A stretch of DNA of 63,737 nucleotides, the filler included, from Rhizaria sp. SCN 62-66 (Eukaryota), in the NCBI GenBank assembly GCA_001724265.1. It is 7 parts of 7 records of this genome, joined end to end, with 100 filler letters (N's around TTAATTAATTAA, not from the genome) between each part and the next. Parts side by side here need not be neighbours in the genome. Positions count along the whole stretch, not along the records: positions 1 to 9,545 come from MEDY01000571.1; positions 9,646 to 19,083 come from MEDY01000573.1; positions 19,184 to 29,663 come from MEDY01000574.1; positions 29,764 to 39,007 come from MEDY01000575.1; positions 39,108 to 48,352 come from MEDY01000576.1; 2 more parts are not named here. One strand, 5' to 3'. The translations under genes and the position numbers were made by a program. Positions 1 to 63,737 of this stretch are shown one piece after another (position 1 is the stretch's first letter; the number at the start of each line of letters is the position of its first letter). Below the pieces are notes generated by a model, which was not told the DNA's origin, ran no database searches, and was given only the letters and a program-made list of their open reading frames with translations.

Positions 1-422
1 CTGGTCGCGGCCGTGGCTGCGCGCGCCCGCTCGTCGCTGCTGCAGGCGGGCTGGGTTCGTTGGCAGGCGCACTGCCGCGTGCACCGCGCGACGGCCGCGA
101 CGGCCACCGCGGTGCTCTCGGCGCGCGCGGGCGCCGCGGAGGCCGAGGCCGCCGCCGCCGAGGCTGCCGCGGCTGCGCAGGCGCAGGCGACCGCGCGCGT
201 CGCGGCGACGCAGGAAGCCACGCTCGCGGCGGTGGCGGCGGCCCGCGAGCGCGCGAGCAAGCGGCAGGTGCTGCTGGCGTGGCAGGCGGCGATGCTGCGC
301 GCGCGCGGGCTGCGGCAGCGCCACAGCGCGACCCTCAGCGCCGTCGCCGCCAACGGGCGCCGCACGCGGCTGCTCTCGGCCTTCGCGCTGTGGCGCTCCA
401 CGGCGAGCGGCAGCAAGGCCGG

Positions 423-454
<32 letters not shown>

Positions 455-3252
455 CCGAGGCCGCCGCGGCTGGCACGGCGCTGGCTGAGAGCGCGGCCCG
501 CCTGCAGGAGCGCGACGCCGCGCTCGCGGCGATGGAGGCGCTGCGTGCGCAGGAGCAGCGCGAAAGCCTAGCGCGCGCCGCGGCGGCCGCGGAGGAGCTG
601 GAGGCGTTCAAGGTCGAGCTGACGCGCGTCAAGGACTTGGAGGTGCTTGCGCGCGAGGCCGCGGCCACTGCGGAGCAGCAGCGGCGCGCGTACGCGCTGC
701 TGGAGGAGCAGGCGGCGCGGTCGCGCGAGGAGCTCGCGGCGCACGCGAAGCGCACGCAGGAGGCGTTGTTGCAGCAGGCGCTCGAGGCCGAGGAGGAGCG
801 GCGCGCGCGCGAGACGCAGGCGCGGCTCGAAGGCAAGCTGCGCGAGGACTCGGTGCGCGCCGAGGAGCAGCGCCGCGCGCAGGAGCTGCTGCAGCTGCAC
901 GCTGCGCGCGCCGCGGAGGCGCTGGCGGCGCAGCGGCGGCAGGCCGGCGAGGCGCTCAAGGTGCAGGCGCAGGTCGCGGCGGCCGAGGCGGCGGCGCGGC
1001 GCGCGGGCGACGAGTGCGAGCGGCTGCGCCGGGACCGCGCCGCCGTGGCCGCGGAGCAGGACGCGCTGCGGCGCGAGCGCGCGGAGGCCGCTGAGGCTGC
1101 GGCCGCCGCGCTGGCCGCCGTGGCGGCGCGGCGGGAAGACCAGGAAGCGCGAGCGGAGGCCGAGCGCGCCGCCGTGGCCGCCGAGCGCTTGGAGGCGGCC
1201 ACGGCCGAGCAGCAGCGCGAGCGGCAGCGCGAAGAGCAGCGGGACGCCGCGGCGAAGCAGGCGGAGCGGCAGCGGCGTCGCCAAGCGGAGGCTGAGGCCG
1301 CCGCGCTGGCCGCCGCCAAGGACGACCTGCGCCGGCAGCAAGAGGAGCTCGCGGCGGCCGCGCGCGAGGCTGAGGCCGCAGTCGCCGCCCGCGCGCGCGC
1401 CGCCGAGGCGGCCGTGGCGGAGCGGGCGCGCGCGGCTGCCGCTGAGGCCGCTGCGGCCAAGGCGCAAGTAGAGCAGCTGGCGCGGCAGCGCGCGGCCGAG
1501 GCCGAGGCGCGCGAGGCCGCTGCGCACGAGGAGCGGCTGCGCGCGCACCGCGAGCAGGAGCAGCGCCAGCGCTAGCAAGCCGCCGCCGCCGCCGAGGCCG
1601 CGCGCGCCGCGGAGCAGGAGCGTGAGCGAGCGCGCCGCGAGCGGGCCGCGCAGCAAGAGCAGGAGCAGGAGCAGCGGCGGCGGCGGCGCGCGGCAGCCGA
1701 GGCCGAGCTGGCGGCGGCGCGCGCGGCGCAGCAGCAACGGCGCGCGGCGCGCAGCGCGCGGCACGAGGACGAGCGGCACCGGCGGCAGCAGGCGCTGAGC
1801 GAGCTCCACCAGGAGCACTTGGAGCAGGTGCGCGCGGCGGCCGAGGGCGAGATGCTGCGTCTCAAGCGCGAGGCTGAGGTCGAGGCCGCGGCGGGCCGGC
1901 TCGACCTGCAGCAGCAGTTCCTGCGTGAGCAACGGCGCGCGGACGCGCGGCAGCTGGAGCTGGAGGCCGCGGCTGCGCGGCGGCAGCAGCGGGCCGAGGC
2001 CGCCGAGGCCGCGCTGGGCGCCGCACGCGGCCAGCTCGAGAGCGTGCGCGCGATCGTGCTGCGGGGGCAGGAGCAGCGCAGTGTGGCCGAGGCCCAGGCG
2101 CTGGCGCGCGGCCACCGCGAGGGCGCGCGGCGCGAAGACATGGACAACGACCGTGAGCAGCAGCGCTTCAGTAAGCAGGAGCAGGAGCAAGGACAGGAGG
2201 CTGAGCTCGATGAGGCGGTGAGTGTGAAGGCGGTGCTGGCGAAGCAGAACGCGCTTGAGCAAGAGCTTAAGCAGCTGCGCTTGCAACAGCAACAACAGCA
2301 GCAGCAATTGCAGACTGCGAGCTCAACCACGAGCTCGTCTCACTCTGCCGTGTCGAGTCGGAAGACTGTTGCGGGCGTCTTCGGCGACGACGACAGCGAC
2401 GACAGATTCGACGTGCTGAGTGACGCCGCCGTCAACGAGCTGGAGCTCTCTCGCGAGGAACGCGGCAAGCACCACAAGCAGTCTAAGGGCGGGCTCGATA
2501 TGCCGTCTAAGGGGGTCGGAGTCGGAGTTTGGGTTGCCCCGCACCGCTTCAGCACCACCACCACCACCAGCAGCAGCAGCTTGCAGCCACAGCAGCCGCA
2601 GCCGCAGCGTCGCGTGCCTGTGGTGTGGCACGGCGAGGGTACTCACGCTGACGAGCGCGACACGTACACTGCGAGAGCGACCGTTTCCAGCCAGCGCAAT
2701 GGTGGTCTCGACGACGACGATGATGGTGAGGACAGCGATTGCGAGAACGGCAACGGCTGCGGCGTCGGCCCTGGGGTGCGCAATAACGTTTACCACGTGG
2801 CGTACCCTCTGCCTCTCGACTCTCGGCCACAGCAGTCGCAACAAGGCACCTACGGCCACGGCCACGGTCACTCGGCCTCAGCTCCGGCCGCCCCTGCCTC
2901 GGCTTCGGCCGCCACTGTCCCGATGTCAGCCCACGCCTTTGCCCCCGCCCACAGCCATGCGCAGAGCCTCAGCGCGGCGCACGCAGCTGCGGTGGCTGCG
3001 GCGGCCGAGGCGGCGGCCGCGGCGGCGGCTGGCGGCGGCCGGGAAGTGAGCACCCTCGTCGCGGCCCGCGCTGCGCAGCGCCAGCAGCAGTACCAGCAGC
3101 AGCAACAGATCCAGCTGCAGCAGCAACAGGCCGCGGCGCGGGCTCTTGCAATGCGCCAGCAGCACCAGCATCAGCAGCAGCAGCAACCGCGGTTCCATTT
3201 TCCGGTGCACGTAGCGTCCCCTGACGAAACTATGGAAGTTCTCTACTCTTAA
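1..3252 (+). CDS. Long Ala/Glu/Arg/Gln coiled-coil protein with Sfi1-like W repeats near the N-terminus; 5'-truncated; reads through in-frame TAG 1573-1575
   Basis: ORFs 13..1575 and 1819..3252 share a frame. The only stop between them is TAG in CAG CGC CAG CGC TAG CAA GCC, and the EQRRAA-type composition is the same on both sides. The gene ends at TAA 3250-3252, where GC content falls. LLQAGWVRWQ, VLLAWQ and LLSAFALWR resemble Sfi1-type repeats (inference). Confidence 0.75.
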
Positions 3253-3661
3253 AATGCCTAACTACTCCAGCACCAATTCGTTTTAAGCTTACATACATTC
3301 TTATTCTTTCCAACTACTGAGGCGTATTACGTCCTCCTAGTCATGGCACAGTACGTTCTCAGTTCGAACTGAGGTGTGTTGCCGAAATACTCACGTCAGG
3401 TGTTCCATTCTTTACTCGACGCGGTCGCAAATTGATTTGTGGCTGTACAGTGGCTGTAGAGCATCCAACATGGTGGCGATTTTTGATTCATGATATATCC
3501 ATCGGTATTCGTTATATAGTTTTGTCAATCTCATAAACACACTGTTTAGTTTAGATATTGCTGTTAAATTGATTGGCTACTTTGATTGACACTGTCTTTA
3601 GTCTCATTGTAGCCTCTTTCAAATCCCATTTCGACACTGATCGAACTCGCTTCACAAAGAG

Positions 3662-4222
3662 ATGGCATACGCATGCGGTGCTGCAGCGAACGCGTTGTCT
3701 TCAAGTGGCCGACATGCGCTTGCTTATGCCGCAGCCCCACTCCGCTTGCTCGCTTCAGAGCGTGGCCCTCACGGGCTTATCCAGACCTTCAGCCACCGAT
3801 TCTCGTTCCCCGCGTCCCCCGAGACTGATCTCGAAATCTCTGTCTGCCTACCGCCCTCCTACACTACGCCCACAGGGCCCCATAAGCCGACGGTCAGTAC
3901 CAGCGCTCTTTCCAGCAGTCTTCTCGTCTCATCGAGCTCTCGCGCTCACCTGGCGCCCCCGTTCCCGCCGCAGCCGCCCGCGTTCGTGCTTTGGCTGCCG
4001 GATCCCGCCCTCGAGGGCCCCGAGGGCCCCAGCTGCAGCAAGGGCCCCGGCCTTAAGAGCGCCGGTCTCGCAGCGTTCGCAACCCCGCGGTACGCCGCCG
4101 CGCTGGCCGCCTGCGCGGACGCCGGGCTGGCCGTCGTGCGCGTCTCTCCCCCGCCCCTGCCGCCCTCGCTCCAGCAGCCCCCTTCTCAGCCTCAGCCTCA
4201 GTCCCAGCAGTCCCAGCAGCCT

Positions 4223-4274
<52 letters not shown>

Positions 4275-6451
4275 GCGGCGGCGCCGTGATGGCGGTGCCG
4301 GAGAGCTACGGCGCGCTGCACCCGGCGTTCTTGGAGGCGCTCACGCAGCAGCTGCCGCGGGCGCTCTTTCAGCTGCTCAGTAGCAGCAGCAGCAGCGGCG
4401 GCGGCGGCGGCGATGGCGGCGGCTTTAGTGGCGATTCTCTGAGGTCGAGCTTGAGCGCTGGCGCTGGTGCTGGCGGCAATGGCATTACTGAGAATAACGC
4501 TGGGGATGTGACTGGGCGCGGGCGGGTGACGACGGTGCCCGTTGCCCTGTTCGGCACCGGAGTCGGCGGCTCCGCGGCGCTGGCGCTGTATCTAAGTCAG
4601 GCCGCGCACAACAACAAAAGTCAGGCCGTGTCGTCGGTAAGCCGCCGCGTGGGCAGTGAGGGTGACCGGGACGACATCGCCAGCGCCAGTGCCAGCGCCA
4701 GCGCCGCTGACAGCGCCGCTGACAGCAGTGGCGTTGTCAAGATGGTGTTTGTTGCCTGCTCCGTCATCGCCCCCGTGCTGAACCCTTCCCTCAGAACCTC
4801 CACAACTGCAGGGGGAACAACAACAACAGCAGCAGTAACAGCATCGACTAACTCTGCTTCTGTTCCCGGGCACGGGCAACCGGATGAACCCCAACCACCG
4901 CAGCACCCGCAGCACGAACAGCCAGTGCAGCACGACCAGTCGCCGCAGCCGCCGCAGCCGCTGCGGGCGCGCGCGCGCCGCGCCGCCGCCAAGGCCGCCG
5001 CGGCTGCGTCGTCGCCGAAGCCGCCGTCGTGGGTGGCCGCCGGCGACCCGCTGTGCCGCGCGGCGGCGCTGGCGGCATTGGCCAAGGCGGCGACGGCGAC
5101 GGCGACGGCGATGGCGGGCCCTGGCAGCAGCAGCAACAGCAGCAGCAGCAGCGGCGGCAGCAGCAACGGTCGCGGCAGTAGCGGCAGCGGCGGCAGCGAG
5201 AGCTTGAGTGCCGACAGTGCTGGCAACATCACGGTTGTGCCCGTGCCCGCGCCTTTGATCGACTTCCCCGTCGCTGTCATAGCTCTTAACAGCAGCGCAA
5301 CGCTCGAAGCCGCTGACAATGGCAACGGTGAGAACACTCGCGGACCTCCCAGCAGCGGCGCATGCGGGCGCCCGCTAACGGTGGTGCCCTTGCCCGACCG
5401 CGAGTGGGTGAGCGCCTGGCGCGACGCGTCTAAGGGGGTACTTACCCCGGCGCTTACGCCCCCTCCTCGCAGCCACGTTCGCCTCGGCAGGGTGACTGTT
5501 GCACTGCCCGGGGCCCCCTTTCTCGCGCCGCCGCAGGCGCTCACCGCGTCCTCTCCGCCCATACTGGCCGCGACCAGTGGCGACGGACTCGGCAGCGGCG
5601 ACGGCATCCACAGCCTCGGCTACGGAGCTGACGCTGGCGCTGGCGCCGATGTGGCGCGCGATGTGGCGCTGTCGATGCCCACTGTGAGCGTGCTGCCGCT
5701 GTATCCGCAGGCGCGGGATATGCTGTCACGCAGTGCACGCACGCGCGCCCTCACACAGTGCGGCGAGGACGACGCGAATGGAGCAGATGTCAGCACTGAC
5801 GCTAGTGGAAGTCAGGTCGCGTCGCTAAGTCAGGCCGCCAGCGCGGTTATCGCGCTGAACATCCAGCGCCGCAAACAACAGAAGCTGCTGCGGCAACAGC
5901 AAAAGCTGCTCAAGCTCCAGCAAGAGTCTCCGCCCGCTTCCGGAACTGCTCCTGCCAGTGACGCCAGTGATGGCAGTGAGGGTAGCGGGCGAGACAGTGC
6001 CGGCAGCGCACTGCTGCGCGACATCGGCGCGTTCCGGGCGGCGTGTCTGTCGGCAGGGCAGCCGGCGATGTTGCGCGTGCTGCCCACCGCAATCGCGCTC
6101 AATGCCAACAGCAGCAACAGCGGCAGCAACGGCAGCAGCGGCAACAGCAGCGTGCAGTCCAGCGCAGTCGGAGTCGCCGAGAGCGCGGCTGCTGCGGAGG
6201 CGGCGCTGCCGGCGTGGCTGGTCGCTGAGAGCCTGGGCCACTTGGCTCGGGCGCTGCGGACGCGGCTGCGGCCCTGGGAGCTGCTCGGCGACGGCGAGGC
6301 CGAGGCGCTCGCCCGCGCGCGGCGGGACATGCGGCTGCGGCAGCAGCTCGAGAGCGGGAGTGGCCAGGGCCAGGAGCAGGAGCAGGAGCTGGAGCAGGGG
6401 GGATTCAGTCTAGGCGGCGGGCCGCAGGAGGAGGAGTGCGACCACAATTGA
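3662..6451 (+). CDS. Esterase D / S-formylglutathione hydrolase-like alpha/beta hydrolase, apparently catalytically dead, with large low-complexity inserts
   Basis: Blocks follow ESD order: LRLLASERGPHGLIQTFSH, ISVCLPP, FVLWL, ADAGLAVVRVSP, LTQQLPRAL, ALFGTGVGGSAALAL (ESD IFGHSMGGHGAL), SVIAPVLNP (SAFAPICNP), AFRAACLSAGQPAMLR. Ends at TGA. Confidence 0.6.
4223..4273 (+). repeat. (CAG)17 polyglutamine tract
   Basis: Uninterrupted in-frame CAG run inside the ESD-like CDS. Confidence 0.9.
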
Positions 6452-6828
6452 GGGGATATGAGGGGATATGATCACAAAAGTGGCCTATCATAAGCTACAG
6501 TAGTATTTAATTCTTTATTTATTGCAATAAAACCATTCGAGTTCATCATCATTACATATCACTTGTTTAGCTTGATGTGACCATGGTGACACTCACCGCG
6601 ACACTGACGACCTCGTTGTGCTGAAGATGGCGAAGATAAGCGATGACTTCAAACTTGAACATCTTCATGGAATGATCGTCAATTGAGATATATTGTTGAT
6701 ATATAACTAAACAGTATGGTTTATATTCTCTCCCATAATTATACTTTTCATAGAACCCTGAAACACTCACAAAGTTTCGTCCAAGAACACAACTCAGACC
6801 CAGCGCCAGCTCGCTTCCCGCCCGCACC

Positions 6829-8817
6829 ATGGCGTCGCGCAAGCAGCTGAACAAGCACTACCCGATCGACTGGGAGCCGTCCCACGGCACGTTGAACCAG
6901 GCGTCCGGCTTGCACCCGCTGCGCGACCGCATCAACAGCGCGACGGGCGCGCTCACGGTCCGCTTCGAGCTCCCCTTCGCGGTCTGGTGCACCGCGTGTG
7001 GGGCGCTCAACGCGCGCGCGCAGCGCTACAACGCGGTCAAAACGCGGCCCAGCGCGCATAAACACGATGACGACGCGGCGCCGAGCGGGGGCAATAGCAG
7101 CAGCAGCAGGGATAGGAGTGACCGCGACCACCACAGCAACAACAAGAACTACGGCACCGACAACGACAGTGCAAGTGACCGCAGTGGAGAGCACCGCGAC
7201 ACCGCTCCAAAGACGGATCGCGAGCTTGACTTCTTTTACTCGACCCCCATCTGGCGCTTCACCATGCCCTGTGCGCACTGCAACGCGCTTTTTTCGGTCC
7301 AGACGGACCCGGGCGCGCACGGCGGCCGCGGCGACTACGTCGTGACTGCGGGCGCTACGGTCAAAACGACCACGCGCGAGGCCACTGTGGAGCTGGGGCT
7401 GGAGCCCGTGGTGGGAACAGCGAAGACCGCAGGGCTGACAGGGACTGAGTATCCACGCTCTCCTAGTTTTAGCAGCAGCAGCAGCGTTGCTGGCATCATC
7501 GGCCCGCAACTACAGTCGCGCTCAGATTAGCCACATTCAGCTGCAGACTCGCACGCCGCCTCTTCACCATCCTCCATTCGTGAAACAGCGACCGCCAGCA
7601 GCGCATTGTTGTCGTCATTATCAGCGTCGTCATCCGCGTCATCCGCACTGTCGGCGTATGACGAGCGCGACATCGTGGACTTGGTGGTCCAGCGCGATCC
7701 GCGCGGCCGCGAACTGCACCGCGAACGCATGCGCGCTGAGCCCCTGTACGCGGCCACGGTTGCGGCGCGGGACCGCCGCCGCGGCGAGGCCGGGGCCGCG
7801 GCAGTCGCGGCGCTGCTGCAGCTTGACCGGGACCGCCGCAGCGGCGTCGTGCCAGCGCCCGCGCCTCCGCCCGTGAACGCGAGCGCGAGTGGTCAGGGCG
7901 AGGTGCGCGATAGCTACAGCGCGTATTCCTGCGGCAATGCCGGCGCCAGCGCGGGCCTCGGCGCTCCCTACGACCGCGGCACGCGGAGTGACGGGCCATT
8001 CGATCGCGCAGCGCCGTCGGACAGCGCTGCTCTGCTCGAGGGGGATGGGCTGTTGGACCGGATGCGCGCTGCGGCCCGCGAGCGGCGGCGCGATGCCGTG
8101 GCGGTGGCCGCGCAGGCCAAGGCGCACGCTGCGCGCGGGGACTGGTGGGAGAGCGCGCAACGCCAATAGCAGCAATATTCGCAGTATCATGGCTACTATG
8201 GCGGCTCCGGGGCGGCGGCGAGCGGCGGCTGGGCGCGGGCGCGGGCGCAGGAGGAGGCCGCAGACGCTGCCGCGGCCGCTGCGGCGATGAGCACGAGGAC
8301 GGTCAGCACAGTGACAGCGACGACGCTGGCACCGGCTGAGACGGCTTTCGCGGCGACCGGGGCTGCGAGTTCGAGCGCAAGTGCGAGCGTGGGCGTTAAC
8401 TCAGTGCCGTCGGCAGCAGTTGTGGCGTTCGCGGGGGCGAGCAGTGCTGCTGGCGGCGGGAACGCGGTTCGGAAGGGCAGGATTGCTGTTGTGGTAAAGA
8501 AAAAAGAGCCTGTCGTAGTCGCTGCTCCTGCTGACAGCACCGGCGCTCTAGGCAGTGGTCGCAGCTCTGACAGCCGTGGAGTTGCTGTTGCTGCTGCCCG
8601 CGGTGATCCTGCCGTCAAGCTTGAAGAAATGAGGCGTGGCGACGTTGGTATCGACACGGCTCGCGGCTCTGCGACTGCAGGGGCAAGCAGCGGGAGCAGT
8701 CAGGTGCCTGCTGCGACAGCTGCTGTCCCTATTCCAACGGACGCCACTGCTGATGTCGCTCCCTGTGTTGATATCCGGGTTAAAGAAGAATTCAGTAACT
8801 TTAAGAAAGAAAATTAA
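6829..8817 (+). CDS. YJU2B: Saf4/Yju2-family splicing factor (CCDC130/YJU2B type), 662 aa if the two in-frame TAGs (7528-7530, 8167-8169) are read as sense
   Basis: MASRKQLNKHYPIDWEPSHGTLN..HPLRDR..VRFELPFAVWCTACG..RYNAVK..YSTPIWRFTMPCAHC..VQTDP..DYVVTAGA matches the CCDC130 N-terminal zinc domain. ORFs 6829..7530, 7606..8169 and 8287..8817 share one frame and are separated only by TAG. Ends at TAA. Confidence 0.85.
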
Positions 8818-9545
8818 CGCAAACGTTTATATAGCTAATTTTATTACACTAGAACTATGAAACAGTCCTGCAACAGAGACTTGAACACAAACAATATCAG
8901 ACATACGCCTGCCTTTTGTATCGCGGACGAAATCCGTCGGCATGCACGGCAAAAGTGATGATAACTTGAGCTATTGGCGGATTACAAGGCGCATAATGAT
9001 AAAATCGAGCGTGTTGTTGCGATTTTTGAATGTACAGAAAGATAATCAACAAGTGATCCCTTGCAAGGCTGTATCGGCCACACTTTGGAGAATCAAGGTC
9101 TCAAGAGCACAAGAGGCACTCATGATTAAAAAAATTGTCATGTTTCGAGCGGTAACTTGTCGTCGTTCGACGACATGGCAGTTTCGTCTGTAAAAATTGT
9201 CCGGGTAAACGATATTGCAAAATAATAGTTGTGTGTGTGAGCTTTCCGAAGAGAAATAAACAATGTCGGTGTTGCAACTCCTCAACCTCGAAGCCTCATC
9301 AGCGGTCACAGCACGCACATGAACATGACACGAAGAATTTGACGGGCTTTAAAGGAAGAAATGTGCGTGTTATAACCGTTAGATGCACTTGTCGTAACCA
9401 GTTTTTCACCATCAAGACCGCAATACCGGCTAAGAAAGACTCCCTAGGTAACCCCTATGTAGCGTCAACTAAAAAACGCCAAAAACGCAGTTTTCGGCAG
9501 GTAACTTCCACAATAGAAATCTCTGTGAAATAATCGTCAAAGCTT

Positions 9546-9645
9546 NNNNNNNNNNNNNNNNNNNNNNNNNNNNNNNNNNNNNNNNNNNNTTAATTAATTA
9601 ANNNNNNNNNNNNNNNNNNNNNNNNNNNNNNNNNNNNNNNNNNNN
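9546..9645. other. Artificial contig linker
   Basis: 44 N + TTAATTAATTAA (stops in all six frames) + 44 N, identical at all six junctions. Confidence 0.98.
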
Positions 9646-10268
9646 CTCCTCGCACTGCATCTGGCACTTGGGGCGGGCGCAGATGGGGTGGCACACGGCC
9701 GGGCAAGCCGGGTCGTCGCACTGCCACTTGCACACAGGGTTGCAGCCCTGAACCTGTAGTTGAGGGAAAGTGAAGAAAGAACGAGTGGGAGAGTGAGTGA
9801 GTGGGTGTTTGATGGCATGAGAAGAGGCGGTGAGGAGGTGGTGAGGCAAAGGGGGCAGGGTGTTTTTTTCCCAAGCTCTGAGGTACTTCACAAATTGATG
9901 CCAAGGGGATGGCACTGGTTTGTAAAGAATGTTAAGGCTGAGGAGAATTGCTTAGGGGGATAGAGGGTGCCCATTTGCGGGTTTAGGTCGCGCACAAAGG
10001 GTTGAGAAAGTGGGCTGATGTGACCCCCCAATCGATCCCAATCGATGGGTTTTGTTTACCCTTTGCCAGCACGACACAGGACTCCCAAGAGCTCGCATCG
10101 TTTCATTATCGATGCTACTTAGTCATATGATATCGTTGTCGTCAATGAAATGCCATGTAGAGAGCATTGAGAGGCATGTTAAGGGTTTTTGGAAAGCAAA
10201 GGAGCACGTACCTCGGCAGCGAAGCCCATGGCGGCGATAAGAGCCAGGATGAACAGAATGACCTTCAT
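9646..10268 (-). CDS. Secreted cysteine-rich protein, two coding exons, 3'-truncated at the contig end
   Basis: Exon 1 (10268..10212) encodes the signal-peptide-like MKVILFILALIAAMGFAAE. The intron (10211..9754, GTACGT...ACTACAG) is phase 0. Exon 2 starts at 9753 and encodes VQGCNPVCKWQCDDPACPAVCHPICARPKCQMQCEE (CxxxC repeats). Confidence 0.8.
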
Positions 10269-12441
10269 CTCAGAACACTGTTGGAAATCTATCGGAGAAA
10301 ACCGATTGAGTTTCAGCAATTTTTATCGTTTTGAGGACGAGACATCACCCGCATAGGGGCAAAATACGGGCTTAAAGCTTCGAGCCCGACCGAGCCTCCC
10401 TCCCCTGCCTCTCCCCCCGACTTAACTTACGTGCTGGGAAATGAGGCCTGTCCCTTCCCACGGTCACCTGCCGCTTTGTGGATAGTTTATATAGCGCATT
10501 AACACGACGTTTTGTGTCATTTTGAGGTGATATTGTTTTATGATGTGAGCTCTATCACATTTTCATGCGTTAATCTTTGTCAAAATTTTGGGCTGTTGTC
10601 GCATTACGCTTTATTTTCATTTTCTTCGTTTTATTCACTTGTGACCTGCGTCGTCTTTTGAGGTCAATATGCACTTCAAGCGTTTGTTCTGTTAGTCAAC
10701 GCCGGATATAGTGGTTGGCGTGCCACGATGCAACTATGGTGCACATCGCATTCCAACAGAGCTATGTTATGTATGGTTTCAGACTCTTTTTCAGTTACTT
10801 TCGTCACATCCCATGTGACGTGCTAATCGTCTTCCACCTTCTCGAGCGGATACTAAATATCACACCTTAGCACTTAAAGTCAAATATGCTGTACGTCAAT
10901 TGTTACTTGCATATCCAACTCATTGGAATCGGACCCAACTAAGCTCATTTTTACCTTTTAGACCTTTCGACGCAAGGAACGGCGACCATGCAGCACTGAC
11001 TTAAATGATACTAACACAACCGTTGAACTCCACAGGATATCGCCCCTTTCAGTTCATAACCAGGATACCACTAAGACACTCAAATATCTACATTAAGGAC
11101 ATGTTTTGTGTGTAAAGAAAGTTATTGAGACCCGTTAATAGCCTCTTCAAGTCATAACTTCAACATCAACCACGACAAGTAATCCAATTTAGGCATATAG
11201 ACATTCTGATTCTTCAATCAAAGTACGATTAACGAGTAAACATGTTTACAACCTACACATACATGTGCTTCAACTGTCTATATGCTGCCATTATGATTGT
11301 CAGCATACAGTATTGTCATACTTATTGTCATAACATAAATGATTCATGACTCAGCATGCAAACAGACAATATTAGATCGTCTGGAGCACCGAATGTCACG
11401 TGACCACAACTAGCGACAGCAAAAGCAGTGGCTAAAAAGTCGTGCACGCTTTTATCAGTCATTATCTTCCGTTGCCGTCACTACCCGTAATTGCAACAAC
11501 TCAATGCAGTCGCGGCATCCAGTTGCAGCTGCCGAAAGACTCAACACGACCGCATCACCCAGCACCACAATAATTACACCAGCCCTGGCACATGTGACCG
11601 CGATCGCAGGCGGATGTGCCGTATTAGGTGTTCATAAGAGAGATCCGTAAACTCCGAACAAGGACGCAGTGACAGATACAACTGTGTATTACTAGTAGAT
11701 ATGAAAGATACAGATGCAAAATTAGAGCACAGAGGTAAGAGAGAAACAAACAAATATGCGCACCACACGAGAACAAGCATCCGAAACCAAGCAGGAAAGC
11801 AAGTAGACAACACGCATGCACATGCGAAAGATTCGTTCAATGAAACCCTTGGTTTTGTAAGCAACGGCTCGAAAGCATGCAGAGGCACAACGAAGCGGCG
11901 TGGGCGGTGGTGGTGGGGGGATAAGGCAGCGGTAACTTGCGAGCAAAGGGCAAATGGATAAGTCGCGCGCGGATAAACAGAGAGATAAGTGGCACTAAAA
12001 CACCCCGATCAGAGGCCAGCATGCAGTTGGGACTGACATGCTATTAAAAGCATGTGTTGATGTTTCGTGTTGTGAAAGAGAGTTTGTGTGTGACTAAGGG
12101 TGACAAAATAAAATCAATTGAAGCATATTCATTGTAGAAATGCAAAAAAGAAAATCAAATACGTCGAATGTACAAAGGGATAAGATAAAAGCTAAAACAA
12201 CAGGACCAGTCGATTACTGCAGCAATCAGAGCGCAAAGACCCGTCGCCCCCAGCAAGAGCGGTGACGAAAGCCGGCGGTAGTGACGACATGGGCAGCACC
12301 GGTAGCATTGCCCAGTCGCCTGCCCTTAGGGCCAGGGCCAGCAGACGCATGCAGGGTTTCCACCTGGAGGGTAAGTTCGCCGAGCGTGTTGGCCGCGACT
12401 GCTGCCCATGTTTCGCGGTCCGCGCCATGCGCAGCACGCGC

Positions 12442-13128
12442 TTACGCACTTCCAGCGCCCGCGTCCGAGTCCCCCGCAGCGGCGGCAGCAGCAGCAGCGG
12501 CGGCGGCAGCGGCCTTCTTCTCCGCAAGTCGTTTGGCGACGAGCTCGACGGCCTTGGCCTGTTTCTTGCCCGCCTTGGTCCGGCCCCCGGGCGACAGCAT
12601 AGGCGTGTCTTCCCCACCGCTGCCGATACCGGCGTCCGCGCCGGGCTCGCCAGCGCTGCCACCACTGGGGTCCCTGTTCTTGGCCTTCTTGCCCTTCTTC
12701 TTCTCCTTCTCCTTCTCCTTGACGGCCGCGGACTCGGCGGCGGCGGCCAGCGAGCGCGCCAGTGCGTCAAACGCGCTCGACTTGCTGTTGTCCACCGCGA
12801 AGTCCTGCGTGCTGCCGCGCGCGCTCGCCGCCGCTGAGTCGGGAGCTGCGGCGGAGGACGAGGACGCGGACGCGGCTGCAGTAGTGTTGTTGTTGTTGCT
12901 ACGGCCGACGCGGAGGACGAGGTTCGTCAGAGGAGGCGTGCTGTGGGCAGGCGCCGTCGCCGACGTTGCCGCACTGCTGCTGCTGCTGCTGCTGCTGCCA
13001 CTGCTAGTCACACTTGCACTGGCGCCCGTGCTGGCGCTGGCGTTTGCAGCATGAGAGCTATAGGTGGCACTGGCGTTGGTGCTCGGTGCCGGAGCAGCCA
13101 CAGGCGCTGTCGTGACACTGGCACTCAT
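12442..13128 (-). CDS. Hypothetical low-complexity protein (Ser/Ala-rich, Lys-rich patches), 228 aa
   Basis: GC-rich ORF from ATG to TAA, with the same codon style as its neighbours and divergent from the UPF3-like gene. No recognisable domain. Confidence 0.6.
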   Translation of the reverse strand: MSASVTTAPVAAPAPSTNASATYSSHAANASASTGASASVTSSGSSSSSSSSAATSATAPAHSTPPLTNLVLRVGRSNNNNTTAAASASSSSAAAPDSAAASARGSTQDFAVDNSKSSAFDALARSLAAAAESAAVKEKEKEKKKGKKAKNRDPSGGSAGEPGADAGIGSGGEDTPMLSPGGRTKAGKKQAKAVELVAKRLAEKKAAAAAAAAAAAAAGDSDAGAGSA

Positions 13129-14289
13129 TTATCAGCAAGGGTCAGCAACAAAAAACGCTGTGCTATCTTACAACAACGTTGATTCAGGACTAAGGACGAT
13201 GTTTCTATCGTTCTACGCTGTTTAGTGACAACTACGTTGATAAGGTGGGTGAAAGGTCGGGGGGAACTGAGGCTGTGCCAGAGTGCTGAAACAAAATCAC
13301 CGGACCAAGTGCGTCAGTGAGAGTAAAGATGTAGACTCAAGGCTATGTTCACGAGAGAGGGAACGCGAACAGAGCACATCGAACGGCAGCAAGGCGGTGG
13401 ATGTCGGATCGGACCGATGTGAGAGGGCGAGTCGAGCAGGATGTCGATAAAGTGGTTGATGATGATGAGGATAAGCATTTAGAGAGTCATAGCATATATA
13501 GAACAAAAGATGCACTATGGAAAATTCCACAATCAAGTCTAAAGCTCAAGAAAACGATGGATAGAGCGCGATATGCAGGCCGGGGGTGGGGCTCTCGGAG
13601 TATAAAAAGATCGCACGCGAGACGTCAGAAACGGTGGAGCTTTTGGCGCTCTATCCATACTGAGAAGCTACAGACCCCAAAAAGCGATACTTGTTTGAGC
13701 ATAAAAATCACTCCACTCGTCCATGATACGAATCATCGACGATAAACGCGTTGCAAACAAATCAAGCTGATCGTCCCAGGTCAGACCGAACGCAGACCAG
13801 CCAGCCAGTCGGCCAGCCTCCCACAGTCAACACACCGAGAGATCCACAAAACACACCGCGCAAGGACTCCAGACGACGTGTGATGCCAAGTTAACAAGTA
13901 TAACTGCGATTTATTTCCTGTTTTACGCCTTCTCACTTTGTTATAGAGTGATTTCACGATTACCGCACGTGAGTATCGCAAGATTTTTTCGGCGTGATCC
14001 TCTCTTGCAGTCATCTCCATCTCCCCTTCTCATCCCATTCTCACACATTTCCTTTTGCCATTTCCCTGTGTAACTCTTTGCGCCACGCCATCACTACGTG
14101 TCCTTTCTGGATTTTGCGCTGTGTTCTTACTCGACAGCGTTCCAAGGTCCATAACCCTACTTTGTTCCGGGGTCAATTCGCTCAGCACTTCCACTCGACC
14201 CGTACTTTGCTCGCGCGCTGTGCCCGAGTCTGTGAGACAGCAGCCTCCACACCGTCGAGCTGCAGCTGACTGCCGACTGCCGTACATTT

Positions 14290-17172
14290 ATGTCGCACAA
14301 CAACGTCTCTTCCGCCGCTAACGCTGCGCCGTTCGTGCCCCGCGGCGGCGGCGGCGGCGGCGCGCCTCGCAGTGCAAACACCAACGCGAACGCAAGCAAT
14401 AACAACAACAACAACAACTCCCGCGGCCCTCGCCAGCATCAGTCTCGTTCGTCCAACAACAACAATAACAACTCATCGACTGCCCCTGTCCCTGCTGCCA
14501 CCGCCGCCCCGGCCGCTGCCCCCGCCTCAGCTGCTGCCCCTGCTGCTGCCGTGCCCGCGCCCGCGCCCGCTCCAGCGCCGGCCTCTACGTCCGCCCCACT
14601 GCCGCCGCAGCCGCCGCTGCCGCCGCTGCCGTGGCTGCACGGCGTGCCGACGCTGACGGCATTTACGTCGCTGCCGCTGCTGCGCGCGGACCCGGCCCCC
14701 GGCGCCGCCGCCGCCGTCTCGGCCGCCGCGCTCGCGCCCTTCAGCCCGCCCACGCTCCTCGCCCTTGCCAGTCCCGGCGCGGTGCCAGGCGCCGCCGGCG
14801 CACTGCCCGTGGTGGCGTCGCCGTACCCGCAGGCGACGCGGCTTGTGGTGCGCGGGCTCCCTGCCGCGATGACGGCGCTGTCGTTCGAGGCGCTGCTCGC
14901 GGGCGCGCTGCCGCTGCTGCCGCCGCTCCTGCCCGACCTCCCCGCCAGCAGCGCCCACGCCGCCCACAACGGCACCAACACTAGCGGCGGCGCGTATAGC
15001 GGCGCGCGCAGTGCGGCTGCGGTGGCCGCGGCGGCGTTCGAGCTCGAGCAAGAGCAGGAGCAGGAGCAGAAGCAGCCCCCGCCGTCACTGCTGCCGGTCC
15101 TCGTCGGCGGCAATGCCGCCAATACAAGCGGCGAGTTCGCCGGCGTGGATGCGGCCGCCGTGCTCGACTGGCGGCCCTACGTGCTGTCCTCGTCGATTAT
15201 CCCCGCCTCGCTACTGTTGGAGCAGTTGCCGCAGCAGCAACAGCAGCAACAGCAGGGCCAGCACAATGGCCAGCCCAAGACCGCAGCCGCTGCCGCGGCG
15301 GCTGCGGCGGCCGCCAGCGGCAGCGCCGGCGGCGGCGCGGTGGCCTTTGTTACGCTGCCCTCGCCCGCGCTCGCGGCGGCTTTCGCGCGCGCCTTCGCGG
15401 GCTACGGCGTGTCGTCTACCGCGCTCGCGCCCTTCGAGGCCCCGCAGCAACAGCAGCAACAGCAACAGCAGGGTAGCATCAGCAACAAGGATGGCAACAA
15501 CAAGGCTGCCGCGAGCGGCCGTCTGTTCGCGCCTACGGTCTCGCGGCTTACCTTAGAGGTGGCCCCGTCGCCGCTCGCCCCACTCCCGGCCGACTGCTTC
15601 GCCGCCGCTCCCATGCCCGCCGCGCGCCTCGCGCCCTGGCTCCCCTCCTCTAGCTCCAGCACCAGCTCGAGCTCTCGGAGCGCCGGCTCCGGTTCTCGCC
15701 CACAGAGCGTCGGTGTGGCGGCGGCGCCTACAGCGTGCGCCGCCGTGGCGGCCCCCGTCGCGGCGTGGGCGCAGTCCGCCCCCGCGCTGGCGGCGCTGGC
15801 GGGCAGCTTCGCGCAGGACCCCCTCTTTGCGGCCTTCGCGGGCGAGCAGCGCGCGCTCGCGGCGGCCTCGGCCGCGGCCGCGGCGGCAGCGGCGGCCGCG
15901 GCGGCGGTGACCTCGGCCGCACCCGCGGCCGCAGCCACTGACGGTAGCGTCAGCAATGCCGCTGAGACTGCGGGTGCGACGGCGGCTGCGGCGTCGACGG
16001 CGACGGCGACGCTGCAGGCGCCTGCCGTGGCCGCTGCCGCCGCGGCCGCCGCGTCCTCCTCCACGTCTGCCTCCGCCGTGGCCGCCGCGGCCGAGTCCGC
16101 CGCGGCCGCGAGCGTGACCTCCGCCGCCGCGGCCGCGGCGGCAGCGGCTGCGGCGCTGACCCGGGGCGCGTTGGTGCTGACGCCGGCCTACCTGGAGGCC
16201 GCGGCGCAGCGCCTGGGCAGCGGCACGGCCTGGGGCACCCCCATGCGCACACACATCATCACCGGCCCCGCGCCCTCGGGCGCTGGCGCCGCCGGCAGCT
16301 CCAGCTCCAGCTCCAGCTCGAGTGCGGGCGCGACCTCTGGCTCTGCGAGTGCGGGCGCGGGGCTATTGGGTAACGCGGTGCACATCGGCGACGTCCCGCT
16401 CCCTCTCGTCGACGATCTCATCGCACGTCTCGACGGCAGCAGCAACGGTGGCGGCGGCGGCAAGGGCGGCCGCGGCGGCGCTGGCGGCGGCCGTGGCGGC
16501 GGCGCGGGGAAGAAGGAGAAGGAGGGCCGCGGCCGCGTGGCCGCTGTGGCTAAGGCGCTCGCGCTCTCGGGCGTCCGCGGCCGCCGCGCCGCGCCCAGTG
16601 GCAGCGGCAGCAGCGCCGCCAGCGGCAGCACGCCTGGCTCGGGCTCGGGCTTCGGCGGCAAGAAGGCGGGCGACGACAGCAACATCATTTCTAGCCCTGG
16701 TTCTGGCTCGAGTGGCGGCAGTGCGCTGAAGCTGTCGACGACGGCGATGGCGTTCGTGCCCAAGAGCTTCACGCCCGCCGCCGCCGCCGCCCCCGTCGCC
16801 GCTGCAGTGCCGCACACCGGCGCTGGCGCCGGCGCTGGGGCTGGGGCTGCACCGGTGGGATTGGCGCCAGTCGAGGCCTCTGGGAGCCGCAGTGGCGGCG
16901 GTGGTCGTGGTGGGCCGAGTGCCGCTGTGCCTGCGCACGGCCACTTTACGCCTGCTGCTCATGGGCATGGTCACGGTGCTCACGGTCACGGTGGCCCTGG
17001 TCACGGACACGGCCAGGCTGGGCAAGGACATGGCCAGGGTGGGCAGGGACACGGTCACCGTCACGGCCAACAGCAGCAGACACAGCAGCAGACACAGCAA
17101 GGCCAGCAACCGGGACAGGGGGAGGGTGGGCGCGGAGGCGGCGGCGGCGGCAACCGTCGTGGTCGCCGTTGA
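14290..17172 (+). CDS. UPF3: UPF3/Smg4-like nonsense-mediated decay factor with large inserts and two PAM2-like motifs
   Basis: Blocks follow UPF3 order: TRLVVRGLPAAMT (KVVIRRLPPTLT), AFVTLPSPALAAAFARAFAGY (AYINF...FRDRFDGY), LEVAP (VEFAP), GSFAQDPLFAAF (GTIDDDPEYRKF), PLVDDL (TPLLSFL). The tail is RGG/GH-rich. Ends at TGA. Confidence 0.65.
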   Translation: MSHNNVSSAANAAPFVPRGGGGGGAPRSANTNANASNNNNNNNSRGPRQHQSRSSNNNNNNSSTAPVPAATAAPAAAPASAAAPAAAVPAPAPAPAPASTSAPLPPQPPLPPLPWLHGVPTLTAFTSLPLLRADPAPGAAAAVSAAALAPFSPPTLLALASPGAVPGAAGALPVVASPYPQATRLVVRGLPAAMTALSFEALLAGALPLLPPLLPDLPASSAHAAHNGTNTSGGAYSGARSAAAVAAAAFELEQEQEQEQKQPPPSLLPVLVGGNAANTSGEFAGVDAAAVLDWRPYVLSSSIIPASLLLEQLPQQQQQQQQGQHNGQPKTAAAAAAAAAAASGSAGGGAVAFVTLPSPALAAAFARAFAGYGVSSTALAPFEAPQQQQQQQQQGSISNKDGNNKAAASGRLFAPTVSRLTLEVAPSPLAPLPADCFAAAPMPAARLAPWLPSSSSSTSSSSRSAGSGSRPQSVGVAAAPTACAAVAAPVAAWAQSAPALAALAGSFAQDPLFAAFAGEQRALAAASAAAAAAAAAAAAVTSAAPAAAATDGSVSNAAETAGATAAAASTATATLQAPAVAAAAAAAASSSTSASAVAAAAESAAAASVTSAAAAAAAAAAALTRGALVLTPAYLEAAAQRLGSGTAWGTPMRTHIITGPAPSGAGAAGSSSSSSSSSAGATSGSASAGAGLLGNAVHIGDVPLPLVDDLIARLDGSSNGGGGGKGGRGGAGGGRGGGAGKKEKEGRGRVAAVAKALALSGVRGRRAAPSGSGSSAASGSTPGSGSGFGGKKAGDDSNIISSPGSGSSGGSALKLSTTAMAFVPKSFTPAAAAAPVAAAVPHTGAGAGAGAGAAPVGLAPVEASGSRSGGGGRGGPSAAVPAHGHFTPAAHGHGHGAHGHGGPGHGHGQAGQGHGQGGQGHGHRHGQQQQTQQQTQQGQQPGQGEGGRGGGGGGNRRGRR

Positions 17173-17955
17173 GTACTCTCATAGGCTTTGACAGTATTGC
17201 TCGTGTTGAGTTTCAGCAAACGTGCTAACATGCATCACTACTGTTTTAGTGTTATTTTCGCACTTAAATTTCTTGGTGCGAGAGTTTCTGGAGCTTTTTT
17301 GGACATGTGATGCCCAATCGGTTGCCGACATCTATGGATCGAAGCGCACCTTCGAGGATGCGCGATGATACATATAACATGTAAGTCCGATTTGAGGTCG
17401 TATTATAGTCAATCATAAATACAGCTGTACATTCAAATTCAGATACGTACGGATATCCTACGAAGTGTTTCACGTCAGAATTGACTGTTTAGTTGATTGT
17501 ATGAAAATAGCGTTCTCGTCGATGACGTGTCCATGGATAACCATATGAGGTGCGACTAACTCGACTTTTTTAACGATTCACAAACTTTACAATGTGCGGA
17601 TGGATGGATAAGCTTCATGATCGACTTTCTGACTTAAATACTTTTTAAAGATGACTCAATGCGCAACGAAAATGATGGTATTTCTCATCCTTGTACTGAT
17701 GTCACCATATACTCTTCAGGTTGGTTACGAACAAAGATTCCTTCTGGCCCCCATCCTAGCATCTGAGAGCTTCGACCAGGAACTTTTATTTAAGTTACTC
17801 TAAACTAGAAAATGTATTAATACCGAAAAAAAGTTTCGCAAAAGTAATTATGAAACAATTAGACACGCCATGCCATTGTATATGCAGAGTTTGCTCTACA
17901 ATACACGACTCTTACCGAGACCACAACACACTGTCATGAATTGCAACGTGCGTAC

Positions 17956-19083
17956 TTACTGCTGCGTCCGACCCTGTGGCGCAAAAAGCGCGAGCGCCCG
18001 CGACAGCTCCGGGTCCGTCGCGTACTGCCAGTCCGCGTTGCCACCCGCCGCGCTATCGCCGCGGTGATTGGGTCCCGCGCTCCGGTCGAGGCGGCCATGG
18101 TGCGCGTGCGCCGTCGAATGGTTCAGCGCGCTGGCCAGCTCGTGCTGCGTCTGCTCCAGCCGCGCGTGCGCCGCGCCCAGGTGGCTGTGCGCGCCGGCGA
18201 GGTGACCGTGGGCCGCCGCATAGTGACCGTGCGCAGCGGATTCGTCCCCCGCGGCGCCCGTGACACCACCCAGCAGCGACGCCTCGGCGACCTTGGGCAG
18301 CGCGGCGACCGTGGGCAGCGCTGCGGGCTGCGGCTGCGCGCGCCAGGACGGCAGCGGGGCGGGCGCGGCAACCGTGGCCAGCGGCATCGCCGGAGGCAGC
18401 ACGATCGCGCCCCACTTGGCGCCGGTCCCGGCCGCGTGGTTCGCAGCGCTGCTGGCGTTCACGGCGGTCTGCGGGGCCATCATGTTGTTGTGGGACGGGG
18501 GGGCACCGCCGAGGTAGGACACATTGATATTCGGCGCAACAGTATTGTTGTGTTTGTGCATAGTATTGAACGCCGCAGTGTCGTTACCAGCGTTCGCAGT
18601 GTTGTTATTGTTGAAGAACGAGTCCACTGGCACAGCCCAGCGGGTCGCAGTGACGTCTACGCCGCCACCGTTGTTGTTGCCGTTGTTCGCAGCGGGCACA
18701 TGAACAGTGACATTGTGCTTGCCCGCAACCGCGGCGGACTGCGAGGGGACAAAGTAGGACTGCGCCAGCGCCACCGTTGCGTTCAAAACGCTCTGGCTCA
18801 TCCGGTCGCTCGCAACTACAGTCGCGTTTCCGGTGCCATTGCGCGGTGCCACGGCTGCGGCCTGGAGCGCCGCGGCAGCGACGGCGGCGGACAGCGCATC
18901 GGCGCGCTCCCTAGCGGCCTCTGCACGCGCCCGCTCGTCGCGCTCCGCCGCGGCCACACGGGCGGCGGTCTCCGCGGCGACGGCCTCGGCGCGTTGCGTC
19001 TCGCGCTCGGCGACGTAGGCCGCGGCGGCGCGCGTGCGGTCCAGCTCGCCCAGCCGCGCCTCGGCCGCCGCGCGCCGCCGCTG
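17956..19083 (-). CDS. Hypothetical protein C-terminus (coiled coil plus Ala/Asn-rich region), 5'-truncated
   Basis: The frame is open from the contig edge at 19083 to TAA at 17958-17956, with coding-like GC and codon pattern. Confidence 0.65.
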   Translation of the reverse strand, partial: QRRRAAAEARLGELDRTRAAAAYVAERETQRAEAVAAETAARVAAAERDERARAEAARERADALSAAVAAAALQAAAVAPRNGTGNATVVASDRMSQSVLNATVALAQSYFVPSQSAAVAGKHNVTVHVPAANNGNNNGGGVDVTATRWAVPVDSFFNNNNTANAGNDTAAFNTMHKHNNTVAPNINVSYLGGAPPSHNNMMAPQTAVNASSAANHAAGTGAKWGAIVLPPAMPLATVAAPAPLPSWRAQPQPAALPTVAALPKVAEASLLGGVTGAAGDESAAHGHYAAAHGHLAGAHSHLGAAHARLEQTQHELASALNHSTAHAHHGRLDRSAGPNHRGDSAAGGNADWQYATDPELSRALALFAPQGRTQQ

Positions 19084-19183
19084 NNNNNNNNNNNNNNNNN
19101 NNNNNNNNNNNNNNNNNNNNNNNNNNNTTAATTAATTAANNNNNNNNNNNNNNNNNNNNNNNNNNNNNNNNNNNNNNNNNNNN
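19084..19183. other. Artificial contig linker
   Basis: Same 100-nt N/TTAATTAATTAA/N spacer. Confidence 0.98.
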
Positions 19184-19184
19184 C

Positions 19185-22100
19185 GTGGCGTGGCTCGTGA
19201 TCAACTCGATGCAGTCGGAGCACACGCAGTTCAACCAGCTCGCGATCCAGAACGTCACCAACGTCTGGCGCAAGAACGCCTTCGGAGACCTCCTCCACGG
19301 CGCTGGCTACTTTGGTCTCGACGCATTCCCGCTCGACGCGCACGTCGCCGCCGAGTACCGCGCGAAGAAGGCACGTATGGCGCGGCAGGCGAAGCAGCAG
19401 CGCAAGGAAGACGGTGAGTTCGTCGAGAACCGCGAGCAGCGTAAGCAAGAGGCACGCGCCGCGCGCCGCCGCATGCACAAACAGCGCATTGCGATCCGCG
19501 CTGAGTTCATCGCGAAGCTCCGCGCTGAGGGCGGCTCAGTGGACGCGTACCGGAACGCACTGCCCGAGTTCAAGGCCAAGATTGAGGAGACTCTGCTCGC
19601 GCGCCGCAAGGACGTTTTCCTCGCCATGATGCAGGGTTTCACCGATGATATGGTCGAAGGCGTCAAGTCTGGCGCGGATGCCACTGCTCTCAAGGCCGCT
19701 GCCGCTGCGAGCGCTAGTGGCGCCAAGTCCCCCGTGGCTAAGAACAGCGCGCTTGAGTCCGCGCTGTCAGTCTTTGAGGAAACCGTCAACTTCACTCTCG
19801 ACGACTGTGTGCCGAAGCTCGTCCCGTTCAACGAGTCGCTGCAACAGCGCATCGAGAGCAACAGGCAGTTCATTCTCTCCCCCGCAGAGAGCGCTGTGTG
19901 CGCTGATACGGTCGCGTCGGTTATGCGATCCGCCGGTGACACGCTGCAAATGCTCGCGCTCACGGCCGAAATGGTGCAGACCGTTGAGGAAGAGCGCGAG
20001 CGTGCTGTGGAGCAAGAGCAAGAGTCGGAGATCGAGATTGAGAAGTTCGTTGACCTCTCGTTCTCGCGCGACGATGAGCAGCAGACATCGTGGCCGCTGT
20101 CTCGCCTGCAGTTCACCCCGGAGCCCCGGTCCGAGGCCGAGGGCGGCGAGCCCTTTTACCCGGCCTCTGCCTTCACCGTCCCCGGCGCCGCTGGCGTCGC
20201 AATGCCGCCCAGTCTGTTCCTGTCAAACAACTACTTTGACCGCCGCTGGACGGGCGCGCGCCGCATCAAGAACGCCACCATGTACATGGAGTACGTGCCC
20301 CGCACCAACAACGGCAGTGATGTTCACTCTGCTGCGACAAGTAGCAGTGCGCTGACGACGTGGTTGGCGACGACCGGCGAGGCCGCTCTCGCACAACGCC
20401 TTGAGAGCAGCGCCACTCTGTCCGCGCAGCTCGCCACGGCGTTCAAGCTGTTCGACCGCGACGGTTCCGGCGACCTCAACGAAGAGGAAACCGCGCATTT
20501 CGTCAGCGCCGTCACCACGGACCGCATCGACCGCGCCCGCGTCCAGGCGGGACGTCTGCTGCGCGCGCTGGGCACTTCCGCGCTCTCCCTGAAGCAGGCC
20601 GAGCGCATCCTGTGCGAGGGCGCGCTTCACCCGGCCGAGTCGGGCCGCTACTTCGTCTGTCTCTCGCTGCGGGAGGCGGAGTCGCTGCGCTGGTGGATGC
20701 ACCGCCGCTCGGGCCAGACGCTCATCCCGTCGGCGTCCGTCGACGTCACACTGCGGTGCAGCACCAACGATAACATGGTCATTGACCAGTCGATCGCTCC
20801 CGTCACCTTCGCCGCCACCGGCGCCGCGAGTCTCCTCTCTGCGCCGCCGTCTGTGCCGGCTACGACGACGACGACCAAGAGCCTCGTTGCCGCGACGTCG
20901 ACGATCACCGAAGCACGCGGCGAGATGGTCCACGCAGTGTGGCAAGCGATCCGCTACCTCAACTGTGAGACGTACTTCTCCACCGCCGACATCAACGCGC
21001 TGCTGTCCGTGCTCGACCGCCACGGCACGGCCGCGCGTCTCCGCACCTTCACCGCCGTCCAGGCGTGCCGCCGCCGTGCGCGCCGCAAGTGGCACGAGAC
21101 GCCCGTGGCGCGCATCTTCAACGCCGGTGTTGACTCACGCATGCACGCGCTCAAGCTCCGCGCCATCGCCTTCTGCATCCGGTCTATCCTGCGTGCGCGT
21201 GGTTTCAGCCCCATGGACGCGTTCCGCGCGTTTGACTACAACCGCAACGGCATGCTGTCGCCCGACGAAGTCATGGGCGGCATCACGTGGCTCGGGCTCG
21301 ACTCGGCGCTGTCGCTCCACGATGTCGTCGATCTGGTGGGACTCGCCGAGCGCAAGGACGGCAACCTCCAGACGAAGGATTTCGGCGACTTGCTCCGCGA
21401 CCCTTCACTGGCGGACGACCGCGTGGGCGCCAAGGCCGGCGCCGCGCCGCCGCCGCCCGCCGCCGAGGACGAGGACCTGGGCGGTATCGAGGACGCCGAT
21501 CTCCCCGCCGTCCCGCCCGTGCGCGCCGCCGAAGTGCTCGAAGCGTGGGCCGCGCGGTCCGTCGCTGACCTCGTGGGCTCCACCGCTAGCGCGGGCGCCG
21601 CGGGCAAGGGCGGCGACGGCAGCGGCGGCGACGCAGACGAGAAGAAGTCCGGTGACGCAGCCGATGACGAGAGCTTTGGCGCAGGCGCGGATGGCGGGTT
21701 TTCCGCCGGTGTGTGCGTTGGACGTGACGCTGAGACGCGTGAGACGTGGCTCGAGATTGATTTCTCCCACGGTATCCCGTCGTTCGTCAAGCCCGTCGGC
21801 GGGGAAGTCACCTACGTGCCCGCGGACGCGCCGGGCAACGTTGACAAGATCGGCTACGTCAAGTGCTCCAGCCTCGGCTCCCTGTCAATCACCATCCCGG
21901 CCGTCGGTCCGTTCAAGAAGTTCCCTTCCGCACGCACGATGGAGACGTACACGCTCAACGCCATGGTGCGTTTGCCGTCGATGCCGTCGGAGAAGTTCAA
22001 GATGGGCGCGTCAAACGCCAAGCGCCGTCCTATGTTTGCGCCGTCAGTCTCTGATACGCACGTGACGGAGATTGCGCTGCTCAACAACTGCTCGTTCCCG

Positions 22101-23045
22101 TTTGTTCCCGCACTGCGTCTGTACGAGCAGTGGGAAGCTCTGCCGCCTAACGCCTGGGATGTCTTCTCAGTCCGCTCGCAGGGCAACGCTATTGAGACGA
22201 GTTTCGGTCTGGACCGCATTGTGCGCACCTGGGGCACGTTCAAGAACGACATCAACAGCTCGTTCTTGCTCTTTGGTACCACGGGCGACACCAAGAAGGC
22301 GATCGGTGTTAAGGACGATGGCCACGAAGTGCACATCCGCCACTTGACTCTGCGCGCCACCCACTGGACCAACACCAACACTAATACCTCGATCGCAGCG
22401 TACAAGAAGGAACAGACAAAGTGGGCGTGCGGCAAGTGCGGCACCATCAACGGCGTTGTCGCGACCTGCGGTGTGTGCGGTGTGGATAAGCTGCTCGCGC
22501 TGTCTTCTCAGGCCACGCGCACACACCTCTGCAAGCTCTGCTTCCACGTCAACCCGGAAGACAAGAGCAAGTGCGAGCGCTGTTTCTCCGACCTTGACGT
22601 TGATGCTCCCGACGCCGCCGCAGAGGATGGCAACGGCAAGACGGGCAAGGACGCCGCCTCTGCCGCCGCAGCCGCTGCCGCAGCCGCTGCTGCTGCCACT
22701 GACGGCGGCGGCGACGACAACGAGGACGGCGGCGCCGTCGACGACGTGGGCGACCTCGACAACCTCGACGGCGACGACGAGGGCGACGGTGACGAAGGCG
22801 ACGGCGAGGGCGACGACAAGGACAACGCTGACACGGCGGGCGAGGGTGATGAAGCGGCCGCGGCGACTGCGGTGGTGCAGGATCCCAACGCGCAGCTGAA
22901 GTCGGCGCGCGCGTGGCGCGGTGGGGCCGTGGCGTCGTTCCTTAAGGGCATGAACCTCAAGCGCAAGCTCATTATCGAGAACAAGAGTAACCGCTACGGG
23001 TACCACTTTAACGATGACGAGGAGGAGGAAGAGGAGGGTGCTTAA
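19185..23045 (+). CDS. C-terminal part of a large protein with EF-hands, two RanBP2-type zinc fingers and an acidic tail; 5'-truncated
   Basis: EF-hand loops FDRDGSGDLNEEE and FDYNRNGMLSPDE. Fingers WACGKCGTIN..TCGVC and HLCKLCFHVNPEDKSKCERC. The open frame of 1286 codons ends at TAA. Confidence 0.8.
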   Translation: MAWLVINSMQSEHTQFNQLAIQNVTNVWRKNAFGDLLHGAGYFGLDAFPLDAHVAAEYRAKKARMARQAKQQRKEDGEFVENREQRKQEARAARRRMHKQRIAIRAEFIAKLRAEGGSVDAYRNALPEFKAKIEETLLARRKDVFLAMMQGFTDDMVEGVKSGADATALKAAAAASASGAKSPVAKNSALESALSVFEETVNFTLDDCVPKLVPFNESLQQRIESNRQFILSPAESAVCADTVASVMRSAGDTLQMLALTAEMVQTVEEERERAVEQEQESEIEIEKFVDLSFSRDDEQQTSWPLSRLQFTPEPRSEAEGGEPFYPASAFTVPGAAGVAMPPSLFLSNNYFDRRWTGARRIKNATMYMEYVPRTNNGSDVHSAATSSSALTTWLATTGEAALAQRLESSATLSAQLATAFKLFDRDGSGDLNEEETAHFVSAVTTDRIDRARVQAGRLLRALGTSALSLKQAERILCEGALHPAESGRYFVCLSLREAESLRWWMHRRSGQTLIPSASVDVTLRCSTNDNMVIDQSIAPVTFAATGAASLLSAPPSVPATTTTTKSLVAATSTITEARGEMVHAVWQAIRYLNCETYFSTADINALLSVLDRHGTAARLRTFTAVQACRRRARRKWHETPVARIFNAGVDSRMHALKLRAIAFCIRSILRARGFSPMDAFRAFDYNRNGMLSPDEVMGGITWLGLDSALSLHDVVDLVGLAERKDGNLQTKDFGDLLRDPSLADDRVGAKAGAAPPPPAAEDEDLGGIEDADLPAVPPVRAAEVLEAWAARSVADLVGSTASAGAAGKGGDGSGGDADEKKSGDAADDESFGAGADGGFSAGVCVGRDAETRETWLEIDFSHGIPSFVKPVGGEVTYVPADAPGNVDKIGYVKCSSLGSLSITIPAVGPFKKFPSARTMETYTLNAMVRLPSMPSEKFKMGASNAKRRPMFAPSVSDTHVTEIALLNNCSFPFVPALRLYEQWEALPPNAWDVFSVRSQGNAIETSFGLDRIVRTWGTFKNDINSSFLLFGTTGDTKKAIGVKDDGHEVHIRHLTLRATHWTNTNTNTSIAAYKKEQTKWACGKCGTINGVVATCGVCGVDKLLALSSQATRTHLCKLCFHVNPEDKSKCERCFSDLDVDAPDAAAEDGNGKTGKDAASAAAAAAAAAAAATDGGGDDNEDGGAVDDVGDLDNLDGDDEGDGDEGDGEGDDKDNADTAGEGDEAAAATAVVQDPNAQLKSARAWRGGAVASFLKGMNLKRKLIIENKSNRYGYHFNDDEEEEEEGA

Positions 23046-24327
23046 GCGAATAATTTAGCTAATAGCATATGCAAGTCAGTACGGGACGTTCCACACGCGG
23101 CGAAACGCTCATATTTCTTGTTCGCTGTCGTCGATTTGCTGCTATCAACTTGCTCAAATAACAGTAAATAACAGTTCTATTTTAGTTGTTTTTTTGTTTT
23201 TCTCAGTGGAACGAGAGTGATATTATTATGTAATCTGTGTTTTAATCAGCGTGTAGCTTTATTTCGGGTTTAAAATGATGATCCTATTATAGGCAGTGTT
23301 CGCCTTGTCATTACCAATCAAGCCATCAATGTGTTTTTGTGACGCATTTTTGAATACACATAACGATGACTTTATTTTGACTTGAAGGGATTTTGTCGGG
23401 TTTGTTTGTTTTTTGTCGGGTTTTGTTGTTGTTTTTATGTGTGTGTGTGTGTGTGTTCCTTTTGTTCTACTCATTCGTGAAGAACGTCATATTTTCATCG
23501 ATCTTCTTCTGTTGCGATCTTTTTCTGTGATAGTTACATTTCCGTCGTAAATCACGTACGGATGAAGTGAAAAGCATCACATTATATTATCACTTCGGGA
23601 TTTGAAACACTTAAATGCTCAGTGTAGGCTTAGTTTACTGTAAAGATTGTCAATATCTGTCCCTTTTTTATCGATGTGGGTGTGTCTTCATCATGTACAG
23701 ATTATATTAATTTTATCAATACATACCATCATACATTACTAGGTCTTTCAGCATGTTCACGCGATCAGGATGCTTTGGAGTGCAGTGGCATACTCCCAGT
23801 CAGAATCAGAGGAGTTGGTTGTGGAGATGGGCTCGCCGCGCGCGGCCGTCTCGGCACACATAGCTTTGCGCAACACAATCATCACGACCTGTATAGCGCT
23901 GTTGCCACCCCCCAAAGCGGTAGCACGCACACGCGCGATGGCGGCGTGGCGCAGTCAACCACAGCTGTCGCTTCCGCCGTGGTGATTGCAACGTGTGGTG
24001 ACTGCAACGGTGACGGCGACCCTCGCAATCGCGGTGCGCGAGCGTATAAAAGATAATACATGTACATGTACTACCGTTTTAAGGCCTAACAGCAGAAATA
24101 TTTATAGCCGACAAAACATTCAGAAACACACTGGCGCAGAAGCCTTTCATCGTGTGAGCTGCAAAGGACGACAAAAGGGGGAGTATATGTACGTACATTG
24201 TAGAGCATGAAATTAAAAACTCATCTCAGAAATAAAATTAAAATAAAAATAAAAAGGAATGAACAAGTTTCCGATATAATGGTCATCCCACAATACAAGA
24301 AGAATCTAACCTCTCTTTCCCTGAATC

Positions 24328-25260
24328 TTAATATGACGCAAAATAGTGCTCATGCGTGTCATCGACGTTGATCTCACGCTCCAGGAACGCGAGATCGTCT
24401 CCCACAACGCGCGCGCGAGCGCGTGCCACAGCTTGCTGACGGGCACTAATGATAGCCGCGGCTGCGACGTCATCTAACAACATCACCGCCTTCCTCCAGT
24501 AGCAGCGCAATGCGAGCACCGCGCTGCGCATCGGTCACAGTGGCTAAACTATCATCACCGCGCTTAATCATTTGTGTGGTCGCTGTTGCTGTTGCATTGG
24601 CCTGTGCATCTGCTCGCACGCCTCCCAAAAAAATGTTGTTTGAGTTTGTGTTACTCTGCGCAGTCAACGTAAATAGCGCTGCAGCAGCTGAGGACGATGT
24701 AGTCGCAGTGGTTGCAGTGGTGTTCTTCTCGTTGACACGGTTTTGTTTGCTGTTCTATCAACCTTAGTGTTGATCGCCTCACGTGTCATCTCGATGCGCC
24801 AGGCACGGATAACAGGACTTCTTTGTTGGCCCTGTGCGTGTGCTTCGCGGAGAGCGTGGCGCAACGGCGTGAGTTGCGCTCTTCCTTGGACATCATGAGG
24901 AACGCGATAACAACAATAGCAATGAACGTTACAGCCAACATACAGATAAGTACTGTCACTATAATCTGTGCGGTGTCGCCAACGGTGCTGACAAAGAGGA
25001 AGTTTGCAAGGAAGAATACCATAAACAACGTGAAGAACGAAACCAACTCAACAAACTCAGGAATCCTGTTCTCAAAAGGTTTGGCCGCAATTTGCGCAAG
25101 AAGTCACACGAAGATTAGCATTGATGCAAGCATAAGCTGCGTGTGAAGCGCGCCAGGGAAGAAGACGGAGATAGCGACGAGGATGATCTTGCATGCCATG
25201 AACCAGTAGAACCGCGTGGGCTTGTAGCCGCGGTAAATGAATGCGTCTTCTGATTTTCAG
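24328..25260 (-). pseudogene. Decayed multi-pass membrane protein gene (TRP-like transmembrane C-terminal module common in protists)
   Basis: One frame reads AFIYRGYKPTRFYWFMACKIILVAISVFFPG..QLMLASMLIFV*LLAQIAAKPFENRIPEFVELVSFFTLFMVFF, with an internal TGA at 25106-25104. Downstream coding-like text hops between frames (ORFs 24664..24864, 24470..24667, 24328..24531). Confidence 0.6.
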
Positions 25261-25732
25261 TACCGCAGCATCATCGGCCTTATGGCTATCAATACACATC
25301 TTCTTTAAGTACCCGATTACTCGTGCGTACAATTGTATGATAGCCGAGTGTGAGGCATTACATGAAATGGATGTGACTCCCATAGGTTCTCATGTTTCGC
25401 TTAGGCAAGAAAGAAAGGCAAGTTGTATTCTTGAGTAAAGTTTTGGACACAAAACAAAACTGCAGCCACTTTTCTTCCTTTTCGTTTTTCTTCAATAACA
25501 GACACACAACGTCACCAAGAAAATACCTCTTTCATAAAAGGCGTGCAAACCACAAAGCCGACATTCAGTTTCGAGAAAGCCCGCGTCGTACGAGTAAGGC
25601 TAAAACAAGGCATACAGCGTGCTTTTTGACCTATAAGGGCATGTAAAGATGATAACACTCCAGAGTCAAAAGTAGTGAACATCATTCGTCGTGACAAAGC
25701 AGACTGAGATTAATCATTGCGTCTCAACAACC

Positions 25733-25777
<45 letters not shown>
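25733..25777. repeat. (AGCA)n tetranucleotide microsatellite just 3' of the papain-like gene
   Basis: About 11 tandem AGCA units are directly visible. Confidence 0.9.
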
Positions 25778-25824
25778 ACATAAAACACAAAAACAAAAAA
25801 AGGCACAGTTACATTGCTTGTTGT

Positions 25825-27309
25825 TTAATTGGGGACAACAGCCATGGCACTCGTGAACATGTTGCACGAGAAGGGCGTGCGCTGCATGTAGAAGTAGCCC
25901 TTCTTCCCAGGGTAATGCTTGCCGGCGCTCTCACCAAACTGGTCGCCCATGGAGTTGCGCATAATCCAGTACTTGCCCAATGCCGCGGACTGGCCGTAGC
26001 CGACAACGACAGCAGCGTAGTTCGAGAACGCCTTGATCCGGGAGCAGTCGTCGCCGTTGTCGAGCAGAGGGGAGCCAGGGGAGTAGTTGAACAGGCCGTT
26101 GCCGATCATGTTCACCGCGATCGGGCCATACTTGTTCAGTGCGTACTTAATCTGCGTCTCCGTGCCGGACACGCGGACGTGCTTGTACTTAAGCTTGGGC
26201 AGGGAATACTTCTCGCGGTTGTACTTGTCCTGCTGGAGAATGCACTTGGTGAGATAGAACTTCTCGCTGCCGGGCTCGTTGTTGAACGGGTGGAACGCAT
26301 TAGTCTGCACAGCGCCCTCGTCAAAGAGCGTGATGAAACCACGGTTCTTCCAGCCGCCGCCGCAGCCGGCGCCCCAGAAGGTGCACTCAAGCAAAGTAAG
26401 AGGAGACAGAGGCACGACCTTGGTCTTCGTCTGTACAGCGATGGCGGAAGACGCAGTGGAGGCGGCGGTAGTGGCCCAGGCGGCTCCGCACGCGTATGTG
26501 TTGTACACAGGGCCCAAATAATCAATGGAAGAGTCGCGATAGTCGAGCGAGGCAGGGAGAGTGGCTTCGAGAGCGGTGAGCTTGGCGGCAGAAAGCTTGC
26601 CAAGGTTCGCGTCGCTGCCGAAGAAAGTGCTGTTGGTGGACAGCTCAGTCTCGGAGTCGACAGAGAGCTCTGCGTCGGCGTCAGCGTCACTGTGGCCGGT
26701 AGCCTCAGTGTCAGCGCCAGTGTCGGCGCCAGACTCAAGGAAAGTGCCGCGGAGACGAATAGTAGCGTCAGCGTCAGCAGGCTTGGACTTGCGAGATGCA
26801 GAGAGACTGTCTTTAGTGTCATCGTAGACATGGAGGTACTGCTTATCCCAGTCCCCACGCTTGCTGACGAAGAACATCGTAGGAGAGAGCTTCTGGCCAG
26901 CAGGACGACGAGTGTTAAGGAACTCCATGGTCCTGATGTTGTCACGGAAAATAGCCATGCGACGGGTCTTGTCAGACTCAACCAAGAACAGGTTGTTGAG
27001 CTTGAGCATGCGCTCAAACTCAGACTGAATCTTCGCCTCAGGCATCTCGATAGCGTCAGCGCCGACGCGGGGAGCGGCAGTAGAGTTGCCAGCGACGGGC
27101 TTGGCAGTCGTTGCAGATGCGGGGACGCGGGTGAGAGGCTTGGCAGCGGGCTTAGCGGACGTAGTCGTGGGATTCTTGGCGTTAGCACCAGCCACCTCCG
27201 ACTCAAGCTCGTGGTGAAGGGTCTCGGCGTTGGCGTTGGAGACCGCGAGCGCAACGGACGCACACAACATCGTCGTGGCGAGGAGTACCATGATACGAGC
27301 GAGCCGCAT
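25825..27309 (-). CDS. Secreted papain-family (C1A) protease homologue with I29 prodomain; catalytic Cys and His replaced
   Basis: It has a signal peptide and an ERFNIN-like RRMAIFRDNIRTMEFLN. The mature domain contains LPASLDYR, PVYNTYACGAAWA, LSPLTLLEC..GCGGGW, YGPIAV, NYAAVVVGYG, YWIMRNSMG..FGE and GYFYM. Ends at TAA. Confidence 0.9.
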   Translation of the reverse strand: MRLARIMVLLATTMLCASVALAVSNANAETLHHELESEVAGANAKNPTTTSAKPAAKPLTRVPASATTAKPVAGNSTAAPRVGADAIEMPEAKIQSEFERMLKLNNLFLVESDKTRRMAIFRDNIRTMEFLNTRRPAGQKLSPTMFFVSKRGDWDKQYLHVYDDTKDSLSASRKSKPADADATIRLRGTFLESGADTGADTEATGHSDADADAELSVDSETELSTNSTFFGSDANLGKLSAAKLTALEATLPASLDYRDSSIDYLGPVYNTYACGAAWATTAASTASSAIAVQTKTKVVPLSPLTLLECTFWGAGCGGGWKNRGFITLFDEGAVQTNAFHPFNNEPGSEKFYLTKCILQQDKYNREKYSLPKLKYKHVRVSGTETQIKYALNKYGPIAVNMIGNGLFNYSPGSPLLDNGDDCSRIKAFSNYAAVVVGYGQSAALGKYWIMRNSMGDQFGESAGKHYPGKKGYFYMQRTPFSCNMFTSAMAVVPN

Positions 27310-28253
27310 CGTGGTACCGACACTAAAGGGAGCGGAGAAACAGCAAAACGAGAGAGTTGAGGTAAGAAAATGAGATATGCAAGGGAAAACAAATCTGAAA
27401 ATTATCTGTTACAATCCGCCAACGTGGGAAGAATGATAAACCTGAATAAAAGAGGGTGAACGACGGAAGCATTGGTTGGGTGTGTGGTGTGATAAGTCGG
27501 TCAAAATTTCGCTTTGTCTGGCGTATAGAATCGGGTATTAAGCACGCGAATATATGTGATCCCCAAGAGTTTACAGCAATCAACACAAAAATGAAAATTT
27601 AACAGCTATTCGACCCTTAAGAGACACACACAAGTCATTCATGTCATGCAGGAGAAGGGAGGCAATTCGTTTGTTATTACCACGCTGCTTTTTGTGCCGA
27701 GCTGAGAAATGACAAATTGATGTGACTGCAGTCGTACCGAAAAAAGATCTGACCACAAACGCTCGCAATTTCTTTGATAAGACTGCACATCAACAGAATT
27801 CAAGTATTATCTATATTAATCCATGATCACATTAAAACATGTTTTATTATCACAATATTTTTGGATGGCCCTTCTGGGCCACAGCAGTCTCTCATGCCCG
27901 CAAACAATACTATATAATAAATAGTTCCCCCTCGTTGCTTTCACCGCACTGCCACAGTCACAGTTCGCAGTCACTACCACGCCAGTCACAGGTCCCAACT
28001 CAGACTGCTGTTCTTGATGCAAGCCTTGACACATCACACAGCCAATCGCAAACGCACAGTTCATGCCCAGCTCAATCTTCTCCGCAAAATACCTCCCAAT
28101 CCCCACGCCAGAGCCAGAGCCAGAGCATGTGCTCACAGTCACACAGCCGGTGACACTGCCTCCGCGCTAAAAATCTTCGCCACAGCCTGTGCCGCAGACG
28201 CAGACACAGACGCAGAAGACTGAGCTGTACTCCTAGCAGAGCTACTACTACTA

Positions 28254-29253
28254 CTACTGAGTACTACTCGCACTCAGTGCAGAAGACGTCATTGCGAGAG
28301 AGTCAAACTCTCCAAGCGTAAACGGCGGCCTCTTAGTGCTTTTATCATCAAGATACGACCCACAAAAGAGCACGCGCCTATGGGACAGCGCTAACGCCGT
28401 ATCATAGGGATCGGCCGGATTAGGCTGCCCAATGCCTGGAATCCGCATCACCCCCGCGTCATAGAGTGGCGACAGCGCCGCAGAGCATGTCGATTTAGCG
28501 GGCGTCGGTGGCATCGGTGTCAGCGCTGTGAATATCGTTGTGACTATGCGTGCGCCGCACGTATGCAAGCAGGTCCTGCAGTACAGCGTGCCTGAGAACA
28601 AATGGGGACATCGCGATCACGCGCACGAGGCGAAGCAAGCGGAGTGACAACGAACGCGTCATCGTGTCCCGACCAGGGTGTGCAAGCAGGCGGCTAACCT
28701 GCTCAATCGCGCCGCTTTGAGCAAGCAAGGAGTAGCCCTGGACGTCATAGAAACCGTCCAACTCACAGCCAGCAATGATCTCAAACAGCCCAATGATGGC
28801 CTCGAATCGCTGTTGCGCAGTCGCATCACCCCTGCTGTTAGAGTTAAGTGACCTGGCAAGCACGGAAATGACGCCGCTCTCGAGGACCACAGTCCAGAAC
28901 GTTGCAAGGCGAAAGCGCTGAGTAATGGTGCCTATAAAGTCGGCCAGGTCCGAAGAGCTCACCAATGCCAAGCTCTTTATCGGGATGAACGCGGCATTGA
29001 GACGACAGAGAAGCTCGTTTTGGGACATTCAATCGTCAATCTCGTCTGTCGACAAAGGAACGTACGGAGCAGTCAAAGTCACAGTGAGTTGTGTGTTGGT
29101 TGCTTGTGTATCCAATACTGCTCGAACAACAAGAGCAATGTGATGGTTGCGACTCAGATGCCGGAAAACGAACTCGCTGAAAGTAACTGCGAGAGGTTTT
29201 GAGGAAAGATTTAACCGGGTGAAGATTAATTTATGGTGAGTTTTATGAAACAA
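28254..29253 (-). pseudogene. Probable decayed ARM/HEAT-like helical repeat gene
   Basis: ORF 28495..29028 has ARM-like text (VLESGVISVLARSL, LAQSGAIEQVSRLL). An in-frame TGA sits directly upstream of its ATG. The same frame continues protein-like past several stops: DAR*IDMLCGAVATL*RGGDADSRHWAA*. GC is lower than in the intact genes. Confidence 0.4.
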
Positions 29254-29663
29254 GACAAGGGATTTGGGCTAGAATACGCCCGGACAGGGGTATGCATAAC
29301 GCCATCTGTGTTACAAAGGCAAATATTGACACAAAGGTGCATGAAATGGGTGTTACATGCTCATTAAACGCCATTCACAAGGCGCAGTCGAACGGCTCAG
29401 AGTTTGTTGATCTCCAAGATGTCATTGAGAGGATAATTCGAGTAAACTCGAGAGAGAATTAAGAATCCACATACTAAGACAGTGGAAAACCTCTTTCAAA
29501 AAACATCATCCGAGTTGACGAAGCCGATAAAGCACTAGCATTGGTTCGAGCACCTTGCCAACCGAGGCTGCTTGCGACCACAAGATCCCTGAAGACAAGC
29601 ACCTCGCCGGTGTTCGTCTAGGAAAGGCATGGTATCGGATATCAAGATAGTAGTAAGACATAT

Positions 29664-29763
29664 NNNNNNNNNNNNNNNNNNNNNNNNNNNNNNNNNNNNN
29701 NNNNNNNTTAATTAATTAANNNNNNNNNNNNNNNNNNNNNNNNNNNNNNNNNNNNNNNNNNNN
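29664..29763. other. Artificial contig linker
   Basis: Same 100-nt spacer. Confidence 0.98.
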
Positions 29764-29764
29764 C

Positions 29765-30376
29765 CCTACAACAAACTGCCCCGAAATTCAACGCAATCCG
29801 CCTGTCGTCGCTGGCGGCCTCAAGCAATTCACTTGTCGGACGTGCAAGAAGACGCAGCCTGTAGGCAGCAGCGCGGCTGACGGCGCTGATGCCGAGAAAC
29901 GCAACGCCGGGTTGCTGACTGCGGTGCGCAACGGACTGCAGGACACCTGTCCAAACCCAAACTGCCGAGTCGTAGTGTACGATTGGGACCACTGTGCGGC
30001 TGTGCAATGTGGCTCATGTTGCAACAACTTCTGCGGTGTGTGCATGAAGTTCCACATTAATGGGGACGCACATCAGCACGTGCGTCAATGCTCTGAAAAC
30101 CGCGAGAAGTGCCTCTTCATCTCCGTATCCTTTAAGGCGGAGTTGCGCTTCAAGCGGCGCTTGGCGCGCGTGTTTAAGGTGCTCGACGCCGCTCCGGAGC
30201 GCGCGCGCTGCGAGGTCGCGCTGTTGTTGGCTGAAGACTCCATCAAGGTCCCTGCCAAGGAGACGAGTTTCATGACTGACGAAGCCTTTGTCAGGCGTTA
30301 CTTGCTCAAGGTCGAGGAAGCAAGGCTCTCGAGCAAGCTGCGCCCCATCGTCCGGCGCTACAAGAACAACCCATGA
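29765..30376 (+). CDS. RBR-type E3 ubiquitin ligase C-terminus (degenerate IBR plus RING2/Rcat-like), 5'-truncated
   Basis: Open from the contig edge: PTTNCP..FTCRTC, then CPNPNCRVVVYDWDHCAAVQCGSCCNNFCGVC..DAHQHVRQC. Ends at TGA. Confidence 0.65.
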   Translation, partial: PTTNCPEIQRNPPVVAGGLKQFTCRTCKKTQPVGSSAADGADAEKRNAGLLTAVRNGLQDTCPNPNCRVVVYDWDHCAAVQCGSCCNNFCGVCMKFHINGDAHQHVRQCSENREKCLFISVSFKAELRFKRRLARVFKVLDAAPERARCEVALLLAEDSIKVPAKETSFMTDEAFVRRYLLKVEEARLSSKLRPIVRRYKNNP

Positions 30377-30977
30377 ACGCCTCGCTTCATTGCCTACACG
30401 CAATACGCGTCTAACATAACTTGCTCCCGACAACTACTGCACTTTATGCGCAGCACTAACGCTGGGAGCGTTCTGGAAATAAAAATGATCTCACTGATGT
30501 GATCATTGTCAGCATGATGTACATGTACTTATTTAATATTATCGCGGCTTTTGCGTGTGTATATTACAGCACACATTCGTTTGTGAGCTGACTGGCACGA
30601 ACGTTTCACTTTATTTTTCAACAAACACATTTACTCAGACCTAAAAGGTCAAATGATACACAAGACTTAATAGCTACGATAACTAAGATAACGCTGAACA
30701 TCTTGTACGTCAGAAAAACAACATGCCTACATGGTCATCGATGACGTGTGAGCTGATGTGATTGGAGTTATTATGTGGTGTGTATTACTAGGTGATGTCC
30801 ATGATGTGCGAACATGAACTTGAATCCACATAATGCAATTATCTAAAGCACTTACAAGTGTTTCATGTTGGTATTACTCGAGTCTCTGGCCTGGCCTCCT
30901 AACATCTCGTCAAATCAAGTTCAGGTAATTTACCCTCAACTTAAACTCAACTCACTGCATCTAAGCCCCTCAAGCAC

Positions 30978-33335
30978 TCACTACTCGCCCTCGTCGACCT
31001 CGTCGATGATGCCCGCGGCGGCGCGCGCCTCGGCGGCCGCGGCCTCCTCCTCGGCCTTAGCGCGCGCCTCCTCTTCCTCGCGCTCGCGCTGCGCACGCGC
31101 GCGCGCGCGCTCGTCTGCGCGCGCGCGGCGGTGCTCGCGGGCTGCGCGGCGCATCAGCGCCACGGCGTCCTCGACGAAGCCCATGAGCTCGGCGGCGATG
31201 TAGTTGGTCGCGGCCACGGCCTCGGGGTCGACGCCCGCGAGTAGCAGTTCCAGCGCCGCGGGCGCGTCGCGCGCGGCCGGGTCCGAGCCCGTAGTCGCGG
31301 TGTACGGGTCCGCCGCCGCCGCCGCAGTCGCCGGGTCGGCTGCCGCGGAGGCCAGGCTCGCAGCTTCGCGCGCGGCGGCCTTACGGTCGCGCTTGAACTT
31401 GCGCACCGCGGCCGCCTCGACCGCCTCCTGGTTCAGCGCGGGGGCCCCGCTGCCGTCCACACCCGACTGCTGCTGCTGCTGCTGCTGTTGCTGCTGTGCG
31501 TGCTTGGCGAGCGCTTGCTGGACCGCGGCGGCCTGCGCGGCCTCGAGCGCGCGCTCCTGCTCAACCACCGCGGTGGCAAAGTGCACGCGCGGGGAGAAGT
31601 CCTCGATGCGCCGGATGAGGTCGTCGTCAAACAGCGCGCGCATCTTGAGCCAGTCGGGCCGGTTGTCCGAGTCGGCGATCTGCGCCTGCGAGTAGCCCAG
31701 CAGGTACAGTAGCGCCTGCACGACAGGGAGCGGGCCGCGGAAGACGTTGTAGCCGCGCATCTCGAGCACCTGCTGGCGCAGCGAAAGCACGAGCGCCTGC
31801 CGGTGCTCGAACGCCGCGTCCTCGCGCGCGACGGCCAGCGCGCCGCCCTCGCCGTCCTCGCCCTCTTCGCCCTCGGAGGCGGCCGCGGGGACGGCGCCCG
31901 AGGCGGCGGCCGCGGCGGCGCGCTCGCGGCGGGTCTGCTCGACGAGCTGGTCGATCTCATCCCGGCGCGCGTCCTCGTCCTTGGGCACAACGCCCGCCAG
32001 CACGGCCGCGATGGCGGCGCGCGCCTTGCGCTCGCGGCGGTACGTCTCGCGGTCGATGCGCAGCAGCGTGTCCTGCAGCAGCTGCGCCAGCCGCGTCGCG
32101 TAGCCCACCTGCTCATCCGACAGGCGCCTGCCCTGCCCCAGCGTGTCGAGGCACACTGCGAAGGCAAGCTTGCGCTTCGAGAGGCGCGAGATGACCGTCT
32201 CTTCGTCGGCCTTAGCCTTGGCGACGGCCTCCTTGGCCTCGCGCGCGGCGCGCTCCTCGTCGCTCTCGACGGGCTTAGCAGCCTCGGCGGCGGCCTTGAC
32301 GGCCTCGGCCTCGGCCTCGCGCGCGTCGCGCTCTGCGCGCTCCTCCTCGGTCATCTCCTCGTCCTCCTCGGCGCGCACGCGGCGGCGCTCCTCCTCCTCC
32401 TCGGCCGCGGCCAGCTTGCGCTCCTCCTCGTCGGCCGCGCGCTGCTCCGCCTCCTCGGCCTGCTGCTCGCGGAGCTCGCGCTCGCGCTCCTCGGCCTCGT
32501 CGAAGGCCGCGTCCTGCAGACACGACTCGTAGTGCACGCGCACGGCCAGGTAGCAGCCCGCGTCGGGCAGCCCGAAGAGCTTGACCTGCTCGGCGCGCGC
32601 GCCCTGCAGCACGTTGGGCACGAAGACGGTGCGCGGCACCGGCGCGGGCTTGGGCAGCAGGCGCGAGACGTACTCGCCGGTAGCCTCGTCCAGGACCTCC
32701 TCGTACTCGTCCTCGACCGGCTCCTCGGGCTCGAACAGGTCGTGCGTGACGCCCTCGCCGAAGCTCAGCCGCTCCTTGAGCATGTCCACGGGGCCCGCGC
32801 CGGCGGACGAGGAGGACGACGCGTCGCTGCTGTTGCTGTTGCTGCTTTCTGGGACGGCGGGGGCAGCGGCAACGTACTTAAGGTAGTCGCCAGTAGCGTC
32901 GCGCTCGTAGCCCGAGGCCTCGCCGCCGGCGGCGTCGTAGGGGTCGTTGCGCAGCTCGGCGATGTACACGGCCGAGGCGTCGGTGGCATCGCGCAGCAGC
33001 TCACAGAAGCGCTGCAGCAGCCCCTCAAGCGAGTGAGCGCCGCGCAGGAAGGCGGTGAAGTGGTCCGCGCGCGCGGTGGCGTCGGCCGTCGCGGCCGCGG
33101 TCGCCGCCGCGGTGACCTCGGCCTTGCGCGCCTCAGCCTGCGTGTGCGCCTCGTCGCGCGTGGCCAGCGTGCGCGTCTTGTGCTCCGCACGCGCCTTTGC
33201 GGCCTTGGCAGCGACGTAGTCGCGGAGGTAGTGGGCGAGGAACTCGACCTGGTCCTGGGGCTGGCGCAGCACAACCTGCGTGAGGCCCTCGGACAGCACG
33301 TCGCCCACGTTCTCTTTCAGGTACGCAGCGTCCAT
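30978..33335 (-). CDS. DPY30-domain axonemal protein, radial spoke protein 2 (RSP2)-like; ends ...GAG TAG TGA
   Basis: The N-terminal Dpy-30 motif is MDAAYLKENVGDVLSEGLTQVVLRQPQDQVEFLAHYL. It is followed by a GAF-like segment (ASAVYIAEL, YLKYVAA, GEGVTHDLF, FVPNVL, GCYLAV, VCLDTLG) and Glu-rich coils. The ATG at 33335 follows a pyrimidine tract and CAG. Confidence 0.7.
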
Positions 33336-34183
33336 GCAGCTGGGGAGAAAGAAAGCGAAAACAAGATGCAAAGGTAGAGAAAGATTGTAGAAGTGAGTAA
33401 AACGATGTTAGTTAGGTCACAGGCAAGAAATGAAAGCAGGAGTGTCGCGGGTAGCAAAGAATAACGTTCGACTTGGAGTGGGAGGAAGAGTTGATAATGA
33501 AGCAAAGGATAAGTCACAAAGACGAGCTTGGGACAAGCCTCGATTAAATGAACAAATAAAAACGGTATTAATTAATCGTAATCCCAAACGACAATCCGTT
33601 CGACGGTGGTCTGACTCGCTGCCAGTCAGTAACGGACGGGGCGAAACAACGAGCCAGCAAGGTCAACGAAGCAAACGGGCGGCCGAGCTGTGGCTCGGCG
33701 GCCTAATTTCGTCCCCACCAAGTCGACTTGGACCACCACCAGCAGCGTTCCACAGCAAACACACCATAGAACCGGCGGGACGGGAACTGGTCTCGCGCGG
33801 CGTGAATATGCATTTTTAGTGGGTCGTGATATAAAGGCATATATGAAGAGTGACTTTTGTGCATTATGGCGATATTCGCGGCATGTTCTACGATCAACAG
33901 CGTGCTACAGCAGCTATGCCGCCGCTTGTTTCGCCACGCCTAATGGACTTGAAAGCCGTCCTCCGCTCTGCACGTTTCACGCCATTCCCTCGACTCTTGC
34001 CTTGTTCTCGCAACCACCATACGATATCTTCGCACTTTTTTTATTGCATATTACGATATGCACTCGCCATCTCTCTATTAATCCCTTCAAGCATCGCCTC
34101 TAACATGTCGCCTTTCCCTGTGCCCCACTTTCTCGCTTCCTCTCTCTGCTTCCCCGCGCGTGCAGAGACTGCTTTCGCGCGCC

Positions 34184-34506
34184 ATGTTCGCCGCCACCCG
34201 CACCAAGACTTCTTCGCTGCTGCTTGCGCCGCTGGTGCGCTTCTCGGCCCCCGCGGCCGCCGCGCCCGCCGTGCCGGCCGCGCTGGTGAAAAAGCTCCGC
34301 GACGCGACGGGCTCGCCGCTGATGGAGTGCAAGAAGGCGCTGGGTGCCGTACTCGCCGACGGGCCCCTGGAGGACTCGCCCGCCATGAAGGCCGCCATCG
34401 AGTGGCTGCGCAAGAAGGGCACCACGCTCGCGGCCAGCAAGTCGTCGCGCGCCGCCAAGGAGGGAGTGGTGGTCTTCGCCGTGAGCAAGGACAAGAAGAC
34501 GGGCGC

Positions 34507-34540
<34 letters not shown>

Positions 34541-35365
34541 TCCCGCAACAGCACCTTCCTCGCCTACGCCGTGCGCTCCGCCATTGCCGCCGTCGACAAC
34601 GCGCCCGCGCTCTCGGCCGCTGCCGCCCCCGACGCCGCCTTCAACTTCAAGGCCGCCGACGTCGAGGCGCTTAAGGTCTGCGCGCTGCCCGCCGGCCCCG
34701 CCGCGATGCCCGCTTCGGCCGCCGCCGCGGACAACAATGTCGCGCAGGAGCTCGTCGACGTTGTCTCCACCCTCCGCGAGAACATCAAGGTTCGCCGCGG
34801 CGCGTTCGTCTCGCTCGCCAACAGCGGCAACGCCAACGGCTTCGTGGCGTCGTACGTGCACAACGAGCTCCCGATTCCCGTGGAGCTGCAGCCGTACCTC
34901 GACACCGTCGCCGGCCAGGGCTACGAGGTCCGCTTCGGCGGTTCCGCGGCCGTCGCGGCCGTCGCCACGTCCGCGACCGAGGCGCCCGACGCCGAGCTGT
35001 CTGACCTCGCGCGCAAGGTCGCCATGCAGGCCGTCGCGGGGCGCCCGGAGTACCTCGCGCGCGCCAACGTGCCCGCGGAGCTGCTGGCCAAGGAGCGCGA
35101 GATCATCATGGCGGCGCCCGAGACTGCGGGCAAGAAGGCCGACATCGTGGACCGGCTCGTCGAGGGCAAGCTGGGCAAGTTCTACGAGGCCGCCGTGCTC
35201 GTCGACCAGGTCTTCCTCATCACCAATGACACCAAGCGCCCCAAGGTCGGCGAGCTGCTCGCGCGCAACGCCGCCAAGCCCGTCGTGGCGCAGCTCGCGC
35301 GCTTCACGCGCGGCGAGCCCGTTGCGGGCGAGGAGGAGGAGCCCGCCCCCGAGGCCTCCGCGTAA
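34184..35365 (+). CDS. TSFM: Mitochondrial elongation factor Ts
   Basis: LVKKLRDATGSPLMECKKAL, AIEWLRKKG, RAAKEG, LEVNCETDFVSRN, ENIKVRR, GKLGKFYE..LVDQ. The N-terminus MFAATRTKTSSLLLAPLVRF looks like a presequence. Ends at TAA. Confidence 0.95.
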
Positions 35366-35921
35366 GCAAATCACGCTCATGCAAGGCTGAGGCTTGATGA
35401 CGTTCTTTAAAGAGTAAAATTGAAGGAGTTGGGAAGGGTTATTATAATATCATATTATGCATGTCTCCGGGAGTGAATGCGTGGCAATAGCGCGCGTTGG
35501 CTCTGGGAAGGTATTTATTGGCAGCAGGAGTGCTGCTGCGTCCGTCGTTGGTCGTCGTCGCTGTCGTTGCGAGTGGTGTGGATGTTGCGCTGTCTGTTCA
35601 CGCTGTCTGTTCACAACTTTTTTCGCAGACACGTCGCGCACACAACACACAACCACATAAAAGATACAATAGTTTAGTGAAACTTAATCTTATAACCAAA
35701 TTTCAATGGAATTACACTTTGAAATGTCCTGAATAAACAGTTTGTGGTTTGTATTGAATAGCAGAGTAACTAACAGGAGGAATCACTGAAGAGATAGGAA
35801 ATACTGGTGACATAATAGATTATGTTTGATGCAATGAACACGTTCAAATAAATGTACATACACGTGTCAAAGAACGTATGATGCTTGCTTCACTGCTATG
35901 GTGAAAACGAAGCGTATAAAA

Positions 35922-38900
35922 TTAGTGCAGTGCGTCAAGTGCTTCAGCCAACTTGGCCTCCTCCTCCGCAGCAGCGGTAGTTGCGGTGGCGGCGGCGGCG
36001 GCGTTAGCGTTGGCGGGGGCGGCATTAGCGGCGGCCAGCGCGGCCTTGAGCCGCTCGATCTCGCGCTCCTGCTCCGCCACCCGCGCCCGTAGCGCCGCGC
36101 CGCTGCCCTCGCCGCAGGACGAGCTGCCGCCCGCCGCAGTGGGCGTGACCGTGACCGCAGCCGCGCTGGAGGCGCGCTGGTCGCTCTCGGCGAAGGGCGA
36201 GGCGGCGCCCATGCCGAGCGCCCGCTGCGCGCGCGTGCGCACGTAGAGGTGCACGTCGCCGCGCGAGTAGAAGGGCCAGAGCTCCAGCATGCGCATGTCC
36301 AGACACGGCCACAGCGGCGCGGACAGCGCGCACGACGAGACCGACTCCGCGGCGGCTGCGGCCGCTGCGGCGGCAGCAGCAGCAGCGGCGGCGGCACTGG
36401 CGCTGTCAGGGACCGCCGCGGCGGCGAGCGCGACGGCGGCGACGGCGTGGACGGCGGCGGCGTGCTCGTAGAGCGGGTTGGCGAAGCGGTCGAGGTGCTT
36501 GGCGGCGACGGCGGTCCACAGCGACGTGGTGGCGCCGCGCACGTTGGCGGCGTGGCGTTGGCGCTCGCAGTCGAAGAGGAAGGTGCCGTATTTGCACGCG
36601 AAGACGTGCTCGGCGACGTGGCCCAGGAAGGCCGCCGAGAACTCGAAGGCGCGCGGGAACTGGCGCACGAGCTGGTAGACGCAGTCGAGCGTCTGCAGCA
36701 GCACGGGCGAGCGCTCCTCGCTCTGGTAGTCGCCGTCGCAGTGGCCGAGCCGCTGCGCGCACTTGTGCCCGAATGCGGGGAACTCCTTCTCAATGAGCGC
36801 CGCAAAGCCGCGGAAGGTGCGGCACTGGGGCTCGAGGAGCAGCTGCGCGATGAGGCACAGCTGCCCCGTGCGGTCCCAGCCGTCGGAGCAGTGCACCAGC
36901 ACCGAGGCGCCGCCGTGCAGCAGCGCGGCCGTCTTGGCGCCGCCCGCCAGCGCGAGCTGCACGTGCCGCAGCCACTCAGAGTCGGCCAGCGCGTCGAAGT
37001 AGCCCGCGGCGGCCGAGACGGCGCCCGCGGGGTGCGGCGGGAAGTGCGCTGGGGACACCACCGCGCCCACCGACACGCCGCCGCCGCTGCCGCCGGTGCT
37101 GCTGCTGGAGCTCGAGCTCGAACTGCTGCTGCTGCTGGAGCCGTTGGCGCCGCCGGAGGGCGCGCCTTCGCTGAGGCCGGGCGAGCCCGACTGTCCGCGG
37201 TCGCCCTCGCTGCCGTTGCTGTTATCGTTGTTGTTATGGTTCACAGCGGGCGCGGCGGCGATAGGCGGGGGCGCCACTAGCGGGTTCCCGGAGGCGTTAG
37301 CGGCGGCGACCGAGGCGGAGGCGGCCAGCGCGCCGGGCGCGGGGTTGATCTGCGGTGTCAGCGAGAGCGCGCACTGCAGCGGCCAGCGCGCCAACCAGGA
37401 CCACAGCCAGCCGCCGGAGCGCAGAACGCCGCCGCTGCCGCCGCCGGGCGCGGCCGCCGCCGCTGCGGCCACCAGGCGCGCGCGCGAGGGCTCCCACGCC
37501 AGCAGCGCCTCCAGCACCGACGCCTCGGCCTGCCGCGGGGACGGGGAGGCCTTCGTCTGCTGCTGTTGCTGCTGCTGTTGCTGCAGGGCGGGCGGCGGGT
37601 AGAGCACCGAGGTGTGGCCGCGACGGGGACGCGACTCCGGCTCAGCCGCAGTCTCAGCCGCAGTCTCAGCCGTAGTCTCAGCCACGACTGCCTCCGTCTC
37701 AGTCTCGGCGGCAGCATCGCTACTTAGGGCGATCGCCTTCACGACTGCGCCGTCACGAGGGAAGAGCGCGGCGCGGACGACGCGGGTGAGCCCGCGGAGC
37801 AGCTCTGGCCGCGCGCGCTGCCAGGCGGCGGCGGCGTCGCCCGCGCCGGCCATGCCCAGCACGGCGAGGTGCGCCTCGGCGGCCTCGGCGACCGAGGTGA
37901 GCAGCGCGTGGGCGCACTGCGCGCGGCACAGCTGCTGCACCTTCTTGATCGAGGCGCGCATGACGTGGATGTTCTCGACGCCCGCGAAGTGGACCGTGGC
38001 GCGGTACCACTCGTCGCGCTCGGCGCCGCCGCCCTTGACGGCGTTGGCGCTAGCGTTGGCGCGCGGCCGCGCGTCGACCACGTGCGTCACGCCGCTCTCG
38101 CGCACCAGCAGCTCGTCGGCCGCCGAGCGTGAGCCGAAGAGCCCCGGCTGAGGCTGCGATGAGCGCAGCAACACGGCGCCCAGCCCCGCGCCGCTGCTGC
38201 TGAAGCCGCCGCCGCTGAAGCCGCCGCTATTGGCGGGGCCGCCGCCGGGCGCCGAGGAGACGTGCCCCGCGCAGCGCGGCCAGTGCCCGTGCGAACACAA
38301 CGCCGCCACGGCAGCTAGGCCCGCGCCGTCGCCGCGGTCGCAGTCGCACAGACGGGGGTCGAACCAGCGCGCGGCGCGCGTGGCGTAAGTCAGCACGGGG
38401 AAGCGCGCACGCGCGCGGAACTTGGCGGCCTTGGCGACGGCGTCGTCGGCCATGGCGGCGGGGACGGCCAGCAGCGGCGGGTACGTTGGCGACAGCGCGA
38501 AGGCCGCGTTGGCCTCGGAGACGCGCCACGCGCCGGGCAGCGCTGTGGCGCCCGAGCCCACGGAGCCGCGCCCGATGGGGCCGTGAGCCTGCGCAGTGCG
38601 GCCAGAGCACGTGAACGACATCGCGCTCGCGCTCACGCTCGCGCCGCTGCTGCCGTCATTGCTGTTGCTCTCGCCGGGACTCGTGTAGTACGCGGGGGGC
38701 AGGGGCGCGACGCCGAGGCGGGCCAGCTCGGCGCGCGGGCACAGCACGCCCCAGCCGTCCTCGCCGGGGGCCAACGTGTACAGCCTCCCGGATCGAGAGC
38801 TAGAGCTAGAGCTGTCACACTGCATGGGTCCGAGCGCGAAGGCGAATGCGCGGAGCTGCGCGCGCCCGTGGCCGCCCAGAGCGGCAAGGCGCGACTCCAC

Positions 38901-39007
38901 GGTCCAGGGCTCCCCGCCGGGCCCCGAGGCCGCGGCGGCGGGCGGCGCCAGCGCGGGCGGCGGGCGCAGCGCGAGCGCGGCGTCGGTGAGCCCGGCGCCC
39001 GCGAGCC
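35922..39007 (-). CDS. Myotubularin-family phosphoinositide 3-phosphatase (active motif intact), 5'-truncated
   Basis: WRVSEAN..LSPTYP, FRARARFPVLTY, RSSQP, DARPRANA.AN..KGGGAE, ENIHVMRAS, catalytic VHCSDGWDRT, FGHK..RLGH, ERSP..Q.LDCVYQL.RQFP.AFEF, and a C-terminal coil. Ends at TAA. Confidence 0.95.
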
Positions 39008-39107
39008 NNNNNNNNNNNNNNNNNNNNNNNNNNNNNNNNNNNNNNNNNNNNTTAATTAATTAANNNNNNNNNNNNNNNNNNNNNNNNNNNNNNNNNNNNN
39101 NNNNNNN
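39008..39107. other. Artificial contig linker
   Basis: Same 100-nt spacer. Confidence 0.98.
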
Positions 39108-39408
39108 GGTAATCTAGGGATGTTTATTGGGGATGGGGGGTGCCTCAACATCACAAACATGTGGGGTGGGAGAGGCAAACGGCCCAATTCGCGACCCCCG
39201 TGTGACTGGCTACTCGCTGCACACCCTGCTGGCGAGCTGGGCAGGACTACAGTCATGTAACGCACCGGACAGTTGTTGGGTGCATCGTCAGTTAAAGTTA
39301 AAATGTGCCCTTGCGATTTAACTTCATTTTGTCAACTATTTCCCTTTATTTTGTCTTTACAGAGTGTATATACAGGCCTATTGAACAGCGTGAACGCTCA
39401 GTCAAAGG

Positions 39409-42400
39409 ATGAGCAAACGAGGTCATGGTACCTTGCCATCCAACGAGCCGTTGCCACGCCGTCGAAGCTTTTCAGAGCACCCTAAAGCGGCGTAGCTGGA
39501 GGAGTCAACCGCTAGTACGTCGCCAGCTATGACAAATGCAGTCTCCAAAAGCTCGTCCCCTTCTACAGTGCTTGGACCAGTCGTGGAGGTGCCTTTGGTG
39601 GTCCACACTGTGTCCTACCGCCCAGGCCACTGGTCTCGTACGCCCCGGCGCGCGCTCTCCACGCGCGCATCCATGACGACCACCAGAACAACTCGCAGCA
39701 GCAGTTTGGCTACCTCAGACAGCACAGCGGACGGGACAGGGGTTGCCGCTGCCCCCGCAACCGTTCCTTCCGCAGCGGCGACTTTGGCGCAACTGCACAT
39801 GAACACGCAAATCCAGCCCTCAGTGCATCGCAACGCCACGCACATCGAGCTCGAGCACGAGTCTCTCGCCGACGCGCGCTTTAACGACCTGGCGAACCCG
39901 GCCTCGTTTGTGTTCTCGTCGCAGTCCGCGCCGGCTCCCGCGCCGCCGCGCGCCGTGCGCTTCACGCTGCTGCCCACGGTCACCGCGGTCGGCCGCTAGA
40001 CCCAGCTCGGCACCGCCGCGGCCGCGCGCCCCGAGCCCGCGTCGCACGCGCTGCGGGCGTGCACGGACTCCAACGCCGTGGCGGGTGCGGCGCTGCTGCG
40101 GCGCGGCGGCAGCGCGCGCGGCCCGATGATGCGCCGCGCCCCGCCCGCGCGCGCGCAAGGTACGGTCGCGGCGCTGACCACGCCCGCGAGCTTTGGCGGC
40201 GTTGCCACGGGCCGCGGACCGAGACTCTTCTCCATGCGCCCGCGCTCCGCCGCCGCGCCCCATGAGGCATCGGCTACGGCGCGCGCCGGCCTGGGGCCCG
40301 GAACCTATGACGTACCCGCGCCCTCGGACGCGTTCCTCATCGCCGCGCAGCGCGAGGGCGCGCTCCGGCCGCCGCGCCGCGCGCACGCCGCGGCCGAGCC
40401 CGGGGGCCGAGTTGGCGTGGCCGCCGGCATGGGCGCGGGCGGCGACGCACACTCCAGAGCAGGAGGCGGAGGCGGCGGCGGCGGCGGCGGGGGCCAGGGT
40501 GAAGTGTCGCTGTGGGCGACGGCGTTGGGCGCGCACGCGGTCGTGGCGGCCCCGCCCATGGGCACGTTTGCGCGCACGGCGCGCTGGTCCGGCGAGGGCG
40601 CGGCGCTCACTGCGGCAGATAACTCAGAGTACGTGAGAGTGATACAGCGCAAACACACTGTAACTGACGGATATTTAGTATTTGCATCAGAGCACCTTTT
40701 ATATTGAATTCAATGTGTGTATATTCTTATTTTCTGTTTTTTCTTCTCTCTGCTTTTAGACTGACGACGACGACGTACGTCCCGACATTGCCGCCCAAGT
40801 CCCTGTCGCCGTCGCGCCGCCCCGCCACCGCGCGCGCCCGCACCGCCTTCAGCGGCGGCAACTTCAGTCGCAGTGGCGGTCTCCGTGCGGGCGCCGCGGC
40901 CTTGCGTGCTCTGCGGACGCAAACCGACGGCTTCGCGGCCGCCGCGCTGGCCGAGTGCCTCGACGGCGCGCTCACGGCCCACGACGGCGACGGCATCGGC
41001 GCCAGCTACGACGGCACTGGCTCTACTGGCACTGGCACTGGCTCGACTGACGTTGGTTTGACTAGCGCTGGCGCCGGCGCGGTGGTCGGTCTGGACTACC
41101 GGTCGGCGGACGAGCTGTGGCAGCTGGCCGACGCGGCGGACGCCGACGCCGCCGCGGCCGCCGCGCGCCCGCTCGCGCTCGGACTGGGCGTCGCGGCCGC
41201 GATGGAGCGCGAGCGCGAGCGGGCCCGTGAGCGTGAGGCGCGCGAGGCCCGCCGTGGGCAGCGCTCGGTGCGCGGCGGCGGCGGGGCAGCGTGGCGACAC
41301 GCGCTCGCAAGGAGCAACGGTGGCAGCACTGGCGGCGTGGGCGGCGCTGCGGAGGCTGACGCGGAGGAGGCGGATGTGGAGTTTAACGGCACGCTTGCGA
41401 CGCGGTACATGGGCCCCACGCCTGCGTGCGTGCACAGGGAGTCGCCGCCGCGACAGTGGCAGCGCCCCGGCACCGCACCAGAACATGCACATGCACACGC
41501 GCATGTGCATGCTCGTCGCGCCGCTAAAGCAACGGCCGTCCCGGCCACAGCAGCAGCGACGGCGCCAGCGGCGAGCGCAGGCGATTCGGAGCCCGATGCC
41601 CGTGCCACCGCAGCGCACGCGGACGCAGACGCAGACGTAGACGCAGCAGCAGCGCCGCCGGTGATGACGACGGCGGCGCTGGCCGCGTCGGTCGCCGCCG
41701 AGGCGAGCGCGTTGGCCGCGGCGGCGCTGAGCGAGGCCGCGCTGGCCGACGCCGCCCTGCGCACCAGCACCGGCAGCGGCAGCGGCAACGGCTACGGCAA
41801 CGGCCACGGTAGCGGCAATGCGCCCGCGCTGGGGCTAGGGCTGGGTGGGTTCGTGCGCACGCTCGACGGCCGCATCGTGCACGCCTCTGGCCGCGCGGGC
41901 GCCGCGCGCGCGCACATGTCGGCCCGCGGCGCGGCGCGCGCGCTGGAGCACGCCGTGGCGGCGGCGCAGCGCGAGGCGCGCGTGGCGCGGGCGGCGACAT
42001 GGGCGCCCTCGGCCGCGCAGACGCGTCTGCTGCGCACGCCACACGCTGTGCCCATGCGTGTTGACCGGCCCTCGGACCGCTACCCCTCGGCAGCGCAAAC
42101 CGCCGCTGACGGCGACGGCGACCGTGGCAGTGGCAGTGGCAGTGGCGGTGCGTTTGCGGCCGGGCCCCGCACGGCGACGGTGCGGTTCGCTGAGAGCCCG
42201 CACGGCCGCCTCGGCTGGGGCTCGTCTCACTCAGGCTCTGCCAGGCTCTCTGGCTCTGGCTCTGGCACTGGCGCTGGCGCTGGCGGCGGTCCTGGTGCGC
42301 GGCACGCTGGCTGGGTTGTGGGGCAGCTGCCCGCGGGGGACCGCATCGCAGACCGGCTGGCGGCGCTGCCGCGCGACGCGGACGACGGTGACACGCGCCA

Positions 42401-42884
42401 GCGGCAGCGGGCGCAGTCGGCGCTCGTGCGCAGGCTGTACAAGACCGAGCCGCTGCCGCCGCCGCTGGCCCCGCGCGCGCCGGTCGACTGGGCCCTCCCC
42501 AGCGCGCGCGCTGACAACACCGGCTTCAGCCGGTCCGGCACCGCAGCAGCAGCTCCGATGACTGCGGTTTATCCCGTGGCGGAGACCGGGCCTGCGGGGG
42601 AGGACGCGGCCGCGGCCGAGGCTGAGGCACTGGTGCCGCGACGGCGGTCCGAGCTGCGCGCGCTGGCCGAGGCGGCGGGGCGCGAGCGCCTGCACGAGCA
42701 CCTCGTCCGCCACGGTGACGCTGAGCCGCACCGCGCGCTCCAGGACGCGATCACCGGCGGCGGCCGCGCGCAGCACAGGCAGGGCCAGGGCCAGAGCCAG
42801 AGACTGAGGCAGCGTTCGGCGCGCGGGGGCAGGCCGGCGGCGGCGATGAGCGCTGAGCTGGACGACGATTACGGCCTGTTTTAA
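39409..42884 (+). CDS. Hypothetical two-exon protein with one STPG/SHIPPO-like motif (LGPGTYDV); two in-frame TAGs (39493-39495, 39997-39999)
   Basis: Exon 1 is 39409..40628, the phase-2 intron is 40629..40759 (GTACGT...TTTTAG), and exon 2 is 40760..42884, ending at TAA. Splicing joins ORFs 40078..40707 and 40704..42884 in frame. ORF 39529..39999 is in the exon 1 frame and is separated from it only by TAG. An alternative start is the ATG at 39529. Confidence 0.6.
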
Positions 42885-43065
42885 ACAAAACAATTGTTGG
42901 ATACCTAAACATTACTTTTACGAATAAGTTTACATAGACAATCGACGAATACATATATTGTGATTTTTTTTTAAATGATTAAAGTCGACTCTATGTATTC
43001 TTACTATGTAACATGATATTTTCTTCAATAGTGTTTGCAGGACGCTTTCAGATCACTGCAGAGGG

Positions 43066-44814
43066 TCAGATATTCTCACGCCCGGCCTCGCCCTCGTCGT
43101 CGTAGTCCCAGGGCCCCTCGTACTCGCGCTTGAGGTGTCCACCCTGCTGTCTGGCGAACACGGCCGGCGCAACGCACACCACGCCGGCCAGCGCGGCGGC
43201 GAAGCAGTGTCCGATGACCGGGGAGTGCGCGGTGAGCACCAGCCAACCCGCGGCGGCAAGCAGCGCGCTGGCGGCAGCGAACGCCCGCGGGCGCGCGCGC
43301 TCGAGCACGGCCAGCACGGGCGGGAGCCCCGCAAAGAGGACGCACACGGCGAAGAGCAGCGCGAACGCGTGGTCGGCGTCGCGCGGGAGCCGGGAGCAAA
43401 GCGCGACGCTGGCGCAGACCACGAAGGTGAGCGCGACGCTGCCGCGGGACAGGGTCGCATCGAGGCCATCCGGCCGCACAGCCGCACTCGCAGTCTCGGT
43501 CGCACTGGCGCTGACTCTGGCAGTCACTGCACTGCTGACGTCAGTGGCTGCAAATGCCCTGTTCGCCAATGCGTTATTTGTGTTGACCCTAGGATTCGCG
43601 GTGGCTTTGCCGCGACGACTGCGATCATGGGTCTCTCTCGCAGCCTTACCGTCAGTGCTTGTGTTGACTCGAGGATTGACTCTCGGAATCGCGGTCTCTC
43701 GTACAGCCTTACCGTTGTTGCTCTTGGTCTTCGTCACAGTGACGAGCCCTGACGCATCCATGTCCGTCGCATCGTCATCGCCGTCACTGACACGATCTCC
43801 ACCACCCACGTCAACGCCATCATGCTAAACGCCGTAGCTGACACTCGGACTCGCATTCGCAACATCATCATGTGCGAGCGCATGCTCGTCCTGCCCCGGC
43901 TGCTGCGGCGGCGGCGCCGAGTAGTCGTACGCCGCGACGTGCAGCACGGCCGCCAGCGCTGTCGCGCCCAGCACGGCCCGGTCCGAAAGCGCGCTGGCGA
44001 GCTCCCCCATCGCCGGCGCCAGCAGCAGCAGCGCGAAGGCCAGCAGCGCGAGGCGCCGCGACTGGTGCTTGACCGCGCGCCGCAGCTCCTCGCGCGCCGC
44101 TGTCGCCGCCGTCGCCGTCGCCGCCGTCGCCGCTGGGGCTGCGGCTGCGGCGGTCAGAGCGCGCCAGCCCCAGACGAGCGCGAGGGTGCCGAGCGCGAGC
44201 GCGGCGAGTGAGACCGACACAATGGCGTGCGGACCGGCGGCGCGGACGGCCGCGGCGGCGGTGCAGAGCGCGTGGCCGAGCGGGGAGGCCGGGAGATCGC
44301 CCAGCAGCAGCGGGGACAGCAGAGGCAGCGTCGTGGACCGGTGCGGGCAGGAGAAGGGCGGCAGCAGCGACGTGGGCTCCGCGACGAGGGGACTCGCGGG
44401 CGCGAGCAACGAGAAGAAAGCCGCCAGCCAGAGCGCGACCGAGGAGAGGCGGCAGGCGAGCGGCAGGGCGCGGAACATGAGCGCGCGCAGCGGCCGGCGG
44501 CGCGCGGGCAGAGTGGCGTTGGTGACCAGACACGCGAGAAAGGTGTCGTCGGTGTGGTTGTCTGGGTACGGCTGCCGCGCGTATAGGATCTTGCGCCACG
44601 GAGGGCGCGGTCGCGGCTGTGGCGCAACAGCATCCAGAATAGTCCCAGAAGCAAGAGCAGCGACAGAGGCAGTTGTTGTGACCCTCTTGCGGCTCGCTGC
44701 AGTGACCGTCGTTGTTGTCACATCCGCGGACGCTCGGTCCACTGATTGCGCAGCCGAGGCTGCTGGCTTGCGGCATCGATTCATTGGCGCCAATGCGCCG
44801 TAAAATGTGCGCAT
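43066..44814 (-). CDS. PIGC: GPI-GlcNAc transferase subunit PIG-C/GPI2, 582 aa if TAG 43827-43825 is read as sense
   Basis: The N-half has WRKILYARQPYPDNHTDDTFL, LAPAMGELASALSDRAV and LHVAAYDY. The C-half has CASVALCSRL..HAFALL and KREYEGPWD. Both halves are in one frame with a single TAG between them. Ends at TGA. Confidence 0.9.
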
Positions 44815-45492
44815 CTGTGACCTAACAAACAGGCCTGTCCGAGCGGTAGTTTGCGCTCAGCACTGCGTCTGTGTGTTGATGCGGGTCTGACCAACGGCTC
44901 GAATCGACAGGAGAGCACCTGATCGCAGAGGTTGAGCAGTTATAAAAGAGAAATTGAGATATGTGGGTAAATAGCAGTGTTATTACTGTGGGTAGTCGTC
45001 ATAGAGCAAACAACGATGCGGGTATACCGCATATCGAGTGGTTTGAAGATCGTGATCAAGCTGGGCGTGGGGCGACGGGGAAGGGAAGCGATTGATTTTT
45101 TGTTGCTTGATCTAGCGAATCCCATCGCTTGCGATGGAATTTGCACTCGTAATAGAATGCTACATGGCGCATATAATGTTTCTTTATTTTCAGTTTTCAC
45201 TGCATGTCAATCCACACCGCTGTAGACGTGCATGAAGATATGGCGTGACCACTTCCTCATCAAGGTGGGACTCTTCCTGTTCAATCCTGGTTCATTCATT
45301 ACCAAAGTCAAGTCTTTGACTTTAATCCCGGTGGACCACACATTAGCTAGATGAATAGTGTTACTTTTCACAAATTGTATCTGAACTGGCCTTGCTTTAA
45401 CATGCCAAATCACTCCTCTTCACTTCCCCAACCGTTTGATTTCTCACGCGCCACTGCTTTTCCATCGCCGCCTCGCAGACCCTCTTACTGCG

Positions 45493-46433
45493 ATGTCCAA
45501 GCCGCGCACGAGCTTTACGCCCGCCGACCTGATCGCGGGCCTTACGCCCGACTACCTGTTGGGCTTGATCGACGATGTCAAGTGGCGCGACTCGACCTCG
45601 AAGGCCGTGCAATGCGCGCTCAAGCTCGCTGGCGCCGTCATCCAGGACCACGGGCTGCTCTCGGACGAGTCGCGCAAGGAGACCGTCGCCAGTACGTCTT
45701 CCTGTTCCACCATACCACAACTAACGCCGCAACTATCCTATTGCATCGCGCGCAAAGCTCTAATCTTCATCAATCATTCGCTGGTCCTACAACTCTGATA
45801 TCGCACTTCTTCTTACACACATTGCTATCTCTGCGGACTTACTCTGCTCTCACTGTCCGTACAGACTTCAGCGCCGCCGCGGGCCTGCTGGGCACGGCGC
45901 GCCGCGTGTTCCGCTTTATGCGCTGGACGCGTTTCGCCTACGACATGCCGTCGAACATCGCGGACAAGGACCCGATGATGTCGGCTCTCAAGGCGCTGCA
46001 CTTCACCTCGAACCTGACCTCGTGCTTGGTCGAGGACGTCACCACGCTCGAGCGCCTGCGCCTCGTCGACACGGGGCTGCCCGCGCTGGCGACCGTGGGC
46101 AACCTCGCCTGGCTGGGCGAGTCCGCCACGGGCTTCCTCATCACGCTCATCGTCGTCAAGAAGCAAGCCGACGCCTACAAGGCCGCCTTCAAAGCCTGGC
46201 GCACCGCTCTGTCCTCCGGCAAGCTCGAGGAGGCGCGCTCGCTGGGCGCGATTGCGTTTGCGCAGTGGGTCAAGTACCACTTCTCGCTGCTCACGCTCGT
46301 CAAGTGGCTCGGCGAGACCGTCGCTGCCTCGCACGACAACGGCTACCACACGGCGTCCAAGGCCGCCATCGCGGGCTCCCTCGTCTCGGCCGTCGTGTCC
46401 ACCTACGCGCAGAGCGCCAAGTTCTGGAAGTAA
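45493..46433 (+). CDS. PEX11: Peroxisomal membrane protein PEX11 family, two exons
   Basis: Exon 1 is 45493..45691 (WRDSTSKAVQCALK), the phase-1 intron is 45692..45864 (GTACGT...ACAG), and exon 2 is 45865..46433 (GTARRVFRF, NLAWL, GSLVSAVVSTY..W). Ends at TAA. Confidence 0.8.
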
Positions 46434-47006
46434 GCGTTTGCTCATGCGCGTGCGCTGCAGGGAACGGAAGAATAACGCACGCAGGGCGCGCTTGCAAATG
46501 CATGCACGTATCAATCGCGATAACTCAGAGGCGCTGCGACCTCTACGCGTTCCCTTGTCATGTGGCGATGACCCCGGACGACTTTGAGCGTCTTTGCTTA
46601 TGGCAACAACTAATATCTCTATTGACTAACCCCAATAACAACTACTACTCCTTTGACAGTCCCTTCGACTCCTCAACGACATGCGTCTTTTATACTGATG
46701 CCGGTTGCGAGACTGTGCTGTCACAGCAGCACAAACCTTCGATACAATACAAAACATGTTTAATGAATGAATATTAGCAGGCAAGGCAACGTGATATTAC
46801 GATTTGTTGTTGTGTATTTATGTTGATCTCAAATGGCGTCTCACTATCAGTCAAAACACACTGCTTATCAGACTGCCTGCTCTGTAATCGCAAGAACACA
46901 GCGCAGTTGGCCCTTTACGCCCTCACACACACACGCACACAGTCGCACAGTCACTGTGTCGATCAAACTCCGTAGCTCTGGTTCTGGTTTCAGCACCGCA
47001 CTTACC

Positions 47007-48035
47007 TCACGCGAGGAGGTCTGCGGCGTCGACCGACGTGGCAGGGCCCTGCTCGGCTGTCTCCCCCGCCTCCTCACTATGGGTCTCGCGGGGCGCGCCC
47101 TTGCCCGTGGCGACGAGCTTAAACGCGATGCGCGACACGGCGTTATCCAGGTGTTTCAGCACGCTGTGGCGCTTGCGCACGGCCTCCAGCTCCTCGGCAG
47201 AGCCCCCGCAGGCGTCTATCAGCGCCCCCGCGGCGGAGCACGCGTCCGAGCTGGAGAAAGAGGACTCGAGCGCGGGGCCAGCGGGCGCGTCCTGGTAGCG
47301 CTGCAGCGCCTCGCGCGCGGCCTGTGGGCGGTCGACCGAGAGCAACAGCACGACCTCAGACAGGTAGTTCTTGTGGAGATCGTTGCCGAACATGTCGAGG
47401 CGGCGCGCATACAGCCGGTTCTGGCGCCGAAGGAGTTCGAGGGCGCCCTCTGCGTCGCCAGCGTCCTTGAGCAGAAACGCGAGCGTCTGCTTGAACGTCT
47501 GCTCGGCCGTCGCGGCGCGGTCCGCGTCCTCGTACACGGCGCAGGCGTCCGACATGAGCTCGCGGCAACTCGCCTTGGCGGCCGCGGTCGGAGTCGCGCC
47601 GCCCGCAGCGATGACGGCCTTGGCGGCGAGCAGAAGCGAGTTGGCGGCGCGGTCCACCTGGTTGTTGAGCATGAAGAAGCGGGAGGCGGCGCGGTAGGCC
47701 TCGGTGGTCTTGGTGGACATCTTGGCAGGGTCACCGAGTGCGCCCTTGGAGTAGAGGGCGGCGATCTCCTCCTGGTCCAGCGCGACTTGGTTGAAGGCGT
47801 TGATCTCCTCATTCGAGCGCGCGCTCATCTCGAGCGCCTCGAGCAGCAGCGTGGCGTGCGCGGCGCCGCAGCGGCGCAGGATGGTCGCGGCGTCGCGGCT
47901 GTAGCGCGACACACTGTCCCAGTCGGGGTTGAAGCGCAGGGACAGGACGGAGGATTTGCTGTACTCCTTGCCCTTCTTCAGCGCCTTCTTCGCGCTCTCG
48001 AGCTCGGAGCGCAGCTTCTCGCCAGTGTATTCCAT
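47007..48035 (-). CDS. NAPG: Gamma-soluble NSF attachment protein (gamma-SNAP)
   Basis: AKKALKKGKEYSKSSVLSLRFNPDWDSVSRY resembles the gamma-SNAP N-terminus. It is followed by TPR-like helices, LKHLDNAVSRI and a C-terminal ADLL. Ends at TGA. Confidence 0.75.
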   Translation of the reverse strand: MEYTGEKLRSELESAKKALKKGKEYSKSSVLSLRFNPDWDSVSRYSRDAATILRRCGAAHATLLLEALEMSARSNEEINAFNQVALDQEEIAALYSKGALGDPAKMSTKTTEAYRAASRFFMLNNQVDRAANSLLLAAKAVIAAGGATPTAAAKASCRELMSDACAVYEDADRAATAEQTFKQTLAFLLKDAGDAEGALELLRRQNRLYARRLDMFGNDLHKNYLSEVVLLLSVDRPQAAREALQRYQDAPAGPALESSFSSSDACSAAGALIDACGGSAEELEAVRKRHSVLKHLDNAVSRIAFKLVATGKGAPRETHSEEAGETAEQGPATSVDAADLLA

Positions 48036-48352
48036 TGCGGGGGAAACCTGAAGTGGTCAGAGAGGGAAACAAGTGTGGGGTTCGTTGGACGAGACAGGTT
48101 AGTTGAGAGTGGCCAAGGGTTGGGCGACATTGGTGACTCGGCCGATTCGAAAACAGTGGTTATTTAAGGATACACTCAATTTCGCATAGTATCATTTAGT
48201 GAATATAGAGAAAATAGCGTCATATCAATATCGCGAATATTTTAGCACCACTGACGTGTGACGCACGACATTTTACATAAAAAAGCATGTGAGACGGTGA
48301 CGAAGACGGCCCACGGTGTATTCCCCTCGCTGTGTCCAAAGGTGGTGTTTCT

Positions 48353-48452
48353 NNNNNNNNNNNNNNNNNNNNNNNNNNNNNNNNNNNNNNNNNNNNTTAA
48401 TTAATTAANNNNNNNNNNNNNNNNNNNNNNNNNNNNNNNNNNNNNNNNNNNN
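48353..48452. other. Artificial contig linker
   Basis: Same 100-nt spacer. Confidence 0.98.
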
Positions 48453-50171
48453 GAGGCCGCCGCCGCCGAGGCCGCCCAGCCCCGCGCCAGCGCCGGGACC
48501 CGCGGCCGCGGCCTCGGCGGCGGCGGCAGCGGCGGCGGCAGCGGCGGCGGAGAGAGAGAGTCCGATTTCGCGGAGGATGGGCTGCACGACCGAGAGGATG
48601 CCGCGCCCGACGGCGGCGGCGAGCTGCCCCGCGATGAGGAAGGCGGCGTCGCGGTGGGCCGGGATGGCCAGCTCGGCCGACACGGCCGCCGCCACGGGCG
48701 CGAGCGCGAGGCGCGTGAAGGCCGCCGGGTTAAGCCGCGCGACCGTGGGCGTGAGCCAGAGTACGGTGTGGCGCACCAGCGGCGCCTTGTGGTCGCGGTA
48801 GAGCGTGATGATGTGGCAGACCTCGCGGTAGCGCTGCAGCGTGAACTGTGGCGCCGAGGTCACCAGCTCTCCCAGCACCAGGAAGGCGGCGTGCAGCGCC
48901 GGCACGGGCGGCGCCTTCTGTGTCAGCTGCGTGACCACCTCATCGAAGAGCGAGAGCAGGCAAGAGTATCGCCACTGCGGGTCGCGGTGGGCCAGCAGCG
49001 CGAGGACCACGCGCAGGGCCTAAAATGGAGTGGACGAGAATATAACACAACAAATTACATAGATATAACATCATTTGTGTGCAAAATGATATGGCATAAA
49101 GTAAAACAATGAAATTTGATCAAGACGATGTAAAATTTGCGATGAAGCATTGCTAGGGACTGTTCATATGATGTCTGTTCTTCATATTTTTGTGGTGTGT
49201 CCCAGTAAACGTACCTCGACGGAGGCTTCGCGCAGGCGCGGTGAGGGGTCGCGCAGGGGCGTCCAAATGCGCGCCACAAACGTGGTGATGTGCGACGTGA
49301 AGTGCGTGGGCGTGCACAGGGCCAACGCCTTGAGCACCAACACCGAGGCCAGGCGCCGCCGCTCCGAGCTTGTGCCGCCGCTGCCGCCGCCGGAGCCGCT
49401 GCCGCTGCCGCCGCCGCCGGAGCCGGAGCTTGAGCCGCCGCTGCCCGAGGACGGCGGCTGCAGCCACTCAAGCGCTTCCTTGATGTGGAAGTGCGTGAAC
49501 TCGACGGTGAGCGCGCCGCCCGCGCGCGCCAGGTTGGCCATGGTGCGCGCCGCCGAGACGAGCACAACATCGGCGACTGAGTCCGCGTGGTGCAGCAAGA
49601 TGCGGAAGCAGTTGGCGAAGCGCACAATGACGGTTTCCTGGAAGTCAGACTTGAAGTTGATCATCTCGGCGATGAGCTGGAGCCCGCCGAGCCGGTGGTC
49701 CGTCAGCGGCGAGTTGGTGAGGTCGAACACTCGGCCCGCCAGGTCGGCGATCAGGCGCGAGGCGTCTTCGGCGCCCTTGTCGCGCACCTCGTCCTCGACG
49801 AACGCGCGCAGGGCCCGCGCCGCGCGCGCGCGCACGTCGGGCGAGGCGTGCTTGAGGCCGCCGTCGAAGAGGCGCGTGAAGGTCGCGGTGATCACGGCCG
49901 GAGATGAAGCCATCTTGCTCGCGCCGCTGCCGGTCCCCGCGCCGGAGCCCGCGCCCGCGCCCAGGCCCATGCCCATGCCCAGGCCGGGGGACGACAGGCC
50001 AGAGAGGCCGGAGAGGCCAGTGAGGCCGAGGCCGAGGCCGGGAATGGCGCCGACGCCGGACGACGACGATAAAGCGGCCGCGGCGGCGGCGGCAGCGGCG
50101 GCAGCGGCGGAGGAGCCGCCGCCCGCGGTGGGGGGCAGCGCGGCGCCCGAGAGCGCGCCACTGCTGCTCAT
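48453..50171 (-). CDS. TOR: TOR kinase N-terminal HEAT region, 3'-truncated
   Basis: Exon 50171..49215, phase-0 intron 49214..49020 (GTACGT...TTTTAG), exon 49019..48453. Motifs are VRFANCFR, EALEWLQ, RRLASVLVLKALA..PT.F and IWTPLRDPSPRLREASVE|ALRVVL (mTOR VWDPKQAIREGAVAALRACL). Confidence 0.9.
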
Positions 50172-51275
50172 ACCGATCCGCGTAAAAGGGCGGGGATCGA
50201 GGGGGAAAGGGGGGAGGATGCCTGCCTTTGTGGAGGCGTTAGGGGCGGGTAGTTGGGCCTACTCGTGCTGTGAGGGGTGTGGTCAGAGAGAAAACTCTCT
50301 GGGAGGGTGGAAAATGGCTTGCTGTTGGCCTGGTGTGTCTGTTGGGGAACAGAGACAAAGGCAATGAAGGTCGGGAAAGCACAGGCAGAAGCGAAGTGCT
50401 ACGCGCGCGAAGTGTGTACCCGAAGGGCAGACAAACGAGAATAGCAATGTAAAGAGGAAAATAGGAAATGTAAGTGTGATTGTCTTCGGTTGGTACAATG
50501 GTGCGCGTAGTGGTGGATGTTATGAAGGAGATATTGAGCGGGAATGGTCGGGGCAGCGAAGCTGCAGTCACCTCCCTCGAAAGCAACGCTAAAAGGCAAT
50601 GATAGTCACTAAGGAATCCGTCAGTAGCGCCAATTCAACGCATACACCATTTGAAAGTGGCGCATCTACACCATATTCGAACAACAAAACTGTTGACGAT
50701 ACCCTCACTGAAAAAAAGATAGATATAGCTTTGCCACCCACAGTCACACTTGGAGGATGCCACTCGGTCGTCGAGTCTCAGCCCCAGTCGGCCGACCGAT
50801 TGCCAGTCAGTCCAGCCGCTCTGCGGCTTGACTTCGCCAGACTGACCGGTGGCTGAGACGACACGAATCGTACTCGAACCCGAAAGTGGTCCTGTATCAC
50901 AGGGAGGCTGGCGCCAGATGGAGACTGTGGAACGTTAAATTGTGGCTGTACTGATTGTTATGGAAAATAGACGTTGGATTATGTCCGAATTGTTTTTGAA
51001 ATTTCTTACAGGCTCGATGAACCCCGCAGTGGACTCACCCAAAGCAAACCCTCTCGATAACGGCTCGCTCACCCTCCCCGACCTCTCTCACATGCTGTCT
51101 TGCACGTCATTGTCAACTCAGTTCGAAACAAGCGTTAGCGATAACGTGTCTCTTGGCTTGTTATACTTGTTGAAGCCGTGCAACCTAACCAGCTGCTTAT
51201 ATCCCCGCGATAAGCAATCTTTTGTCGGGCGACACAACCTTGCAAACAAGCCCCGTTTTTCGCCTTGCCTCACAG

Positions 51276-54200
51276 ATGTCCGCCCCCGCCTCCTCCGCCG
51301 ACCCCACGGCGGCAACGACCGCGCCGCCCAGCAGCGGCAAGCCGTCCGCGTCCCCACGCAAGAAGAAGATGAACCCGAAGCGCCGCGACCTGCTGGCGCA
51401 CCTCTCGCGCCTCGCCGCCGAAGTCAAGACAGCGGAAGACTTGGAGCTGCGCCGCCGCGAGGCCGCCGAGCGCCGCCGCCAGCGCGAGGAAGCCGAGCGC
51501 GCCGCGTACGACAAGCGCTGCCGCGCGGAGGAGCTGGCGCGGCTGGGCGAGGAGGCCGCGGCGGACGACGACTACCTGCAGGACCGCGTGGGTCAGCTCG
51601 TGTCGGAGCAGGAAGACTCGCTGGCGCTCACGCAATGGCACCGATACGTCGGTTGCAATCCGCTGCCAGACGTGCTCAAGGAGCGCGAGCTCAGCGCCTT
51701 TCACTCGCTCTGGCGCGCCTCTGCTGCCGAGGCCGCGGACGCCCACCTCAACGCACACTATTCAAGCAGCAGCAGCAGCAGCAGCAGCAGCTGTAGTAGT
51801 TCTGAGAGCGGGAGCGCCGCGGCGCGGGCCGGCGCGGCGGTGCTGCCGACGGTGGAGAAGTGCCACCTCGCCGAGAGTGTGGTGGCGCTCGCGCAGGTCG
51901 TGCAGGGCGACGCGCTGCAATGGCGCGACCTCGCCCACGAGCAATGGTACCACGACTACGCGCGCCGCCTGCGGGCCACCGCGCGCGACACGATCGATCA
52001 GCTCACGCGCCAGCTCGTTGACTCCGCGCAATCGCTCGACTCGGCCGCCGCAGCCACCGCGGCCGCCTCCGGCAGCGGCAGCGGCGCGGCCGCGGGCGGC
52101 GCGGCGGGGGCCGGCGGCGGCGCGGGCTCCGGCGCCAACGGCGGAGCCACCGGGGCCGCTGAGGGGGACGACGGCAGCACCTTCACGCGCTCCTACGGCA
52201 CGCCCTCGCTGGCCGTGGGCTTTTGGGCGCACGCGCGCGTGCTCAAGAACAAGCGCGCGAAGCAGATCGCCTTCAAGAACTTGAAGCTGTGGATCGACCT
52301 GCCCGCGGCGCTGCAGGCGAGCCGCACGAGCATCCGTGTCACGCACACCAAGTCGTTCAACCCGCTCTTCGACGAGTATCCACCCGACTCGACCGTGCTT
52401 GCTGCAGACGTCCTTGCTGCGGCGAAGGCGGGCGGCCCAGGCGGCGCGCGCGGGCTGGGCGCGACGGCCACTATGGGCAGGGCGGGGGTGACCACGAACA
52501 CGTTCGGCAGCACCGCCACCTTCCCCACGCCCCGCACCTCCCGCGACATCCCCTCCGCGGGCAGCAGCCACAGCGCCTCCTGCGGCGGCCTCGGCGGCAC
52601 GGGCTCGCTTGGGCTGGCGGGCGCAGCGGGCGTGACGGCGGCGCAGGCGACCGAGGCCGCCGCGGCCGCCGCCGCCGCCGCGGCCGCCGCTGCTGAGCGG
52701 GAGGAGGAGGACGCCGCGGCCGCGCTGACAGCGGCCCAGGTGCTGGGCTACTCGGTCACCGACGGGCTCGACTGGGGCCTCTCGCCCACCACGCCCGTGG
52801 TTCCACCGGCCCTCAACGCCTTCCCGGGCGTTGCCGGCAACGGCACGCTCGCCATTACCGCCAACCTCGGCAGTACGCTCTCGGCGACCGTGGGCGCGGG
52901 CGCGATCAGTGCCGGCGCGAGCGCGGGTGCGCAGGCGCAGCAGGCGGCGCTGGCGGCGGCGTTATCATCCGCCGACGCCCTTAAGGCGCCCGCCTTCGCC
53001 GCGGGGCTCAAGATGCCCCCCGGCTTCCTGTCGCCCGAGTACTTCGTGAGCGTGGGCGGCGTGGTGACCGTCGAGCAGCTCGCGCTGCCGCCGCCGCCCA
53101 AGCGCTGGGGCTCCAAGGGGCCCGTCATGCGCGAGGTACGCCGCAAAACAAGGAATCCATGATTTACCTCGACATATGATTGCTATTTGCACATTGCTTA
53201 TATATGTTTATCTGGTGGTGGTGGTGGTGACTCGTTTCTTCTTTCTTCCAATTGTTGTCTCACAATTCTCTCGTTTCGCCATTGTTGTTCTCTCCTTTTG
53301 TATTTCCTTGTTATCATCCTGTTGTTTGTCATCGGCTTGCACAATCCAGGTGGCCTCACTGACGGAGCCGCTGGTGCGCGTGCCGTACCCTGCCGCGGCG
53401 GAGGAAGGCAGCGCGGCCTCGACCTCCCAGGGCCCCGTCAAGCTCTCCTTCGCGCTGCCGCCTCACGTGGTGCTTGCGGAGAAGGCGGCGCCGCGGTTGG
53501 CGACGTGGAGCGCCGAGCACCGCGCGTGGCGCAGCGACGGCATCGCGTTGCTCGGCTACGACGCCATCAAGCGCATGGTGCACGTGCAGGTCGTCGCGCT
53601 CGCGCCCTTCGCCATCATCCAGCCCCGCATGCTTGACTACCCCTACAAGAGGTACGCGCAAGCGACAAAAAAGCGCAAAACATTTAATTTTCCACTTAAT
53701 TCACTGCTAAACTCACTACTATTTGTGTTGTCTCTTGCATTATTTTTTGTGTGGGTGCGAGTTTTTGTTCTATGATAAGATTCGTGCTTATTTATTTTCT
53801 TTTTCCGCCCTCTCTTTGTTCCATCCCACTCAAATTCGTTTAGCTGGCACCTCGCCCCCGCGGGTCCCGGCTGCGCCGTTCTGACGCTGCAGACGCCGCG
53901 CCTGGCGCTCAGCTTCCTAATCTCGCGCTCGGCCGTGGTGCTGACTGCGCCGCGTCTGCCGGAGCTGGCGCCGCTGCTGGACCGCCCCATGGAGCCGGGG
54001 CTACTGCTCTACCGCCTGCGCGCCAGCGGCGTGAACCTCATCCCGCGTGCCGCCGACGGGCCCCGCGCGCGCAAGAAGGTCAAGGAGGAGGGCGCCGAGC
54101 TGCGCGCGCACGAGGAAATCGCCACCATCGCGCCCCTCTGCGAGGTACGGGTTATCGAACTCGCAAATAGCTATAAAACGTCGGATATATGCATATATTG

Positions 54201-55762
54201 AGCTAACATCCGGCAAGTCTCTTGCCGAAATGAAACACATTTATGTGTCTATTATAATAAGGGTATAATTCATTGGCACAATCTCACTTTCCCTAATCTG
54301 TTCGCGTTGGTTGCTTTCTCTGCATTTCCAGGTCTCCAACCTGTCGTGGAACACCACTCGGGACTCGCGCACGTGCCTGGCCCGCTACCGCCTCGCGCCC
54401 GAGGCCCGTCGCGCGACAATCCCGCTCTCCGCGGGCGCCTCCGCGCTGGCCTCGCCGGCGCACGGCCAGAGCGCGGGGCTGACCGCGGCCGCGATCGCGG
54501 CGGCGGGCGCCGACGACGCCGCCGTGGCGGCCGCGGCGGGGCAGGCCGTGTCGGCCTCGGCGGCCGCCAAGAAGGCGCAGCGCAGTGCCGGCGGGGGCGG
54601 CAAGGGCCGCGCGCGGCGGCAGAAGGGCGTGGTTGACTTCGATGATGACTCGCTGCTCGACGGCGACAGCGATGATGACGACGACGACGACGACGGCGCT
54701 GGTGGCAATCCCGACGGCGACGGCGACGACGGCGGCGACGACGATGGCAACGACGCAGACGGCGGCAACGGCGAGGACGAGGACGCCAACGCCGCCGCGG
54801 CTGCCGCAGCGGCCGGAGGGCTGGTGTTCGATGATGCTACGGTCAACAGCGACCTCGCAGTCGCGGCGAGGCTCGCGCACACCGAGGAGGCGCGCGCGCG
54901 CGTGCAAGTACGTTTATCTTCATGTTTCTCCGCAAAATGTATATTATTGTGTTTTACTTAAAACGAATTTATGTTTTGTAATCAAATTGTAGATGTAACT
55001 CTCTGTATAAGATCTCACAGCCAATTTTCCTCATCTTTTGTTTTTCTCTCCACTCTCGTCTAGGCCGCCGTGGCCGCGGGCGAGCTGTCCCCGGCCGACG
55101 CCGAGGCGGCGCTGGCACAGGCGACGGAGGCGGCCGAGGGCGGCTGGCGCGTCGTCTCGTTGAGCGCGGAGAAGCAGTCGGTGCTGCTGGCGACCGAGAG
55201 CGCGTGGTCTGCGCAGATGCCGCCGCTGCGGTCGGCGCACGTGTCGCTGCGCCGCGCCGTGTGCGAGGACGTGGCTTACGAGGGCGACGCCGTCACCGTG
55301 CTCGTTGAGGCCGTCGCGGACGGGGAGGCCGCCGTCGCCGCGCTCAAGGACGAATATGCCAAGTACGTGCCTCGCTACGAAACAAACTTGACTTGCAATA
55401 TTAATCTCGTATATGAACACAATGACGTTGAATGACATCAGAAAGACACAAAGACCCAAATGTATTTGTTCTATCAGTCATATGTGTTTTTAATCACTCA
55501 CTTCAACTTGCTGATCTGTTCCCTTTATGTACGTTGTTTCTTCTGTTCCCTCGCGCGCAGGACCAACTTCCCCGACGTCAAGGCGGAGCTAGACGCCGCC
55601 GAGGTCACGCTGAGCCGCGACAAGGCTGAGCTGGCGGCCGCGCTCGACGTCGCGCAGCGCGCGTTGGGCGAGAAGATGGAGGAGGCTGATGCGAGCACGC
55701 TGATGCTGCAGCAGAACATCGTCGCGCTCTTTAACGTGCTGCGCCCGCTCTCCTTCTGCTAA
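51276..55762 (+). CDS. DNAI7: Axonemal dynein intermediate chain 7 (CASC1/CFAP94/IC97), six exons
   Basis: Exons are 51276..53135, 53350..53651, 53844..54144, 54332..54907, 55064..55362 and 55561..55762. All five introns are GTACG...YAG and phase-consistent. Motifs are QWHRYVGCNPLPDV..ELSAFHSLW, GGVVTVEQLALPP, WSAEHRAWRSDGI, DYPYKSW.LAP, SGVNLIP and C-terminal LRPLSFC. Ends at TAA. Confidence 0.85.
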
Positions 55763-56280
55763 ATCTGCGAAACAAGCGGCACAAGCGAAACAATCTGCGC
55801 CCGCACTCTTCATGCTGAGCCAAGCTAAGCTACGCAAGCGAAGATTATGTCGCAAAATCGTCAGCTTGAGAGGGTGTCACTGCGTTGCATTATGATAAAC
55901 TAGGAATATGAATCAATGAAGAAAAACCCCAATGTATTTTTATAAAGCTTGGTGTCGTTTGTCCCGGTACTAGCGAATGTTTATGATTTTGTGCAAGAGA
56001 TATACACAAGATACATCTTTTATACAGTACATCATTTGGTTTCGGGAAAGGGAATGTGGCGGCAGAACCTTAGACTTGCATAAGGATAAGTTATCGATTT
56101 CCCCCATCTTCATAATTTCGAATAATTAAAAAGAATCATGCATAAAACTCACATATTTTTTTTAAAAAAGTATTATTTTTAATAGGAGAAAGATTGTATA
56201 CAACTAAAACAACATATTTATTTATATAAACACCAATCTTGCATGTTAAACACAATTAAATAACAAATAAGAGCACGGCT

Positions 56281-57652
56281 TTAGAGCACCTGGCTCGTGG
56301 CGTCGACTTCGCGGAGCACCAGGTAGCGGCCAAAGGGCAGGATGACCACAACAAGCGTGTCTTGGCCGCTGTTGCCGCACAGCGAGCCGCCGTGGCCGTG
56401 GCGCACTGCGCGGCCTAGCTTCGCATCGGGGCGGCCTAGTTTCGAGCCATACGACGTCTTCTTGCCCTTCGTAGACTTCTTGGATTTTGACTTGCTCTTG
56501 CTCCTGGCGTCCAAATCACTGTCGCTGTCAGAGTCCCCCTCCTCATCGTCATCATCATCGTCGTCATCGTCATCGCTGGCACTCTCGCCCTCGTCCACCG
56601 CGCGCACAGTCACCCCCCCGCTTCCACGGGCTGCGGCGGCTTTGCGGAGCGTGTGCGAGGGCACGTTGGGCATGCCGCCCACGGTCACGGCGGCCCAGGG
56701 CAGCACGCCCGCGTCGACGAGCGCCCGCGCGGCGCGCGCGGCGGCCACTGCAGCGGCGCTGGGCACAAACCCCCTCACCGAGGCGACCGCGCACAGCCCA
56801 CCCACGTCACCGCTGCTGCCGCTGCTGCCGTTGCTGACACTGCTGCTGCTGACACTGCTGCTGCTGAGTGCGAGGGGCGCGGGGCGGAAGGGGAGGTCGG
56901 GCCAGGGGCCGTGGAAGGCGTAGCGGACGCGGTTGGCGGCCGAGACGAGCCCGGGCGAGTGCAGGAACCGCGCCCGCAGCGCCACGCGCTCGACAGCGGC
57001 CCCCGCCTCGGTACTATGGGGGGGCGCGCCAAGCACGGGCACGCACGCACTGCCGTCGTTGCCATCGCTGCTGCTGCTGTTGGCCGCCGTGAGCAGCGGA
57101 ACCATGCGGAGTGCGACGGCGCCGAGCCAGGACAGCAGCTGCGCCACGGGAAGCGCGAATGTGTCCCGCAGCAGCACGCCGTTGAACGCGCGGTCCACCT
57201 CAGTGGTCTCGGCGCTCTCCGCCGCAGCCGTAGTCGCGGCCGCGGTCGCGGTCGCAGTCGACTTAGTGTGATCGCTGACGAGTGCGAGCGCGAGCGCGGC
57301 GGCGGTGGCGGCGCTCACACTGCCCGCGCCACTAACATTCGCACCAACACCCTTAGACCGCTTGTCCTTGCCCCTGGCGCTGGCGCTGGAGGTGAAGGCG
57401 GTGGCGTTGTTGACTGCCGAGGGGGGCCCGTGGCGCGCGTTGTTGATGTTGCCGTTGCGGCTCGCCGGCGACTGCAGCCTGTCGTCGCTGCCCTTGCCGC
57501 CGGTCTCGACGGGGTACACGAGGTGCGACTGGGCGAGGTAGGGCGCAAACGGCGAAGCCGCGGCCGGAGCCAGCACGCGCGCCGCCACCACGCGCGCGGC
57601 AGCAGTCGCGGCGGAGCTGGGGAACACGGGCTCGCTTGCAGACGCTGCCAGC

Positions 57653-57709
<57 letters not shown>
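56281..57709 (-). CDS. RPP40: RNase P/MRP subunit p40-like C-terminus, 5'-truncated
   Basis: QLLSWLGAV (RPP40 DWLGAV), VRGFVPS (ITGFILP), LPWAAVTVGGMPNVP (PWVTLSVQGFADSP), then HG..G.D.LVVVILP.GRYLV. The frame is open up to the poly-Ala at the contig edge. Ends at TAA. Confidence 0.55.
57652..57709. repeat. (GCG)n / poly-Ala tract running into the contig end
   Basis: A pure trinucleotide run abuts the linker and probably caused the assembly break. Confidence 0.85.
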
Positions 57710-57809
57710 NNNNNNNNNNNNNNNNNNNNNNNNNNNNNNNNNNNNNNNNNNNNTTAATTAATTAANNNNNNNNNNNNNNNNNNNNNNNNNNNNNNNNNNN
57801 NNNNNNNNN
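57710..57809. other. Artificial contig linker
   Basis: Same 100-nt spacer. Confidence 0.98.
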
Positions 57810-60800
57810 GGCGGCCGCGGCAGCCGCGGCGGCGCTGTTGGCGGCGGCGGGGCCGGCGGCGGTGGCGGCGGCGGCGGGCGGCAGCAGCAGCGGCAGATCG
57901 AGCAGACGCACGCCCTGGTTGACCTCGACCCAGCGCGCGGGCCCCTCGACGCCCGCGCCACCGGCCGGCCAGAGCCCCTGTGGCGCGAGCAGCGAGCCGG
58001 CGTCGCAGGCGTCGCCGAGCCCGTAGTGCAGCGCGGCCGCAGCCGAGAGCGGCAGCGAGGGCGACAGCGCGTCTGGGCCCGCGCCCGCGGATGGGAACAG
58101 ACCCGAGGCCGCCGTACCCACGCCGCGGGGGCCCGCGCCGCCATCGGCCGCAGCGGCCGAGGGGAAGGCTGGGTGGAACGGCAGCGCCAGCGCCTGCGCG
58201 GCGTCCGCCGTCGGCGCGTACGCGCTCTGGGCCGCGCCAAAGAAGTACGACGACGATGCGGCGGCCGCGGCGGCCGCTGCGGCGGCCGAGCTCGCCGTGA
58301 TGTGCCCATTGCCCGCGGCTGCTGCGGCGGCGGCGGCGGCGGCGTCGGAGGGCGCGCGGTAGCGGTGCGTGTGGGCCGTCATCGCGCCGCCGCTGGCGCC
58401 CGCGCCGGCGGTGAGCCCGGCCGCCGCGGCGGCGTGCGCGGCGGCGGCGGCGGCGGGCGCGCGGAGGTAGCCGCGCGCTGTGGCGATGACCTGCACGAGC
58501 GTCGTTAACAGACGCTCGTAGCGCGAGAGCACAAGGTGCAGCGTGGCGGCGTTGGTGTCGAGGCCCGACAGGAGCACGCGGCCGTCGGGTGCCGTGATGG
58601 AGACGCCCGGAATGAAGAGCGGGAAAACGAGAACCTCGGTGTCGGCCTCGGCCGCCGCGGCGGGGTTGCCGCTCATCGCGGCCGCCGCGGCCGCCGCAGA
58701 CGGGGCCGACGCGGCGGGCGCGGCAGACGCGGAGCCGCTGCCGCCGCTGCCGCCGCCACCACTGCCGCCGCCGCCGCTGCCGCTGCTGGAGCCGAGACCG
58801 ACGGAGAGGCCGGTGGTGTATAGTGCCGCCGCGGCCGCCGCGGGGGACAGGCCCGCGCCGCCCGCGTACGCGCCGCCGCCACCGGCGTTGCCCGCGGTGG
58901 TGGAGCCGATGGCCGTGTGGTCGGTGCCGGCGACGATGACGGCGGCGCCGGCGGCCGTGAGCACCCCGGGCGGCGCGCGCACCGCGCTGTTGTTGTTGCC
59001 CGTCGCGAGGCGGTAGCGGAAGTGGGGCTGCAGCGCCGCCACCAGCCCGCTGCCCGCGGTCGCCAGCGCGGGGTTCGTCGGCGTTGCCGCGGCGGCGGCG
59101 GCCGCGGCGGCGGCGGCCGCGGCGGCGTTGGTGTTAGCGTTGGTGACCGAGGGGCGCGCGCCCGAGGGTGGCGTGGGGGGCAGCTCGCTATTACTGCCGC
59201 TGCGCCCGCCGCCACTGCCGCCGCGCGAGGCGAAGACGCCCTGCTGGTACTGCTGGTGCTGGCCGTAGAGCGGCGGCTGCGCGCCCGCCGCGTTGAGCGC
59301 GCTGCTGGAGCCGCTGGAATTGGAGCTCGCGCCCGCGAAGGCCTCCTTAATATTGCCCAGCGCGCCGCCGTGGGGCGCGGCGGCGGGCGCGGCCGAGGCG
59401 TCCGCGTGCGCGCGCACGACAAGCCCGCGGATTGTCTGCATGGGCCCGCGCAGCAGCGCCTCGTAGACCATGAACGTGGTGCCCATGCGCTTGACGAGTG
59501 TGCAGAGCAACGCGATGGCGTCCTCGGCGATCATGACGCACACCGACGGCGCCGCCAACAGCCCGCCCGTGGCCGTGAGCGTGTGCGCGGCGTCCTGCAG
59601 CACGCGCGCCAAGGGGTGGACCAGGCGCGCCGCCTGGGACGAGAGGTCCGTCACACAGGCGATGCGGGCGAGTGCGCGCAGAGCCGCCGCGCGGACGGCG
59701 ATGGGCACGAGCACGGCGTCGGGGATCGGCGGCGGCTGCGACAGCGCCTCGCCCGACGTCGTCACGACCAGCCCGAGCACGCGGTGGCCGAAGCCCCCGC
59801 CCGCCGCCGCGCCGCCGCCGCCACCACTGTGGCCGTGGCCGTGGCCGTGGCTGCCGGCGCCGGTGAGCCCGAAGCCGAGCCCCAGCCCGAGCCCGCCGCG
59901 CGCGTCGGGGAGCCCGGGCGCGAGGCGCTGCGCCCCTGCGACGGCGCTGGCGGGCGCCAGCGAGAAGGCCGAAGTCGCGTGCAGCGGCGACGATAGCCCT
60001 AGCGAGGCCAGCGTCGTCGCCGCCGTGGGGGACAGCGACGCCGCCGCCAGCGCGGCCTCGGGGCCCAGCTCCCCCGCGCCCGCGCCCGCGCCCGAGACGG
60101 CAGCGGCGGCGGCGGCGGCGGCGGCGGCCTGCGCAGCGGCGTGCGCAACTGGCCCGCGCGCGGGGGTTAGGTACGCGCCCGCGGGGAGGTGCGCCGCCGC
60201 GGAGGGGTCGAACGACACCAACGCGAGGAGCAGCGGCACCAGCACGGGGATGTACTCGGCGACGTTGGCGCGCGCCGTGAGCACCTGCAGCAGCTGCAGC
60301 GCGCGCAGCGTGAGCGCGCGGTCCGCGGTGGGGTCCTGCGCCACGACGGCGACGATACGCGGGAGCAGCAGATGCAGGTAGCGGCCCGCGGGGCAGCGCG
60401 CGACGAGCAGCAGCGCTTCGATCACCGACAACAGGCACGGCAACAGCGTCGGCGGCGCGAGCGACCACACGCGCAGACAGCAGTGCACGATGACGTCGGC
60501 GAAGGCGCGGATGCGGAGGCGCACGATGGCGATGATCATGACCAGGTGGCGCAGCAGCAGCTCGCGCTGCGAGTCCTGGCTGGCGGCCTCGACCGCAGCC
60601 AGCAGGTCGGGCACGAGCCGCTCCAGCAGCACCGTGCTGCGGGGGCCGAGCTGGCGCACGATGAGCATCACGGCGCGGATCGCGAGGCTGTGATGCTGCG
60701 CCAGGGCGGGATCGCTGATCACGGCCAGCAGCGCCAGCGTCGCCGCCTTAGGATAGAAGCGTTCTGGCGCGCGCCGCGAGAGGTCGCCGACGCGCTTGCC

Positions 60801-63737
60801 CGAGTCGCCCAGGAAGCGCGCGTCGGCCTCGGCGCGCTGCGCGGGGGTCATCGCGCCCGACGCCAGCGCCACCACCGCCGCCGAAGACGAAGACGACGCA
60901 GATGTCGCGGAGCCAGAGGCGGCGGCTTCGGCGGCCAGGGCGTCGGCCTCGGCCTCAGCGGCGGCGGCGGCGGCCGCGGCGGCGGCGGCGGCCTTGGCGT
61001 TGGCGCGCCTGCTGCTGCGGCCGCTGTGGCGGCGGCCGTGGTGGTGGTGACGGCGACGGTGGTGGCCGTCGTTGTCGTCGGTGTTGCTGTTGTTGGCGTC
61101 GAACTCGTCGTCGAAGCTGCCGTCGTCGCCCGTGTTCTCGCTGTAACGACGGCGGCCACTTGCACTCGCATAGCGGCGGTCGCATTCGCCGTCGCAGTCG
61201 TCAGAGTCGCTGCCGGAGCCGCTGCCGCCGCTGCCGCCGCCGAGCCAGTCGTCAGAGTCCAACCCGGAGAGGCCGCCGTCGCCGTCGCCGTCGCTGTCGT
61301 CGCCGCTGGAGCCCGCGGTGCCGAGGGCGGCCGCGGCATCGGCCTCGGCGTCGCTGATGTCAACGTAGTCGCCGTGTCGGTACGCGCCCACCGTCGGGTA
61401 GCGGCTGCCCTTGCCAGCGCCACTGCCGGCGCCGGCGCCGGTCGCAGTCGCGCGGGCGCGGGCGCGGCGGCGCTGGCGGCGCAGGCGCGAGGCCCACCAC
61501 GCGCCGGCGGCCTGGCCCACCGCGGCCAGAGCGACTTCCGCTGCCGCCGCGGCGCCCTCCTCGGACAGCGCCGTCGCGTTCGTGTTGGTGTTGTTGGCGT
61601 TGCTGCCGTTCGCGGTGGTGGTGGCGAGGGTGACGGCGGCGGCCTGCGCGCGCGCGACGAAGGTCTCGGCCTCGCGCTCAGAGTCGCTGTCGGCCATAGC
61701 GCCGCCCATCACACCGCTGCCGCCATAGTGAGTACTGCGGGCGCGAGAGCGGCCGCTGGACCCGTAGCCGCTGCGGCCGCCGCGGTAGAACGGGCTGCTG
61801 TCGGCGTGGCCGTGGCCGGCGTGGTTGCGGTCGCTGGGGAACGCGTCGTCGTCCTCCGTGTCGGACCCGGAGCCGGAGCCCGTCGCGCTGAGGCCGCTGG
61901 CGCTGACGCCCGCGTAGGACGCCGAGCCCGACTGCGAGTGCGCCGAGCTGCTCGTGGTGTAGTGCGCCGCTGTCGTGCTCCCGTTGCCGTTGCCGCTGTG
62001 GCCGTCGCCGTGGCGGGAGCTGCGCGAGCCGCGGTGCGCGCGCGCGGCGCCCTTGGACGACCGCGACTGGCCCTTAGACCGGCGCTGCCCCTTAGACTGG
62101 CCGGCGCCGCCGCGGACCAGGGCCTTGAACGCCGCCTGCTGCTGCGCCGTCAGTCCGCCGCCTCCGTGGCGAGCGGCCGCCGATGACGACGAGGATGAGG
62201 AGGAGGACGACTTGCGGGCGGCCGCGGTGGTGGCGGCGGCGGCGGCGGCGGCCTCGCGCGCGGTGCGGCGGCGCAAGTCCAGCGCGGCCTGGTACTCGTC
62301 CTCGGGCGGGATCAGCTCGAACGCGGTCGTCGGGACGACGTCGCCGTCCACGCCGGCGTCAGCGCCGGCTGCAGCGGCAGCGTGAGTCGAAGTCGAGTCG
62401 CCGTCGATCACGCTTATGCTCACACCGCCGTTGGCGCCGTCGGTCTTCTGACTGGTGTTGTTGTGCGCGCCCCATGCGTGGCGGGTGGGCGGGAGCGGGC
62501 GCAGGCGGTAGCCCAGCTGCATGAGCGCGTAGATGGCGGGATCCACGGCGCCGAACAGTCCCGCGAGACGCAGCGCGTCGAGCCGCAGCGAGAAAGCGTG
62601 GAATGCGGGTGCCAGGTCGCTGCCCGTGCCGCCCGTCACCGCCGCTGCCGCTGCCGCCGCCGCCGCCGCCGAGCCGCCCTTGGCCCGCGCCCCCGCGCCA
62701 GCGCCGGAGCCGGAGCCGGCGCCGGCGGCGGGGGGCGTGGGGACGAGGTCGTCGAGCCCGAAGCTGGGCAGCGTGAACCAGGGCGCATCGCCGCCGCTGG
62801 CGCCCGCCGCGGTGCCCAGCAGCACGCCCGTCGAAGACAGCGCGGGCGGCGCGAAGGGCACCGGCACGGCCGTGGCCGCCGCGCCGGGCGCCGTCGTCAG
62901 CACTGACGGCGCCAGCGGGCGCGCAGAGGCCGCGGCCGCCGCGGCGGAGGCGGCGGCGGCGGCAGCGGCGGCGGCGGCGGCGGCGGACGCGGCGGACTTG
63001 AGTCCGCCGCTGCCGCTTTGACTCGCGGCGGCCGCGGCGGCGGCGGACGCGGCGGCTGCGGAGGCCGCGGCGGCCGCGACTGCGGGCTGGACCCCCACAG
63101 CGGCGGCCGCAGCGGCGCCGAAGGCCCCGAAAGAGAGGTGCGCGTAGACCGCAGGCAGCAGCGCGGGGTAGGCGACGAGGTAGCGCGCGACGCTGCCCGT
63201 GGCCACGGTGAGATGCGCCAGCACGCGCAGTGCAGCCGAGTGGCGCAGCGCGAAGGCGTTTTGCGCGTCTGCTGGCGTCAGCGACATCGAGAGCGTGTCG
63301 ACGAAGGGCGAGGTGAAGTGTGACAGCCCGCCGGCGCCGATCACCGGCGCGCGCAGAGCCCCGGCGCCGGCGCCCGCGACGGAACTCATGGGTCCCATGG
63401 GTCCCATTGGTCCGACATCGCCGGCGTGCGGCGCGAGTCCGTGGGTGAGGTGCGCCTGCTGCGCCAGCCCCGCGTGGAGGTACTGCGCGAACCACGCGTG
63501 CAGCGGCGAGTCCGCGCCCAGCCCAAGGCCCAGCGCGCCCTGCGCCGCGAGGCCGCCCGCGCCCGCGGTGACGCTGCCGCTCGTCGCCGCCGCCACGGCT
63601 GAGGCAGTCAGGTTGTTGCTGTTGAGCCCGCCGTAGTAATAGCCCCCCGCGCCGCCGGGGCCCGCGCCCGCGCCCAGCCCGCCCGCGCCCGCGCCCGCGC
63701 CCGCGGCGTGGGGGCCGGCGCCGCCGCCGCTGCCGCT
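57810..63737 (-). CDS. TOR: TOR kinase middle HEAT/DUF3385 region with very large low-complexity insertions; truncated at both ends
   Basis: One frame is open across all 5928 nt. Blocks are ALRVLAHLTVATGSV..YPALL, RLDALRLAGLFGAVDP (mTOR RREAIRVLGLLGALDP), ERFYPKAATLALLAVISDPALAQHH (DEFYPAVSMVALMRIFRDQSLSHHH), DLSSQAARLVHPLARVL (DFTDYASRIIHPIVRTL) and RYERLL. Confidence 0.88.

Follow-up and report, generated by a model that had tools for sequence, protein, structure and literature searches.

In-frame TAG triplets in the genes of a GC-rich wastewater eukaryote and a proposed reading of UAG as glutamine

Nuclear codes in which UAG is uncoupled from UAA

UAG and UAA are usually reassigned together. 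A change confined to UAG is, as such, already known in several lineages and has been reported for a handful of them (PMC5304391, PMC11687900). According to PMC5304391, Iotanema spirale reads UAG as glutamine and retains UAA and UGA as stops, with UAA as the main terminator, while the rhizarian exLh (Sainouroidea) reads UAG as leucine, with 384 in-frame UAG codons in 71 genes, mostly at conserved leucine positions, and with 56 UAA, 15 UGA and no other terminators. PMC11687900 describes further UAG-only codes for Hartmannula and Trochilia (glutamine), three TARA phyllopharyngean MAGs (leucine; tRNA(CUA) genes reported in two of them), Protocruzia (glutamine) and Scotinosphaera (serine). An earlier note on the DNA analyzed here had listed uncoupled cases without Scotinosphaera, Protocruzia and the phyllopharyngean ciliates, and that list proved incomplete when compared with PMC11687900. 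Codes in which both UAR codons encode glutamine occur in Amoeboaphelidium, ulvophytes, hexamitids and many ciliates (PMC5304391, PMC11687900), and ambiguous stop/sense codes in Condylostoma, Parduczia, karyorelicts and, for UAA, Blastocrithidia.

The window, as we call the whole 63,737-nucleotide stretch analyzed, consists of seven pieces of about 9 kb from one eukaryote separated by N spacers. The organism, derived from wastewater and bioreactor metagenomes, is GC-rich (55-77%) and intron-poor, and its gene content includes mitochondrial EF-Ts, a PEX11-like gene and axonemal genes. Because of these genes and its GC-rich genome it is unlike Iotanema or the ciliates, in agreement with the earlier note, and among the UAG-only lineages named in PMC5304391 and PMC11687900 none is GC-rich and aerobic with peroxisome and flagellar genes. 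The window contains no eRF1 gene, and no tRNA genes were found within it.

Stop triplets and gene ends in the window

All seven TAG triplets that had been reported for this DNA were recovered with the same coordinates, strands and frames, and on pieces 1, 5 and 4 as placed before. Six had been described as internal to genes; this stands for 1573, 7528, 8167, 39997 and 43827, which lie within the coding sequence of four otherwise intact genes (Table 1), but not for 39493. The latter found no support as an internal TAG, its flanks scoring negative in both 40-codon windows (-24 and -12 bits) and 80-codon windows (-66 and -20 bits), with two in-frame TGAs no more than 40 codons upstream and an ATG downstream at 39529. 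At least four real genes carry TAG in frame, and the sequence at these sites is correct.

Table 1. Coordinates of TAG sites, genes and introns along the window
Feature	Position	Strand	Details
Coiled-coil gene, cut by piece start	1..3252	+	TAA end
In-frame TAG	1573..1575	+	Ala/Glu/Arg/Gln-rich coiled-coil gene
Yju2/Saf4-like splicing factor gene	6829..8817	+	662 codons, two TAGs, TAA end
In-frame TAG, Yju2-like gene	7528..7530	+	Ser-rich 90-residue insert, weak codon bias
In-frame TAG, Yju2/CCDC130-like gene	8167..8169	+	Context CAA CGC CAA TAG CAG CAA
TAG TGA end of Dpy-30-motif gene	30978..30983	-	Gene body 30984-33407
TAG put forward earlier, unsupported as coding	39493..39495	+	Flank scores, upstream TGAs, later ATG
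Gene with TAG 39997	39529..42884	+	Exon 1 to 40628, exon 2 40760-42884, TAA end
In-frame TAG, strongest case	39997..39999	+	Exon 1 of long gene with PG-rich motifs
Inferred intron of gene 39529..42884	40629-40759	+	GTACGT...TTTTAG
GPI2/PIG-C gene ORF	43066..44856	-	First ATG 44814, TGA end
In-frame TAG in GPI2 (PIG-C) gene	43825..43827	-	Inside 149-codon insert
Spliceosomal intron, PEX11-like gene	45692..45864	+	GTACGT...ACAG, 173 nt, absent from cDNA contig

Among the 14,343 codons of 22 gene segments, five TAGs but neither TAA nor TGA were found in frame, so the earlier statement that TAA and TGA never interrupt intact genes holds; TAG makes up 0.035% of codons. That only TAG interrupts genes is true of the counts but constitutes weak evidence, because about 72% of random nonsense mutations under this codon usage would be TAG, and a mutation-only model yields five TAGs out of five with P ~0.19. 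Two presumed pseudogenes with TAA or TGA may instead be intron-containing genes (54269-55762 and 49185-50258), and no other gene interrupted by these codons was seen in the window. The argument is weakened further in that GC-rich genes, read in the codon-aligned antisense frame, are routinely broken by TAG only.

Of all 2,827 stop triplets, from either strand, that could be evaluated in an unbiased codon-usage scan, only TAG 39997 and TAG 8167 had coding sequence in the same best frame on each side, the latter passing at both window sizes. The TAG-bearing genes contain no frameshifts, codon bias is intact downstream, and neither a start codon nor a low-GC spacer follows the TAGs. Sites 7528 and 43827 are located within inserts of weak codon bias, and none of the five TAGs occupies a conserved alignment column, all residing in non-conserved or low-complexity stretches.

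The revised count for the 18 gene ends is 12 TAA, 5 TGA and one TAG followed by TGA. Compared with the earlier tally (12 TAA, 6 TGA, no TAG alone), the number of TAA ends and the lack of a lone TAG are unchanged, while TGA drops to five. The apparent ends TGA 40705, TGA 49182 and TAA 54959 were counted as intronic; all are downstream of GTACGT 5' splice sites, and since a 3' splice site was also identified for 40705 and 54959, these two stops appear to lie inside introns. At 30983, the sole TAG among the 18 ends, the 80 codons upstream score +69 bits and the 80 downstream, which include many stops, -60. With an assumed TAG share of 20%, the probability of at most one TAG end in 18 is ~0.10. 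Because one gene ends in TAG-TGA, TAG may still terminate; we estimate that a terminating TAG accounts for this ending about ten times better than a rare sense codon that happens to come last.

Genes carrying internal TAGs and their sequence support

GC3 flanking TAG 39997 is 0.92 upstream and 0.98 downstream (50 codons each), and the 20-codon windows spanning it reach a GC3 of 1.00 and the top coding scores of the gene. The intron of this gene was predicted from sequence and the GC drop at GTACGT; the exon join, checked by hand, is continuous in frame with ORF 40668-42881. A DNA contig (X3 record 1) and a polyA-RNA contig (X8 record 24) cover the TAG without mismatch, both stopping 7-8 bases past it, which is short of what was counted as bridging.

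The Yju2-like gene matches Pfam Saf4_Yju2 with 78.5-80.8 bits. P0001 and P0002 are listed as separate proteins in the public library, although both are fragments of this one gene, and P0002 stops exactly before TAG 8167. Residues 75-132 of the nearest homolog, P0003, correspond to query residues 132-193 and residues 134-181 to query residues 284-331, placing TAG 7528 (query residue 234) between segments that are contiguous in P0003. Since P0003 matches both sides of this TAG, the gene continues in frame, and no credible intron that would remove TAG 7528 was found. The next-best library match shows 51% identity, with query residues 1-77 as its longest aligned stretch.

In the GPI2 gene, the insert divides the match to Pfam GPI2 into positions 98-159, which immediately precede it, and 161-270, which immediately follow it, and the two halves are significant separately (70.7 and 50.2 bits vs a cut-off of 24.4). 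TAG 43827 is the only stop in the frame of this insert (shuffle P 0.024). The insert stretches around 7528 and 43827 are of intermediate GC (0.50-0.62). Around TAG 1573, composition and period-3 pattern are alike in the two flanks, and GC content is much higher than in any UTR. An antisense codon-aligned ORF (571-2322) scores nearly as high as the gene itself (326.7 vs 364.2 bits), so the strand at this site was chosen by the extent of the ORF and the plausibility of the protein; TAG 1573 is internal to a plus-strand gene, with the strand call less certain, and was read from the window sequence alone.

Both 39493 and 43827 are bridged, at 0 differences, by contigs from other runs; at 43827 these are X3, X4 and X5 contigs, bridging without a joint, with X3 and X4 originating from other studies. 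L001, a metagenome contig from a separate assembly, agrees at 2,952/2,952 bases, including 7528 and 8167. Because the other-run contigs (39493, 43827, 39997) and L001 (7528, 8167) show identical bases, the TAGs are not assembly errors but genuine DNA. The population varies very little, with 0 differences in most contigs across runs of different years and studies. In addition, the X8 polyA-library contig (39752-40007) contains TAG 39997 and an X5 contig (43731-44050) contains TAG 43827 unspliced and unedited, each with 0 differences; both are assembled, DNA carry-over is possible, and the X8 contig stops 8 bases past its TAG. X5 is a cDNA run that also contains a spliced contig, record 21, in which 45691 is followed directly by 45865; the missing segment has GT..AG ends, and the shorter flank of the junction measures 197 letters.

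The five likely introns all start with GTACGT at a sharp GC drop and finish with YAG after a pyrimidine tract, at a GC of ~0.3-0.5, and in-frame stops do occur inside introns (TGA 40705, TGA 55433). GTACGT with a GC drop is absent from every TAG neighbourhood and no credible intron surrounds the TAGs, which upholds the earlier view that by the splice signals of the organism they are not intronic. Among GT..AG pairs spanning the TAGs, the sole full-score 5' site, at 39515 and belonging to a pair around TAG 39997, was rejected as an intron start, because the resulting segment has 65% GC, scores as strongly coding and would break the frame.

Possible readings of UAG and comparison with described codes

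On balance, we lean towards the reading that UAG is a sense codon, glutamine being its likeliest meaning, with UAA and UGA staying terminators. The earlier claim of this sense is sustained insofar as TAG is in frame in real genes and TAA and TGA are not; it is tempered by one gene end with TAG and by glutamine being derived from context. Neighbour-residue log-likelihoods (Gln +6.5, Tyr +4.1, Leu -0.2) would favour glutamine. The codons 3' of the five TAGs are CAA GCC, CCA CAT, CAG CAA, ACC CAG and CAT GAT. The glutamine context signal would also be expected of CAG-derived nonsense mutations. Under the glutamine reading, cytoplasmic ribosomes would decode UAG by means of a tRNA-Gln-derived tRNA with anticodon CUA or a very efficient near-cognate tRNA-Gln(CUG), eRF1 would recognize UAG poorly, and TAG codons would arise chiefly via synonymous CAG-to-TAG transitions. 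The rarity of TAG (five in 14,343 codons, ~1% of Gln codons) is compatible with a change that is recent or not yet complete. More tentatively, a deep-branching GC-rich wastewater flagellate lineage without earlier sequence might be at an early, ambiguous stage of an independent shift of UAG to glutamine, with UAG at ~1% of Gln codons, mostly beside CAG/CAA-rich stretches, and at the end of at least one gene, backed by UGA. If true, this would be a natural instance, in a GC-rich genome, of stop-codon reassignment by the "ambiguous intermediate" route.

A doubtful though conceivable alternative is dual use, in which eRF1 still stops at UAG and internal UAGs are efficiently read through by a near-cognate tRNA-Gln or a weak suppressor; the codon would then be ambiguous, its outcome depending on context or closeness to the mRNA 3' end. 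The Dpy-30 gene, with its TAG TGA end and non-coding sequence beyond, would fit such leakiness, as would the very low share of sense TAG (0.035% of codons), but the TAG-TGA end is a single observation, with one terminal TAG vs five internal ones, and functional GPI2 and Yju2 products would hang wholly on read-through. Termination in eukaryotes is weakest when C occupies position +4, and C follows 4/5 internal TAGs vs 2/18 real TAA/TGA stops; however, ordinary Gln codons here also precede C (49%, P 0.17), so +4 C does not single out leakiness. The tobacco-mosaic-virus type read-through motif, UAG-CAR-YYA, is present at none of the five sites, which also speaks against it. We consider it unlikely that the standard code applies and the TAGs are premature stops (fixed nonsense, null alleles or young pseudogenes) or that the ORF pairs are separate genes. 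Owing to the abundance of CAG, GAG and AAG, 72% of random nonsense mutations would yield TAG, two sites are within fast-evolving inserts, and P0001 and P0002 are stored as separate proteins, though this merely results from standard-code gene calling. Nevertheless, the standard code would require five nonsense changes in four of ~20 genes with zero frameshifts; codon bias is fully kept downstream (GC3 0.98 after 39997), halves of the GPI2 domain and of Yju2 flank the TAGs, neither start codons nor low-GC spacers come after them, and the sequence is identical across years and studies at very low diversity.

That the TAGs never reach the ribosome, owing to unconventional in-frame introns or RNA editing (e.g. 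A-to-I, giving UGG), appears improbable. The organism does have introns containing in-frame stops (TGA 40705, TGA 55433), and 7528 and 43827 are in inserts relative to homologs with a GC of 0.50-0.62. On the other hand, 5/5 likely introns are of the low-GC GTACGT type, from which the TAG surroundings differ, the GPI2 insert frame stays open (P 0.024), and RNA-library contigs keep TAG 39997 and TAG 43827 unchanged and unspliced. Least probable is an assembly or sequencing artefact or a strain mixture: the DNA source is a metagenome and 1573 rests on one assembly, but at 39493 and 43827 the bridging X3 and X4 contigs show 0 differences, and L001 is identical over 7528 and 8167.

Each uncoupled case informs how release factor and suppressor tRNAs separate UAG from UAA. 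If confirmed, the reading of UAG as glutamine would add an independent origin and may show an early stage of reassignment; because the genome is GC-rich, codon capture via AT pressure, with AT-driven loss of TAG, cannot be its cause. Standard-code gene callers already split public proteins of this organism, and since P0001 and P0002 are a split Yju2 gene, the MAG needs re-annotation.

Relative to the described codes, as far as they are covered in the sources cited, the proposed stop-to-glutamine change resembles the UAR = Gln codes, in which, however, TAA is also sense, whereas here it closes 12/18 genes and is never in frame. One terminal TAG beside internal TAGs would fit the dual use seen in ambiguous codes, but in those organisms the ambiguous codon is frequent and at most gene ends, whereas TAG is rare here in both roles. 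The uncoupling of UAG from UAA, found via in-frame UAG in genome or metagenome data, would be shared with Hartmannula, Trochilia, the TARA MAGs, Protocruzia and Scotinosphaera, which unlike the present organism are ciliates or a green alga. As in exLh, UAG would be sense, with UAA and UGA as terminators; in contrast to exLh, there are five such codons in ~20 genes and their context disfavours leucine (-0.2 vs Gln +6.5). Iotanema is an anaerobic fornicate, unlike this organism with mitochondrial EF-Ts, a PEX11-like gene and 55-77% GC, and the meaning of its UAG was set from many conserved columns (PMC5304391), whereas glutamine is suggested here by sequence context. The likeness to I. spirale, whose code has the NCBI table 15 pattern, would consist in UAG alone being changed, UAA being the main terminator (12/18 here) and glutamine being the favoured meaning.

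Coding evidence and sequence correctness at the TAG triplets

All seven TAGs listed in the earlier note were found in the sequence where it had placed them. A codon log-odds table trained on nine uninterrupted ORFs was applied to all stop triplets of the two strands, with flanks of 40 and of 80 codons; the 40-codon flanks could be evaluated for 2,827 triplets. A triplet passed if its frame outscored the other five frames on both flanks. Only TAG 39997 and TAG 8167 passed, along with no TAA and no TGA. Third-position GC at TAG 39997 was 0.92 upstream and 0.98 downstream, and the 20-codon windows across the site were the top-scoring ones of the gene.

Homology carried the reading frame past two further sites. 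In the GPI2 gene, Pfam positions 1-63 and 98-159 (70.7 bits) were matched before TAG 43827 and positions 161-270 (50.2 bits, cut-off 24.4) after it; a single GPI2 domain therefore continues from one side to the other of a 149-codon insert in which the TAG lies. This TAG was the sole in-frame stop of the insert (shuffle P 0.024), with 2 and 13 stops in the other two frames. With the Yju2 protein as query, an exhaustive HMMER search returned 485 homologs, the top two of which were fragments from the organism itself that end exactly at the two TAGs. The nearest homolog from another source (P0003) aligned with its residues 75-132 to query residues 132-193 and with residues 134-181 to query residues 284-331, and this alignment beyond the insert places the gene in frame past TAG 7528 (residue 234). 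The composition of the coiled-coil gene containing TAG 1573 was unchanged past the site. Its codon-aligned antisense ORF scored 326.7 bits versus 364.2 bits for the plus strand, which was chosen for its frame, open over 1,084 codons, reaching non-repetitive sequence and ending in TAA before an AT-rich tail. TAG 39493, previously counted as an internal sense codon, was unsupported, as its flanks scored as non-coding and an ATG follows at 39529. A perfect GTACGT is located at 39515, 54 nt upstream of CCCCTTCTACAG and in frame with it (39515-39568, +); should this stretch prove to be a very short intron, it would take in the ATG, and a coding role for TAG 39493 would become possible. No RNA contig over 39493 was present among the contigs listed.

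The cross-run sequence check covered TAGs 7528, 8167, 39493, 39997 and 43827, while TAG 1573 lies outside it. Contigs from two runs of other studies (X3 and X4) bridged 39493 and 43827 without differences, and a contig of the cDNA run X5 also bridged 43827. TAG 39997 was covered without differences by contigs from X3 and the polyA-RNA library X8, both of which stop 7-8 bases past the site, short of the bridging rule. A separately assembled metagenome contig (L001), which may share its source with the window, was identical at 2,952 of 2,952 overlapping bases including both Yju2 TAGs. The population showed almost no variation across runs, and the TAGs were constant there. One X4 contig at 45890-46127 carried 9 differences within 240 bases of the PEX11-like gene, the rest of the four runs being nearly identical; a paralog, an allele or another strain could account for it.

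Introns and gene ends

In a contig of the cDNA library X5 (record 21), 45691 is followed directly by 45865 and the excised stretch has GT..AG ends, proof of a spliceosomal intron of 173 nt within the PEX11-like gene. Of 155 hexamers resembling a 5' splice site, 12 coincided with a sharp drop in GC; six of these were GTACGT, five of them on the coding strand and considered likely introns (see table). All five start with the identical GTACGT, mostly preceded by A, and the four inspected (all except 49214) have a pyrimidine-rich tail that closes with YAG and a length of 131-199 nt. This uniformity of the 5' splice site, in a GC-rich genome with few introns, may assist lineage placement.

Features of the window, with GT..AG pairs spanning each TAG
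Feature	Position	Strand	Detail
TAG, coiled-coil gene	1573	+	7 candidate pairs, 0 with length a multiple of 3
TAG, Yju2	7528	+	34 candidate pairs, 10 with length a multiple of 3
TAG, Yju2	8167	+	31 candidate pairs, 6 with length a multiple of 3
TAG	39997	+	32 candidate pairs, 13 with length a multiple of 3
TAG, GPI2	43827	-	16 candidate pairs, 12 with length a multiple of 3
Yju2 gene	6829-8817	+	
GPI2 (PIG-C) gene	43066-44856	-	
Likely intron	40629-40759	+	candidate
Intron, PEX11-like gene	45692-45864	+	
Likely intron	49214 (start)	-	
Likely intron	54908-55063	+	three-exon gene
Likely intron	55363-55561	+	three-exon gene
HEAT-repeat-like gene	48453-50258	-	ORFs 49185-50258 and 48453-49019, the latter running off the piece
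Three-exon gene	54269-55762	+	no Pfam match
Antisense of large gene	30847-33036	+	
Antisense of large gene	35920-38151	+	
Antisense of large gene	57811-60693	+	

From this intron set we infer that the ORF with TAG 39997 and the following ORF form a single gene; no RNA contig across the 40628/40760 junction was found among the contigs listed. TGA 40705, TGA 49182 and TAA 54959 are accordingly treated as intronic and not as gene ends. The first ORF of the HEAT-repeat-like gene probably continues past its intron into the second, and TGA 49182 would then not end the gene. TGA 55433 is, like TAA 54959, in frame but intronic in the three-exon gene, which may be one of the two pseudogenes that had been described as interrupted by TAA or TGA.

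After these corrections 18 gene ends were tallied, the one at 55760 being provisional. Of the 12 TAA, six TGA and no lone TAG claimed before, the TAA count stood, TGA fell to five and one end reads TAG followed by TGA. Canonical-looking 5' splice hexamers overlap three gene ends (on the minus strand, GTAAGT at 17956-17961, GTGAGT at 30978-30983 and G|GTAAGT at 47004-47009) and were judged coincidental, arising from a G before TAA or TGA and a G after it. GTGAGT 30981 and GTAAGT 17959 were rejected as splice sites, the likely introns all being GTACGT and no coding sequence lying beyond.

Weight of the TAG pattern and its meaning

Removal of the TAGs by splicing or editing was examined through all GT..AG pairs of 40-700 nt that span a site, requiring at least 3/4 consensus positions at the 5' site and YAG. 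Only TAG 39997 among the five has a full-score 5' site (GTACGT 39515). The intron that this site would give, 485-491 nt long, has 65% GC and a strong coding signal and would break the frame. For 7528 and 43827 the leading candidates begin within residues aligned to homologs. The likely introns start with GTACGT, contain TGA or TAA in frame and have a GC content of about 0.3-0.5, which makes them very unlike the TAG neighbourhoods. Moreover, TAG 39997 and TAG 43827 were unchanged and unspliced in RNA-library contigs, in which DNA carry-over is possible. Interruption by TAG only proves less than it seems, because nonsense mutation is biased towards TAG and antisense frames are broken by TAGs as well. 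With the codon usage of the window, 72-73% of one-step nonsense mutations lead to TAG, and at that share five of five internal stops would be TAG with P about 0.19. Within the window, frames that lie antisense to GC-rich genes and in register with their codons run for 700-960 codons with TAG as the sole interruption, and those of three large genes were open for 730-961 codons with 8-9 TAGs each, a trap when TAG reassignment is read from ORF length alone in GC-rich DNA. The case rests on TAG density (four of about 20 genes), zero frameshifts, undisturbed downstream codon bias and homology, and constancy across runs. On this evidence TAG is most likely translated, with UAA and UGA as the terminators, and reassignment of TAG to sense stands at slightly better than even.

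A leaky or dual-use TAG is the less probable reading, at perhaps one chance in five by our judgement. The sequence beyond the TAG-TGA end of the Dpy-30-motif gene is clearly non-coding. Taken as nothing but a rare sense codon (0.035% of codons), TAG would stand last in one of the 18 genes with a probability of roughly 1%, versus a coincidence of a few percent for the adjoining TGA in an otherwise expected event if TAG still stops; on this single observation we lean towards some retained terminator function. With assumed TAG shares of 20% and 30%, no more than one TAG among 18 ends would be seen with P about 0.10 and 0.014, respectively. C follows TAG at four of five sites. Since C also comes after 49% of Gln codons, against 26% of codons in general, this pattern fits Gln codons better and was no longer taken to indicate weak termination.

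As a sense codon, TAG would best be read as Gln, our best guess from sequence context. A naive-Bayes comparison of three residues on each side of five TAGs with neighbour statistics of the window's proteins gave, in natural-log units, +6.5 for Gln, +4.1 for Tyr, +1.9 for Arg, -0.2 for Leu and -5.4 for Ser; the Gln score was driven by two Gln-rich sites, and TAGs derived from CAG would give the same signal. Self-similarity around the TAGs yielded low-complexity matches only, such as the trivial alignment of CAG/CAA in other CAR tracts with TAG 8167. No conserved alignment column at a TAG and no close relative was found in the libraries searched, and the 485 Yju2 homologs were all too distant for an alignment at the TAG positions (best non-self identity 51%, longest stretch query residues 1-77).

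Source organism and comparison with known codes

The window of 63,737 bases comprises seven pieces of 5.9-10.5 kb with 55-77% GC each, and between successive pieces there is a spacer of 12 letters flanked by 44 N on either side. L001 extends 28 bases (its positions 2953-2980) past the end of piece 1 at 9545, so the pieces are cuts of longer contigs and not whole contigs. Library contigs on which these proteins are recorded reach 69 kb. A public-run search located piece 5 in metagenomes of seven studies (wastewater, bioreactor, activated sludge and fuel cell), and it marked one run as a possible source. The Pfam content (Yju2/Saf4 splicing factor, GPI2, myotubularin phosphatase, EF-Ts with a weak mitochondrial N-terminal domain match, papain-type protease, TOR fragment, Dpy-30-motif protein, EF-hand protein and CASC1/IC97-like axonemal protein) therefore describes a flagellated, aerobic eukaryote. 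It is intron-poor, with open frames reaching 5.9 kb. Scans of the window found no tRNA genes and no Rfam families.

Yju2 neighbours were from a sponge, zoopagomycete fungi and Plasmodiophora, those of myotubularin (30-54% identity) from a EukProt entry, a haptophyte, a pelagophyte, plants, a slime mould and fungi, and the clusters returned by the Atlas for EF-Ts were from chlorophytes and plants. With nearest named neighbours as diverse as opisthokonts, Rhizaria, haptophytes, stramenopiles, plants and Amoebozoa, no lineage placement follows. A PDB sequence search with GPI2 gave no matches; word-based searches with GPI2 and the TAG 39997 gene were empty, which is not evidence of absence since Ala-rich low-complexity words filled the 8,000 candidates. 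Metagenome scans returned 313 pattern matches without a confirmed relative for the TAG 39997 gene and only the identical L001 for Yju2. A trypanosomatid was rejected on account of the spliceosomal introns.

No report of a UAG-only code in a GC-rich wastewater flagellate was listed by full-text literature searches, which is not proof of absence. Amoeboaphelidium was rejected as the source because UAR means Gln there, according to PMC5304391, versus TAA as the main stop here; PMC11687900 likewise lists both UAR codons as changed. UAG-only changes are described in these papers for Iotanema (UAG = Gln, stops UAA and UGA) and the rhizarian exLh (UAG = Leu, stops UAA and UGA, 384 in-frame UAGs in 71 genes; PMC5304391), as well as for phyllopharyngean ciliates, Protocruzia and Scotinosphaera (PMC11687900). 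The UAG-only reassignment proposed here would thus be of a known kind, in a lineage that may be new.

Follow-up and report, generated by a model that had tools for sequence, protein, structure and literature searches.

An in-frame TAG in the PIG-C gene of an uncultured GC-rich eukaryote suggests that UAG is read as an amino acid

The TAG found within a PIG-C gene lies in translated-looking sequence, and together with four similar cases nearby this suggests that the organism reads TAG as an amino acid. On balance it is probable that TAG is translated here while TAA and TGA terminate, a UAG-only code of a kind already known. All results refer to a 63.7-kb window, by which we mean the whole stretch of DNA that was analyzed; its seven contigs were assumed, from composition and intron type alone, to belong to a single organism. 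The source organism, whose genes have spliceosomal introns, is a GC-rich, uncultured and probably flagellated eukaryote recovered from bioreactor and wastewater metagenomes.

Judged from its sequence, the stretch from 44814 to 43066 on the minus strand encodes one PIG-C/GPI2 protein, subunit C of the GPI N-acetylglucosaminyltransferase, an enzyme of GPI-anchor synthesis. A single frame runs from an ATG at 44814-44812 (a second in-frame ATG follows at 44784) to a TGA at 43068-43066, and the sole stop inside it is the TAG at 43827-43825, codon 344 of P0001, in the context GGC GTT TAG CAT GAT. Read with the standard code, the frame is interrupted at this single TAG; with TAG as sense it stays open. 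Minus-strand translation reproduced the coordinates, strand, frame and motifs given by an earlier, sequence-only reading of the locus, with WRKILYARQPYPDNHTDDTFL 5' of the TAG and ASVALCSRL and KREYEGPWD 3' of it, all in one frame. That reading had placed N- and C-terminal PIG-C signatures on either side of the TAG, which holds for the motifs and also for the match of each half to the Pfam GPI2 family (PF06432). The scan it had proposed, using the table 15 translation, found one GPI2 domain split by the TAG (E 1.4e-33, 117.1 bits, cut-off 24.4). The half before the TAG scores 71.1 bits by itself, with its best stretch on profile positions 1-63 of 270, and the half after it scores 50.2 bits on positions 160-270 of 270; the two occupy complementary ranges of the profile, each above the Pfam cut-off separately. 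Columns invariant among 12 homologues likewise lie on both sides, from L91, D99, F106, P281 and L286 ahead of the TAG to a series after it that begins with L476, S483, L486, S488, R489 and L490 and ends with G581, P582, W583 and D584.

The conserved N-terminal half (WRKILY...YDY; 43921..44598, minus strand) has three clear hydrophobic segments, and the conserved C-terminal half (ASVALCSRLP...GPWDYDDEGEAGRENI; 43069..43452, minus strand) has about four. A Kyte-Doolittle scan, which is crude and no topology predictor, places hydrophobic segments at residues 130-160, 207-231, 268-291, 468-491, 493-521, 524-549 and 544-570, and by this measure the read-through product has the multi-pass membrane character of PIG-C. 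It is like the known family in its WRKILY..Q.Y.DN, ASV.L.SRLP and GPWDYD motifs, its full-length profile match and its hydrophobic segments on each side of the loop, and unlike it in the in-frame TAG, a 156-codon insert after YDY and an N-terminal extension. This non-conserved extension (44599..44814, minus strand, approximately 60-70 residues) has a GC3 of about 0.5-0.6, like the insert, showing that translated non-conserved stretches of PIG-C can have such a composition. Without an amino acid inserted by the ribosome at the UAG, the polypeptide would stay incomplete. That site would lie in a long, lineage-specific hydrophilic loop that separates the fourth group of membrane helices from the fifth. 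No solved PIG-C structure was found in the PDB, and the window contains neither partner subunits of the GPI-GlcNAc transferase nor a second PIG-C; a separate TAG-free copy was among the findings that the earlier reading had named as counting against it.

The PIG-C TAG is real in the DNA and is no assembly slip. Contigs span it with 0 other letters in X3 (43261-45252) and X4 (43334-43911), DNA runs of two other studies, and in X6, a library labelled RNA-Seq cDNA (43731-44050), and the metagenome contig L001 is letter-identical to 43264-45252, TAG included. X4 was counted as DNA, since it extends over intergenic sequence and over a neighboring gene's intron in unspliced form. In X6, the neighbor is present in spliced form and depth is 0 across intergenic bins, and the contig, from a run flagged 'probably DNA', crosses the TAG unspliced and unedited. 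CAG in place of TAG, another of the earlier reading's counter-indications, was seen in no run. The polyA RNA run X7 has pieces at PIG-C from 42836-43167, 44033-44191 and 44407-44648, and as far as contigs can show the gene is transcribed and not silent. Depth of both X7 and X6 is almost nil in the bin 43434-43742 and no X7 contig is listed over the insert, which is an absence of cover only.

The TAG is one of the 156 codons of a hydrophilic, lineage-specific loop insert (468 nt; 43453..43920, minus strand) between YDY and LSRGS, with a GC of 0.60, a T content of 0.16 and a mean Kyte-Doolittle value of -0.72. Alignment with homologues upheld the claim that it is non-conserved and in frame; most homologues have approximately 10 residues at the same loop. 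Inserts of comparable size were found only in P0007, P0008 and P0012 among the homologues compared. In P0007 and P0008, both distant relatives, an insert of roughly 150-170 residues runs uninterrupted through this loop, and both share with this PIG-C the C-terminal ...GPWDYDD.GE.G[RK]ENI; P0012 has a long one, and that of P0004 is about 35 residues.

The insert bears the marks of translated coding sequence up to and past the TAG. Its base composition differs by codon position (chi2 74.4, p 5e-14), and the pattern correlates with that of trusted genes at 0.62 in phase 0, as compared with -0.30 and -0.31 in the other phases. The three frames contain 1, 2 and 13 stops, and an internal repeat (GKA.RET, NPRVNT) is carried in frame. 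Between the TAG and the next in-frame ATG (43761) lie 63 nt, in which 17 of 21 codons start with G and whose observed codon-periodicity chi2 was reached in 0 of 5000 shuffles. The GC3 of the insert (0.47-0.63) and its codon-usage score are atypical for genes of this genome. We relied on position-specific base composition for the coding tests of the insert and of the stop flanks because codon-usage log-likelihood is a weak classifier here: it is near zero for the insert and the N-terminal extension, confuses a coiled-coil gene with its antisense frame and, as a flank test, also caught in-frame TGAs inside candidate introns. A flank test of stops on GC only was uninformative.

Spliceosomal introns of this genome follow the form AG/GTACGY ... 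Y-tract ... YAG and are 131-214 nt long. The reference intron (GTACGT...CCGTACAG; 45692..45864, plus strand, 173 nt, GC 0.47) has been removed in an X6 cDNA-library contig, and with six similar candidates it makes up the set of 7 used here, which bears out the earlier statement that a GTACG donor and a pyrimidine tract are features of this genome. These introns have a GC of 0.31-0.47 and a T content of 0.30-0.44, and codon periodicity is absent in 7/7 (p 0.11-0.87). The PIG-C insert has neither signal, as had been claimed. From YDY to the TAG there are 5 GT sites, none of them GTACGY-like, and the insert contains no pyrimidine tract, with the 31 downstream AG sites having 0.30-0.60 pyrimidine in the preceding 20 nt versus 0.60-0.95 in the introns. 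An intron of this genome's type is ruled out for the insert by the donor, the Y-tract, GC 0.60, T 0.16 and the periodicity (p 5e-14).

A different proposal places the TAG in an atypical intron or a segment excised in some other way, which would be missing from the mature mRNA after an in-frame, non-canonical or very weak splice, with no recoding needed. Like the introns, the insert has a GC below that of neighboring exons (its GC3 is also below that of the conserved flanks) and a length divisible by three, as have 4 of the 7 candidates; candidates of such length also contain in-frame TGAs, at 53160 and 55433. The short loop of most homologues and the lack of a listed X7 contig over 43434-43742 could be taken the same way. 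This explanation is nevertheless highly improbable. The insert is unlike the introns in its missing donor and Y-tract and in its composition, its periodicity is strong and in the phase of the gene, its 468 nt are 2-3 times the length of any intron seen here, and inserts of about this size are translated at the corresponding loop in two distant relatives. The earlier reading had said that an mRNA lacking the segment would speak against it; X6, in which the neighbor is spliced, provides the only bridging cDNA-library contig, and this contig keeps the segment.

Four further in-frame TAGs were found in the window, all on the plus strand. One (1573..1575) is in a long coiled-coil ORF (1-3249) on another contig, in the context CAG CGC TAG CAA. 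Two are in a YJU2B-like gene (6829-8817), the first in its C-terminal extension (7528..7530) and the second in a Gln-rich run, CAA TAG CAG CAA (8167..8169). The last (39997..39999) is in exon 1 of the upstream gene on the contig that carries PIG-C; from the coordinates, we read the frame of this gene as running across a candidate intron (40629-40759) into the ORF 40668-42884. An X7 contig at 39752-40007 was not counted as bridging this TAG because it extends only 8 nt past it. Homology of the YJU2B-like gene stops at residue 179, ahead of its first TAG, and beyond the four TAGs outside PIG-C no Pfam family matched and no homology was found. None of the five TAGs is at an alignable conserved column, and homology for this reason neither proves translation nor names the residue.

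The sequence following these TAGs is distinct from that following the other stops. Phase-0 periodicity is present in the 100 codons after 5/5 in-frame TAGs (p 0.004 to 5e-14, GC 0.57-0.81) versus 0/17 terminal TAA/TGA (p 0.1-0.8, GC 0.29-0.52), a contrast that is not fully independent because the 17 ends were partly recognized by the GC fall after them. TAA ends EF-Ts and a C1 peptidase (Peptidase_C1) just past their Pfam domains and TGA ends PIG-C at its conserved C-terminus, showing that TAA and TGA behave as terminators here. In this small sample, drawn from our own gene models, a plain TAG ends 0 of 17 genes; the sole TAG at a gene end, that of a Dpy-30-motif gene (30978..30983, minus strand), is directly followed by TGA. 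Among approximately 20 genes in the window there is no frameshift, and in-frame TAA and TGA occur only inside introns.

A more conservative reading is that TAG is still a stop, and that PIG-C is either a nonsense allele or young pseudogene or is made in two pieces, with the C-terminal half starting at ATG 43761. Under the standard code the ORF ends at 43825, and prokaryote-style gene callers have made exactly two proteins of the locus in public data (P0003 and P0002). By our tally, TAG is rare, with 5 in roughly 13,000 codons of high-scoring ORFs and 0 in the 6,724 codons of eight trusted genes, which include mTOR-like, myotubularin and EF-Ts genes. That TAG is the only stop found in frame is weaker evidence than it looks, because most one-step nonsense mutations give TAG in a GC3-rich genome; its neighbor codons CAG, GAG, AAG, TCG and TAC are common ones here by codon counts. 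Decoding machinery, whose absence from view would also fit a stop, was not seen in the window, which has 0 tRNA genes, 0 Rfam matches and no recognizable eRF1. Against a pseudogene, both halves have a GC3 of 0.83-1.0, keep every invariant residue and extend over 1.7 kb with zero frameshifts, and four more in-frame TAGs in approximately 20 genes would be an implausible share of broken genes. The same TAG is found in X3, X4, X6 and L001 and is therefore not a rare allele. The two-piece version would leave the 63 nt ahead of ATG 43761 as an untranslated spacer, in which such strong codon periodicity is unexpected, and would need reinitiation after a 340-codon ORF, which is not known to be an established eukaryotic route. 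Taken together, these observations make a TAG that still stops translation unlikely.

Completion of PIG-C by reading through the TAG, the central claim of the sequence-only reading, is supported by these results and is compatible with both a dedicated tRNA and leaky termination. In the latter, TAG would be a terminator genome-wide that leaks in a favorable context, with programmed or tolerated read-through at TAG-C and no change of code. The in-frame TAGs are found as TAG CAT GAT, TAG CAA GCC, TAG CAG CAA, TAG CCA CAT and TAG ACC CAG. C directly follows 4 of 5 of them versus 2 of 17 terminal TAA/TGA (Fisher p 0.0093), and with C at codon position 1 at a frequency of 0.24 in trusted genes, the probability of 4 or more of 5 is 0.013. 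UAG-CAR-YYA is the read-through motif of plant viruses (type I programmed read-through), and three of the TAGs, followed by CAA, CAG or CAT, resemble it, although the full CAR-YYA is present at 0 of 5. The rarity of TAG and its restriction to non-conserved low-complexity stretches also fit leakiness. An essential multi-pass subunit of an enzyme would, however, be costly to make through low-level read-through only, none of the 17 gene ends showed a plain TAG terminator, and the context signal comes from five sites. We consider a leaky stop to be a distinctly unlikely explanation.

Under the reading that we prefer, in which UAG is decoded as sense, UAG would no longer be a terminator in this organism, while UAA and UGA would end genes. 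It may be read by a dedicated tRNA(CUA), or by a near-cognate tRNA that profits from the C found directly after 4 of 5 TAGs, and eRF1 would presumably have lost recognition of UAG. Glutamine is our guess for the residue, at roughly even chances, on the basis of two Gln-rich contexts; Leu, Glu and Tyr are also possible. More tentatively, and with the chances somewhat against it, this may be one more nuclear code, of independent origin, that has made UAG alone a sense codon and has been caught at an early stage, with UAA and UGA still terminating. At such a stage UAG would be rare, limited to disordered non-conserved loops and tails, and preferentially followed by C, as would be predicted had near-cognate read-through first been tolerated and a dedicated tRNA taken over decoding only later.

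Codes of this type have been described in several protists. The ciliate PL0344 code, in which UAG is decoupled from UAA, was reportedly discovered via metagenome mining, and the present case would be like those of PL0344 and the phyllopharyngean ciliates in both respects. Ciliate macronuclear DNA is unlike this DNA in GC, gene-per-contig and intron features: here, coding GC is 0.7-0.85, contigs carry multiple genes, introns are of the GTACGT type and no suppressor tRNA is found in the window. In a study of phyllopharyngean ciliates, UAG encodes Leu or Gln, suppressor tRNAs were found and UAA is the preferred stop (PMC11687900). Another report describes UAG-only nuclear codes in Iotanema spirale, where UAG encodes Gln, and in the rhizarian exLh, where it encodes Leu, UAA remaining the dominant stop; it gives 384 in-frame UAGs in 71 genes of exLh, many at conserved Leu positions (PMC5304391). 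The window is like Iotanema spirale and exLh in having only UAG inside genes and UAA and UGA at their ends, and in having been found in sequence data of a protist that is little known or not in culture. It is unlike exLh in having 5 in-frame TAGs in approximately 20 genes, with 0 at a conserved position. NCBI translation table 15 (TAG=Gln) leaves the PIG-C frame open, and 2 of 5 TAGs lie in Gln-rich runs; an open frame under a table is, however, no evidence that the organism uses it, and Gln is a guess.

For a long time it was considered almost impossible that a nuclear code could give UAG and UAA different meanings, and such codes are described for a handful of lineages only (PMC5304391, PMC11687900). 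If the reassignment is true, a GC-rich non-ciliate case would be an independent data point on stop codon capture. Rare, context-dependent UAG would be especially useful, as the reassigned codon has already reached saturation in most of the cases described, and the early-stage reading, if true, would offer a natural snapshot of capture.

The organism has no sampled close relative. Its closest PIG-C relatives are at most 44% identical, in the C-terminal part only, and the named best matches come from unrelated groups (Paulinella, Blastocladiella, Cladosiphon and a bicosoecid). Among public metagenome contigs, only L001 is from this organism, the other 10 loci being 42-44% relatives, and no relative was found among genome contigs. 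A homologue search with the PIG-C C-terminal half found only itself, a search with the alignment A2 found only the two halves of this PIG-C and one 230-aa protein, and a search with the mTOR-like region found nothing; an ESM Atlas search returned only generic HEAT-repeat clusters. Among 1.84 billion protein representatives, nothing other than the two halves of this locus matched at better than E 1e-30. Without a test of the code, eukaryotic bins such as this one will be mis-annotated, because standard callers split genes at TAG, and public protein sets have already divided PIG-C at its TAG into P0002 and P0003.

The minus-strand frame of PIG-C/GPI2, a gene of GPI-anchor synthesis, runs from the ATG at 44814 to the TGA at 43068-43066 and contains exactly one stop, the TAG at 43827-43825 (context GGC GTT TAG CAT GAT); all of the PIG-C motifs named by the sequence-only reading are found in this frame. 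The Pfam GPI2 scan which that reading had proposed gave 117.1 bits for the translation with TAG as Gln. The part before the TAG alone scored 71.1 bits (best stretch, profile 1-63) and the part after it 50.2 bits (profile 160-270 of 270), both above the cut-off of 24.4 bits, and an alignment with 11 homologues has invariant columns both before and after the TAG. This PIG-C is thus a single family domain that one TAG interrupts, and no other TAG in the window is shown to be internal by homology as well as by composition.

The TAG is real in the DNA. A 1,992-nt contig from X3, a DNA run of a different study, spans 43261-45252 with 0 differences, as do, across the TAG, contigs from X4, a run taken as DNA (43334-43911), and from X6, a library labelled RNA-Seq cDNA (43731-44050). 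The metagenome contig L001 matches 43264-45252 letter for letter, and CAG, which had been raised as a possible correction, is shown in place of TAG by none of the sequencing runs. X6 provides the sole RNA-side contig at the TAG and is flagged as probably DNA; contrary to this flag, it contains the spliced form of the neighbouring gene and its intergenic bins are at zero depth. Pieces of PIG-C are also present in the polyA run X7, none among those listed lying over the insert, a hydrophilic loop of 468 nt (43453-43920, minus strand) between the conserved YDY and LSRGS that holds the TAG.

That the TAG sits within an atypical excised segment is very unlikely. The intron type of this genome was derived from one spliced example and six look-alikes (n=7). 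The example, GTACGT...CCGTACAG (173 nt, 45692-45864, plus strand), belongs to the neighbouring gene (ATG at about 45494, TAA at 46431-46433), has been spliced out of a 1,079-nt X6 contig and is kept in X3 and X4, while the six candidates (40629-40759, 49020-49214, 53136-53349, 53652-53843, 54908-55063, and 55363-55560) have a GTACGY donor and a pyrimidine tract; in-frame TGAs at 53160 and 55433 fall within candidates of this type. The seven share an AG|GTACGY donor, a YAG acceptor, a length of 131-214 nt (divisible by three in 4 of 7), GC of 0.31-0.47, T of 0.30-0.44, and a pyrimidine tract of 0.60-0.95. The insert, with GC of 0.60 and T of 0.16, is unlike them on every count. A donor/acceptor scan agrees with the earlier claim that it lacks a GTACG donor and pyrimidine tract: upstream of the TAG there are only five GT sites (GTTGCG, GTCCGA, GTGTCA, GTCAGC, and GTTTAG), and at all 31 AG sites downstream the preceding 20 nt have a pyrimidine fraction of at most 0.60. 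Decisive against an intron is the codon periodicity of the insert in the phase of the gene (chi2 74.4, p 5e-14), which is absent from all seven introns (p 0.11-0.87). Codon position 1 has G at 0.48 and T at 0.04, like the eight trusted genes used as coding reference, the correlation with their pattern is 0.62 in phase 0, the gene's own frame, versus -0.30 and -0.31 in the two shifted phases, and the three frames of the insert hold 1, 2, and 13 stops.

GC3 of the insert is 0.47-0.63 and is equally low in the PIG-C N-terminal extension, which must be translated. Codon bias follows constraint very sharply inside this single gene, with GC3 of about 0.5-0.6 in the non-conserved 43453-43920 and 44599-44814 (minus strand) and 0.83-1.0 in the conserved parts. 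By a simple hydropathy scan the insert averages -0.72 and is flanked on each side by a block of hydrophobic segments. The unusual C-terminus of this PIG-C (...GPWDYDD.GE.G[RK]ENI) is shared by two distant relatives, P0007 and P0008, whose inserts in the same loop are uninterrupted and roughly 150-170 residues long; the insert there is about 35 residues in the homologue P0004 and is also long in P0012. In the YJU2B-like gene, ~60 hydrophilic residues are inserted in frame (7045-7225, plus strand) between two conserved N-terminal segments, at a position where human YJU2B has no insert, and the non-conserved tail is very long. Proteins of this genome seem prone to large in-frame inserts of low complexity.

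PIG-C is unlikely to be a nonsense allele or a split gene. The commonest codons of this GC3-rich genome (GAG, AAG, TCG, CAG, and TAC) are one step from TAG, so that random nonsense mutations would mostly yield TAG, and TAG is absent from the eight trusted genes (6,724 codons). Between the TAG and the next in-frame ATG (43761), G starts 17 of 21 codons, a periodicity reached by 0 of 5000 shuffles, although simple sequence rich in GAY/GGN can mimic this signal; these 63 nt scarcely look like an untranslated spacer.

Two contigs carry four further TAGs within coding-like frames: at 1573 in a coiled-coil ORF (QRQR-TAG-QAAA), at 7528 and 8167 in the YJU2B-like gene's tail (the latter in CAA TAG CAG CAA), and at 39997 in exon 1 of the upstream gene on the PIG-C contig, whose frame, by our reading of the coordinates, continues over a candidate GTACGT intron. 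The next 100 codons are phase-0 periodic after all five TAGs (p 0.004 to 5e-14, GC 0.57-0.81) and after none of 17 terminal TAA or TGA codons (p 0.1-0.8, GC 0.29-0.52), gene ends having been picked partly by the GC drop beyond them. TAA and TGA are the true terminators at conserved C-termini, and no gene end in the window is a plain TAG. An 809-codon Dpy-30-motif gene ends in GAG TAG TGA (30978-30983, minus strand), the sole TAG at a gene end, with TGA immediately after. The base following TAG is C in 4 of 5 cases versus 2 of 17 TAA/TGA terminators (Fisher p 0.0093), a hint that context still counts; this may be a weak-termination context, with UAG decoding still context-sensitive. Context-dependent read-through under an unchanged code is quite improbable.

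We consider that this organism probably reads UAG as an amino acid, with UAA and UGA terminating. Decoding would be by a dedicated tRNA(CUA) or by near-cognate reading; no tRNA gene or Rfam match was found within the 63.7-kb window. Our guess for the residue, from two Gln-rich TAG contexts, is Gln, though it may instead be Leu or Glu. None of the five in-frame TAGs falls in a conserved alignment column, YJU2B homology ends at residue 179, upstream of that gene's first TAG, and a Pfam scan of the stretches beyond the other TAGs gave no match.

One oligohymenophorean ciliate reportedly has a UAG-only nuclear code. Such codes are described for the rhizarian exLh and Iotanema (PMC5304391) and for phyllopharyngean ciliates (PMC11687900). 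A full-text literature search, mostly at listing level, turned up no GC-rich non-ciliate case. This comparison, together with the scattering of the named best matches of the organism's PIG-C over unrelated groups, makes it a probable further case.

The GC contrast between coding (0.7-0.85) and intergenic stretches (0.25-0.45), the Pfam content (mTOR, myotubularin, EF-Ts, C1 peptidase, Casc1, Dpy-30, YJU2, and GPI2), and the spliced GTACGT...CAG intron show that the DNA is eukaryotic, and the same stretch recurs across several studies, in runs from bioreactors and wastewater. PIG-C lies on the fifth of seven contigs (39108-48352), which are assumed to come from one organism from common composition and intron type only; the spacers between them (9546-9645, 19084-19183, 29664-29763, 39008-39107, 48353-48452, and 57710-57809) have the form N44-TTAATTAATTAA-N44. 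Over 45890-46127, in the neighbouring gene, an X4 contig has 9 differences from the window, with which X6 and X3 agree; the X4 sample seems to contain a second strain or allele. An open frame of 1,976 codons (57810-63737, minus strand), in which a word-indexed protein search found no homologue and mTOR_dom is the sole Pfam match (E 1.4e-16), may encode a TOR kinase N-terminal region that is highly divergent or laden with inserts.
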